Source: Octopus sinensis (Eukaryota). From it: DNA of 64,000 nt. The stretch spans positions 127,286,001 to 127,350,000 of the forward strand of contig NC_042999.1 of the NCBI RefSeq assembly GCF_006345805.1. The letters are read 5' to 3'. Below are positions 1 through 64,000 of this stretch, piece after piece. The notes beneath the pieces were generated by a model. That model saw only the letters and a list, made by a program, of their open reading frames with translations. It ran no database searches and had not been told where the DNA came from. A program made the translations under genes and the position numbers. Position 1 is the first letter of the stretch; each line of letters opens with the position of its first letter.

Positions 1-2
1 AT

Positions 3-119
3 AAAAAGTGTCGTCTTACCTTTGCAACCGAACATGCGTTGTGGTCTCAAGAAAAATGGCAAATGGTGCATTTCAGTGATGAATCTAAGTTTATGTTATT
101 TGGCTCAGATGGGAAAATT
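3..119 (+). mobile_element. Tc1-family transposase fragment (cut by window edge)
   Basis: Frame from nt 3 reads KKCRLTFATEHALWSQEKWQMVHFSDESKFMLFGSDGK, matching the Tc1 W..V.FSDESKF.LFGSDG motif around the first catalytic Asp. Confidence 0.85.
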
Positions 120-429
120 ATTTATATGGGAAAATTTTCCCATATATATAGTGATCCAGTTGTATATTACTCCATAGTTTAAAACTCACATATAGTATGC
201 AGTCAGTTCATGTTACTCATAGTTTCAAATTCACCGAAAAAAAAAGAAAAGATGACTGAGCTCACTCTCACCAAGCTTGGGTAACTTGTACACCTACCTC
301 AAATCAACCAAGTCATATAATCATGAACTCTGCCTCATTGACTGCCTATGAAGGAATTTGGAAAAAATATGACTTAACTCTACTTTTATTATATTGAGTG
401 CTGTGCACTTTGTTATATGAATCTTGTTT

Positions 430-633
430 AATCATACATACACTCACACACATATGCATATATGTGTGAATGTGTGCATGTATATACATGTGTATGTATA
501 TATATATATATATATATGTGTGTGTGCGTGTGTGTGTATGTATATATATCTATATATGTGTGTGTGTGTATATATGTATATATATATCTATATGTGTGTG
601 TGTGTGTGTGTGTGTGTATGCATGTATATATAT
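430..633. repeat. (TA)n/(TG)n compound microsatellite
   Basis: Directly visible dinucleotide runs. Confidence 0.95.
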
Positions 634-734
634 TAATTCATAATAGAATATAAGGATAAAATCATGTTAATGATCAGGTAGTCAGCATGCTATATATACC
701 TATAAATTTATGTATACCGATATATATCAATATA

Positions 735-1096
735 CTCTTTTACTTGTTTCAGTCACTTGACTGGAGCACCACCTTTAGTTGAGCAAACTGACCCCAGGAC
801 TTATTCTTTGTAAGCCTAGTACTTATTCTATCAGTCTCTTTTAAACATACGAGCATTGGTTGTCAAGCGATGTTAGCGGGGGCAAACACAAACACACAAA
901 CACACACACATATATATATATATACATATATACGACAGGCTTCTTTCAGTTTCCGTCTACCAAATCCACTCACAAGGCTTTGGTCGGCCAGAGGCTATAA
1001 TAGAAGACACTTGCCCAAGGTGCCATGCAGTGGGACTGAACCCGGAACCATGTGGTTGGTAAGCAAGGTACTTACCACACAGCCACTCCTGCGCCT
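735..1096 (-). mobile_element. tRNA-derived SINE, type A (octopus OK/OR-like; exact family not assigned)
   Basis: Minus strand starts GGCGCAGGAGTGGCTGTGTGGTAAG...GGTTCAGTCC (A/B-box-like) and has an internal (TA/TG)n; homologous copies near 13910, 40000, 48915, 54645, 57650. Confidence 0.85.
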
Positions 1097-1114
1097 ATGT
1101 ATATACATATAAAA

Positions 1115-1325
1115 TGTGACCACGTGTGTACCGTTGGCGATTTGTTTTCCTCCGTCTTCGCTTCTCTGAATCTTTCCTTTTCCTATGTTTCTGACGAAGA
1201 GCTCCGCTCGAAACGTTAAACCCTCCTTCTTCCCTTCCTTCCTGAGTGTCCAATAATACTATATTTGTTCCACGTCCTCGCGATGTTGTGTTTTCTCTTT
1301 GTGTTTTCATTTTTGGATTAACTAT
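1115..1325 (+). mobile_element. Penelope-like terminal cassette with hammerhead ribozyme
   Basis: Flanked by (TA)n, contains the hammerhead at 1187-1221; homologous copies at 16440-16640 and 27985-28180. Confidence 0.7.
1187..1221 (+). ncRNA. Minimal type-I hammerhead ribozyme motif
   Basis: GTTT-CTGACGA-A-GAGC(TCC)GCTC-GAAA-CG-TT-AAAC: stem I GTTT/AAAC, stem II GAGC/GCTC, palindromic stem III ACGT, GUU cleavage triplet, one extra A after A9. Confidence 0.75.
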
Positions 1326-1346
1326 ATATATATGTATGTATATATA

Positions 1347-1575
1347 CTTTATTTAAAAGCAGCAGAATATAACAAAAGCTGTTATTCAGAGTTTCACGTA
1401 ATGATCATTATTGCTGTTCTATTTTAACAAAACTGTACGACGAACGGGAACATGAAACTCTGAATAACAGCTTTTGTTATATTTCTGCTGCTTTTAAATA
1501 AAGCGTATTACTCTACCTTTGGTATTTGAGTACTCTTTTTCCACCATGTTTCATATTTATGTGCTTACTCCAGTA
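1347..1575. mobile_element. Inverted-repeat cassette with degenerate hammerhead (1433-1470, +)
   Basis: Arms ~1348-1398 and ~1452-1503 are reverse complements; CTGT-acGACGA-ACG(GGAA)CaT-GAAA-CTCTGAaT-A-ACAG; flanked by (TA)n. Confidence 0.65.
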
Positions 1576-1576
1576 T

Positions 1577-1616
<40 letters not shown>

Positions 1617-2128
1617 CTAGCAGTATCGCCCGGCATTGCTCGGGTTTGTAAGGGAAATAACTATATAAGCATTTTTAGAGAGTTACTTCCCTTATAGATG
1701 CCAATTCGGGCTTTCTTAGCCATTTCTGTTTTGGTGTCTTCAAGCCATGAAGTCGTTGTTCTAAAAGAACGCTGGTCTCCTTGACAACGCATTACGACGT
1801 TGATTTCCTTACACTCCCTTCCCCACAGCTTCACGAGGGAGGGAAGAAGGGGGAGAAGCAAACAGGTGCAGGTGTGACCATGGACGCCAACTCCGCCGCC
1901 ATCGACACACGAAAAATTATGCATTAAAATGGAATAAAAAATGATGTTAAATTATTTTTAAAATCGTAGACTCATCGTAGACGCGTGCTAATACTCAGAC
2001 GGGCTCGATATGAATCACAACTATAAGATACCTGAATTTGGTTAAACTGCACCGCAAAATGTAGGAGTAGTTAGGAATCTAAATCGAAGGGGACATCACT
2101 CACACAACTACAGTTTTATATATATAGA
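1617..2128 (-). mobile_element. Non-autonomous Helitron
   Basis: Minus strand reads A|TC...CTAG|T, with subterminal hairpin CCCGAGCAATGCCGGG shortly before CTAG; homologous to 11122-11416. Confidence 0.85.
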
Positions 2129-2130
2129 TA

Positions 2131-3541
2131 TGATTGATTGATTCTAGTTTCAGCTCATGAGCTGTGGCCATGCTGGGGCACCGCCATTTGGTGTTGCTAC
2201 ATGGTTTTACTTCATGAATGCTTTTTAGCAACTGCCATTTGGTGCATGAGAGAGTTCAATGCAGCTGCCCTCATCTGCACCTCCTGCCGTGAAGTTGGTT
2301 CATCTGGGATACCTGACAAGAAGAGATCCAGTTTCATTTTAAAGACATCTGCATCCACCCCATGCAGGTCTCTTAGATTCTTCGGGAGGATATTGAAGAG
2401 CTGTGGGCCTCGGAAGCCCAGGCTATCACAGTATCTTGTCCTACATCTTGATGGCAAATTTGGAGTCCTAGGCACCACGCAGTGGCGCCCAGTTCTGGCA
2501 TTTGTGTAACTCTCGATGCCAAAGTTTGGGACAAGTCTCTCCAGGATCTTCCAGATGTATATTATGGCATATCTTTCTCGCCTACGCTCCAAGGAATAGA
2601 GTTTTAATCTCTTGAGTCTTTCCCAGTAGCTTATATTCTGCATAGAGGCTATCTTCTTCGTGTAGCTACGTTGAATCGCCTCAAGTTCTGTGATCAACTT
2701 GACACTGGATGGTGACCATAGCTGAGAGCAATAGTCAAAGTGGCTTAGGACAAGTGTCCTCCAGAGGACCATCATGGTTTCTTGTTCTCTTGTTCTAAAG
2801 GTTCTGAGAATCCATCCGGCCAGTCGTCTACATTTCATTGCCAATTTAGCAACATGTACATGAAAGGTTACGTCATCACTCATGTAAATACCCAGGTCAC
2901 GCACTGATTGTGCCTCTGGGATTGCAATTCCTCCGGGTCCAGTGTATTCATTGGGTATTGCATTTAGTTTTGCATGCTGATAGTATAAAGCTTGAAACTT
3001 TTCAGCATTGAACTGCATGCTATTCTTTTCAGCCCACTTTGTCCAGCTCACATTGCAGGCGTTTAGTGTCCTCAGGGTTCTGTATTGCCTGTGAAACTTT
3101 TGTATCATCTGCATAACTTGTGATCGTGGCTCTCTGCGTGGCTGAGGGCATGTCTGAGAGGGCCATTATAAACAGTAGTGGTCCTAAAACAGTGCCCTGC
3201 GGAACACCGCTCACTATTTGCGTGTTAATTCTATCTTTCAGAAAGTCACGAAGCCATTCTCCCAGTTTTCCAACTATGCTGAGATCACGCAGTTTGTGAC
3301 ATATCATTCCATGATCGACTTTATCAAAGGCCTTTGCAAAGTCGAGATATATCGCTTCCACATTTGAGTGGTTGAGCAGTCGTTTCAGCACCCAGTCATA
3401 GTGTTGTAGGAGCTGAGTTAAGCAGCTTCTCCCTGGTCGGAAACCATGTTGGGTGTCAGGCAGCAAGTCATTTTCTTCAAGGAAGGTGATCAGTTTCCTT
3501 CTGACTATTCATTCCATGACCTTGCTGATGTGTGAGGTCAG
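2131..3541 (-). mobile_element. 5'-truncated CR1/L2-group LINE, frameshifted reverse transcriptase remnant
   Basis: QHGFRPGRSC, YLDFAKAFDKVDH, SGVPQGTVLGPLLF, YADD, RDLG and LYSLERRRERY across ORFs 3029-3466 and 2212-3114; (AATC)n tail at 2131-2143. Confidence 0.93.
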
Positions 3542-3573
<32 letters not shown>

Positions 3574-3594
3574 TAATATATATATATATATATA

Positions 3595-3659
<65 letters not shown>

Positions 3660-3714
3660 TATATGTATATATATATATTATATATATTATATATATATAT
3701 ATGTATATATATAT
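3542..3714. repeat. (TA)n microsatellite
   Basis: Directly visible. Confidence 0.95.
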
Positions 3715-4450
3715 ACGACCTTCGGACGTTAGCCACGACCTTCGGACGTTAGGTCTCACCATGGAAATGGCTAGAGACCGAGACCTATGGAAGTATGCTG
3801 TGCGTGAGAAGACCCGGCAAGACTAGTGAAACCATAATCCGTGGCCCCTACCTGGGACGTAGTCAGTCCACCTGTGCATACCTTCCTTCTTGTGACACTT
3901 GTGAAGACCTGTTGAGGCAAGTGAGAATCGAATCAAATCAAATCAAATCAAATCGAACCAATCAAAATAGATGAACATCAATGGAATTTGTAACCTTGTG
4001 GTACCAGTGCCGGTGGCACATAAGAAAACCATCCGAACGTGATCGTAGCCAGTACCGCAACGACTGGCTCCGTGCTGAGGGCACGTAACAAACACCATCC
4101 GAGCATGGCCGTCCGCCAGCCCCGTCTGGCACCTGTGTCGGTGACACATAAGAAAACACCATCCGAGCGTGGCCGTCAGCCAGCCTCGTCTGGCACCTGT
4201 GTCGGTGGCACATAAAACACCATCCGAGCGTGGCCGTCTGCCAGCCTCGTCTGGCACCTGTGTCGGTGGCACATAAAATCACCCACTACACTCTCGGAGT
4301 GGTTGGCGTTAGGAAGGGCATCCAGCTGTAGAAACACTGCCAGATCTGACTGGCCTGGTGCAGCCTTCGGCTTGCCAGACCCCAGTTGAACCGTCCAACC
4401 CATGCTAGCATGGAAAGCGGACGTTAAACGATGATGATGATGATGATGAT
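3715..4450 (+). mobile_element. RTE-clade LINE 3' end (ORF tail, tandem-repeat 3' UTR, (GAT)n tail)
   Basis: HDLRTLGLTMEMARDRDLWKYAVREKTRQD* matches the ORF end at 20157-20474; 3' UTR is shared with many copies in the window. Confidence 0.88.
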
Positions 4451-4468
4451 ATATACATATATATATAT

Positions 4469-4540
<72 letters not shown>

Positions 4541-4683
4541 TCATAAATGAGGGTGAAAAATTAGATATTAATTTAATAATACCATCAGTTTAACACCAAG
4601 TGGCCTAGCACATAAAAAACCAGGGAGACAATACAAATTATACGAAAATGTAAGAGAGTTACCGTTAAGTGGTTACTCTAGTG

Positions 4684-4735
<52 letters not shown>

Positions 4736-5099
4736 ATATATTATATATATATATATATATATGTATGTATATATATATGACTTACAGGTGGAGATATGCA
4801 AATTTACTTATTCCTACAGGTTTGACAAATGTAATAGGTTCTCTATATAACTCATGAATGGGGGAGAGAGAAAAAGAGGTGAGAGTGGAAAAACAAAGAG
4901 AAAGATAGAGTAAAGATGAATAAGTCTATCTATAATGAATCTATAATGAATATTGCTGTGATTTCAAAAACTGACTAACCTAGTCCTCCACATGCAGAAA
5001 TGCAGTCATCAATAAATCAACAAATATATATAAAAATATATAATAAAGAATAGAAGAAATGAAAAGAGGAAGTGGGTAACAAAGAAGGAAAAGGGAGGT

Positions 5100-5107
5100 T
5101 ATGTGTA

Positions 5108-5146
<39 letters not shown>

Positions 5147-5685
5147 TTATGTGTGTGTTTGTGTGTGCGCGTGAGGGTGTGGTTGTGTGTGGTAAAAGAA
5201 GAGTAACTGAGGTGGAGGTCTGGGGGTGAGGGTGGAATGCTGTAAAGAATGAGAAAAAGAAAATATGAGAACAATATGCAAGTTAGGATGTGTTTGTGGA
5301 AAGTAAGTGAAACAGTAAGAAAAGAGAGGATATGGAGTGCGAGGTGGTAAATGTGAATAATAGAAGGACAAGGAGAAGGAGGTGGAGAAAGAAGAAGGGG
5401 GAGAAAAAGATAAAGGAGGAGGAGGAGGAAGCAGAAGAGAAGGAGGAGGAGGAAGCAGAAGAGAAGGAGGAGGAGGAAGCAGAAGAGGAGGGGAGGAGGA
5501 GGAGGAAGAGATGGGGAGGAGGAGGAAGAGATGGGGAGGAGGAGGAGGAAGGGGAGGGGAGGAGGAGGAGGGAAAAGAAGAGGTGGTGTCTGGTGGTGGT
5601 GCTGGTGCTGGTGGTAATAATAGTTGGAGTAGAAGGTGGAGTTGGAGGAAGAGGAAGAGGAGGAGGAGGAGGAGGAGGAGGCAGA

Positions 5686-5739
<54 letters not shown>

Positions 5740-6304
5740 CGTAGCAGCAGCAGCAGCAGTAGGAACAAAGGAAAAAGGAAGAAAGGAAAGGTAAGGAAAA
5801 GAAAATGAATAATACAGTATTAAGAAATAAAAACAGATATATAAGAAATGATGTATTATAGAGCAAAAGCAGGGTGGTGTTCTCTTTAGAGTGGGGAGAC
5901 ACAGAAGAACACCCACCCTAGGGGCTCTACTTGCCATGCCATCTCCCCCCACACACACTCACAACCCCCCATCCCCCACCCATTACCTTTCCCCCACCAG
6001 GAGTGAATGAGTGTGCAAGAGCAGGGGCAGGAGCATGAGCAGTGTTACTTGGTTGCACTTGTGCGACTAAAATGCTAAATGTTAGTAGGGCTGAATGTGA
6101 AACCTTCTGAGTACTTTCTGGAGAAAGAAAGGAAGGAAGAAAGAGCAGCAACAGACAGGACAGTAGGAGTGTGACTTCACATCTCTGAATGTGGTCCACT
6201 GGTGGTGGTGGTGGTGGTGGTGATGGTGGTAGGAGTATTGGTGGAGGTGGTGGTAGTGAGAGTGGGTAGATGGTGTGTATCTCTTAGGAAATGATTTCTG
6301 TTAT

Positions 6305-6372
<68 letters not shown>

Positions 6373-6677
6373 ATGTTGCACAGGTGAAGTATAATAAGCA
6401 TGTAACAGAGTGAGAGAGAGAAGGGATGGGGGGAAGGAGAAATGGCAAGAGAGAGAAAGTTTAGTGAGAGAGAGAGAGGGAGAGCGGAAGAGAGAAAATG
6501 AAAAAGACATAGACAGACAGAGAGCAAACAAAAGAGAGGATGAGAGAGAGCTAGTCAAAGAGAAGCAGAAAGAGAGTGAGAGAGAGAGAGAGAATGAGAG
6601 CCATAAACAGTGAGAGTAAGCAAGAGAGAGGATGAGAGAGCTAGACAAAGAGAGAGAGAGAATGTGATAGAGGGAAG

Positions 6678-6752
<75 letters not shown>

Positions 6753-7050
6753 AGATAGTTAGATAAATGGATAGATAAATAGACAGACAGAGAGAGACAG
6801 AGAAAGTGAGAAAGGAAAGAGAGAGAAAGAATATTTTTAATGGAAGGAAAAGGAAATGGATGAGAGAGTGGGGTGGAGGTGCATGGATAAGGAAAGTGGA
6901 AGATGCTGATGAAAATCTCCTCTTCCCCACCAATGAGAAGAAGAGGAGATGCTGTGGAAGAGTATGATGGTAGTGGTGATGGTGGTAGTGGTGGAGGGAA
7001 GATAGTGATAATGAAATATGGACAGGTACGAGGGGATGAGAGGCAGAAAG
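5100..7050. repeat. Low-complexity polypurine region: (GT)n, (GAG)n, (TAG)n, (GA)n, (GATA)n
   Basis: Directly visible; explains the long compositional ORFs at 5017-7107. Confidence 0.92.
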
Positions 7051-7676
7051 TTCATCAAATAGAAATTTTTTTTTTAAACAGATGAAAAATAAAATAAAAA
7101 TTGCCAAAATTTAAAAAAAAAGAATTGACAAAGTAAAGATGAAAAAAATAGATAAGCAATTGTGGTAAAAATTGGAGAAAGGAAACCACAAGGAATATAT
7201 GCAATAAAGAGATAATTCAGCTAAACTGAGATTATTGCAGAGTAAAGAGTATGGGAATCAAAAATATCCAACAGCAAGCAACTTATTAACTGGTTACACT
7301 ACAAGTCAACAAGGAAGCCTCAATGTGGTTAATCAATATACTAGAAATAGCAACCATATCTCCCTTAAATCATACCATACAGTTTTTAGAAAGGGAAGGA
7401 CACTGGATTATGTAGTCCTAGATATCATGTCTGAATATAAGAAGAGATTTGCTTGATAAAGGCCAACCTAGGGTTAAACAATTTAACTACATTATTAGCC
7501 AATGAGAAAGCTTCTGTCATCAACTGGTTTGCTAGAAATAGCAGCTAAATCTTCCTAAAAGCACTCCTTACTATCTTTATAAAAGAGAAGGACCCATTGA
7601 ACAATGTAGTTCTAGATATACTACATCTGAAAATAAGATAAAAGTTCTGCTTCCCAACAATATGGTCAGAGGTTTA

Positions 7677-8098
7677 AGGCAGCGAGCTGGTGGAAACGTT
7701 AGCACGCTGGGCAATTTGCTTAGTGGTATTTCGTCTGCCGCTACATTCTGAGTTCAAATTCCGCTGAGGTCGACTTTGCCTTTCATCCTTCCGGGGTTGA
7801 TTAAATAAGTACCAGTTATGCACTGGGGTCGATATAATCGACTTAATCCGTTTGTCTGTCCTTGCTTGTTCTCTCTGTGTTTAGCCCCTTGTGGGTAGTA
7901 AAGAAATAGAAATAGGTATTTCGTCTGTCTTTACATTCTAAGTTCAAATTCTGCCGAGGTCGACTTAACCTTTCATCCTTTCGAGGTTGATTAAATAAGT
8001 ACCAGTTATGCACTGGGTTGATGTAATCGAATTAATCCCTTTGCCTGACCTTGTTTTTCCCCCCTGTGTTTAGCTCCCTGTGGGCAATAAAGAAATAT
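7677..8098 (+). mobile_element. tRNA-derived SINE, type B, followed by a partial tandem copy (from ~7911)
   Basis: GGCAGCGAGCTGGTGGAAACGTTAGC...GAGTTCAAATTCC (B box); the body repeats at 7911-8098; homologs at 55140-55290 and 62530-63155. Confidence 0.82.
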
Positions 8099-9387
8099 AT
8101 ATCCATGAACTTACCATCTTATACAACTGAAGTAGAAAAACTATTCCATTTACTTTTATCCCTATTTTCTCATACTTGCAAAGGTGGGGCACTTTTCTTG
8201 TTTTGGAACAAATGTTATTTACAGCTGGATATCACTAACCATTCTATCACTAACCATTACAGCAGTCAACTTGAGAGTGAAACTTCTATTTAAGTAAGTT
8301 GGGCCAACTGAGTGAAGCAGAGTAACATGTTGCTGGATAACACAGAGTGTGGATGAAGTATGGACAATTGTTTAAGAAGTTAGCTTTGTGATCACAAGGT
8401 TCTGGTTTCAATCCCACTGCGTGGCACGTTGGGCAGTGTATTTTACCATTATCTTGGGTTGGCCAAGCCTTATGAGGGAAAATGGAAATGGTGCATCAAC
8501 CAGTCAGATAGATCATACCTGTAATTCAAAGTTAAAGCCTCATCACACATTGTGTAATGCTGATACTACCTGAAGATTGCATTAATGGCACACATGACTG
8601 TGGAATGGTCAGCCACTTACTTGCTAATTCAATGAGTAAGTAATTCAGTTGATTGATCAATTGAATCCTCATTATCAAAACTAGTAGAGATCCACTTACT
8701 TTTACTGTAACCCTGGGCTTATTCTAATTGAACAGATCTATGGAATGAAAGTTGTTAGTTGAATAGACTATATGCAACTCAGATCTTTAGTGATTAGCCA
8801 TGTAATATTCATTGGCAGTTCACAATATTAGGCTGGTTGTGTGTGAAGACAATGACCACACTAAAATCTTCAAATATTTAATCAACCCACATCATATTTA
8901 CAATTGTACATCCAATAGATTACAGGAACAATGTTCAACAAACATAACAGTTGGCATTCTTCTGTAATACAACTGGTTACTAAATATTATGGAAGTGGTG
9001 CAAGAAATTTAAATTATTGCATATGATTAATGTGCATTTCTCAACACTACAAGGTAAGGCATGTGTGTTTCCCTTTCGATACCAACCTGTCTGAGGCTGC
9101 TCCTCATTCTATTATACAAACACATTCTTGGTGACATGTAAAAGCATCCAGGCCAGCGACATGTAAAAGGCACTCACTACACTCTTGGAGTGGTTGGCAT
9201 TAGGAAGAGTATCCAGCCATAGAAACCAAAATCAGATTGGAACTTGGTGCCACTCTCTGGCTTACCAGTTCCAGTCAAACCATCTAACCCAGTGGTTCCC
9301 AACAGTGATTTCTAACCCTTTTATTTAAATAAGATTCCCATGGATCCCTTTTAATATGCATATCCTTATGTATATGTATGTGTATAT

Positions 9388-9588
9388 ATCATCATCATCA
9401 TCATCATCGTTTAACGTCCGCTTTCCATGCTAGCATGGGTTGGACGGTTCAACTGGGGTCTGGCAAGCCCGAAGGCTGCACCAGGCCAGTCAGATCTGGC
9501 AGTGTTTCTACAGCTGGATGCCCTTCCTAACGCCAACCACTCCGAGAGTGTAGTGGGTGATTTTATGTGCCACCGACACAGGTGCCAG
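9388..9588 (-). mobile_element. RTE 3'-end fragment
   Basis: Nearly identical to the reverse complement of 4250-4445; (ATC)n on the + strand. Confidence 0.88.
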
Positions 9589-9604
9589 TATATATATATA
9601 TACT

Positions 9605-11074
9605 ACCTTTGTAGACCACCAGGGTCTGGTATGCGAGGAATGAAGACGGTGTCACCTTTACCACAGCCAATGAGAATATTTGCTTCATTGCAGTTCCTCA
9701 TAAGGTTGTGCACAATTAATCTCATACATCGCATTATTTGGGTTGAGACAAATTATGCAATAGCATAATAGGAGTCCCTTTTTTCAGCTGAAGACAATGA
9801 GGAGCTGTACCAGGTGGTTCTAGTAAATTAAAAAATTCGATGGGTAGTTAACATTATCCTGATCATCAACAACACTGTCAATTGAGTTATAAGTGAATGT
9901 TTCTCCTGGAAGCTTATTCAACAGCATATTATTAATGCTATGTACTGCAACATTTTTTGGAGCCAGGATAGCTCACTCCCAAATCCAATCTGCATTGTGG
10001 TAATTATGAATAAAATTAGAAAAGATTTCATCCACCAAATCATCGATGGAATGAGTTGAATTACATATTGGATTGAATGTAAGAAACTGTTCTTCATCAA
10101 TTGGAAGTCTCCCTTCACCGAGTTTCAAAAGCTACTCTGCAAATAGTTCAGCTGATTGATGTCTTGAAAGCCTTGATCTTGTATTTGTTCAATGTTGAAG
10201 TGTTTTCACATGATGCCATAATACAGAAGACTTTATTAAAGCATTGAGGTCATCCACTTTAGTTACTCTTGGTAGTGTTTGTCAGAAGTCTCCTGACAAT
10301 AATATCATATAATTGCCATTATGGAATTGCAACTTCTACTGTCTCATAATGTTCTGTCAACAGCTTCAAAAGCATTTTTGAGGGCCATGGTACATTTGTC
10401 CCAGACAATTAAGTAACATCTTTGTATTAGTTCACCCATTGCAGAATTTTTAGATATATTACAAACCGGATCTTGTTTGTTAGATGAATCTAAAAGTAAT
10501 TTGAATGTTGATTGGGCAGTCCAACCTCTGGGTAGTAATGTTGCTGCAATCCCAAAAGTAGCTGTAGTTAAAGCTATTTTATTTTCTTGACGAACTTTAG
10601 CCAGGAGGAGTTTAATTACAAATGTCTTCCCAGTACTTCCTGGAGCATCTAAGAGATAAAGCCCTCCTGTGTTATTGTTTATACTTTCTATGACAGTGGA
10701 ATATGCATGACGTTCTCAGGCAGAAGCTTGGGAAGATTATCATTTATGTACATGGTCAGTTCATCCTTATCATAGCAAATTTCTCTTGTTATTTCAATAG
10801 AGAAAGAAAGAGAGGGAAAACAGACAGATAGAGAAGAAAGAAAACCATAGAGATGGTGTCTGGTTTTAGTTTCACTTTGTGGGACAAACAAAGAGACAGA
10901 ATCTCTTTGAAGTAGCATGGCAGAGAGACAGACAAGCAGACAGACAGAGAATATAGAGGGAGAGAGAGAATAAAGGAGACATAGAAAGAAAATCATAGAG
11001 AGATGGTGCCTGGCTTTAGTTTCACTTTGTGGGACAAACAGACGAACAGACAGAATCTTTTATATATATATAGA
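9605..11074 (-). mobile_element. Helitron remnant with decayed PIF1-type helicase
   Basis: Minus strand LDAPGSTGKTF (Walker A), [53 protein letters not shown] with stops; 5' A|TC(TA)n start at ~11074. Confidence 0.88.
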
Positions 11075-11121
11075 TTTGTGAGACAAACAAACAAACAAAC
11101 AGAATCTCTCTTATATATATA

Positions 11122-11416
11122 TCTTTATATATAAAAGTGAAGTTGTGTGTCTGTCTCCTACGATTTAGATTCCTAACTACTCCCACATTTTGCGGTGCAG
11201 TTTAACCAAAACTGGGTATCTTGTAGTCGTGATTCATATCGAGCCCTTCTGGGTATTAGCGCACGTCTACGATGAGTCTACGATTTAAAAAATAATTTAC
11301 CATCATTTTTTTCCCATTTTTAATGCATTTTTTTGCTATTTTTTGGCTATAACTCTAAAAATGCTTATATAGTTATTTCCCTTACAAACCCGAGCAACGC
11401 CGGGCAATACTGCTAG
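11122..11416 (+). mobile_element. Non-autonomous Helitron (short version of 1617-2128)
   Basis: A|TC start, hairpin CCCGAGCAACGCCGGG, CTAG|T end. Confidence 0.85.
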
Positions 11417-11607
11417 TATAGATTTAAGATATAAGTAAGAATCAAATTTAAGCAAATCAAATTCACATATACATTTATATTTATTCAGCCTTGGACCCAA
11501 CATGCATGAAATTGTCTGAAAATATATTCAATACATCAAACATATTAAAAATATGTAGATATATAAAAATATTTAGAGTAATTAATATATTAAAAATATA
11601 TTATTTT

Positions 11608-11998
11608 AAAAGCTGGCCTCCGTGCTGATGGCATGTAAAAAACACCATTCTAGCGTGATTGTTACCTGCGTTGCCTTACTGGCACTTGTGCTGGTGGCAC
11701 ATGAAAAAACATTTGAGCGAGGTCGTTGCCAGTGCCGCTGGACTGACTCCTGTGCAGGTGGCACATAAAAAGCACCATCTGAGTGTGGCCATTGCTAGTA
11801 CCACCTGACTGGCCCTCATGCCAATGGCACATAAAAGCACCCACTCGGAGTGGTTGGCGTTAGGAAGGGCATCTAGCTGTAGAGACTCTGCCAGATCAGA
11901 TTGGAGTCTGGTGCAGCCACCTCGTTTGCCAGACCTCAGTCAAATCATCCAACCCATGCTAACATGGAAAGCGGACGTTAAATGATGATGATGATGAT
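11608..11998 (+). mobile_element. RTE 3'-end fragment
   Basis: Shared 3' UTR (...AGGAAGGGCATC...CATGGAAAGCGGACGTTAAA) and (GAT)n tail. Confidence 0.85.
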
Positions 11999-12386
11999 TT
12001 CATTAAATGTATATGTGAATTTGATTTGTCTAAATTTGATTCTTACTTCTACATTATTCTAATGCCTCAGGTTTGAATATTTGGAGCACTTCAAAGTGAA
12101 GTCTATGCATCAGAGAAAATATTTTTCCTTATAATCATATATATAAATATATATATGTATATATACAGCTACCATTGAATGGTTGGCCTGTGATACTCCT
12201 GATTTCATCCATCCTTTGACGGGTTTCATTTTCTCATACATCAAGATATCTTAAAATTCCACCCAGCCTTTTCCCTAGCACTGATGAGTCAACCATGCAC
12301 AGGCTGTACCAGCTCACATGATTACTTGTTGCAAGTTTCTGGTTATCAAATTCTAAACACAAAAGCACACAGACCACACACACACA

Positions 12387-12454
<68 letters not shown>

Positions 12455-13911
12455 ACACATGCATACATCCATGAATTTTTATGGATATAATTATGAAGGA
12501 TTTTTTTAAGTTCATTTGTCTTCGTGCATGTCGCATAAAGCAATTATGGAGTCAGTTTGTCATATAGAATGTTATACAATATGTAACATTTTCAGCACAG
12601 CTTGCTTCAGTGACTTTTAAGGACCTTTTTTTTTTTCTGGTATGATCCCTGCCCAATTGGCATTTCACTAACCCTTATCTTTAATTAGCAGTTGGGTTTA
12701 GTAATCAGAGACTGTTATTTGTCTGGTTGTCTTACTTATTGACTTAAATGGATTATAGATTAGAATAACACAATCTAATTAGTTAATTTGGCATTAGTGC
12801 AATGCCATTAGATCACTAATCAGTAGATCTACCACAGTGGTGCAATTAAACTGACTGCCAAGTTTGATTGACCCTTTCCTCTCTGAATTTTTTGAAATCC
12901 ATAACTGTAGATTGTATCTCAATGTTACTTGTGTCTAAGTTTTATGTTAATCCTGATCCAGCTGAACTATAATGGAAAATGATTCAGCAAACTTATGATC
13001 AAAGGGTTCCACCCATGGCCATTCCATTTTTTGATCAGATATAATATATCTAGGACTATATTATTCAATGTTTCATTTCATGTTGTAGAAAGTAGGATGT
13101 GGTATGAGGATGATTTTTGCTGCTGTATCTAGAAAATTGAGTGACCACTCACAAGTTTCATATCTCAGCTGTAATTTTCATTGGTGGACCTCTGAGTTAA
13201 TACTTGCTAGCAAACCAAACTGTGATCATCACTCAGTCTATGATCCTCGGAGACAATTATTCCCCTTGACTAGGAAAAATACTTGACACTCCTCATTTGC
13301 AGGGCCTTGTTCTTTTCTCATACAGATATGTTGTTTTCATTAGGATCCTCAATCCAATCACCTGACTTGCTAGAAATAGGAGCCAATTCTTCAAATTTCA
13401 TTCAACCACCTTAAAAATAGGTGAATATACAGGTTACAGATAAGATAGGTTACTGTCATTGTGTAATGATATCAAGTCATATCTGAGCCAAGAGACCTAT
13501 GATCATAGCTAATCCAACCATGGCTATCTAAAATTTTTCTTCCTTTTTTTTCAAACATAGTGTATCTATATCTGGAAATATAAAAGACTTGTATTTTAGT
13601 GGCAAGCCACTAAAATAACATCTGACTTTTTATAACAGCAGTTGTATAATAACTTGTAATGAAATAATCGACACTGTTCAGAATGCTTAATAGAACAATA
13701 ATAATTTATTATGAGAGGATGTGATGATAGCATTAAATCAAGGTTTGCATGCCAGTATGCAGGGTATAGCATTCAGAGATATGGTATAACAGTGTCCTGA
13801 GTGAACAGAAGAAAAGTTTGAGCTTCTTGTTATAGGGTCACAAATCCAGAAAAAGGTGTATACAGCATTTTAAACATGTAACACTTACTGTTATTGTTTG
13901 TTGTAAAATGT

Positions 13912-14095
13912 GAAGCCTTGTGAGTGGATTTGGTAAACGGAAACTGAAAGAAGCCCGTCGTATATATGTATATATATGTGTGTGTATATGTTTGTGTGTC
14001 TGTGTTTGTCCCCCCAACACCACTTGACAACCGATGTTGGTGTGTTTACATCCGATAGGATAAGTACTAGGCTTGACTAAAGTCGGTGCTCCAGT
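13912..14095 (+). mobile_element. SINE type A internal fragment
   Basis: AAGCCTTGTGAGTGGATTTGGTAAACGGAAACTGAAAGAAGCCCGTCG matches the copy at 735-1096. Confidence 0.75.
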
Positions 14096-14311
14096 ATATA
14101 TATATATAAATTTTAGGGTAGCAAAAAATTCTCCGCTACCAGCAGTCAAGTGAGAAAGAAGAAATAGTCAATAGACTATGTAATATACATTCAAACATAT
14201 AAGGGATGGCCATAATAGGACATCTGACTCACTAGAAAGAGCAGTTAAACTCCAAACCACTAATAGTTGTAATTCTGAAATGGAAAGAGAAATAAAAACG
14301 TTCACCCTATC

Positions 14312-14395
14312 CTTTCTGGATTATGCATAGTTTCTGCAATCTTTTGTAAATAAAATAAATTTATTTCCGACCGGCATTGACTCTTCAGCAGAAAG
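14312..14395 (-). ncRNA. Degenerate inverted copy of the hammerhead
   Basis: Same layout as 14520-14603, but stem II is GTCAAT/ATTGCA (mismatched) and the cleavage triplet is AUC. Confidence 0.7.
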
Positions 14396-14519
14396 CCAAG
14401 GACTAGCATATAGACACGAGGCGATAATAACCATGCCTCAGGTGGTAGATTTTGAAAAGTTATAGCATATAGACTCGAGGCATGGTTATTATTGCATCGT
14501 GCTATATGCTAGTCCTTGG

Positions 14520-14603
14520 CTTTCTGCTGAAGAGGCAATGCCAGTCGGAAATAAATTTATTTTATTTACAAAAGATTGCCGAAACTATGCATAGTCCAGA
14601 AAG
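14520..14603 (+). ncRNA. Canonical type-I hammerhead ribozyme
   Basis: Stem I CTTTCTG/CAGAAAG; core CTGAAGA; stem II GGCAAT/ATTGCC; GAAA; stem III ACTATGCATAGT (palindromic); GUC cleavage triplet ending at 14596. Confidence 0.88.
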
Positions 14604-14752
14604 GATAGGGTAAACGTTTTTATTTCTCTTTCCATTTCAGAATTACAACTATTAGTGGTTTGGAGTTTAACTGCTCTTTCTAGTGAGTCGGATGTCCTAT
14701 TATGGCCATCCCTTATATGTTTGATTATATATGTATATATATATATATATAT

Positions 14753-15290
14753 ATCATCATCATCATCATCATCATCGTTTAACGTCCGCTTTCCATGCTA
14801 GCATGGGTTGGACGGTTCAACTGGGGTCTGGCAAGCCCAAAGGCTGCACCAGGCCAGTCAGATCTGGCAGTGTTTCTACAGCTGGATGCCCTTCCTAACG
14901 CCAACCACTCTGAGAGTGTAGTGGGTGATTTTATGTGCCACCGACACAGGTGCCAGACGAGGCTGGCAGACGGCCATGCTCGGATGGTGTTTTTTATGTG
15001 CCACCGACACAGGTGCCAGACGAGGCTGGCAGACGGCCACACTCGGATGGTGTTTTCTTATGTGCCATCGACACAGGTGCCAGATGAGGCTGGCGAACGG
15101 CCACGATCGGATGGTGTTTGTTACGTGCCCACAGCACAGAGGCCAGTCGATGCGGTACTGGCTACGGCCACGTTTGGATGGTTTTCTTGTGTGCCACCAG
15201 CACTGGTACCACAAAGATACAAATTCCATTGATGTTCATCTATTTTGATTTGGTTTGATTTGATTTGATTTGATTTTCATTTGATTTGAT
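14753..15290 (-). mobile_element. RTE 3'-end fragment (young)
   Basis: Near-identical reverse complement of ~3930-4445. Confidence 0.88.
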
Positions 15291-15407
15291 ATATATATAT
15301 ATATATATACATACGCACACACACATACACACACACACATACATACATATATATATATATATATAATATATATATATATACACACACATCATCATCATCA
15401 TCATCAT

Positions 15408-15438
<31 letters not shown>

Positions 15439-16043
15439 GCAATAATTATAATGATATAGAACATGGAAAGTATGTAGTCCTCAAAATTTATTTCCTTTTT
15501 TTTACGTACCAGCTTCCAGGAATGTGTTTAGTATGTAAATTAGTATATCCAGTAACATGACACTACTATGTAATGGCTGAGATACAGCATAAACGCCCAT
15601 TATCCATATTATCATCCTCAATCTCATTGTTTGTTTACATCTGACGTCTTGGATACAATATGGAATGTCATAACAAAGTCAGTACTGGCTGTAATTTCTT
15701 TAGGAAATCTGTAGAAATGACCTTAACATGTGATTTACGTGCACTGCTAACACAGTAGTCCATGGTATTGACTTATAAAAACATTTAGTATACTTTATAG
15801 CATAGTATGGTTTCATAACAAAATACAGTGTGCCTACAAGTTATTAATAAAATTCCTTCATCCAAGGAAATGGAAGGGATAGTAAGAGACAAAGAACTGA
15901 TAATGTAAAAGTTCTAGCAGCTAACTTAGATAAATTATTGGGACACACTGATAAAGAAGTAAAGGCCAACCAGGGAGTAATAAAAGTCACAAAATAGTAG
16001 TTACATGTGAAAAGAAAAAGATGCAAATATATGTATGTATATG

Positions 16044-16075
<32 letters not shown>

Positions 16076-16105
16076 TGTATGTATGTATGTATGTATGTAT
16101 GTATG

Positions 16106-16140
<35 letters not shown>

Positions 16141-16292
16141 ACACATACACACGTGCACACACACACACAAATGTATAAAAATGTAAAATAAACCAAGAGG
16201 ATGACAAAAATGAAGACTGAAATAGAAAAGACAATAAAAAAATTAATGTATTTAGCTAACATCAAATTAAAACTATGCGTAAAATATCTCAT

Positions 16293-16368
<76 letters not shown>

Positions 16369-16376
16369 ATATATTA

Positions 16377-16431
<55 letters not shown>

Positions 16432-16439
16432 GTGATCTC

Positions 16440-16640
16440 TTGAGCACCACCAGCAAAAAAATTTTTTTCCTCTGTCTTCCCTTCTCGGGATCTTTCCTTC
16501 TCCTTTGTTTCCGACGAAGAGCTCCGCTCAAAACGTTAAACCCTCCTTCCCTTCTTTCCTGAGCGTCAATAATACTTTAATTGTTCCACGTCCTTGCGTT
16601 GCTGTGTTTTTTTTCTGTGTTTTCTTGTTTGGATTAACTA
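16440..16640 (+). mobile_element. Penelope-like cassette with mutated hammerhead (16507-16541)
   Basis: Homolog of 1115-1325; GTTT-CcGACGAA-GAGCTCCGCTC-aAAA-CGTT-AAAC. Confidence 0.65.
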
Positions 16641-16880
16641 TATATATATATATATATATACACACCTATACATATATATATATATATAATATATATATAT
16701 TGTTTGTAGAAAACATAAATCCGGAGAAGAAGCACACTCTAAGAAGGCCGGTTTATGGGATTACCCAGGGTAATCCCATAAACTGGCCTTCCCCAATAAA
16801 AAAAAAAATACATATATATTTATTTAAGGTGTACTCCATTGGCATCAAAGTCACAGCTTCACTAACAGGGTAACAATTGT

Positions 16881-16986
16881 ATATCACCTGAGGAGATATA
16901 ATAGGATCCCATATACAGGTAAACCGTTGCTTACTTTAAATCCTGTGTATATGTGGATCTATGTTGTATTGAAACATGTGTAATAT
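16881..16986 (+). ncRNA. Degenerate hammerhead with long stem II
   Basis: ATATCAC-CTGAGGA-[GATATAATAGGATCCCATATACAGG...CCTGTGTATATGTGGATCTATGTTGTATT]-GAAA-CATGT-GTAATAT; the cleavage nucleotide appears deleted. Confidence 0.6.
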
Positions 16987-16994
16987 TTATTAAA

Positions 16995-17600
16995 TAAATT
17001 TCTTTATTGGGCACATAGGGCTAGACACAGAGGGGACAGTTACAATGTAGAGTTTTTCTTTTCAAGGGGGGGGGGGGGGCGAAAACAAAGTAAAAAAAAC
17101 AAAAATAGGGACAATGATCAAAAGGGATTGAAATCGTTGGGGATATATGCAAAAAATGTCGAAATAGTACAAAAAGTTCCCAAGAAATGGGGAGGTTTAT
17201 CTGTGGAAAGAAAAACCTACGAAAAGACCACAGTAACCTCAGGCAATTACATCACATATTAACATATTTATTTACAAACAAGTAACTCTCTGTTTTAAAT
17301 TTTTACAGTTCATAGGATCATGCTCAAGGTGGCTTCGTCATTCATACATGTCATCCTTGCTATATTCACCCTTCTTTTTTTGAAACAGTCGCTAGACAAA
17401 AATTCCCTCTCTACACTCACCTTCCTTTTCAAGTGATACTTGTAAAAGTTGATGAGAAATTGACCAGAGAGGAAAGTGTTTGTCTCTAATCCTTTCAGAT
17501 ACATTCTTTTGCCATAGCCACAAGTATTATGAAAATAGCTCTTCCTTCCCGTTTGAAGGAAGGAGGCATGACGATAGCTGTCTAACCATATTCCTTCTTG
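16995..17600 (-). mobile_element. Probable L1/Tx1-like LINE 3' end
   Basis: Short decayed ORF end (17310-17504), pyrimidine-rich 3' UTR and AATAAA on the minus strand; clade assignment is by general resemblance only. Confidence 0.4.
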
Positions 17601-17618
17601 TTGACTCTATTTTATTCA

Positions 17619-17655
<37 letters not shown>

Positions 17656-18968
17656 CTCAAAATATCTTGAATGTTTTAGATCAAATTCTTTTGACTACTA
17701 TAAGTGCTGGCATGGCTATATGGTTAGGATGTTTGCTTTTCAACCATATGGGTTTGGGTTCAGATCCACTGCATCTGTCCATCAATGATTGCATATGTTG
17801 TTTGTTGTTTTGTTCCTTCTCACAGGTGAGCTGCTAGATGCGGGAGGAAAGAGAGAGAGAAAGTTGTGGTGGAAGAGTCAGCAGTGGAACTTAGGTGTTT
17901 TGCTCATAAACACACACATCGCCCAGTCTGACATTTGAACCCACACTCCTTCGATTGTGAGTCCACTGCTCTAACCACAAGGCCATGTGCCTTCACAGTT
18001 GTATATGTGGAAGATTCTAATTTGGTAATCATATTAGTCCACATTTATGAATGAACTCCATTCAATAAATAAATTTCACTAAAGAAGTATAAGAATTTTT
18101 CCATATTATAATGGATGAGATTTTGTTTTCCTTGAAGCAGTTCTTACTACCGCTAGCCATAGATCACAATTGGAAATTGATTTTTTTCAGACAAACTAGA
18201 ATAGACTATGATATATACCTTGTTCAGGAATGCACAAAGTGAGGAGGCAGGTGAACAGCAGCATTGATTGAGTAGCCAAAATGACTTCTGGCATTTGGTT
18301 AAATTTCTTTACATTCTGAGTTCAGATCTTGTGGCTAGCTCTCCTTTTCATCTTTCTGGGAGGAAAGGTCCATAAAATAGGTTACAGTGAAATATTGGAG
18401 TAAATCTTAATTGACTTCACCTACCACCAACATATGTGGCCTTCTGATTTTTATAGGAATAATTGTTTAGTGTAAGGAAGAGGTGGGGTGATATTTTAAC
18501 CATTGCAAGAACACACTTTCCTGATTCTGCATTGATGAGATCAACACAGTTGATATACATTTTTATTCTTTTACTTGTTCCTGTCATTGGACTGTTGCCA
18601 TGCTGGAACCTGATTGCAAAGTGATTGGTCAATCGAATTGGACCCAACACTTCTTTTTAAGTTTTTAAGTCTGGTGCTTATTTTATCAGTCTCTGGTATG
18701 TTTCTTGTTGAACAGCTAAGAAATGATGCCTATAAGCAAACCAAGACTGGTTGTCAAATGGTGAGAAAGAAACAGAAACTCAGAAGACACGTGTGTGCAC
18801 ATTACGGTGTGTGTATGCCTGAGAATGTACACACATATGTTTGTATGTGTATGTGTAAATGTGTGTATCTATCGTCATCATCATCATCGTCATCATCATC
18901 ATCATCATTATCATCATCATCATCATCATTTAACGTCCATTGTCCATGCTTGCATGGACAATGGACGT

Positions 18969-19011
<43 letters not shown>

Positions 19012-19021
19012 GGTTTCAGTG

Positions 19022-19362
19022 AAGGCGCATGGCTCAGTGGTTAGAGCGTTGAGCTTACGATCCTGAGGTTGTGAGCTCGAATCCTGGACCGGGCTGCGAG
19101 TTGTGTTCTTGAGCAAGGCACTTTATTTCACGTTGCTCCAGTTCACTCAGCTGTAGAAATGAGTTGCGACGTCACTGGTGCCAAGCCGTATCGACCTTTG
19201 TCTTTCCCTTGGATAACACTGGTGGCATGGAGAGGGGAGGCTGGTATGCATGGGCGACTGCTGGCCTTCCATAAACAACCTTGCCCAGACTTGTGTCTAG
19301 GAGGGTAACTTTCTAGGTGCAATCCCATGGTCATTCATGACCGAAGGGGGTCTTTACCCTTT
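19022..19362 (+). mobile_element. tRNA-derived SINE, type C
   Basis: GGCGCATGGCTCAGTGGTTAGAGCG...GAGCTCGAATCC tRNA-like head followed by TTGAGCAAGGCACTTTATTTCAC body; homolog at 55336-55658. Confidence 0.85.
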
Positions 19363-19661
19363 ATATATGGTTTCACTAGAGATGACAAGCTGAAGAGCTG
19401 CACCAGACTCCAGTCTAACTTGGCATGGTATCTATGGCTGGATTCCATTCTTAATTCCAATCACTTTACAAGTGTGCTGGGTACTTTTACATAGCACAGC
19501 AGGCACAGGTGCTTTTGTGCGGCACCATGCATGTTTATATATATGTATATATGTGCGTGCGTGTGTGTGTGTGCATATATACAAAGCTACATATACATAT
19601 ATATATATATCATGTTGTACTTAGAAGTGATGCACAGTGCTAAATATTATATATTATATAT

Positions 19662-20980
19662 GAAGGTAGACAAATCACAAACGCCTTCAGGTAGATGGCC
19701 CTGCTCGATCTGTAGAAAAGGTGTAGGTAGAAACTCTATAAGATGCACCAAGTGTAAGCTATGGACACATAAGAGGTGCAGCAATGTCAAAGGAAGGCTA
19801 ACTAGGAAGATGGTTTTTGTATGTGGCAGATGCTCAGGAACAATAAACACTGAAAATGCTCTGTCACTTTCCAGGGAGAAAAACTAGAAATAGTTGATAG
19901 CTTCCGTTACCTAGGTGACCAAGTCAGCAGTGGGGGTGGGTGTGCTGAAAGTGTAACTGCTAGAGTAAGAATAGCTTGGGTAAAGTTCAGAGAGCTCTTA
20001 ACTCTGCTGGTGACAAAAGGCCTCTCGCTCAGAGTAAAAGGCAGACTGTATGACGCATGTGTACAAACAGCCATGCTACATGGCAGTGAAACATGGGCCG
20101 TGACTGCTGAGGATATGCGTAAGCTCGCAAGAAATGAAGCCAGTATGCTCTGATGGATGTGTAATGTCAGTGTTCATACTCGACAGAGTGTAAGTACCTT
20201 GAGAGAAAAGCTGGACCTAAGAAGCATCAGATGTGGTGTGCAAGAGAGACGTTTGCACTGGTATGGACATGTGGCAAGAATGGATGAAGATAGTTGTGGG
20301 AAAAAGTGCCACACCCTAGCGGTTGAGGGAACCTGTGGAAGAGGCAGACCCAGGAAAATCTGGGACGAGGTGGTGAAGCACGACCTTCGAACTTTAGGTC
20401 TCACTGAGGAAGTGACTAGAGACCGGGACCTCTGGAAGTATGCTGTGCGTGAGAAGACCCGGCAGGACAAGTGAGACCATAACCCGTGGCCTTCTACATG
20501 GGATGTAGCCAGTCCACTTATGCATACCTTCCCTTCTTGGGACACAAAACTCTACAAGTGAGAATCAGAATCGAAATCGATAAATGGAAATTGCAGCTGA
20601 GTTACCAGTGCCGGTGGCACGTAAGAGAACCATCCGAACGTGGCTGTTGCCAGTGCCGCCCCAACTGGCCTCGTGCCACGTAAAAAGCACCATCCATTCA
20701 TGGCCGTTGCCAGCCAGCCTCGCCTAGCCCCCGTGCCGGTGGCACATAAAAAGCACCATCCGATCGTGGCCGTTTGCCAGACTCGTCTGGCACCTGTTGC
20801 GGTGGCATGTAAAAAGCACCCACTACACTCATGGAGTGGTTGGCGTTAGGAAGGGCATCCAGCCGTAGAAACATTGCCAGATCAAACTGGGCCTGGTGCA
20901 GCCTTCTGGCTTCCCAGACCCCAGTTGAACCGTCCAACCCATGCTAGCATGGAAAGTGGACACTAAACGATGATGATGAT
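19662..20980 (+). mobile_element. 5'-truncated RTE LINE: Cys/His finger, RT thumb, 3' UTR, (GAT)n
   Basis: WPCSICRKGVGRNSIRCTKCKLWTHKRC, FRYLGD, RLHWYGHVARM, GRGRPRKIW; internal stops. Confidence 0.92.
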
Positions 20981-21179
20981 ATATTATGCAGTTCTGAATT
21001 GTATGTATTAAATGCTTTCAAAATGTTGTTTGATTTGATTTGATTACACACACACTTGCATGTATCCATACATGCATCCATCCATACACACATACATACA
21101 TGCATACATACATAAAGACAGACAGACATGCATACATACATACATACATACATACATACATAAATACATACATAAATAC

Positions 21180-21210
<31 letters not shown>

Positions 21211-21359
21211 AATACATACATACATCCATACATACATACATACATACATATATACATACATGCATACATACATATACATACATACATACATACATACATA
21301 CATACATACATACATACATAAATACATACAGTGGAAAACAACTATTTTCTGGACATGAA

Positions 21360-21562
21360 TGTGGTTAGAAAAATACAAGAGAAAGAGGACATCTATGGAC
21401 CATTGAGAAGGAGTTTGCAAATCCAGTATCCAAGATAGACTTTCAACTTGATACCTATTATTATTGGAGCAACAGGATACATATCAACCCATCTAGACTG
21501 GACTTGTTATCTTGGGGAGAGAATGCAATTCTTTAATTCATATGCTACAAATGATTGCGATA
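21360..21562 (+). mobile_element. Old R4/Dong-like endonuclease-domain fragment, interrupted by the hAT element
   Basis: KIQEKEDIYGPLRRSLQIQYP*..LIPIIIGATGYI; appears to resume after 24958. Confidence 0.55.
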
Positions 21563-21570
21563 TCTGGGAC

Positions 21571-24500
21571 GAGTGGTGGATCTACAATATTGGGGCCCTG
21601 AAGCTTAAAATGTTATGCCCCCCCCCTTTACAACCAGCAACAGTAGAGTAACATCCAACAAGGGTCAAAAAATTTTCGTGCCCTTGCAAGGTACTCCAGC
21701 TTGAGGCCTCGATAGCTCAAATGGTGGAGTTGTGATGTGGTGTCCTTAAAAATGAGTCTGATAGTGAGTTTTAGAGTTATGGGGGCTGAAAATTAGGGAA
21801 GCATTATATACATGCATGATGCATCATTAAGATACATAGGAAAACTACAAAACTCTCTTTTTTCTGTTTTTTTGTAGCAACAGCTTCCTTGCAATGTCAT
21901 TTTCTAGAGACAATATGTATAAGGAATTTCAGCGCTCTTCAGTCATGGTAGGCTGAAATTTATTCTTTACAAAGGAAAGCTTTGAGAAACTCCTTTCTGC
22001 TTCACAGCTCATGACAGGCATTGTCAAGTACAGCTTATGTGCAGTAGTAATATAAGGGGACACTTCAATTAATTATTACTCATAAATAAGCTGAAGAACT
22101 TCTGTGCATTGCATTTTAGATGGTGTGTTTTCTTCTGAGTCCCAGGATTTCCTAACTGATAACACTCATTTATTAATTTGTGGTCAATATCGTCTTTGTA
22201 ATGCAATATTATAAGTTTGATACTGTTCTCATCAAATTCTGAATTGTTCATCAATTCTGAGAGAAACTTGAGCCCATTTGCAATCTACTCGTATGGGTCC
22301 ATCCTCTTGCTTAACTGAATTAACAAGCAGTCATAGACTTGATTTAGAACTATCCCAACTTTTTCAGTCCCTTTCAAAGAAGCCCTGCCGCTTGTTCCAT
22401 CTGCAAATTTCTTTGTAACAATGCATTTGGAAATATCAGAATAATTTGAGGTGATGTATTCACATAAACTTTTTGCTACTGATTCATAGTGTGCAATCCT
22501 GTTGGCTGAATTTTCTTGTAGTTCTTTAACAAATGAAAGCAAAGATGCTAGCAGAAGGTAACCTTCAAATATATCAGAACCATGCGTTTGGAGTTACTTA
22601 CTTGTTCCGTTAAAATGCTCCATAACTTCTTCCCAAATGACTGTTAAAACAGCTTATTCCAATTTTACCACTCATGGTATAAATTCTTTACATCTCGCTT
22701 AAATTCAGGCTTCGCTACTGAGTCTTCAAACATACATTTGAGAATTTGTAAAATATCCCTATATCCATTTTTAATTGCCTGGACTGCTTCATAGTGTGCA
22801 GACCATCTAATTACACTTAGGCACTTAAGTGAAAAGGCTAGATTGCCCTGTGTGTTCAAAATCCCCCATCTTTGAGGAGATTCAAGAAAATATACAGCTG
22901 CTGCAAGATGCCAAAATAGTCAACAACTTCAGGTACAGAAGACACTGCCTTTTACCAAACAAGGTTGAGTGAATGGCTTGCACATGGTACACAGTCTTCA
23001 TACCTGTTAATGATTTTAAGAAGTGCTTGCAGCCCTTTCTCCAAGTCCTTGATGTTGGAAGCATTATCATACGACTGGCCATGGACATTTTCAAGTGAAA
23101 ACTTATCCTCCCCCCAAAACTGTTATTTTGTTGAGCAAAATCGTGGATGAATGTTTTTCTATTGGAAAAAATGCTAAAAACCTCTTACAGGGTTTTCCAT
23201 TATAACAGTATCGAACTACAATTACAAGCTGGTCAACATGTGTTGTGTCAGGTGTGGAGTAAACAATAATTGAGTAGTGTTTTGTGACTAGGTAGTTGAT
23301 CTGATTCACCACTTCACCCTTCACATGTTTTCCCATGATTTCTATCAATTCTTCATACACAGATTTGGATAGGCAAGTAATATTTACTTTTTAATTTTTA
23401 CATTTCTCTAAATGTTCATGTAAAAATGGGTCAAACTCCACAATAGGCTCAATGGCCCCCGTGAAATTTCCATTGTCTGGGGAGCCCCACATTTCCTCAT
23501 GACCTCTAAATGTAAACTTCTTTCACTTAAAAACTTTATAACTGCTACAACTCTTTTCAGTACTTCAAAATAATACTGCATGATTTTTTCAGCTGTTCCT
23601 CAAATTGCTGATCCACAGTGTTTTATTTGATTTTTGTGTTAGCCAGCTCAACATCGCCCTGTTATTTTTCATGCTGTCTTCATGATTTTCTAGAGTTCTG
23701 AGTATATTCATCCAATCAGAAAACCCATCCATTGTAAGTGATATTTGGCATTTAGAAAAGAGTTTGCTCTTTGAGTAAACTAACCAGGATCTCATCACAG
23801 TCTGACCATTTTCAATCTTTTTTTCAAAGTACTTGTTTGAGAAACTTCGATTTTGCTGTTTGTAAATATTGTTGGACTCAGTATATACATTTTCTGGTTT
23901 TTTATTTTGACAAAAAAAAAAAACCTGATGTCTTACATTAAAATGTTTTGTATGAAATCATTATCAATCATTATCAATTGTTATGGGCCAGTTTGCCTGG
24001 TCACTGTATTCTTTGAAATGATTAAATTTGCTTCCTGTTTCCTTTTTTTGCTCTCTCTTTTTTTTTTGAAGTTCTTGACTATCGTGATTATCATCTGCAT
24101 CAAAAGAGTCAACAGTAGGTTGATTATTGCAATACAGAGCACTCATGGTTTGTGCACTATCATTGACCTCACTGGTGCTTGCCTGGCTTGTTTCAGTTGC
24201 AGGTGATGACAAACTTTTACTTGACATTGTAAAATAGTTTGATAGTTTTTGATATTCAGAAATTTCGTTAGATTGCTTTTCCTTGAGTTGGTGTTTCTGG
24301 TATCCACTTAAGTACTTTCTTGAAGACATTGCTATTCCTCTTGGAGTCTAGACTTCAGTGTAAAAAAAATCATGGTAATATTTGCATTAGCCACAATGAG
24401 ACAGAGATTGATCAAGATAAGGGTCCACAACTTAATATAGTCATAAATGAAGAATTGTTCATTCTGTACAAGGTGATATTCAAACAAGTTTTAAAGTAGA

Positions 24501-24950
24501 AAGAATGCTTTGTTACTGAACAGATTGTAAGCCCAAGATTAGGAGGCAAACCCTTTCATTGGTCATTAAATAATGGTGTGAAAATAAGAATTCTTATCTA
24601 TACCATGCTGATGTAGTAGTAGACATATTTGAACAATGGGAGGGGCAGGGCCGAAGTTTCCAAAATAATTCAAGCGAATTATCTGTGAGTCGTTTGCACT
24701 TTTATTTTTTATGCTACACCACACTGGCAGACACATCAGGTGAGCAACTTGTGGCTAGACACTGCATGTCTAGACTCTGCATAGGAATATGATACAATGT
24801 CCACTACGAATGGGAACAGCAATCTGCACGGCAAAATAAAAAACAAAATATTGACAAAAATGAAAAAATTAAGTTGCTTCAGAGGGGCCCCTCTGGGACT
24901 AGGAGCCCTGAAGCTTAAGTTTCATTAGTTTTATGGTAGATCCGCCACTG
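21571..24950 (-). mobile_element. Full-length decayed hAT DNA transposon
   Basis: TIRs gAGTGGtGGATCTAC / GTAGATCCGCCACTG; 8-bp TSD TCTGGGAC at 21563-21570 and 24951-24958. Confidence 0.95.
21880..24329 (-). pseudogene. hAT transposase pseudogene (TTF-type zinc finger / DUF4371-like)
   Basis: MSSRKYLSGYQK, RSWLVYSKS, GFSDW, YSIIVYSTPDTTHVDQL, GQSYDNA, RWSAHYEAV, MPVMSCEAERSFSKL; many stops and frameshifts. Confidence 0.9.
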
Positions 24951-25541
24951 TCTGGGACTATAAAAATGTGTATGAACTTACTAAGATTTAAAGGATGATG
25001 GTTAAAACAAGGTACCTTCCTTCACAATCTGGCTACCAAGTAGATGGCTAGACAAAATTTACTCTAAATTAAAAACAGTTAGAGAAGAAAATGCATACAT
25101 ACATACATACATACATACATACATACATACATACATACATACATACACACATATATTCCTTGTGTTAAGTATATACAATGCCTGTTATTGAATACATACA
25201 TCTGTATAATTAGTGGAGCATTCTTATCAAAACTTTTACCAACTACAAGCATAACAGGTCTGATAAAGTTATTTGGGACCGGAAAGAAAAATCATGAACA
25301 GTCATAGCGGTAAGCTGCTTTGCAGATGTAATCATTTCTTTCAAAATTAGTGTGGAGAATATTTATGGATAATTCAAATAATTAAAAAGAAAAATGAAAA
25401 TACACAAACATATACATATATACATACTCATAAATTTGTAGTGCAATATATGGATTCATTCACTTGTTTAGCTTCAACTGAAAGCTCCTCTAGTGGAGGT
25501 AGATATATATATGCATATACACACACACACAAATGCATGTG

Positions 25542-25576
<35 letters not shown>

Positions 25577-25606
25577 GCCTATATACATACATACACACAC
25601 ACATGC

Positions 25607-25862
25607 GACACATAAAAGCACCAACCGATCATGGCCGTTTGCCAGCCTCCTCTGGCCCCTGTGCCGGTGGCACGTAAAAAGCACCCACTACACTCACCGA
25701 GTGGTTGGTGTTAGGAAGGGCATCCAGCTGTAGAAACACTGCCAGATCAGACTGGAGCCTGGTGCAGTCTCCTGACTTCCCAGACCCCGGTTGAACCGTC
25801 CAATCCATGCCAGCGTGGAAAACGGATGATAAACGATGATGATGATGATGAAGATGATGATA
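25607..25862 (+). mobile_element. RTE 3'-end fragment
   Basis: Shared 3' UTR and (GAT)n tail. Confidence 0.85.
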
Positions 25863-25963
25863 TATATATATATTGATGTACTGATTACATTTTTTAATTA
25901 AAAAGAGTTGCATGAAACAATCGTACTGCATTACCTATGGATATCCTTGTTGCTTATTTTGAT

Positions 25964-25999
<36 letters not shown>

Positions 26000-26163
26000 A
26001 CTCCAAGAAAGTTAGGGGTTGTGGGTCCAACCCACTAAAGGATAATATCTATCCTGTTGGTATAATACCCAATTATTAATACACAAGTGTTTTTCATTAC
26101 ATTGCAATTAACTTACCTAGTATATTAAATGGGTGAAGGTAAAGAGATATTTTACCATTAATT

Positions 26164-26292
26164 TATATTGCAAATAAGAAAATGGGAAAGCACAATAGTT
26201 GGTTTATCAACTTTAGGACATTAAAATGATTAATTATAATAACATACATACATTGATGAACCAACTATGTGCTTCTCCATTTTCTTATTTGC

Positions 26293-26297
<5 letters not shown>
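26164..26297. repeat. Inverted repeat in (TA)n context
   Basis: TATATTGCAAATAAGAAAATGG...TTGGTTTATCAA vs TTGATGAACCAAC...CCATTTTCTTATTTGCTATA. Confidence 0.75.
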
Positions 26298-26344
<47 letters not shown>

Positions 26345-26351
26345 TATATAT

Positions 26352-26397
<46 letters not shown>

Positions 26398-26712
26398 GAG
26401 TAACAGTAGAGGTACAGGTGTCAATCCATTATACCCATTTCTAACTATATATAGAGACTGTATATTTAATATAATGTACATGTTTGAATAGCTCAAGAGC
26501 GGAATTCTTTACTCAGCTGGGGCAAATCGTTTACATACACTGCATGAATATCATTTGGCTGATACTTCTGTTTGATATTTACATAATATTATTGTGTATG
26601 TATATTATTCCGACCCTAACAAGGTGCCTCAATTTAAGTTCCTTATTCAACTGAATCTTATATATATATATATATATATATATGTATTTATGTATGTATA
26701 TATATATATATG

Positions 26713-26771
<59 letters not shown>

Positions 26772-27298
26772 CAACGCGAGGACGTATATATATATATATA
26801 TATACGAGTGAGTGAACAAATGAAAGAAGGGCACTCAACAAATATATATGTATATACTTGCACATCTACCACTCCTTCCTACTCACCCCAGCCATGTGGT
26901 CGATTTCTGTTCATCGTGCGATATTTTCCATGTAATTGTTATTACTAAAATACCAACATCTGTCTGTGACATTGTGCGACCTTTCTTGACCAATCGCAGG
27001 CTAATATCCAGTAAAAAGCATTGACTGTCTTCAACAGACCTCTCAGTCAAACTCTTATGGCCAAAGATTAGTATTACGTTTGAGACTCAGAGTACCAAGG
27101 AGTTTGAATAAAACTGTTTTGACCCCTGAATGGGAAGGCAAAAAATGTTGTTTAGCATGCAGCTTTGCAACAAGTTCCAAGTCAACAAATCATATCATTG
27201 TTTTAATGAAAATTGTTCATTGCTTGAAAAATATTGGTCAAGTTTAATACAATTTAATATGTACTCAATGCATGAAGAGTCATTGTTGGGCCCAAGGC

Positions 27299-27815
27299 CT
27301 AATGAAGAGCCCTCCATAGTTGGCGGTATATTCTCCACATCGTACAAATGATGTACCGCTCACGGCGATGCTGGAGGGAGTAAAGTTTCAAGGCTTTAAG
27401 GTGATCCCAATAATCAAGAGCAGCCATGCCTTCAATTCGTTTAGTGAGTGCCCTCTGGGGTGACTCAATCCTGGAGATGTTTTGTCTTGTATGGGGAGAC
27501 CACAGTGGGCAGCAGTATTCAATGTGTGGCTGTACAAAGGAGGAGAAAAGTGGTATGATGACACCTTGTTCTCTGGACCGGAAAGTTCTTAAGATCCAGG
27601 AACTCATCCTACGAGCTATATTGACCTTCTTGTTGATGTGTGCACTCCAACTGAGATCGTCATCAACAATTACAGCCAGGTCTCTGATATTGTTAGAGGC
27701 TGTGAACGGTTCCCCTGAAGGAAGAGAGTATGGTTGTTTTAGTGAGGAATTTCTTCCAAAATGCATCAGCTCAAATTTTCCCTCATTCAGTTGCATTTTG
27801 TTTCTGTCTGCCCAT
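27299..27815 (-). mobile_element. CR1/L2-group LINE fragment (RT C-terminus)
   Basis: QWADRNKMQLNEGKF, IRDLAV, WILRTF, IEYCCPLWSP, LKLYSLQHRRERY; paralogous to 2212-3114. Confidence 0.9.
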
Positions 27816-27909
27816 TGACTATATATATGTATATGTATATATGTATATATGTATATATGTATAATGTTGCAAAAGACAATAAGCGACTTTATGTGTATGC
27901 TTGTCTGAA

Positions 27910-27980
<71 letters not shown>

Positions 27981-27984
27981 GTAA

Positions 27985-28180
27985 CCGCATGTGCATCATT
28001 GGCTATTTTCTTCCTCCATCTTCCCTTCCTTTCGACTGCCTCCATTTCTGAAGAAGAGTAAGGCTCGAAACTTTCAATCCTCTTTCCTTCCTTTCCTGAG
28101 CTTATGATAATACAGTACTTGTACCACTTCCTCACATTATTGTTTTTTCTTGTTTGTTCTTCTTTGTTTGGATTCACTAT
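27985..28180 (+). mobile_element. Penelope-like cassette with degenerate hammerhead (28044-28078)
   Basis: Diverged homolog of 1115-1325; CTGAAGA-A-GAGT(AAG)GCTC-GAAA-CTTT. Confidence 0.6.
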
Positions 28181-29106
28181 ATATGTATATTATATTGATG
28201 TTAAACATCAACCTAAGGTAGAATTTAATTTATTGCTTGTCAGACTCTTTCATGATGGAAACAAGGTGGGAGGAGGGACCAGTGACCACTACCACCACCA
28301 CCACCACCACCACCACTACTACTACAAACCCAGCCCTTATTGAGAAGGTCTATAATTTAAAAAATACTCCACTCATGACCAACCTCTTTTATTACTCTCA
28401 ACAATGTATATATAACTACAATTATTCAACATGTTCAGTTCTAAGATAGTAATTTTTTATTTAGACATTGGAAGATTTGGCTGCTATTTCTAGCTCATCA
28501 ACTGAGGCCACATACAGGCCTTCTTCTCCCTCATTAGGCTTGTAACTCATAGTAGTTAGATCCATGATGTGAAATATGTCAGCTACATTGTTCAGTTGTA
28601 TTACTCCAATAATACCTCATGTTTAAAAGTCATAAAGCCAATTATTGTTTGTATGACCCGGAAAAATGTAATTTCACTGCTACATACTATTACTTAATTA
28701 GCTTTTGAATTTTTCAAGTCATGTAATCATGAGGTGTAGTGGGGAGCTACCAGCCTTTGGCCATTCCACTAACATCAGTCATGGCAAAAACAAAAGACAA
28801 AAAAAAACTATTGCTAAACAGTTAACTTTCTCATGTCTGTTGCACTTTTAGTTGTGGCAGTGAATCAACAGAGTTATTGCAGCATTGAATACAATGCCTT
28901 GTGGTGTTTTTTTCTGATGCTATGCATTCTATGTTCAAATCATGCTAAAGTCAACTTTACTTTACAGTCTTTCAAGTGTTGACAATGTGGCAATGTTTGT
29001 TTCTCAGCCACATAGTTTCGAGTACATTCCCAGTGTGTGCCATCCAGATCAAGTTTTGTGAGTGAATTTAGTACATAGAAGCTGAAAGAAATCCATTGTG
29101 TGTATG

Positions 29107-29160
<54 letters not shown>

Positions 29161-29370
29161 TCATGAAGGAATGATTGCATCCAAGAAAATACTGGTTCAA
29201 TACCAAGTATTGTTGGGGAATGAAATTCCCTTAAAACAATAGGCTTATATTAAGCTGTAAGAAGCAAAGATGACCAATAATAATAAATAATTAACTTCCA
29301 CATCTCCATTTTCTTTTCTTTTTTTAACTATACACACACACATACACACATATATACATACATAAATACA

Positions 29371-29457
<87 letters not shown>

Positions 29458-29505
29458 CATATATACACACCCACATACAAAATAGTATATAGTATATAAA
29501 ATATA

Positions 29506-29598
<93 letters not shown>

Positions 29599-29599
<1 letters not shown>

Positions 29600-30698
29600 T
29601 AGCAGAGATATCCGGCCTTGCTCGGGATTAAAATGGCATAGTTTGTATATATTTATTTTACAGTTATGTTGAAATGATATGGGAAAGTGCAGCATTGATC
29701 ACAAAACATTTGTGGAGTAAATAATGAACTAATTCAACTAGACAACTTGTCATTCGTCCGTTTGGAGTATTCCAATCATGGAAAATTGGGCGGAGGGTAT
29801 GTGATTTTTTAATGTACCAAAAAGCTATCAGTGGATATACTCTCCTTTGTGGCAGTCGGCACTGCATCTAAAATGACCCATCATCTGAAGTTTTGACACC
29901 TCTTTCAGGGTTTGTTGTCCTACATCACTCATAAAGTAAATTTGGAGTAACTGTGGTTGTACATTTATGGACAACAGAGAACTGATGCGGTGATAAAGTA
30001 GCTGTTGAACTTTGAACATCAGTATAAATCCATGTTCAACTTATCTCCTTAGATGCACCAAATGATGTCATTTGAAATGCAGAGTTGTATTGTCTGATAT
30101 TGTTCAGAAAATCCTTTGAATGGATGGAAGTGCCTTCCAGAAGATCTATTAGAAGTTGAGGAGGAGCTGGTAATGCTGGCAATCTTATCATACCACCTGA
30201 GCAGCACATGCCATTAGTTTCATTTGGAAATTTTAAAGTTTGAGTTTAGTACACCAGTTCGGACAAAATTATCACTTTTACAAGAATGGGATAGATCATA
30301 TTTGAAAGTAGCTCCAGAAGTTGTGAAGAACGAACTTGTACATAGTCTGTTTCTGAGAGCTATTCTATTGGGCTGCTGTCTAATCATTAAAATGTTTTAA
30401 TGATTCAGCATTAAGCGCTGCAGCATGCATTTGCTGATTTTGGGTAAGTCTCATCTTGCTTCTGTATTGAGACTCCATCTAATGTGTTGCAATATGTCTT
30501 TGCTGGTCTTGGGAAAGTCTCATCTCCCTCATCAGGCTCTTCCTTGTTTCTGTCTTGAGACTCCATTTGATGTGCTGCAACTTGCATTTGCTGATCTTGG
30601 GAAAGTCTCATCTCCCTTCTCTCTTGATATTCCATCTGACGTACAGCAGTATGCCTTTGCTGATCTTGAGAAAGTCTCATCTCCTTCCTTTTACAAGG
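29599..30698 (-). mobile_element. Helitron remnant: N-terminal Rep region joined to the 3' terminus
   Basis: CCSGG...FLNNIRQYNSAFQMTSFGA, FKVQQLLYHRISSLL, QIYF; repeated MRLSQDQQ units; hairpin CCCGAGCAAGGCCGGA then CTAG at 29599-29602. Confidence 0.88.
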
Positions 30699-30868
30699 CT
30701 TAGAAAAACTGAAGGACTGCTGCAATAAGTGTGTGAATCTGAGAGGGAAATATATTGAATAAAATCATAACTGATCCTCCTGTATGTTCTATTATCCAAA
30801 GCCAGGAACTTTTCAGCAGCCCCTCATATATACATAAAATGTATATTGCATATATCATGTACATGTAC

Positions 30869-30941
<73 letters not shown>

Positions 30942-30997
30942 TATTGTTCCATGAAAGAAAATTCAACAAAAAAAGGTACTCCATCACGTGAGAAATA

Positions 30998-31175
30998 AAT
31001 ATTATTCATTTAAAGGACACATTAGAGCTACTAATAGTTTCATATGTTGAAAAATATCTCAAACACATTCTTCAGGCACAGACCACATATCATAAGAAAC
31101 TAAAAAATATTTCTCAACATATGAAACTATTAGTAGCACTCAAAGACATGTATTGTGTCCTTTAAATAAATAATG
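30998..31175. mobile_element. Inverted-repeat cassette with hammerhead (31028-31079, -)
   Basis: Minus strand GTGC-CTGAAGA-ATGTGTT...AACATAT-GAAA-CTATTAG-TA-GC; the opposite arm repeats GAAACTATTAGTAGCAC. Confidence 0.75.
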
Positions 31176-31178
31176 TGC

Positions 31179-31232
<54 letters not shown>

Positions 31233-31380
31233 ATCTAAAAATAGGATAAAATCTTTATCCGAATTTATCAAGTAGTCAGCGTGAAAAACCTTATAAGGGA
31301 AAAATTATAATTATTCCTTTTAAATATATTTATTTATATTAAGGGTATTACTACACATAAATGACGTTGATATAAATAAT

Positions 31381-31443
<63 letters not shown>

Positions 31444-31451
31444 GAATATAT

Positions 31452-31592
31452 TCAGTTGTGTCTGGGGAGAGTCATTTTCTTTTTGTGCCTTATAATGTAA
31501 CACACACACCGGTAAAATTTCCACTTATTTCTTATTTTTACTTTCCTAAAATTGTCGTTGCGTCTTGCAACCTTTTCAATAGTCTTGACTCT
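31452..31592 (-). mobile_element. (TA)n-embedded cassette with variant hammerhead-like motif (31546-31582)
   Basis: Homologous to 35586-35675; CTA-TTGAAAA-G-GTTGC(AAGAC)GCAAC-GAcA-ATTT-TAG. Confidence 0.5.
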
Positions 31593-31629
31593 CTATATAT
31601 TCATATATATATATATATCATATATATAT

Positions 31630-31701
<72 letters not shown>

Positions 31702-32639
31702 ATGTATCATATATGTATATATGTATACATATATGTGTGTAACAAGCTTCTACATCTTCACTCCACTAAATTCATTCACAATGTCCAAAGCTATAGTAAA
31801 AGACAAGACCAAAATGCCACATAGCATATCTGAACCTGGAATCATAAGGCTATGAAAAGAACTTCTCAACCACACAGCCATATCTTGTAGGATATAATTT
31901 GAGAGAAATTTGGCTGCTATGTGTAAAAGGCAGAAGAACTATATTTAGATTCCTTCATATCTCAACAATGGCATTGCATATATTCCAATATTTCAAATAT
32001 TTCAATGATAGCATCACAGCTAGCCAAAATAATAAAGATGTTAAATTTCACAACTAGAGATCTGAGTTGTCAGTAGATAGATGTTTTGCTGTTGGTCAGG
32101 GTTGCTTTTATCTATCTGTTTTATGTCTTGTTAAAAAAGATGTTCAGTGTTACATGCTGGAGGATGTAGAAAGAGACAGATATGTCACACATCTGGGTAG
32201 GATACATTTAAAGTGTACCACAAGGATATCCTATAAGAGTTGTCCATAGTTCTGACTAAACTCTCTTATCAGTAGATGATGTTTTACTCTCAAAGTTTTT
32301 TCATGACTGACAGAGTTTGTTAAAAATAGTTGAGTAAGAAGACAGATAATAAATAAATATATATATATATATATATAAAGGAGAAAACATATAACTTGAT
32401 TTTAGAATAAATCAATTTTATTATTCTTCGCATGATTGCATTACCAAAGATTGGATCTCGGATTCCTGACAATAACAGACTGTAAATTCCTTTCAGGCTC
32501 TTCCTTGTTATAAAAGTATATATGTATGTATGCATGCATACATGCATGTATGTATGTATGCATGTGTGTGTGTGCATGCATGCGTGTTTGCATTTGTATG
32601 TATATATGTGCATATGTACATATGCATGTATATATTTTT

Positions 32640-33400
32640 AGTTATTTAAAGTCTTCCTATAGGAGAGGATCTGATTTCTAACAACAATTCAAAGCTCTGT
32701 CATTGGAACATAGATAACAAAAACAATGTCACAGTTTGAGAAAAGTCTTACATATATTTATTGTTTTGCTTACAAATTGCATTTGTGATGTGCTTCTTAG
32801 CTGATGGATTTCTTTTTCTGAAAACTCCCGTATCAATTTGTATTGGCATAAATGTGAATTTATAATCTGAGTAGAGAAACTGAAGGTTTCAAAGCAGTTG
32901 TCCATAGTTATCCTCTTTCTGTTTTTCAAAGAGATATTCATATCAGCAGATGGCTGACCTCTATGTCAGTACATACTTTTTCTTATCAGTCCAGTACAAT
33001 TATGTCTGGCCTCTTTGCATTTGGTAGAAGTTTTTATAAAAATGTTTCACCAATATTCCTTGTGTTGACGTTTATGTATGTATTCAATAACAGGATGATT
33101 TTCTATATTTATTCCAGAACAATCTTTTTTGGGATGGCATTCTATATTGTTTTAGTGACAACATTACGTTGCATTAGGAAGTTGTATCTGGGGCAGCTAC
33201 CAACCACATGTGTGATGTCTTCCACAGAAATGTGCCATAACTGACATTTTTGGTTGCATCTTGGGGCATCAAAGTCTTCAATTTCACTTTTGTTTATTGG
33301 CATTTTGTGGTAATCTCCTATGCTTGGACTGCAAAACAAAGTGTGATGTGATATGATAAAGAAATTATGGGCTATTCTGATACTTGTAGCAGCAGCAGAT
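32640..33400 (-). mobile_element. Old R4/Dong-like LINE 3' fragment
   Basis: KCQLWHISVEDITHVVGSC (decayed CCHC finger) and RPDIIVLD-like endonuclease motif. Confidence 0.65.
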
Positions 33401-33532
33401 GCAAGCATGTAGTAACTGGAACTTTAGGAAAGAAATGGTAGGAAATTAAAATCCCAAACTAAAACAATTGCAGAAATACTCTCTTTTTGAAATATTCCTT
33501 TGTAAAATTCATAACATCAGAAATGACCCAGT

Positions 33533-33797
33533 TCTATATTTAAGAGATGAGGAATTATGTACATTATTTACATTATTTACATTTGATGGATATTTATCCT
33601 TACCTTGTTTGTTGTTAACACAACGTTTTGGCTGATATACCCTCTAGCCATCATCATGTGTCTTGGGGAAATTTCGAACCTGGGTTCTCATTCCTAAGGT
33701 ATTTTTCAATGTTATTATTATCATTATATCCATCAAATGTAAATAATGCAAATAATGTAAATAATGTACATAATTTCTCATCTTTTAATTATAGAAG
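33533..33797. mobile_element. Inverted-repeat cassette with degenerate hammerhead (33617-33662, -)
   Basis: Arms ~33533-33591 and ~33727-33797; minus strand GACAC-aTGATGA-T-GGCT...AGCC-aAAA-CGTT-GTGTT. Confidence 0.65.
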
Positions 33798-34789
33798 TGT
33801 ATTATCTAATCGGTACGGAGCCAACATTAGACTTCAATGGAGACATAAAGAGAAACTCCATCAAAAACTAGCTTGTCTTTCAAACCATCTAACTGTTGAG
33901 ACTCAAGGCTAATATCACCTGGCTTGAATATAATGACACCAGTCGATTCATATAAAGCTAAAAGAGTAGCGGAAAGGGAAGGACATAACCTCGTCTGTGA
34001 GATGATCCATTAAAACCGTTGGAAAAAACATCAACTAAATAACAAAATCAAAGAAATGTTATCTTCATTACTTAGGAAAATAACCAGAGTTGATGATAGA
34101 AAGAGACACCAACAAGATCTAGAAAAGTTGTACTTGAAAGAAGTTGAAATGGTGAAGACATGCCAGATTAAGAAATTTATAGAGCTCAAAGGTCAGAGAA
34201 TGGAGACTCTGAAAGCAGTAATTAACACCGGAAGTTGTTGTTGACAAACAACAGCAGTAATTTTATTCAGCTGAATACACAACATTGATTGGTTGGATTT
34301 ACTGAAATAAGACTACTTTAACACGAAATAACTTTGAAAATACAAACTTTTCTCAACAACACTAAGAGTAAAAGATGTTTTATATGATGCATTCTACCAA
34401 TGTCCGAAGTTTGAAAGTGTTTGGTTACAAAAAATTAATTTCTTGATCTGCCATTCAAAGGGTAAATATCCAACATAACTAGTCTGGGAACTTTTTGATA
34501 CCACCTCATATTGTAGTAACAGACTAATGAGGGACCACTCTAGTATATTCAACCCTGTGTAGCTTTATACTGATGTTGTATATTTTGCCATACAGAATGG
34601 CATTAAACTAATGTGGTTTGAAATAGAACTGTACAGAAACAGTTGTAACTATTAAATTTGTGCTACAGTTACTCTACAGAATTCTTACACACCATTTACA
34701 CCAATGGTGAGCACCTGGAATTCCTGCACTAATGGACTTATTTTAATCAGAATGCCAGTCTTAGAGTCTTAGAGAGTAGATGTCCAGCA

Positions 34790-34849
<60 letters not shown>

Positions 34850-34949
34850 TGATTAAAACAATTTGATTCAAATTTATTGGTACTCTTGAGTTTCAAGCGT
34901 GATGCTAATCATCAGCCATTCTGAATTTGAATGACAGAAGTTGATTGTT

Positions 34950-35300
34950 ATTACCATAAGATGGGCTGTGATTGGTCGAGAACAGTCATGCAGTGTCATG
35001 GTTTGATGTTGGAAAATACTGCATGGTGAACAGGAAACTGACCATGCAGAGGCTATCAATTAAGAAATCAATCAAGTTGTTGGGGAGGGAAGTTGGAAGA
35101 GGCAGCATGTGCAAGTTTGTGCCAAAACTATTTTCAGCTGATCAAAATGCTCCTTGGGTTTCATTTCCACAAGACCTCCTTCATTGTGTCAAGAATGATG
35201 AAAACTTTGTGTAAGCCTCTGAGCAGGTATCGCCAAGCTTTTGGCAAAACTAGATGAAGATTCTCTGTCCAACTTTGTCATGTTCAATGCAATGAACACA
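34950..35300 (+). mobile_element. Decayed mariner-like fragment
   Basis: CKFVPKLFSADQ resembles the mariner WVP..L linker motif. Confidence 0.4.
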
Positions 35301-35486
35301 TGCCAAACTCCTTCCTTCCAAGCACTACTGTAAATAGCAGAAGTGAGCTACAATATCAAAACTTAGTGTGCATGTACAGCAGAGTTTAAGGTCAATCTGT
35401 GCCTAGCAGCTTTACTCTCTGCTTTAGTTTCATTACTATAGCAACAGACCAGATACTTATTGATCAGACCACACACACACACACAC

Positions 35487-35584
<98 letters not shown>

Positions 35585-35585
35585 C

Positions 35586-35727
35586 TCTGTTGTATCTGGG
35601 AAGAGTCATTTTCTTTTTGTGCCTTATAATGTAACACTCGCCGGTAAAATTTCCACTTATTTCTTATTTTTATTTTATACATTATAAGGCACAAAAAGAA
35701 AATGACTCTCTCCTGACACAACAGCAT
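35586..35727. repeat. Inverted-repeat cassette (same family as 31452-31592)
   Basis: Arms ~35586-35633 and ~35676-35727 are reverse complements; adjacent to (TA)n. Confidence 0.8.
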
Positions 35728-36207
35728 ATGCTTCAACACCCGAACTCTTATAAAGAATATTGCAAACCAAATAAAAAAACGAAATATATATATATATAAA
35801 TCCCAAAAACGGAACAAGAACATAACAGACAACAATGAAAACATACGGACAGATGTATGATACAAAGACGGACAGGAAAACCAGGACAGAACATTTGTGG
35901 CTTTCTATTCATCAGTCAAGCTTCCAATCATCATTACAGTTTTGGCCTTTTTACACTTGAGACTGTTCAAAATTGGTAGGCCACAAAAATCTAAGCTAAG
36001 GGCATTAAATTTTTGGAAGAAAGTGAGTGAGTATGTGCAACAATACAGACAAAAAAATGAGAAAATGGAGAAAATGTTACACGATTACAAATACAAACAA
36101 CAAGAATAACAACAGGTGTCTTTCAACCAAAAGGACAAGTTAAGTTAAGCTGGCATGTGGAGTGGAAGCCTTGCGGCAATAAACATAGATTAATAGTCAA
36201 CTATATA

Positions 36208-36258
<51 letters not shown>

Positions 36259-36259
36259 T

Positions 36260-36578
36260 ATTGAGTGAGAGAGCAGTGCATGCCATCAAAGTGACACTGG
36301 CGTAAAATATACGAAGCCCAGTATACCCATCATGACTACCTGTCTGATAAGGGTACACTAGACACATGCATCACAACCCTGTGTGCACAACATGGTGATC
36401 TCATATCAAGATAAACAGCACATGACCTTGTAGGTGGGCCCCAGTTAGAATTTTCTTCAGGTTGAGTAACCCATCCTGCTCAAAAGGTCCCTGAATAAGG
36501 GTTGTTTAAGGATATTGAACAAAACACCCATGTTTCCAGATGTGAATTATTCAAACCCCAAAGAATTCCTCTCAAGGG
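36260..36578 (-). mobile_element. (TAA)n-associated non-LTR 3' end; related copy at 39014-39222
   Basis: Both copies start GAGTGAGAGA on + right after (TTA)n and share GTGAATTATTCAAACCCCAAAGAAT. Confidence 0.55.
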
Positions 36579-36671
36579 ATTATTATTATTATTATGTTTT
36601 TTCCTTCTTTCTTCAAATTTTCTTCCGTTTCTCACCGCGTGTTTTTATTATTATTATTATTATTATTATGT

Positions 36672-38990
36672 AGTTTTATTTTTATAGCGTGCTTTCACTT
36701 CACTACCGAGCACAGCTCTGTGTGCCTTGGGTATGTGCTGTGATTTGTTGTGATGCTCTGATGGTTATTGTATGGAAAGTGTTCTGCGTAGGATGTGTGC
36801 AGTGCCTAATAGTGCAATTTTCTGTATGTTATATGTGTTTGTAAGTCCTGGTGTTTTTGTTATGTATTTGTCTGAATATTTTTTTATCATTGATCGATTT
36901 CCATTGATCGATTTCGAGGATCAGAATCGAAATCGATCAATGGAAATCGATCAATGGAAATTGCAGATGTGTTACCAGTGCCGGTGTTACCAGTGCCGGT
37001 GGCATGTAAGAGAACTTTCCATTTCGCGACCGTTGCCAGCACTGCCCCGTTTCGTGTCCGTTGCCAGCCTCGCCTGGCCCTCGTGCCGGTGGCACATAAA
37101 AAGCACCATCCGTTCGTGGCCGTTTGCCAGCTCTGTCTGGCACCAGTGCGGGTGGCACGTAAAAAGCACCCACTACACTCACGGAGTGGTTGGCGTTAGG
37201 AAGGGCATCCAGCCGTAGAAACACTGCCAGATTTGACTGGGCCTGATGAAGCCTTCTGGCTTCACAGACCCCAGTAGAACCGTCCAATCCATGCTAGCAT
37301 GGAAAACGGACGCTAAACGACGATGATGATGATGATGATGATGATGCCTAATGCACCTACTATGATAGGAATTGTTTCTGTTTTCAGGTTCCACATTCTA
37401 GTTATCTCTATTTCCAGGTCTTTGTATTTTGAGAGTTTCTCCATTTCTTTTAGAGACACGTTGTCATCTGCCGGTATTGATACATCAATTAGAAAGCATT
37501 TTTTTCTTCATGATCTCTGACAACTATATCTGGTCTGTTGGCCTTAATTTCTCTATCTGTGTGTATCGGCATATCCCAGAGTATGGTGCTTTCTCGTTTT
37601 CTGTGACCTTTTCTGGTGTGTGCCTATACCATCTTTTTTCTGTTGTTATTCCATAATGTTGGCATAGCTTCCAATGTATGTAGGTTCCAACTCTGTCATG
37701 TCTGTGAATATATTCCTTCTTAGCCAGGACTGGGCAGCTAGAGATAATATGATTTATTGTTTCTTGTCCATCTCCACATATTCTGCAGTTACTTGTAATA
37801 TTTCTTTTCATTACATGTTTTTGGTAATTTCTGGTGGGGAGGCTTTGGTCTTGTGCTGCAATTAAAAATCCCTCTGTTTCTGCTTTGAGTCCTGAGCTTC
37901 TCAACCATTGCTGGGATTTTTCTTTGTCTATTTCTTTTGCGTTTAGTTTAGTGCAGTATTTACCATGAAGGGGCTTTTCTTGCCATCGTTTTATCATGGC
38001 TCGTTGCTGTTCTATTTTTAGTTTGGATTTCATTTGTTTTATAGCTTTTGTTGTTTCTTCATCATCTTCTTCTTCTTCTTTGTGTTTATTAGGTGGTATG
38101 ATTTCTTGTTTGTATTTGTCAGCTTCCTTAAATACTGAGAACAGTTTTTTGTTTTGCTCGTGTTTTGCTGCTATCTGGATCAGTTTTCCTTCCTTCTGAA
38201 GTAGGTATTTTTGCAGTCCTATGGTGGTTATTTTATAGTAGTTTTCCAGCTGTATAAGGCCTCTACCACCTTCTATACGTTGTATATATAGTCTTTCTAT
38301 GTCAGATTTTGGGTGATGCATCCTAGATCCTGTCAGTATTTTTCTTGTTTTCCTATCTATTTTGGACAGTTCATTTTGTGTCCAGTTAAGGATATTGTAG
38401 CTGTAACTTATAACTGGGACAGCTAAAGTGTTGATACCTATTATCTTGTTTTTAGCATTGAGCTCTGTTTTTAGTATTGATCTAACTCGTCTATAATATT
38501 CTTTTTTTATTTTCTCTTTCATTTGTGTGTGTTGTGTCTTATCTAGTTCATGGATTCCTAAGTATTTGTAAGTTTGGCTTTTGTCTAATTCTTTTATTTC
38601 ATTGGTTTTATCTAGTGTGATGTTGTTACTCTTAACTAGTTTTCCTCTTTTCATGGTTACTTTGGCGCATTTTTCTAATCCAAATTTCATATCTATTTCT
38701 TTGGTAAATCCATGAACTGTCTTTAATAGTGTTTCCAGCTGTTTGTCATTTGCAGCGTATAGTTTTAGGTCATCCATATATAAAAGGTGGCTGATCGTTT
38801 TGCCGTAACATTTATATCCGCATCCAGTTCTATTTAGCATATCAGATAGAGGTGACAGTGCCAAGCAGAAAAGGAGTGGAGAGAGCGTGTCTCCCTGGAA
38901 TATTCCTCTTCTAATGGGGATGTCTTTGGTTTTCATGAGTCCCTCTTTTGTTTGGAGGTGTAGGACTGTTTGCCATTTATTCATAGAGTG
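36672..38990 (-). mobile_element. 5'-truncated R4/Dong-clade LINE (RT, CCHC finger, restriction-like endonuclease), interrupted by an RTE tail
   Basis: 486-aa ORF 37524-38984 with RGIFQGDTLSPLLF, HLLYMDDLKL, YKYLG, CRIC..ETINHIISSC, RHDRV; after a frameshift [27 protein letters not shown], resuming at 36890 MIKK..ALLGTAHILRRTL; flanked by (TAA)n. Confidence 0.93.
36891..37345 (+). mobile_element. RTE 3'-end insertion nested in the R4/Dong ORF
   Basis: Shared 3' UTR and (GAT)n tail; splits the host at GALG|MIKK. Confidence 0.9.
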
Positions 38991-39238
38991 CTTATTATTA
39001 TTATTATTATTATTGAGTGAGAGAACAGTGAATTATTCAAACCCCAAAGAATATTTCTCAACACATGCCTATGATGCTCCCCCACTACTTCTGCTTGCGA
39101 TCAGAGATGCACATATCGTCAGCCACTAAGAGACATGCTCAACTGGTTATGGTCAAACAACTGACAAGCAATCTGTGGTATTGAGCAGAATATTTGCTGT
39201 AGCCCATCTTTTATACAAGACAATTATTATTATTATTA

Positions 39239-39269
<31 letters not shown>

Positions 39270-39817
39270 GTGGGTTTTTCTTCTTTCAAATTTGCTTCCA
39301 TTTCTTGCCAAGTGTCTTCCCGACTCCTAGGGCAAAGAAACTCATAGTATACATTGGTAGGCCATTAAACTAAACTCACTAATTCGTTCATTTTTTTTTT
39401 TTTGATAGAAATAAAGTTAAATTAAAATACATGGGTAGTAATAGTTCTCACATCGACAATGCTCTTCTCAATACGTGTGATGTACCAGTTAAGACAATCT
39501 TTTGCACTTCTTGCAGGGATGGTAAGCCAGGGATCATTCTCATATAATTTTCGGTTCCCTTCTTGATCATTCCTAGTGCTCCTACGATCAGTGGTATTGT
39601 AACCGCCTTGAGATGCCACATTTTCTCAATTTCAATGAGCAGCTCTTTATATTTTCTGAGCTTGTCAAATTCTTTCGCCGAGATATTATGATCACAGGGG
39701 ATGGTCATGTCGATCAATAAGCAAACTTTATTGTTTAGGTCTTTCACAACAATATCCGGTTTATTGGCTTTGATGGTTCGGTCTGTATGTACTGGAAAGT
39801 CCCACAGAATTGTTACA
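39270..39817 (-). mobile_element. R4/Dong LINE 3' fragment (second subfamily)
   Basis: VTILWDFPVHTDRTIKANKPDIVVKD..LIDMTIPCD..KLRKYKEL..IPLIVGALG; (TAA)n tail. Confidence 0.9.
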
Positions 39818-39984
39818 TTGTTGTTGTTGTTGTTGTTGTTGTTGTCGTCGTCGTCGTCGTCGTTGTTGTTGTTGTTGTTGTTGTTGTTATTATTTAGTAC
39901 AGTCTGATTCAGCTCCATGCAACTTAAAGTTTTGAATGACTTCTTGCAGAAACCTATTTCATTAAGGCTCAGTTAACCGAATGG

Positions 39985-40198
39985 AGCAAACACAGACACA
40001 AAGCCACACACACACACACACTCACATATGTAGACAGGTTTCTTTCAGCTTCTTTCTAACAAGATCCACTCACAAGGCTTTGATTGGTCCAAGGCTACAT
40101 AGTAGAAGATACTTGACCATGGTGCCAAGCAGTGTTACTGAACCTTAAATCATGTAGTTGGGAACCAAGCTTCTTACCACACAGTCACACCTATGCCT
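39985..40198 (-). mobile_element. SINE type A 5' portion
   Basis: Minus strand GGCATAGGTGTGACTGTGTGGTAAGAAGCTTGG...GGTTCAG. Confidence 0.8.
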
Positions 40199-40203
40199 GT
40201 TAT

Positions 40204-40251
40204 AAAAAAATATGGAACATTTTATGAATTTGCATGTCATCCTTGGGCAGG
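40204..40251 (-). pseudogene. U6: U6 snRNA 3'-half retrocopy fragment
   Basis: Minus strand CCTGCCCAAGGATGACATGCAAATTCATAAAATGTTCCATATTTTTTT vs U6 CCTGCGCAAGGATGACACGCAAATTCGTGAAGCGTTCCATATTTTT. Confidence 0.85.
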
Positions 40252-43069
40252 ATGTATATATACAGTGAAAGAAGATTTTGAAGACTGGCAATTATCTGTT
40301 GTTTTTAATAATATTCAAAGCATATATGACATGAAAATTCCTCTATACCTTCGTTAAGTACAATAATCTAATGTAGGTTAACCTCCTAGATGATTTAGGT
40401 TTTTCTTCTTAAAAAACACAACAAACTAGTTGACTTGAAGTAAATAGTTGTTCATGCTTTAGCCAAGGACACATTGCAATGAATGTGGTATAATATGAAC
40501 TCAGAAATGAACTGAACCTAGTTTTAGTGACTCAGATCACTATTTTACTTCCTAAAAAGAAAGCTGGCCATCAAGACAGTGTATTAGTTTTCACTGTAGT
40601 GAACTCAACAAAAAATTAACAAATGTTCTCTGTGTATTTCAATAGTTGTATTTAAAATTTCACGGATTAATGTTAACCACATCCTACCATTTTTCTGTTT
40701 ATTTTGGTTAGTTATAGTTGTTACTGACCTATAACTGAAAGGCATGACCCCCTCTTACTTTTTTTTTGTCAGTCAAATAAAGTTGTAGCTCAATGATTTA
40801 CATATCTATTTTTAATACATTTTGACAGATTCAAGCATGAATATGCTAATCATTACTGTGCATGTCACAGTAGAACAGTTTCCACCTTATGAGAAATAAA
40901 TGTTCATAGCACACATAATTTATCAGTATGAGGGACTCTTGGACACCAGTCTTTTGATATGTTGTGTCATCAGCCAGGAGCATCTTCAGACCAAAGAATC
41001 TAACAAGAGCCTATGGTCTTGTTCATAATTTCAGAAAAACAAACTGTTCACTGATCCATGCTGATATCTGCCAACCAATAATAAAACATCATATGCACAG
41101 TGAATGGCTGTTGTAGTTAATCTATATTTAGGATTGTCATGAAGTTACTTTGTCACCAATGTTGCATGGGAACTGATTGCCATTGTTGTGGTGGTTGCTT
41201 GTTGGTGTGTATTGCATCGATGACTAAAAGGTGAAATTGGTGTATATCTAAAGAAGTTTTATTCACTGGAAAAGTTGCTTTGAGGTGTGAAAACCAAATG
41301 AGAGGATCCCCAGTGAATGGAGGAGAAGCAAAGGATAAAGAGGCCTGAATTGTTGGGCTACCACTAAAGAAAATGATGGAACAGGTGAAATTGCCTTATT
41401 TAAGGCGTAAGTTATTTGGAATCATTCAAATGCAGAAGATATAAAAGATATTAAATGCCGGTTATTACCGCAAACTCAGGAAGGTTCTAGATAATATACA
41501 CTCAAAAATCATGCATTTGAAAGTAGAAGAAACATTGCTCAGCATTGAAAAGTTGATTTAACAGCTATTTTGTGTGGATGAAAATTTTGTGGATGAAAAA
41601 ATATGTCTAACACATTAATAGATGCCCCCATTAGTGCATCAATTTTGTAGATCAAAAGGTGGGGTTTGCAGTAGTAAAAGTTATGAGCTTTCAGCATCTG
41701 CCTCTTTTATCTTATTTGCTGTTTCTCTGCCTTTGTCTCATATCCATTGCTACACTGGAAAGATAGTTTTTGCGAGACTGATGAGTTGGGTCACCATTGT
41801 TGTGGCTTTTGCTGGCCTTTTCTTGTGCCAAGTGTTACCAATATTGTGAAGATGCTTTGTTCCCAATGTCGTGTGAGGAATTAGTCACCATTGTTGTGAT
41901 AGTTGCTTGTTCGTGTGTGTTGGATTGATAACCATTGTCATGCTGTCTTGTATAATAAATGAAGCAAACTCACAAACTTTGAATTTTTAACTAATTTATT
42001 GTTGGACATGATTTACAACATTGACTGTTTACAAAAGAAAGATGTTCATAATATAACCACTAACTGGGAGGAAAGAACTGCACTGTCTTGTTAAAGGCTT
42101 CCTGTGGTACATCGAGCATGAATGTCTGAAGTTGGTTCATGCTCAAGGTGTCTGTCTGAGTACCTGAGTTGGTCTACCCGGGTGCCTGATGTGGTTTGTT
42201 TGAGTGCCCAAGGTGAGCTGGTCTTAGCAGTCGGCCAGTGAGTGCTCAAGGTGGTCTCACCAAATGTTCTTTTTGGTGGGAAAAGGAGACGAATTTTAGA
42301 TCATGGTGGGAAACGGGGAATTCACACTGATTAGTTGGTTTATAGATCAATCGCAAGATTTCTAACTGAATATCTTGTGGTTGGATTTCAAATATCAATA
42401 GGATCATAATATTCAATTATCCTTTCTTCTTTATTTAAGGCTCTAGGGTCTGATATAAAGGAGATTTGGGAATTATTTCAGGCAGCTTGATTATCTCTCT
42501 TCTCTGAGATAGTATGATCTCATAAGGTCTTAATTTATCTATATTGAACAGAAGAAAGAAAGGCTTCATACTGAAAATATTTTATTCTATTTTATAATTT
42601 TATTGGTGGTATATTATGTATGTGGAGGCCCTTGGTTTAATGGTTAGGCTGTTCCACTCATAATCATGAGATTGTGGTTTCAATTCCTTGACTGGTTGAT
42701 GTGTTGTGTTCTTGAGCAAAACACTTCATTGCACATTGCTCCAGTCCACTCAGCTGACAAAAATGAGTAATTTTGCAATGAACCAGCATCTTGTCCAGGG
42801 GTGGGGGAATATGTATACACCACAGAATCCAGGAGCCTACAACACAGGAAGGACCTTTGATCCTGTTTATATTATATATAATGCAGTATAGTGTTGACTG
42901 GTTCCAGTCTTTTATGGTCTCTAAAGTTTAGTTTATCCTTATACTATGATAAAAGACATTTATTCAAGATGCCATGCAGCAGGATCAAACCTGGGACCTG
43001 ATGTTTACATAGAAAACATCTTACCACAGCCTAACAGGTCCATTGCTTCCCCACCTGTGTGTGTGTGCG

Positions 43070-43104
<35 letters not shown>

Positions 43105-43724
43105 TGCACTCAATAATTCCATTCAAAAGTTGACTGACAAAGAAGGATATGTGTTACATGGCTACAATTGACCCTAATATTTCCATACTGGCAATTTCAT
43201 TTTTTTTTCCCTGTTATAGAACTTTTAATATTATCATCTAATACTCATGGTTAGAATATTAGCATTGTCTGCTTCCCTATATATTTGAATCAATATTAAA
43301 TCTATTTTTCCACACACTCATGAAATGAACAAATAATTTCTTTATGACACCTTGTTTTTGAACTTTTATTTTTGTAATTTTTTATTGGATACTGTTTTTG
43401 ACACCAGTTACTGGAACTATTTGAGCATGTAGTAATAAAGAAGACTCTATGGGACCACTCAGCTTGTTAGAAATAGCTGCAAAAATCTGTCTCAAATATG
43501 TCCTTGGATATAATCCATCACCTGATTTTACGCCACCACTTTAGGTGCCTTTAGCAGAGTTAACTTTCTTGTAAATGGCTGTGTTTTGAGGATAACTTCT
43601 TTCTTTCTTCCCACAAGTCTCTGAAACCCTGAAAAAAATAAAGGATCATGAGTACTGACCTTCTCTCCTTAACTAAACTGTAAAAATACCTTACTGTCTT
43701 AAAAAAAGGAAGAATTCATTAGAT

Positions 43725-44023
43725 CAGTGATTCCCAACATGGGTGTACTCCCCACTGGTGGGGCCTAGGAAAATTGTGTTGGAGAATGGTACCAGAGTTG
43801 CCAGGCATAAAGTTCTCATTAAAGTAATTCACATTATTTTTCTTAGTCAATGTACTTTTTTGTACTCAGGACTTAATAAAAGAGTTACCAGTAGATTCTT
43901 TTGTAATAAATAATTGTGGTAAAATATTAAAGACAAAGTTGCTTTTTTCCAGCCACAGGTGGGACATATATTTTTCTTGAAAGTTATAGTGAGACCTGGA
44001 GGAAAACAGGTTGGGAAACACTG
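43725..44023. mobile_element. hAT-family MITE
   Basis: TIRs CAGTGATTCCCAAC / GTTGGGAAACACTG; perfect 8-bp TSD CATTAGAT (43717-43724 and 44024-44031). Confidence 0.9.
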
Positions 44024-46719
44024 CATTAGATGATATAGTTCTGTATTCATGATAATGAAAGTAACAGCCATGACTGGAAAGGATTTTGGTCGTGGATAAA
44101 ATCTCTCTGGGCAGACCTGGGATCCACCCAGTAATGACATAACTGGGCTGAGGACATTCATCATGTCACCAGCAGCAGTGACACTGACGTTGTCTTCTCT
44201 GGTTTAAAGGTTTTCTCTATATTGTGCCTTAAATGTATGTAACAAAATCTGCTTTTAAATAAAGTTACATTCAGTAAACTTTAGTATGTTGTATTTATTC
44301 TTGAGTCTTTTATAAAAGACATTCTAATGTATTTTATAATTGAAAGAACATAAAGTTGGAGCAACAAAAGAGACTGGAGTGAGTAGAAATACAATGCAAT
44401 ATGGGGTAATAAAGAGATGGAGAGCTCAGAAATAGATGAAGACAGTTTCTGATATTCATTTGTTACAGAAGGAACAATGTCAGGATTGAAGTCATATAAT
44501 ATTTGGTTTAAATTCTATTGGAATATTTTCCAGAACCATAGAAACTAGATAATTTCCTGCACAGCAGAACTGGTTTTCTAAAATTAGCTATGGCTATTTT
44601 CTTCCATATCACAATCATTATTTCATTCTATCACAATCGTCCTCTGTGTCATCAGTATTGGTTTTGTGTCAACACAACACACAGGTCGTTGAAAGCAGTG
44701 TTAATCATATTTTCAGAAACTCAACAACTGTTGCAAGCTTGCAAGACATCAACTTCATTGAAAGATGGTCTAAATGATGATGATGATAGTAACGGCTATA
44801 ATAACGATAACAACAACAACGATAATGTTTTCTTCATCAAAAACATCAAGGATGGAACAGGATGATACAGTGTAAGATTACACAAAAAAGTATGTAAACA
44901 GAGAAAATAACAGAAACCAAACAAAAGGAAAACAAAAAAATTCAAATGTAGAATAATTGCTCAAATGAGAGGAGGCCATCAATGGCTACTCCTGGAAACC
45001 CTGCAAAACCACAGTCACCCTGATACTACAGGTGTTCTCTCCCAATTGGCCACCTCCAATCTACTGGTGCATGCTTAGAGCAAGCCCATTCATTCAGATC
45101 TATACTTGCCACTCATCTGCCTTTCAACAAATTTCTTATTCACCTTTCAGTCAATAATAATATTGACAATGATAATGTTTTCTCTATTCAACACTAAAGG
45201 TTCACAAAAAAATAACAGGACAATACAATGTGGGGTTACATAAATCAAATCATGTAAATAGTAAAAAGCAATAACAATGTAAATTTTAACAAACATTCCC
45301 CAAAAGAGGGAGACTTCCTAGGGCTGCTCATGGCAACCCTACAAAACCACAGTCCCCCTGATCACTAAGGTAATGGCCCTCTCCACACTATCTTCCTTCA
45401 ACCCACAGGCACATATTTAAAGTAGGCCCATTCACTTAACCTGTCTTACCACATTCATCACCGTGGTCTTTATCCAAGGATCTTCTGTTGTTGTCATTGC
45501 TTCTGCTGCTGTTTACTATGACTGTCCTATCTTTTGCTTCTCTACCTCTTGAGAGGAAGGCCTCACATGGTTCTTACTCCCTCACATGTAGCAACTGGGT
45601 ATTTTGCACTGTATTATCAGTCTCATTAATTTCCTCTCCACTCCCTCAATGGGGAATAACTTTGAGATAGCCATACAGGTTTCATCACATTGTCCTTGAC
45701 CTTAAAGACCAAGTACACTCTTCTACATTCTTTATTCTGGTCAATAAAACATGCATCTTCTGTCACACATTAGCCAGAACTGCTTCCAACTCCTCTTTCA
45801 AAGACATATAGAAGTCCTCACCAACTTTTGAAAAACAGAGATAAATTACTTTCCCCTCTACTCTTTTTGGAGTAAATTTTTTAAGCAAAGAGGCATTCTC
45901 TTTCCCAACATATCTTTTCCATTTATTTCTTCTTTTGCTTAGAATTGACCTATGCTTAGTATTTCTTCTTGGCTCACAGAAAGTTAGTAAACGAGTTGCA
46001 GTTGTAGCTGTTGTTGTTGTTCATTGTTTGGCACTTTTGTTATTGTCATCTAAATTTGCATCACCATCACTTTTTTATTTTCTGCTTTTCAAATTGTAAC
46101 AATTTGTGTTTACAACTTTGTCTTTATTTAATAGTAATTTTTCTGCTTTTCTGTTTTTTGACTTCAACTACATGTAGTCAGCACCTCCAGAAGAGAAATA
46201 TAAATTCTGAATTTAGCTGCTCAGGATCTATGTTTAATCCTAAATTATAATAAAAACAAAATAATGAAAATAGAAGTAGGCACTAAGTGCATACGATACA
46301 ATTAAGTACACTGAGGCAATTAACCAATATCCTTTCTGGCTACTCAGTCCTGGCAAAATCCAAGAAAATCTGCAGGCATAATTGAGTCAATAACTATGTC
46401 CATTGAGCAATATGCAGACACTTAGACATAAAACTGATAAGAAATGGTATAAACATGAAACAATGCACAATAACTGGGACATGCCTGTTCAGACTGACAA
46501 GGAAATCTAGGTAAATCAACCAGATATAATTACCAAGGTCAATGATAAAAAAAATCTATGTACTTTAACAGATGTATGTATGGATCCTCTTTGATTAAAG
46601 CATAATCTAAAAAGAGGTGAAGAGAAAGTCAAAGTTCAAAGATTTTAAATTCATTTGAAATAAGAAGGATATGAGGCATGAAAGTGAAAACATAACAAAC
46701 ATAATTAGAGCACTATGTA

Positions 46720-47285
46720 TTGGGTTGTCCGGAAAGTTCGTGCCGATTTATAGCAGCTTACATTTCGACTTATTTGAGAACATGGTTGAGTCCATAAAAT
46801 AGGATTTGACTACACCTCCACTTAGAGCTCAGTTTAAGCTATCTTTTCATGGAAGAAGGTTTATGTTTCTATAAATTGTGTTAATTCTGTAACTCTTTAA
46901 AATGGAAGATAAGTAAGTTCATTTTCGGCACTTGATGCTTTGGGAACCAGACAAAAATTGCTGCAGCTCAGCTGGGATGTGTTACCCCAGCCTCCATATT
47001 CACCAGATATTGCTCCTTCAGATTTCCACTTATTCAGGTCTCTGCAGAATAGTCTTAATGGTAAAAATTTCAATTCTTTGGATGATGTAAAAAGATACCT
47101 TGATGAATTCTTTGCCATGAAACCACCTCAATTCTGTGAAGAGGGTATTTTCAAGTTAAAGGAAAGATGGAGATGTATTGTGCAACAAAATGGTTCATAT
47201 TTGGTTGATTAAAAATGTAATGGCAAGTATTTATTGACCTTTTTCTTGCCTTTAAAAATCGGCATGAACTTTCCGGACAACCCAA
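46720..47285 (+). mobile_element. Internally deleted mariner element
   Basis: ~30-bp TIRs TTGGGTTGTCCGGAAAGTTC.TGCCGATTT, TA TSD, transposase C-terminus WDVLPQPPYSPDIAPSDFHLF; sits in an old R4-like remnant (WDMPVQTDKEI at ~46475). Confidence 0.95.
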
Positions 47286-48914
47286 TATATTAACAAAGTA
47301 TATAAACAAAGACTTAAAACCATACAAGGTTCACTATTTAATACACAGTCTAAAGAAATAATTTAACATACTCTATAGAATAATCATTAACTAAAACGAC
47401 TCAACATACACTCTATATAATCCCCAACCAGCAAAATAACAACACACTCCAATCATACCATCTGCAGAATCCTCATGTAATTACTTGACATGTTAAAATA
47501 GCAGTCAAATCTCCCTCATATCACACCCTGCTGGAGTCTTTGGAAAGAAGTTATATATTGGATTGGGAAGGATAATAATAGCTGTAATATCTTCCATTAT
47601 AGATCTTCTAAATCAGGACTGACCTGAAGGTTAAATAGTGACTGACAACAACGTGTTGTATACACCTCTAACACAACTCACATTCTACTCATTTGCCACT
47701 CAATAATAAAACATAATACACACAACCCACACAGTGTAACAACACAATCTAAACATACAATCACTTCCTGACACTAAAACACATAACACAAATCATGCAA
47801 CATATATGAACCAAAAACATCATCTAACAAAACATTAAAACTTACAACAAATAGGCAGAACACTAGAGTAACGCAAGAAACAATAAATCAAACTTCACAT
47901 TAAAACAAAAAATGACTGAGCATCCTGAGTCAGAGACAACAATTATTGTTCCTATCTAAAGACTTCAATATTGGTCAATATATGCAAAGGACTATCAGGC
48001 TGATATTAAATTTATTACAAGCTGGCAAAACAGCAAGAATCAAAGGAATGGGGAGTATATTCTTAACATGTTTTAATAGACTTTGACATTAGTACGCTTT
48101 TCATTGTTGGATATCATTCTTTGAATACAACTTCACTCTTTGGACAATGTGTGTTCACAATACATGTACTTCAGTGACATAACAGACGCTGAAACACAGG
48201 TGGTTTTAGTATGATTGTTCCTCCTCAGTTAGAGACACCATCTTGAACTCTGAAGTTAGACAAGAATAATTGCTTTTATCTTCAGAATTCATCAAAGAAA
48301 ATATTTGTTAATGCATGGTTAGGCCTGCCAAGCTGATATTAAATTATTACCAGTACACAAAACTGAGAATCAAAACAAAAATGTGTATATTAATTTTTAA
48401 TGTATTCCAGTAGTAAAATGATAAATAAAGATAAACTAATCCTATTCCCAGCTGACCAGAACTAATCCTATTCCCAGATGGGCCAGAACATTCTTATAGC
48501 AAAATTTATATAATTGTTCAGCATTTCTTATGACATAATGCTCCTCTAGTGAGGTCTCCTTGTTTCAATAAGGTGTGATTAAAAGAAGATTTGACTCCCA
48601 TGATCAAGCATCAATGTAAAGGCTCTCTCCCTTTTTTTTCTCTTTCTCTCTTTATCTCCCTTCCCACCTCTCCCTCATCATTAGCTTGACTATTTAAAAA
48701 AGAATTTCACTGGAGACTAGCATTTAGAAAATATATTGACATCATTATTTATTAAAAAAACAGCTAAAGTCAAGTGCAACTGCTCTTATTTCAAATGTTT
48801 TTGAAGATGATATTCAGCAAAAGGTCACAAGGATTTGGGGTTTTACAATTAGGCTATATGGATATTCAATGTTGCACTTTAAACAAGGAATATTACATAT
48901 ATATTCATATTTAT

Positions 48915-49073
48915 ATAGGTGTGGCTGTGTGATAAGAAGTTTGTTTCCCAACTACATAGTTCCAGGTTCAGTTTCCCTGCATAGCACCTTGTGCTAGTAT
49001 CTTCTACTATAGCTCCAGTCCAACCAAAGCCTTGTGAGTGGATTTGGTAGATAGAAAGTGAAAGAAGCCTATT

Positions 49074-49106
<33 letters not shown>

Positions 49107-49325
49107 TGCATGCATGTATGCATGTCTCTTTGACATCATATCATACAAGCAGTGCCCTTTATTTCCAATTTTCCATGAAAACATATCTGGTCATGGGGAA
49201 GTATTGCCTCTCTTGGAAACAGGTGAAAGTTGGAGACAGGAAAGGCATCTGGCTGTAGAAAATCTGCTTCAACAACTTTTAGCCAGTCCATACAAGTATG
49301 GAAAAGTGGATATTGAAATGATGAT
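48915..49325 (+). mobile_element. SINE type A variant with RTE-like tail; similar copy at 57650-58110
   Basis: tRNA-like head; tail GGAAAGGCATCTGGCTGTAGAAAA...TATGGAAAAGTGGATATTGAAATGATGATG resembles the RTE 3' end. Confidence 0.75.
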
Positions 49326-49410
49326 GAGGAGGAGGAGGAGGAGCAGGAGGAGGAGAAAGGTTATTTTATATATAAATGTATGTATGTATGTATGTATGTA
49401 TGTATGTATG

Positions 49411-49633
49411 TATGAGGGGGTGCTGAAGAGTTCCTGGCTTTGGGTAAAAGAAAATACAGGAGGATCAGTTAATTAGGATTTTATTTACTATATAATCCTC
49501 ACAGATTCACACACACTAATTGTAGCAGACCCTTAGTTTTTCTAAGCTCTGTAAAAGAACTCGGAATGTTAAGCCTCTGACCAGGCCTTTCGCAATACCC
49601 TTAAAGACAGGAACTTTTCAGCTCCTTGTCTTA
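49411..49633. mobile_element. Mariner-type MITE; partial copy at 30700-30828
   Basis: TATGAGGGGGTGCTGAAGAGTTCCTGGCTTT ... AAAGACAGGAACTTTTCAGC inverted ends. Confidence 0.6.
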
Positions 49634-49679
49634 TGTACATGTGTGTGTATGTATGTGTGTGTGTGCATGCATGCATGTT

Positions 49680-49916
49680 GTGATATGTAAAAGGCACCCC
49701 TGATGGTGGCACACAAAAGGCACCTGTACCAGTGACATGAAAAGGTACATGTGCTGATGATACGTTAAAGGCACCCTTGCCAGTGACATGTGAAAGATAC
49801 CCAATATACTCTATGGAGTGGTTGGTGTTAGGGAGGGCATCCAGCTTTAGAAACCAGGCCAAAACAGACTGGAGCCTGGTGCAGCTCTGGAAAACAGATG
49901 CTAAGTGATGATGATG
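49680..49916 (+). mobile_element. Diverged RTE 3'-end fragment
   Basis: GGAGTGGTTGGTGTTAGGGAGGGCATCCAGC, (GAT)n. Confidence 0.7.
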
Positions 49917-50828
49917 AATTGATGATTATCTGCTCATAAACTCTAAGTTCAAGCCCGTTGCAGATATTTCAGTTTATCTGTCATTCTCTTGAAACTACAA
50001 AACTGGAATTATTTCCACAGCTATTAAAATCCTTCCTACTCCAGAGTTTAGGAGACATTTACTTACTTCATAGTTGTTAATTAACTGTTTTGCTTTCTCC
50101 AGCAAATTTATGTAGATAATGCAAACAAAAAGTAGTGATTAACAATGTGATAGAAGTGAAAAATTTTTGTCATGATTTATTATGCTATTATTTTTTGCTA
50201 AGAGTTGTGTAGAATTGTGAGTATAGCTGAGAGCAAATATAACAGATTTATCTACTGGTGTACTGCTGGAGTTACTAATGGATTTTTAGTTGGGAAGTCT
50301 CAACCAGTAGATTTCAGTAAAAATGAACAAGATCATTTGCACTAAAGACCAGAAAATATAGTTGCTCTTAAGTAAGGACAAAGAAATCACAGGAAAGTGG
50401 TACTCCAGATATTGAAGACCATATGTTTTACTTATACAACAGTAGTGCAATTCTGGTCAACCATTTGATTGTTTATTTATACGATTTAGGAGTGTAAGGG
50501 ATCTAAGTAACATATAGGATTGTCCCCTTCAGTTAGTTAAGTACGTACTAGTCTAGGAAGTATACATATTGAATGAGAAAGTGCCAGGAAACAGCCCATG
50601 TCTTCAGGAAACTCTTCTTTTAATATAATAAAAGTCTATTGTTTTTATAAAGATAGTATATTTAGCATGTTTGTTATATTCTAACCTTATTTATTGACCA
50701 TTCATTTGTATATTCAGAAAATGCATGCTATGTGAAGTATTTAATGCATAAAGTTAGATTTCAAATGAAATGACAAAAAAGATTGAAAGGAACTAACCAG
50801 ACAGTTTGTTAAAGATCAAGTAGAGTCA

Positions 50829-51880
50829 TCTACCTGAAGGGATTTGTGATTTGTTTGCCTTCCTACTTACTAAGACTTAGGTTTTTGCTAGGTTAACTCT
50901 AAGGCTCTTTGATTCTACCTGGAACTTCTCTAGTTCTGGTAGTGATTCAGCAATAAGAGCAAGGTCATCAACATAAAGGAGCTCCCAAGGACAGTCTATC
51001 TTGAATTCCTCTATTATTGCCTGGAGGATTATGATGAACAAGATGGGGCTAAGCACCAATCCTTGGTGAACCCCTACTTTTTTGCTGTACTCATTGCCAA
51101 CCCTCACCTTACTGGTAGCATCCCAGTACATAGCTTATACAATTCTCACCAACCACTCGTCTATCTCTAGTTTCTGTACTGACAACTACATAAGGGATTG
51201 GGGCACCCTGCTAAAGGATTTCTCCAAGTCAACAAAGGCCAGGTACAGCAATGTATCTTTAGCTATGCATTTCTGTTGCAGCTGTCTTACCAGAAATATA
51301 GCATCAGTGGTGCTTCTCCCTGGCACAAAACCAAACTGCATCTCATCTAGGCTAACAACTCTCTCCCTAATTATGACTCTTTCCATAACTTTCATCACTT
51401 GATCCAACAATTTGATACCTCTGTGATCATTGCTATCTAAGGCATCACCTTTAGCTTTGTAGCAGTTGACTATAGTGCTACTACACCAGTCATTAGGTAT
51501 GACTCCTTCATGAACCACCTGATTTACAATACAGGTAACTAGACAATAACCCACACCACCAGATATTTTAAGCATCTCAGCAATGATTCCTGGTGAGCTG
51601 GGGGCTTTCCCTGTATTCATATATTTAATTGCTTTATCTACCAAGGAACTGTTGATTTGAGTAGCTGGTCCCTCAACTGGGTCAACATTTGGCAGATGCT
51701 CCTCCTCCCATTCATTCTCCATATTCAGCAGTCTTTCAAAATGGCATTTCCAAGCCTCTTTCTTTGCAGAATCATTAAATGTAAGTGCACCATCACCGAT
51801 GTAGACATTTCTCTCTTATGACATGATTTTCTCTCACACAGTTTTGCAATCCGAAAAACTTCAGTTCTTTGGTCCTCACA
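50829..51880 (-). mobile_element. RTE LINE reverse transcriptase fragment
   Basis: GKAPSSPGI, IPNDW, RGIKLL, QFGFVPGRSTTDAIF, FVDLEKSF, GVHQGLVLSP, LLYVDDL. Confidence 0.92.
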
Positions 51881-51904
51881 TCACTGAACATTGATGTGTG
51901 CATG

Positions 51905-51936
<32 letters not shown>

Positions 51937-51938
51937 TG

Positions 51939-51969
<31 letters not shown>

Positions 51970-52500
51970 TTATTCAGTTCTATTTCAAGACTTTTTGCCA
52001 ATAGAGAAAGAGTCAGTTTCTAACCTAGATCCTAGGCTCCTTCTTTGGAATTTCAACATCAACAATAGGGTATTTTTGTATGCATGTATGTATATGTGCA
52101 GATTTGTATGTTTTGTTATATGAGTGTATTCTCATGCATATAATTGAATGATAAACTTCTGGAAAGTTTTACAGATTTTTTACAATTCCAGTGATGGATT
52201 GGATCTGTAGTCTTTAAATCAGCTTTCTCCCTTCTGGCTTTGAGAAGCCTAATTTTTCGAGTTTGATGTTTAGGCAGTGTGTTACATATCCCAGTGCCCC
52301 AATAATTTCCAGTATAAACCTGAATTTGTAATATGAGTAGAGTAACTGTAGATTCTTCTTCAATAGTTCAGCATATGTATTTTCTTTTTCACTGATCTTT
52401 TGCCTTATGTTACCATCTGATGGGCAGCTGATTTCTACTACTATATACTGTTTTCCTTCTTTGTCCCAAATCACTATGTCAGATCTATTTTGTTTCATGG
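51970..52500 (-). mobile_element. R4/Dong-like 3' fragment
   Basis: NRSDIVIWDK..VVEISCPSD..KENTYAEL..IIGALGYV; 3' UTR similar to 32640-32730. Confidence 0.75.
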
Positions 52501-53955
52501 CAACAACATCATGTCCCATAGGTAGTTAATACCGCAATGATATGGGTGATATTTTCAGTGTTAACTTCACATATGCATGTATGTATGTATGTATGTATGT
52601 ATGTATGTATGTATGTATGTATGCCTGCATGTATGTTCATATGTATGTATGTACATATTTTTTTATACTACACTTTATAAGAATACACTACACTGTATTG
52701 CATACATAATCTACAATATTATAAATTAGAAGCCAAAATATCACCACGACAATTTGTATATTTACATCTGTATTTCCATGTTAGCATGTATGGAATTATT
52801 ATTATTAATTGGTCTCATAATTTCTCTTGACTTCTCTATATCATTTTAACTGTTGAACTTGATGACTTTTCTAACAAACATGTCAAGTTCTTCCACTAAA
52901 TTTTATAAAGTAATATTTTTTATAGTACATTTGAAACTAATTCCAAATGTTCTGCATACATGTTGATTGAAAGATGTTTCATTTAAAAGACGTAATTTTA
53001 GTGTAAGGAAGATTGTGTACTCTCTCAGAAAAAAAATTTAAAAATAATTTTTTTGAAAAGAAAAAATGATGAAATACATATTTACAGAAATAAAATTATA
53101 TCACTCTAAAAAAAAATTACTAATCGCTTCACCAATCATTTTTAATAACCTAATAAAATTCACAAAACTTTATTCAATGAAACTAATATCCAGGCTCTCA
53201 GTTCAAAAGTATAGTTGTTATCATAAGTTCTTTAATGAAGTTTAGGTGTGTCTATCATGCTGACAGTGTTTCAAGATCCTTAAAAAACTGGAGGTTGGGC
53301 AAAGATTTTTATGTCAGGAAAAAATATTAATTGTAAGATCAATTTTGGATGACTTGGCAACTTTATGAAGTCAGAGGGGAAGGTAGTGAAATTAATACAG
53401 AAAACAAAAATTAATTAAAGTTTAAAAGTGAAAATAAAGAAGTCATATAACATAAGTCCTGAAACTTATGGATTGTAAACTATCAAATGTTGGCTGAAGT
53501 AATCATTTGAGATTTGCTTCTATGTGAGAATATTAGAATTACCAACTCATAACATACTTCAGCAGGAATTTGTGTTTTTTTTTTCTTTTATTATAGGCAT
53601 ATACAATTACAGTTAGAGAATCTGTGAAATTCCTTCAGTTGAAAGAAAATCTCAATACTATATCTTAGAGATAATTCCAATTTATAAGAAACTTGAAATT
53701 TTAGTGGCTCAGAATATTTAAAGGCTTATTGTTATATTTCTGTACATTTATGTTTTGTTATTTTAATATTCCTGTTGGTTCTTATTTCATTTATTTTTAC
53801 CCCACCACTTTTTTTTCTCTCATCCAGCATTCCAGTGTAATAAAAAAAAATCCTTCTTACAATATAAATACATACAAGATCATAACTTGAATGTTTTCAT
53901 TTGTGAATGATCAAATTTACAACCAAGTTGGTTATGCTCACATCATCATCACCAT

Positions 53956-53993
<38 letters not shown>

Positions 53994-54644
53994 TCATCAT
54001 CATCATTTTCATCGCCGCTGTCATTGTCACCATCATCATGATTATCTTATCATTGTCATTTTTCTCATCATCGTCATCATCATCATCATCATCCTCACCA
54101 TCATCATCGTTACCATCATGCTCATCATCATCATCATCATTGTTTTAATGTCCACTTTTTCATGCTTTAGGTCAGATAGAATTTACTGATGCAGATTTTC
54201 TACAGTTAGATGACCCTTCCTGTCACCGCCCTGGACCCCAGACCTGTTTCCAGGTAAAGGTAAGATTTCAATATTTCCTCATAGCACTTCATAGCTTGAC
54301 ATGATTTCAAAGAAGATTGGAAATAAAAAAAATTTAGTAACAGCGATGCATATTTATAACTAGAACACATGTGCTCACACACACACACACAAAACTGCCT
54401 ACATACATATATACACACAGAATGAGTTTCATTTTTATCCACCAATTTGGCCAGTCCAAGAATACAACACAAGGTACTGGCCAAAGGTACCACACAATGT
54501 GAATGGAAAGCAAGCTTTTTGACCAAGCAGCCTGGTCAATATGGAAACAAATGTTTTGACCATATAGTTATTCCTGCAGAGAAAAAAAACTTATAAACAA
54601 TTACATTTGAGAAACTTGGATTATGTCCCTACTTTAAAAATAGG

Positions 54645-55095
54645 CATGGTTTGCTTCCCAACCACATTATTCCACATTCAGTCCTACTGCATAGCACTCT
54701 GGACAAGTGTCTTCCACTATAGCCTTAGGCCGACCAATGCCTTGTGAGTGGATCTAGAAACTGAAAGAAACCCATTTTATGTATGTATGTATTATGTATG
54801 CATGTGTGTGTGTCTGTGTATGTGTGTGTGCATGCGTATGTGTATAGGTATGTGTATATATGTGCATGTATGCACATGTGTGTGTTAGTATGTGTGTATG
54901 TGTCAGTGCATGTGTGTGTCTTTGTATCTGTGTTTGTCCCCCACCACCACTTAACAACTGGTGTTGGTGTGTTTAGATCCCTGTAAGTTAGTGGTTTGGC
55001 AAAAGAGGCCAATAGTATAAGTACGAAGGGTTGATTCATTTCAAAGTGGTGCTCCAGCATGGCCACACTCTAATGACTGAAACAAATAAGAGAAG
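54645..55095 (+). mobile_element. SINE type A
   Basis: Homologous to 735-1096. Confidence 0.75.
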
Positions 55096-55335
55096 AGATA
55101 TAGTTAGTTCCATTCCACAATTGTATACACATTATAAATGTTATAACTGCTACTTATTTCATCAACTCCAAAAAGATGAAAGGCAAAGTCAACCTTGGCA
55201 GAATTTGAACTCAGAATGTAATGAAAGATGAAATGCTGTTCCGTATTTTGCCTGGCATGCTAATGATTCTTCCAGCTCACTGCCTTTAAAACAGTAGCTT
55301 AACAATGACAAAGCTATTTTGTTAAATTCTTTATT

Positions 55336-55658
55336 GTGAGGGCGCGTGGCTTAGTGGTTAGAGCATTCGGCTCATGATCGTAAGGTTGTGAGTTCGATTC
55401 CCGGCGACGCGTTGTGTCCTTGAGCAAGACACTTTATTTCACATTGCTCCAGTCCACTCAGCTGGCAAAAATGAGTTGTACTTGTATTTCAAAGGGTCAG
55501 CCTTGTCACTCTATGTGTCACGCTGATTATCCCCGAGAACTACGTTAAGGGTACACGTGTCTGTGGAATGCTCAGCCATTTGCACGTTAATTTCACGAGC
55601 AAGCTGTTCCGTTGATCGTATCAGCTGGGACCCTCATCGTCGTAACCGGTGGAGTCTT
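55336..55658 (+). mobile_element. tRNA-derived SINE, type C, with TSD
   Basis: GGCGCGTGGCTTAGTGGTTAGAGC...GAGTTCGATTCC; 14-bp TSD TTAAATTCTTTATT at 55322-55335 and 55659-55672. Confidence 0.92.
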
Positions 55659-56034
55659 TTAAATTCTTTATTATATTAAAAATGAATTGAAACAAATGCA
55701 ATGTATTGCAACTGAAACATATGTTCTTTGAGAGAGGATATGCTATACCACTATTGCCCAAATTTACAAGATTTATCTGCTTCCACTACTACTGTTCCCA
55801 CAAATAGGTTCAAAACAATTCCTCATTCCTTTAGCAAAATAAAACCCTCAAGAATATTAAATGTTCTCATTTTCTCCTATCTTAACATTAATTACACTAA
55901 TCTCCCTCAGTTATTCCAAACACTTTTCAGCCTTAAAGGGTCAGAAAATGCTACAAACAAGACTTGCTTGTTAGACAAATGAATCAAAAGAAAATAAATC
56001 TCATGAACTGATGGTGGGGATGATGATCATGATG

Positions 56035-56326
56035 ATAGCAAGATAGGTAGATTAAGACAGAGAAAGAGAGAGAATGAGAAATAGGGTTGGAGAGTGGGGA
56101 AGATGTAGATATATCAACAGAAAAATAGATGGATAGATAGATAGATGGATAGATAAATAAATAGATAGATAGATAGATAGATAGATGGAAAGAAAGAAAG
56201 TAACAAAGAAAGAAAGAATGAGAAAGAGAAATGGGGGAGAGAGAGAGCAAGATATTGAGATTGATTGACTGTAAAGAAGATATATAGACAAGTGGATAAA
56301 CAGAGAGACAGAGAGATGATATAGAG

Positions 56327-56369
<43 letters not shown>

Positions 56370-56410
56370 AATACAAAGACAGATTGATAAAAAGAGAAGA
56401 AGAGGGTGGG
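56035..56410. repeat. (GATA)n/(GA)n low-complexity tract
   Basis: Directly visible. Confidence 0.9.
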
Positions 56411-58855
56411 AAAACATAGTGTTGAACTATTGGTTTTTAAATAATACAAAAATATAATTAGCTTTAAACAACCAAAGTTTACCCTCATCACAGTGTTTAT
56501 TTTCTAATTTACACATTTTGAAAAATTTTATTCGTTTTATTGCAGGTTGTTGCTTTTGCTTTTATTTTGTTGATTTAATCATTGTTCAGCATTGTTTACC
56601 TCTCCTCACTATGAGTGTTGTGTTAATAAAGTAGTCATACATGCTGCATTAAGTGTATTAATGTTCATTTTACATAAAATGTTGTTTGGTAAAATAAAAA
56701 AACAATTCCTTCAATGTTCTTTGGACTTCTGCTTGCAATTATTTTCAATTATTGGGTTGAAGATGAAATAAATTTAGTAAAATTATTGATAAATAAATGG
56801 TGGCTTCTGATGTTACATCCCCAGTTTAAAATACAACAAAATAGTGAAACATTTGTGTGTGTATGTATGTAGCTGTGTAACTAATAGAAAGAGAAAGAGA
56901 GAGAGAGAGAGGGAGTTGCATGAATACATATATCCATAATGTTTTTCAGTGACAGTGTATCTCAAACTGAATAAAGCTATAAATAAAAGCCTCAAGATAC
57001 CCAGTTTCATATTCTTGAAATTTCTAAATTCTGTTTACATCAACAGCTAATATGGGGGCATATTTTTCATTTGTATTGTGTTGTATTCATAAAGTGATGT
57101 AATAGCAGAGTGCTATTACATATTTTATAACGTTCAATCTCATCGTTCTACAGGCTGACTTTGAATGACATTCATCTGGTCAAACTCGCTCATATTTGTG
57201 AGTCATGGAAATCTTTCATTGGCTTATAACATCCACAGTCACTGGGTCTGTAGATTTTATCAGTCATACACTAACCTCACTGAACTTCCTCTACCCTAGC
57301 CTTGAGTGGTGTATCACCATTGGTCGATGATACCCAGATGACTATTTTGTCAAAACTGCACACCACTATGTTTTCTTCCCAGTGGCTTCACTTATAAACC
57401 CAAGGCTGGGTACCTGATGATGTTATGTCATGCTAAAGAGTCGCCTATGTTTGGTTCATGATGGCTTGTTTCTATATTTTCTGCCAATCCAGAAGTTATT
57501 TCTCTATCTGCCATGTAAGAACTCACTGAGTAAGAATTTTCTCTTCCCAATCCTATCTCAGTATAACATTTAATATTGTCTTGACTAGAACCAAATTTAC
57601 TCTCATCACCTAAAGGAGGTCAATAGAATAAATACCAATAATCAGTATACGCATGGCTATGTGGTCAAGAAGCTTGCTTCTCAACCATCTAGTCTTGGGT
57701 TCACTACCATTGCATGGCACCTTGGGCAAATATCTTCTACTATAGCCCTAGGTCAACCAAGGCCTAGTGAATGGATTTGGTAGAAGAAACTAAAAGAATC
57801 CCATCACACAAACACACACACATATGTCTGTCTACTGTGTTTACCCTTGTCTTGACATCATGTGATAATTACAAACAAACATCACTCTCATAAAAGCGAT
57901 ATTGTTTGTTTCCAGTCTTGCATGAAAAATATAACTGGCCATGGAAAAATATTGCCATACTTGGAAAAAGGTGACAGTTGGGGACAGGGAAGGCATCTGG
58001 CCACTGAAATAACCTGCTTCAGCAAGTTCCAGGTGACCTATGGAAGCATAGAAAAGTGAATGTTAAACAATGATGACAACTACGATAATGATGATGATGA
58101 TGATGATAATGGTAACGATAACGAATTTACTGTAGATGATTCAGTAAGCTATATTCTTCTGTATAAAAACTGGACATTGTGCCTTATCAAAGCAATTAAC
58201 ATGCCTCCATATTGGTTTAGTATACCTCAGAGTAGAGTAAAAGTCAGCAAAATAGCCCATACCCTCATGTCATCCAATCCACTGACTTTATTGAATATGT
58301 GACATTGCATATAAACATTCTTTGTTTTCCTTATCTACATTTGTTTAGCAAATAATTACATTCAGTATTGAAAAATAGAGCAAAAGTCTCGTTTTGTAGT
58401 GACCTAAAATGAATCAATGTTTTATGCTTATATAATTTTTTTTTTATTTTAAATGAGATGAATTCACTTGATAAAAAAAAAAAATGAAACCTTTCAACAG
58501 TAAATATTTTCACCTTCTTAAATGAAAGGAGTTATAGAAACTAACTATATCACAGACGTGTCAAAATATAGTTTACCTGAATATCAATTCTGAGAAAGGC
58601 AGGAGTGACCAAAAAAAAAAAAGTTTATTTGCCCTTAAGGAATGCAGGCGAATTAGCTGGTACCATATTTAATCTGAAACTACAATCATCCCCATTCAGG
58701 CTAAATAAAAACGTTTTAACTCTTCATTGTTTGCTGAGCCTATTTTTGTGTTATTAAATATGTAGTGGTTCCTTCATGACTTTCTTTTCTTTTACTTTCT
58801 TTAACTTGTTTCAATTATTGGACTGCAACCATGCTGGAGCACCACTTTACAGTGC

Positions 58856-60392
58856 TGTCATCATCATCGTTTAACATCCGCTTTCCATGCTAGTATGGGT
58901 TGGATGATTTGACTGAGGACTGGCGAACCAGATGGCTGCACCAGGCTCCAATCTTGATCTGGCAGAGTTTCTACAGCTGGATGCCCTTCCTAACACCAAC
59001 CACTCCAAGAGTGTAGTGGGTACTTTTATGTGCCACTGGCACGGGGGCCAGTCAGGCAGTACTGGCAATGACCTTGTTCGAATGTTTTTTCACATGCCAC
59101 CGGCACAGAAGCCAGTTAGCTGCTCTGACAACAATCACACTCGGATGGTGCACTTAGCGCCCCACTAGCACAGGGTACAAGTGCCTAAGGTGATGCTGGT
59201 AACGGTCATGCTGGAATGGTGCCTTTTACGTGCCACCGGCACAGAAGCCAGTCATCGAATTTGATGTTAATTTCACTTGCTTCAACAGGTCTTCACAAGT
59301 AGAGTTTAGTGTCCAAAGAAGGAAAGGTACACATAAGTGGGCTGGTTATGCCCCTGGCATAGGCCATGAGGTTATGGTCTCATTTGGCTTGCCGAGTCTT
59401 CTCAAGCACAGCATATTTCCAAAAGTTTTGGTCACTAGTCATTGCCTCGGTGAGGCCTAAAGTTCAGAGGTCGTGCTTTACCACTTCATCCCAGGTCTTC
59501 CTGGGTCTACCTCTTCAACAGGTTCCCTCAACCGCTAGGGTGTGGCACTTTTTCACATGGCTTTCCTCATCCAATCTCACCACATGACCATACCAGCGCA
59601 GTCGTCTCTCTTGCACACCACAACCGATGTTTCTTAGGTCCAATTTTTCTCTCAAGGTACTTACACTCTGTCGAGTATGCACACTGACATTACACATCCA
59701 TCAGATCATACTGGTTTCATTCCTTGTGAGCTTATGCATGTCCTCAACAGTCACACCCATGTTTCACTGCCATGTTGTATGGGTGTTCGTACATATGCGT
59801 CATACAGTCTACCTTTTACTCTGAGCGAGAGGCCCTTTGTCACTAGCAGAAGTAAGAGCTCTCTGAACTTTGCCCAGGCTATTCTTATTCTAGCAGCTTA
59901 CTTTCAGTACACCCTCCCCCAATACTGACTAAGTAACCTAGGTAACAGAAGCTATCAACTACTTCTAGTTTTTCTCCCTGGACTGTGGTAGAAGTTGTTC
60001 TCTGTACATTTTCAGTGTTTATTGCTCTTGAGCATCTGCCACATACAAAAACTATCTTCCCAGTTAGCCTTCCTTTGATATTGCTGCACCTCTTATGTGT
60101 TCATAACTTACACTGGGAACATCTTATAGAGTTTCTACCTACGCCTCTACTACAGATTGAGCAGGGCCATCTACCTGAAGGGATTTGTGATTTGCCTGCC
60201 TTCCTACTTATTAGGACTTTGGTTTTAGTTAGGTTGACTCTAAGACCCTTTGATTCTAATCCTTGTTTCCACACCTGAAACTTCTCCTCAAGTTCTAATA
60301 GTGACTCAGCAATTAGAGCAAGGTCGTCAACAAAGAGGAGCTCCCAGGGGCATCCTGTCTTGAATTCCTCTGTTATTGCCTGGAGGACTAGG
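58856..60392 (-). mobile_element. 5'-truncated RTE LINE with 3' UTR
   Basis: CPWELLFVDDLALIAES, NLTKTKV, WPCSICSRGVGRNSIRC, RLRWYGHVVRL, GRPRKTW; (GAT) tail. Confidence 0.92.
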
Positions 60393-61552
60393 GATAATTA
60401 CACAGGGCAGTTACTCAAGGTCCTCAGATGTCTACAGACCCAATTCTATTATATGTATGTTGTGGTTTGCAATTAAAAAAAAGTAATAAAAATATTCTTG
60501 GGCCCAGTTCATTGATTTGCCTGGGGTCTATAATGCAACTAAAACAGTCTAGCTGCCTTGAAGGGTTTAATCAAACAAATCAACCCCAGTACTTGTTCTT
60601 CTGTTTTTAAGACTGGTTCTTATTCTATCAGTCTCTTTTACCAAACCACTAAGTTATGGGTGACACAAGTTCAGAAGGCACATGGTTCAGTGGTTAAAGT
60701 GCTGGACTCACAATCATGAGGTTGTGAGTTCAATTCCTGGACCAGTCTGTGTGTTGTGTTCTTGAGCCAGACAATTTTTTTCATGTTGTTCCAGTTCACT
60801 CAGCTGAACCCAAAACCACATGGTTGCAAAGTGAGCTTCTTAAGCACATGGCCCATGCCTGTACCCACACAACTATGCTTGCACATGACTTAAAAATTTT
60901 TCTTTTTAATATAAATTGTTTATATTGGCTTGCATGATCATGTTTTCATTTTTTTAATTTGCTTTGGGTTGCAAGTCATAAAGAATTTCCAATGTGGCTT
61001 GCTTCCAAAAACAGTTTTCAAATCCCTGGAGGAGAGGAAAGCTCACAGTGAAAAGATGCGAAAACAGTTTTTTTTTAATCCGAATTGTATTTCTTTCACA
61101 TCACTTATATCAATAACACTCTTTGGAAAAATTTGAACGTCACAAAACCTTTTCCCTCTTTGCACCAAAGTGAACAAGGTTGATCATAAAGAAGTCACTG
61201 AGAAAGCTTGTATGAGGTTAATCAACTTGCTAGAAATAGCAGCCAAATCTCCTTCAACTGTATTTTTATCAATAATAGGAAGGAAGCAATAGATAATATA
61301 ATCTTAGATATACTCCAACCAAAAAAAAAGGATTGTCATGCATGGAGTGTCTTTTGATCAGGGTTGGTCTGATGTTACACAGCAATAACAGGAATAGCAA
61401 CAATCTATTCACCACTTGCTAGATTATTGTTAATTGTAAATATAATCAAGCAGTAAACACATTCATTATGACATTTGATTGATATGTCTAACTCTATTAA
61501 TTTCAGTGAATGAAATTAATAATTAATAATTTAATAGTTTTGATAACTTAAT

Positions 61553-61613
<61 letters not shown>

Positions 61614-61672
61614 ACAACAACAACAACAACAACAACAACACAACAGCAACAACAACAGCAGCAGCAGCAGCT
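61553..61672. repeat. (CAT)n(CAA)n(CAG)n compound trinucleotide repeat
   Basis: Directly visible. Confidence 0.95.
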
Positions 61673-62529
61673 AATTTATGTTGGAATCTCAGCTCATCAG
61701 AAACATTTGGAGGTACGTCACTATGGTGATTTGGCATAATCAATAAAACATTTGAACAAGCTTCAAGTATTTAAGATTTTACACATGCTGAGCTCAAATT
61801 CTGCTGGGGCTAATTTTGTCTTTCATCCTTCCAGGGTCAATATAATAAAATGCCATTCGAGTCCTGAAGACAATTTATTATTTCTATGTAACATCTTAGA
61901 AGTTAATGGAATTATGGTAAATACATATATATATATATATTGTTGATATCAAAAGAATTTATAAACTTTCAAGAGAATGCAAAATGATTCTTTTTTGGAA
62001 CAGTGGATCTTGAAGCACATAAAGCTATAACTAATAGCATACAAAATATTGGGTTGAAATATATGTCTACAGGTGATGTAAGTTTGAGTCCCATGAACAG
62101 TCTTTGACATTTTCAATCCAAGAGGGGTTGTCTGCCCAATATTCATGCATATCTGGTAAGTTCAGTCATGAATTCACTGCAGGGAAAGTTCACCGTACAA
62201 ATTTTTTTGACATAATTTTTCAATTTCAATTTTTCTCTCATTTTTTTTTTAATAAAATAGTTTTTAACTATTAATGGTGAGAGACTATGTATATATTTTC
62301 TTGGTAAATTTTCCTTAGCTTAAGTATTGTGATGATATTGCCAAAATTCATGAGCATCAAGTTCAGTTGAGGTACTCCAACATAGAAATAGGGTATATAG
62401 ATGAAATTTATTGTGTGCCCAAATTGACAAACTCAGTGGCCAATAACTTCAAAAATACAGCCTTCTTCAAGCTAACTACACTGAAGTCAATACCCAGCAG
62501 GAGGAATTTTGAAAATGTCATATAAAATT

Positions 62530-63155
62530 GATTTCAAATTTTGGTACAAGGCCAGTAAGTTCAGGGGAGGGGTTAAGTCAATTACATCAACCCCATCGAC
62601 CTCAAAAGGATGAAAGGCAAAGTCTGGGCGGAATTTGAACACAGAACACTAAGATGGTCAAAATGCTTAGCAGTATTTTGCCCAGCATGCTAACAATTCA
62701 GCTAGCTTGCTGCCTTAAAATGTCATATAATACTTATTTCGAATTTTGGCACAAGGCCAGCAATTGAGGGGAGGTTGATTATATTGTGCCCAATATTCAA
62801 ATGGTACTTAGTTTATCAAGCCTGAAAGCCTGAAAGGCAATGTTGACCTCAGCAGAATTTAAACTCGGAATGTAAAAAAGTGCAAAATACCACTGAGCAA
62901 TATGCTAATGATTCTGCCAGCTTGCTGCCTGAACATCATATAATATTCTTTTCTACTCTAGGCACAAGGTTCAAAATTTTGGTGGAGGGGGCTAGTCAAT
63001 TAGATCGGCCCCAGTATACAACTGGTACTTAATTTATCGAAAGGATGAAAGGCAAAGTTGACCTCAGCGGAATTTGAACTCAGGACATAAAGACAGACAA
63101 AATACCATTAAGCATTTCACCCGGTGTGCTAACATTTCTGCCAGCTTGCTGCCTT
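62530..63155 (-). mobile_element. Three tandem SINE type B copies
   Basis: Units ~62530-62716, ~62740-62930 and ~62950-63155, each ending on + in GCTTGCTGCCT followed by (G/A)TCATATAA. Confidence 0.8.
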
Positions 63156-63704
63156 AACGTCATATAATATTGACCTATGAACAGTGCATGTCAATGACAA
63201 TGAATCCAAACTCATTGCAAATAAGAGAGTAAATGATTTAGTTATTTTTGACAGGGTTTGGTAACAAGAATCTGGAATTTACTTCCTTGATATTCATAGC
63301 AGAACTAGAAAAACTTTTTTGATAAATATATTGCTTACCAAAGCCATCAGCATAAAGGCATAGTTATTGCAGTTATTTCTTTAGGACTGCTGACCCCACT
63401 TCTTTTGACATACAGTGCTGGTTGGTTTACATCTCTATAACTTAGCAGTTCAGCAAAAGCAGACCAACAAAATAAGTATCCAATTTAAAAAAATAAGTTC
63501 TGGTGTTAATTTGTTTGACTAAACCCTTCAAGACAGTAGCCCAGTATGGCCATAGTCCAATGAGTGAAACATGTAAAAGATAAAAGATAATGCCACAATA
63601 ACTTCAGGGGGAAAAAAATTCCCGATAATACTGAGATGACACTGCTCAGAATTGCCAAGTCTTTAATGAATACAGATCTAATATTACATAATCTGGAGCT
63701 CATC

Positions 63705-64000
63705 ACAACATCATCATCATTATCATCATCGTTTAATGTCCATTTTCCATGCTGGCATGGGTTGGATGGTTTGATCGAGGACTGGAAAGCCAGTAGGCTG
63801 CACCAGGCTCCATTCTGATCTGGCAAGGTTTCTACAGCTGGATGCCCTTTCAAACACCAACCACTCCGAAAGTGTAGTGGGTGCTTTTTATGTGCCACCA
63901 GCACAGGAGTCTAGTCAGGCAGCACTGGCATTGACTACGTTTGAATGGTACTTTTTATGTGCCACTAGCATGGGAGCCAGTCGGGGATCACTGGCATCAA
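63705..64000 (-). mobile_element. RTE 3'-end fragment (runs off window)
   Basis: (ATC)n then GTTTAATGTCCATTTTCCATGCTGGCATGGG. Confidence 0.85.

What the first reader, a model, noticed from the sequence alone, without database searches (positions are those of the whole stretch)
1115..35920. About 12 sequence-diverse hammerhead cassettes embedded in (TA)n microsatellites
Seen: hammerhead-architecture motifs at 1187-1221(+), 1433-1470(+), 14520-14603(+), 14312-14395(-), 16507-16541(+), 16881-16986(+), 26475-26519(-), 28044-28078(+), 31028-31079(-), 31546-31582(-), 33617-33662(-) and weakly ~35890-35915(-). Stems differ between families, but the core and palindromic stem III are retained. Most lie in 150-500 bp ORF-less cassettes next to (TA)n, and no Penelope ORF is visible in the window. 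Inference: a large multi-family system of (TA)n-targeting non-autonomous ribozyme retroelements that protein-based annotation would miss. Palindromic stem III suggests cleavage as dimers, as described for minimal hammerheads of Penelope-like elements.
Basis: partly seen in the sequence, partly recalled or inferred. Interest (0 to 1): 0.72.

Follow-up and report, generated by a model that had tools for sequence, protein, structure and literature searches.

The report
Penelope-type hammerhead repeats in TA microsatellites
Eight of the twelve flagged sites are copies of five short, protein-free repeat families of an octopus-like genome that carry Penelope-type minimal hammerhead ribozyme motifs, mostly ending on TA microsatellites; they are likely copied by Penelope-like retrotransposons, a known kind of element, and their predicted self-cutting is untested.

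Summary
Partly confirmed. Of 12 claimed sites, 8 belong to five dispersed repeat families (A-E, 200-500 bp, at least 480 to 2556 candidate copies each). Their majority sequences carry a complete type-I hammerhead: CUGANGA, helix II, GAAAC, a short and mostly palindromic helix III, UH, helix I. Only two window copies (1187-1221, 14520-14603) are intact; six are decayed. Three sites (1433, 26475, 31546) are not hammerheads. The twelfth (35890) is one strand of a different, rearranged hammerhead-like family.

A strict motif scan gives 3 hits in the window against 0.20 in shuffles. One of the three (49754) proved to be chance.

(TA)n directly follows the 3' end in 26 of 30 (A), 19 of 33 (B) and 19 of 21 (D) copies, against 7% of background 30-mers. 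The most abundant of the autonomous Penelope-like elements I sampled ends on (TA)n in 12 of 12 copies. Families B and D lie in the window as head-to-head inverted pairs whose outer ends sit at two fixed 3' points, a Penelope-type footprint.

This matches published minimal Penelope hammerheads and animal retrozymes, so it is a new member of a known kind. No autonomous partner sharing sequence was found, and neither cleavage nor expression was shown. Earlier notes of this scan describe similar elements in this and other genomes.

The parts
1108..1323 (+). Family A copy, about 215 bp. Hammerhead at 1187-1221 is intact: GUUU|CUGACGA|A|GAGC-UCC-GCUC|GAA-ACGU|U|AAAC.
   Evidence: At least 2072 candidate copies. 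20 of 32 genomic copies pass the strict scan.
1324..1347 (.). (TA)n-rich tract directly after the 3' end of the family A copy.
   Evidence: 26 of 30 family A copies have (TA)>=4 within 30 nt 3' of the element, against 7.2% of background 30-mers.
14109..14439 (-). Family B, left arm of a head-to-head inverted pair. Hammerhead 14312-14395 has mutated helices II and III. The outer end lies at the distal fixed 3' point (...CTACCCTAAAATT), on (TA)n at 14095-14108.
14442..14725 (+). Family B, right arm. Hammerhead 14520-14603 is intact: CUUUCUG|CUGAAGA|GGCAAU..AUUGCC|GAA-AC-UAUGCAUA-GU|C|CAGAAAG. The outer end lies at the proximal fixed 3' point (...TATGTTTGA), on (TA)n at 14726-14754.
   Evidence: At least 775 candidates. 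17 of 29 copies pass the strict scan. The unit is about 460 nt and continues head-to-tail in L026.
16462..16639 (+). Family A copy with a decayed hammerhead at 16507-16541 (CCGACGA, CAAAAC), flanked by TA repeats on both sides.
16815..16995 (+). Family E copy, truncated at its 3' end. Hammerhead 16881-16986: CUGAGGA, an ~85-nt helix II hairpin, GAA-AC-AUGU-GU|A. Helix I is only CAC/GUG in the family majority and is mutated in the window copy.
   Evidence: At least 480 candidates. 0 of 26 copies pass at helix I >= 4 and 7 of 26 at >= 3.
27975..28180 (+). Diverged family A-like copy. Hammerhead boxes at 28044-28078 are intact (CUGAAGA, GAAAC), but helix III (ACUU) and helix I are broken. TA repeats lie on both sides.
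30937..31100 (-). Family D main copy. Hammerhead 31028-31079: CUGAAGA, 7+3 bp helix II, GAA-AC-UAUUA-GU|A. Helix I is cut by a deletion in the window copy; the majority reads GUGC/GCAC. The 3' end lies on (TA)n at 30874-30936.
   Evidence: At least 1349 candidates. 13 of 29 copies pass. 19 of 21 have (TA)n 3' of the element.
31107..31181 (+). Family D inverted, 5'-truncated partial copy that starts inside helix II. It ends at a second fixed 3' point, about 75 nt upstream of the main copy's end, on (TA)n at 31182-31232.
33530..33727 (-). Family C copy. Hammerhead 33617-33662 is decayed (AUGAUGA, CAAAAC). The family majority is intact: GACAC|CUGAUGA|A|GGCUG..CAGCC|GAA-ACGU|U|GUGUU. (AAT)n lies at its 5' side. 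An inverted partial copy lies at 33726-33799(+).
   Evidence: At least 2556 candidates. 11 of 37 copies pass. (AAT)n-type microsatellite 5' in 31 of 33 copies; (TA)n 3' in 1 of 27.
35800..36030 (-). Family P1: a permuted hammerhead-like element, not type I.
- Helix P 5' strand 36023-36018; hairpin 36014-35985; helix II 5' strand 35982-35979.
- ACAGU-C|UCAAG 35966-35956, with the predicted cut after 35961.
- GGCC-(G>A)AAA-CUGU 35947-35936.
- CUUGA-CUGAUGA 35920-35909; helix P 3' strand 35906-35900.
- (TA)n at 35798-35784.
The window copy has lost G12.
   Evidence: 7 S-G-C hits at the family position in 19 loci. 13 of 21 copies have (TA)n 3' of the element.
1433..1470 (+). Not a hammerhead. It is the loop of a long inverted repeat (1347-1503) and has no CUGANGA.
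   Evidence: Judged from the window copy only; no family search was made.
26475..26519 (-). Not supported. Both the window copy and the majority of 24 genomic copies read CUGAGUGA ... CAGAC/CAAAC, so G8 and the GAAA box are missing.
31546..31582 (-). Not supported. The family majority reads CUAUUGA ... GCAACGAAAA; only a hairpin followed by GAAA is present.

Best explanation
Families A, B, D, and less surely C and E, are short non-coding retroelements that carry a Penelope-type minimal type-I hammerhead motif and are likely copied into (TA)n microsatellites by the reverse transcriptase/GIY-YIG endonuclease of autonomous Penelope-like elements (PLEs) of the same genome.

Shown by the sequence:
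- The motifs and their intact family majority sequences.
- The copy numbers.
- The (TA)n 3' junctions.
- The variable 5' ends.
- The head-to-tail 1.9-unit copy of family B.
- The head-to-head inverted pairs with two fixed 3' end points.
- The abundance of PLE ORFs whose own 3' ends sit on (TA)n.

Inferred:
1. The elements are transcribed, in part as longer-than-unit RNAs.
2. Two hammerheads pair through the palindromic helix III into a double hammerhead that would cut after H17.
3. The monomer may be ligated into a circle.
4. A PLE endonuclease nicks (TA)n, and the RT starts at one of two internal sites of the RNA. This would give the two fixed 3' ends and, by priming on both DNA strands, the inverted pairs.
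5. Inserted copies then decay neutrally, which would explain why only 2 of the 8 window copies are intact.
For: - Motif above chance: 3 strict hits against 0.20 in shuffles; none of 300 shuffles reaches 3, and none has helix I >= 6 together with helix II >= 5 as family B does.
- Family majorities keep the full core in five unrelated sequences, with different but pairing helices I and II. Strict-scan passes among genomic copies: A 20/32, B 17/29, C 11/37, D 13/29, E 7/26 at helix I >= 3.
- Features match published PLE minimal hammerheads. These include an unpaired nucleotide 5' of helix II (A, C), a 4-5 bp helix I, a long helix II (D, E), a palindromic helix III, mostly solo copies, and pairs 100-700 bp apart on opposite strands (PMC4209133, passages read).
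- PLE-borne hammerheads of the same style occur next to GIY-YIG ORFs of this genome: L077 96-173 and 453-491(-), L064, L069.
- (TA)n 3' junctions: A 26/30, B 19/33 at point 1 and 9/20 at point 2, D 19/21, against 7.2% background.
- The most abundant PLE among those sampled (781-aa ORF) ends ...TTTTTACAAA+(TA)n in 12 of 12 copies, 2 of them with a ~30-nt tail.
- At least 5029 GIY-YIG candidates, many with open frames of 600-883 aa.
- The units are short and do not run into coding sequence.
- B cofold: the dimer is -46.3 kcal/mol against 2 x -15.3 for monomers, with a 12-bp intermolecular helix III and both helices II formed.
- L026 holds 1.9 B units head-to-tail between two (TA)n tracts.
- Two RT start sites and a 'tail' are described for a PLE in vitro (PMC11167929, passages read).
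Against: - No cleavage, circular RNA or transcription was shown.
- No autonomous PLE shares sequence with A-E beyond TA repeats, in 32 sampled PLE loci out of at least 5029 candidates.
- Family A's helices are only 4 bp, and its computed monomer and dimer folds are not the hammerhead fold.
- Family E passes the scan only at helix I = 3.
- Family C has (AAT)n at the 5' side of the hammerhead strand and no (TA)n. Its hammerhead might therefore lie antisense to the copied RNA, or it may use another partner.
- Published PLE minimal hammerheads cut poorly in vitro (PMC4209133), and hammerhead mutants did not impair insertion by a PLE in vitro (PMC11167929).
- The copies examined are the 24-37 best matches to the window copy, not a random sample.
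Confidence: 0.72

Rival explanations
1. The cassettes are not independent non-autonomous families. They are ordinary 5'-truncated or solo terminal (pLTR / 3'-UTR) fragments of autonomous Penelope-like elements, so the hammerheads are simply those of the PLEs themselves.
For: - PLE hammerheads lie in pLTRs, and most occur as solo copies (PMC4209133).
- PLE copies of this genome are strongly 5'-truncated.
- Only 32 of at least 5029 GIY-YIG loci were compared, so a matching PLE could have been missed.
Against: - In 24-29 loci per family, homology stops after 200-500 bp and never runs into an ORF.
- Family B's ends join head-to-tail into a closed ~460-nt unit.
- BLAST of A-E against the 32 PLE loci finds only TA repeats or separate inserted copies.
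Confidence: 0.13
2. They are SINE-like repeats mobilised by non-LTR (LINE) enzymes, and the hammerhead is an inherited relic without a role. The (TA)n would be a LINE-type microsatellite tail.
For: - Family C has a tRNA-like B-box (GGTTCGAA) and a trinucleotide microsatellite on one side.
- LINE RT fragments lie in the window.
- Retrozyme mobilisation by LINEs has been considered possible (PMC7229834).
Against: - The only autonomous elements found here ending on (TA)n are PLEs, in 12 of 12 copies.
- The one candidate LINE 3' end that I tested (1618-1880) is a young element without a regular TA tail, 9 of 26 copies.
- Two fixed 3' points and head-to-head pairs are PLE traits (PMC8557442, PMC11167929).
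- Five unrelated families all keep the core.
Confidence: 0.08
3. The motifs are chance matches in AT-rich repeats.
For: - The loose core pattern is only borderline enriched: 9 against 3.8, with 2 of 100 shuffles reaching 9.
- One strict hit (49754) and four claimed sites proved spurious or different.
- Rfam reports nothing.
Against: - None of 300 shuffles reaches the strict count.
- Five family majorities carry the complete motif, with the same idiosyncratic GAAAC-palindrome-GU design as the PLE-borne hammerheads of this genome.
Confidence: 0.03

Closest known systems
Minimal (min-HHR) type-I hammerheads of Penelope-like elements (Cervera & de la Pena 2014, PMC4209133; passages read)
   Same: - Core CUGANGA ... 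GAAA.
- Very short or absent helix III with a palindromic sequence, implying dimers.
- Helix I of 4-5 bp.
- Long helix II.
- An unpaired base 5' of helix II.
- Thousands of mostly solo copies.
- Pairs on opposite strands 100-700 bp apart.
   Different: Here the motifs sit in 200-500 bp units that do not continue into a PLE ORF, and the host is a cephalopod. My word searches found cephalopod hammerheads in print only as an Rfam count of 235 'hammerhead 1' loci in the giant squid (PMC6962438).
Animal non-LTR retrozymes (Cervera & de la Pena 2020, PMC7229834; Li, Clavereau & Pollet 2026 preprint 10.64898/2026.07.22.740005; abstract and passages read)
   Same: - Non-coding units of ~170-500 nt with a type-I hammerhead.
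- Low GC.
- Tandem-capable (B: 1.9 units in L026).
- Co-exist with PLEs and are proposed to be PLE-mobilised.
   Different: - Here most copies are solo or shorter than one unit: 27 of 28 B loci have a single hammerhead.
- Circular RNA and expression were not shown.
- The (TA)n junctions and two fixed 3' points are read directly from the copies.
Autonomous EN+ Penelope-like elements and their insertion footprint (Craig et al. 2021, PMC8557442; Frangieh et al. 2024, PMC11167929; passages read)
   Same: - (TA)n as preferred target.
- An inverted 5'-truncated copy next to the main copy.
- An optional 3' 'tail' explained by two RT start sites.
   Different: - The elements here encode no RT/EN.
- The distance between the two 3' points is ~75-95 nt rather than 30-40 nt.
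Non-circularly permuted hammerheads, types SGC/CSG/GCS (Eckert et al. 2023, PMC10085705; passages read). This applies to families P1/P2 only.
   Same: The substrate strand comes before the GAAA strand, which comes before the CUGANGA strand, so helices I and III cross.
   Different: - In P1/P2 the helix II 5' strand is separated from CUGAUGA and lies upstream of the substrate strand.
- A9 and position 10.1 are joined through an extra helix P plus a hairpin.
- The paper treats the three blocks as uninterrupted, and found none in a genome of a known organism except one candidate.

Membership tests
Hammerhead ribozyme, type I | Conserved core: C3 U4 G5 A6 N7 G8 A9, G12 A13 A14, the A15.1-U16.1 pair, and H17 not G. 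| tested here: met
   Met in window copies 1187-1221 and 14520-14603 and in the majority sequences of families A-E. Not met in window copies 16507 and 33617, nor at 1433, 26475 and 31546.
Hammerhead ribozyme, type I | Three helices in the order I-core-II-core-III-cleavage-I, with helices that pair in different sequences. | tested here: met
   Helices I and II pair in all five families with unrelated sequences. Helix I is only 3 bp in E and 4 bp in A and D.
Hammerhead ribozyme, type I | Site-specific self-cleavage after H17. | not testable with these tools
   No raw RNA reads were on hand; the runs were contigs only, and their being RNA is a guess.
Hammerhead ribozyme, type I | Match to the curated Rfam hammerhead models. 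| tested here: not met
   No hammerhead family at the gathering score, none among the 150 of 154 matches shown at E<=10 for the window, and none for 14280-14640 alone. A 34-nt loop II and the near-absent helix III probably explain this (inference).
PLE minimal hammerhead (min-HHR) | Helix III absent or 1-2 bp with a palindromic sequence that allows a dimeric double hammerhead. | tested here: met
   A and C: ACGU. B: AC-UAUGCAUA-GU. D: ACUA-U-UAGU. E: ACAUGUGU (with G.U pairs). The B dimer fold forms a 12-bp intermolecular helix III. The computed dimer of A does not adopt the hammerhead fold.
PLE minimal hammerhead (min-HHR) | Location in the terminal repeat (pLTR) of an element encoding RT plus a GIY-YIG endonuclease. 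| tested here: not met
   There is no PLE ORF in the window. A-E units do not extend into ORFs and do not match 32 sampled PLE loci.
Animal non-LTR retrozyme | Non-coding unit with a type-I hammerhead, occurring as head-to-tail repeats. | tested here: inconclusive
   B: 1 of 28 loci holds two hammerheads in tandem (L026, 459-nt period), and long copies run on into the next unit. Tandems were not examined for A, C, D and E.
Animal non-LTR retrozyme | Expressed as linear and circular RNA of unit length. | not testable with these tools
   No RNA holder is on record. Contigs cannot show ends or circles.
PLE-type insertion footprint | (TA)n target, variable 5' end, inverted 5'-truncated partner, and two alternative 3' ends ('tail'). 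| tested here: met
   Met for B and D. A meets the (TA)n and variable 5' end criteria only. C is not met for (TA)n.
Type-SGC permuted hammerhead (for P1/P2) | Three uninterrupted blocks in the order S, G, C, with C = helix I strand + CUGANGA + helix II strand. | tested here: not met
   The S, G, CUGAUGA order is present, but the helix II 5' strand lies upstream of S and is joined to A9 through helix P and a hairpin.

The most novel reading that the evidence does not exclude
The twelfth site is a worn copy of a hammerhead wired in an order not found in print. The order is: helix II strand, substrate strand, GAAA strand, then CUGAUGA, with the core chain broken between A9 and helix II and re-joined by an extra helix and hairpin.

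Two unrelated families of this genome share this design, P1 (at least 1258 candidates) and P2 (at least 1662). All five helices differ in sequence between them but pair in both. P1 also ends on (TA)n.

If it cuts, animal retroelements use a split-core, non-circularly permuted hammerhead that standard descriptors cannot see. Earlier notes of this scan reported the same design elsewhere in this genome.
Probability: 0.5. Interest if true: 0.8.

Novelty: new member of a known kind. Interest (0 to 1): 0.45.

Why it matters
The five families add cephalopods to the animals whose genomes carry thousands of Penelope-type hammerhead repeats.

The copies themselves give direct sequence evidence for an idea that is proposed but unproven, namely that Penelope enzymes copy ribozyme-bearing non-coding RNAs. 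That evidence is the (TA)n junctions, the two fixed 3' points, the head-to-head pairs, and a copy longer than one unit.

They also show that Rfam-based annotation misses these motifs entirely. The permuted family at 35890 is the part that could change what counts as a hammerhead.

Tried and rejected
- **Rfam.** Scans at the gathering score, at E<=10 and on a 361-nt stretch listed no hammerhead. The other hits are microsatellite or hairpin look-alikes of miRNA models.
- **Expression.** No RNA holder is listed. The 24 runs are contigs, and their being RNA is a guess. Laying 4 runs on 14110-14740 showed short contigs of family B pieces and a few joints that cannot be told from other genomic copies; no ends could be read. 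This says nothing either way.
- **Autonomous partner.** I compared 12 GIY-YIG loci and 20 longer PLE stretches with A-E. Only TA repeats and separately inserted copies matched.
- **LINE with a TA tail.** The stretch 1618-1880(-) downstream of the RT fragment at 2215-3508(-) is a separate, very young repeat (98-100% identical copies). It has (TA)n after it in 9 of 26 copies and no regular tail.
- **The ORF at 2215-3165(-).** It has RT-linked homologues; the best named one is from Argonauta hians. It has no GIY-YIG, so it is not a PLE.
- **The 49754 hit.** This strict hit is chance.
- **The S-G-C permuted scan.** It finds nothing in the window itself, against 0.28 expected in shuffles, because the window copy of P1 has lost G12.
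- **A script that timed out.** One search gave nothing and was redone with BLAST.
- **Literature word searches.** 'hammerhead ribozyme' + 'cephalopod' gave 4 papers (2 listed). 'hammerhead' + 'octopus' + 'retrotransposon' gave 5 papers (4 listed). None describes these elements. Supplements were not read.

Full report
**Setting.** The window is bases 127,286,001-127,350,000 of contig C3 of a 2.72-Gb, 13,516-contig animal genome. It is AT-rich (GC 0.29-0.43) and full of TA/TG microsatellites. At E<=10, Rfam mistakes these microsatellites for miRNA hairpins. The best named relative of a LINE-type ORF in the window comes from the octopod Argonauta hians, so the genome is octopus-like.

- The loose core pattern CTGANGA-N6-30-GAAA is only borderline enriched: 9 matches against 3.83 +/- 1.99, with 2 of 100 shuffles reaching 9.
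- My strict type-I scan finds 3 hits: 1191-1221(+), 14527-14603(+) and 49754-49815(+). It requires CTGANGA, helix II of at least 3 bp (one unpaired base allowed at its 5' end), GAAA, a helix III pair or palindrome, U followed by a non-G base, and helix I of at least 4 bp.
- In 300 dinucleotide-preserving shuffles the mean is 0.20 and the maximum 2. No shuffled hit has helices as long as the one at 14527 (helix I 7 bp, helix II 6 bp).
- Rfam lists no hammerhead family at the gathering score, among the 150 of 154 matches shown at E<=10, or on the 361 bases around 14527 alone.

**Families.** Each site was used as a DNA query against the window's own genome. These searches score only the 40 best of the candidates, so the counts are lower bounds and the samples lean towards the window copy. 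Eight sites fall into five repeat families whose majority sequence carries a complete hammerhead.

| Family | Window sites | Unit | Candidates | Majority hammerhead |
|---|---|---|---|---|
| A | 1187, 16507, 28044 | ~215 bp | at least 2072 | GUUU\|CUGACGA\|A\|GAGC-UCC-GCUC\|GAA-ACGU\|U or A\|AAAC |
| B | 14520(+), 14312(-) | ~460 nt | at least 775 | CUUUCUG\|CUGAAGA\|GGCAA..UUGCC\|GAA-AC-UAUGCAUA-GU\|C\|CAGAAAG |
| C | 33617(-) | ~200 bp | at least 2556 | GACAC\|CUGAUGA\|A\|GGCUG..CAGCC\|GAA-ACGU\|U\|GUGUU (window copy has A3 and A12) |
| D | 31028(-) | not determined | at least 1349 | GUGC\|CUGAAGA\|7+3-bp helix II\|GAA-AC-UAUUA-GU\|A\|GCAC |
| E | 16881 | not determined | at least 480 | CAC\|CUGAGGA\|~85-nt hairpin\|GAA-AC-AUGU-GU\|A\|GUG |

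Among genomic copies that cover the motif, the strict scan passes 20 of 32 (A), 17 of 29 (B), 11 of 37 (C) and 13 of 29 (D). For E it passes 0 of 26, or 7 of 26 if helix I may be 3 bp. The helices differ completely between families yet pair in each. All five keep C15.2-G16.2 next to A15.1-U16.1, followed by a short self-complementary stretch.

Only two window copies are intact (1187 and 14520). The other six carry inactivating changes.

**Sites that fail.**

- 1433 is the loop of an inverted repeat and has no CUGANGA. I judged it from the window copy alone.
- 26475 and 31546 lack the boxes, both in the window and in the majority of 24-25 genomic copies.
- The strict hit at 49754 lies in a 39-nt satellite whose majority lacks the box. 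That fits the roughly 0.2 chance hits expected per window.

**The twelfth site.** The stretch 35890-35915(-) is the CUGAUGA strand of a family I call P1 (at least 1258 candidates).

- *Order of parts.* The family majority reads, in order: helix P strand, a hairpin, GGCC(U), ACAGU-C|UCAAG, (A)GGCC-GAA-ACUGU, CUUGA-CUGAUGA, helix P strand. The substrate strand therefore precedes the GAAA strand, which precedes CUGAUGA. The helix II 5' strand lies upstream of all three. A9 is joined to helix II only through an extra helix and hairpin.
- *Second family.* P2 (at least 1662 candidates) has the same design, with different sequences in all five helices. Of 24 copies, 15 pass an S-G-C scan.
- *Window copy.* The P1 copy in the window has lost G12, so the scan finds nothing in the window itself, where 0.28 hits are expected by chance.
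- *Comparison with print.* Eckert et al. 2023 (PMC10085705, passages read) describe types SGC, CSG and GCS with uninterrupted blocks, and none in a genome of a known organism except one candidate. P1/P2 fit the strand order but not the uninterrupted C block.
- *Status.* I followed this only in part. Cleavage is untested.

**Surroundings and footprint.**

- *(TA)n at the 3' end.* (TA)>=4 lies within 30 nt after the 3' end in 26 of 30 A copies, 19 of 33 B copies at the proximal end point, and 19 of 21 D copies. Background is 7.2% of 19,532 30-mers. At the distal B end point it is 9 of 20 (within 55 nt), for E 5 of 13 (within 42 nt), and for P1 13 of 21 (within 36 nt).
- *Family C.* C differs. 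A trinucleotide (AAT)n-type repeat lies 5' of the hammerhead strand in 31 of 33 copies, and (TA)n lies 3' in only 1 of 27.
- *5' ends.* They vary in A and B.
- *Family B unit.* B copies that read past the proximal end continue into the start of the next unit. Locus L026 holds 1.9 units head-to-tail, with a 459-nt period, between two (TA)n tracts. Of 28 B loci, 27 have a single hammerhead within 1.5 kb.
- *Inverted pairs.* In the window, B, D and C each lie as a main copy plus an inverted, 5'-truncated partner, head to head. In B and D the two outer ends are two different fixed points of the unit, about 95 and 75 nt apart, and each abuts (TA)n.

**Autonomous elements.**

- The window has no PLE ORF. 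Pfam finds RVT_1 in three ORFs but no GIY-YIG, and tblastn with three PLE ORFs of this genome finds nothing.
- The genome has at least 5029 GIY-YIG candidates, many inside open frames of 600-883 aa.
- The most abundant PLE family among those I sampled (781-aa ORF) shows graded 5' truncation. It ends ...TTTTTACAAA followed by (TA)n in 12 of 12 copies, two of them with an extra ~30-nt tail.
- Other PLE loci carry hammerheads of the same style, with helix III reading ACAUAUGU, ACUCGAGU or ACGAUCGU.
- None of the 32 sampled PLE loci shares sequence with A-E beyond TA repeats.

**Mechanism.** What is shown is the motif, its family-level conservation, the copy structure and the junctions. What follows is inferred.

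1. Transcripts that contain two units, or two RNAs, pair through the palindromic helix III into a double hammerhead and would cut after H17.
2. The computed B dimer supports this. It is 15.7 kcal/mol more stable than two monomers and forms both helices II and a 12-bp intermolecular helix III, whereas the monomer's best fold is not the hammerhead.
3. Family A's computed folds are not the hammerhead.
4. The monomer may be circularised.
5. A PLE endonuclease nicks (TA)n, and the RT starts at one of two internal sites. This was shown for a lizard PLE in vitro (PMC11167929) and would give the two 3' points. Priming on both strands would give the inverted pairs.

That same paper found hammerhead mutants still competent for insertion, and PMC4209133 found weak cleavage by minimal PLE hammerheads. 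The ribozyme's role in the cycle is therefore open.

**Comparison and novelty.**

- Minimal dimeric hammerheads in PLE terminal repeats, their genome-wide solo copies and their opposite-strand pairs are described in PMC4209133.
- (TA)n targeting, inverted partners and tails are described in PMC8557442.
- Non-coding hammerhead repeats of animals ('non-LTR retrozymes') and their likely PLE origin are described in PMC7229834 and in the preprint 10.64898/2026.07.22.740005.
- In cephalopods my word searches found only an Rfam count of 235 'hammerhead 1' loci in the giant squid (PMC6962438). A 2026 Octopus vulgaris repeat paper does not contain the word hammerhead (PMC13282606).

The five families are therefore new members of a known kind. 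Earlier notes of this scan report a 470-488-base hammerhead retrozyme and split-core permuted hammerheads elsewhere in this same genome, and (TA)n hammerhead fields in other genomes. My family B and P1/P2 agree with them. I checked these points on my own loci only as described above.

**Limits.**

- There are no wet data and no raw RNA reads.
- The copy samples are biased and hold 24-37 copies per family.
- The partner PLE was not identified.
- Family C's polarity is unexplained.
- Supplements of the cited papers were not read.

Noticed in passing
window 35800-36030(-); L214-L232; L125 1215-1425; L274-L297: Two unrelated repeat families, P1 and P2, share a hammerhead-like design. The order is helix II strand, substrate strand, GAAA strand, CUGAUGA. 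An extra helix plus hairpin joins A9 to helix II, and all five helices differ in sequence between the families. 15 of 24 P2 copies and 7 P1 hits in 19 loci pass an S-G-C scan.
   Followed up: partly
L079 4790-4830 and 11 further PLE copies: The 3' UTR of the most abundant sampled 781-aa Penelope family holds UUGAUAA-GGUUC..GAACU-GAAAC-AUGU-U in all 12 copies. This is a hammerhead-like motif with U at position 3 and A at position 8. From recall, not from a call, that could keep the C3-G8 pair as U-A. Helix I is poor.
   Followed up: partly
window 33530-33799: Family C carries an intact-majority hammerhead and a tRNA-like B box (GGTTCGAA). It has an (AAT)n-type repeat at the 5' side of the hammerhead strand in 31 of 33 copies and no (TA)n. 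In the window this repeat lies at the centre of the inverted pair, the reverse of what is seen in B and D.
   Followed up: partly
window 1618-1880: A very young repeat (at least 761 candidates, copies 98-100% identical) ends ...GATACTGCTAG and is followed by varied AT-rich flanks. It is probably a recently active element of another class.
   Followed up: partly
window 1347-1503 and 35582-35729: Long near-perfect inverted repeats (MITE-like). Rfam scores them as plant miRNA precursors far below the gathering score.
   Followed up: no
window 49680-49815; G000:C6:114003644-114005855: A 39-nt satellite unit (AGGCACCTGTGCCAGTGACACATAAA...) forms long tandem arrays elsewhere in the genome and lies next to several Penelope copies.
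   Followed up: no
window 10347-10715(-), 19495-19884(+), 55342-55411(+): A PIF1-like helicase fragment (likely Helitron-derived), a PHD-finger ORF, and a tRNA-like sequence just at Rfam's gathering score (29.5 bits; probably a SINE head).
   Followed up: no
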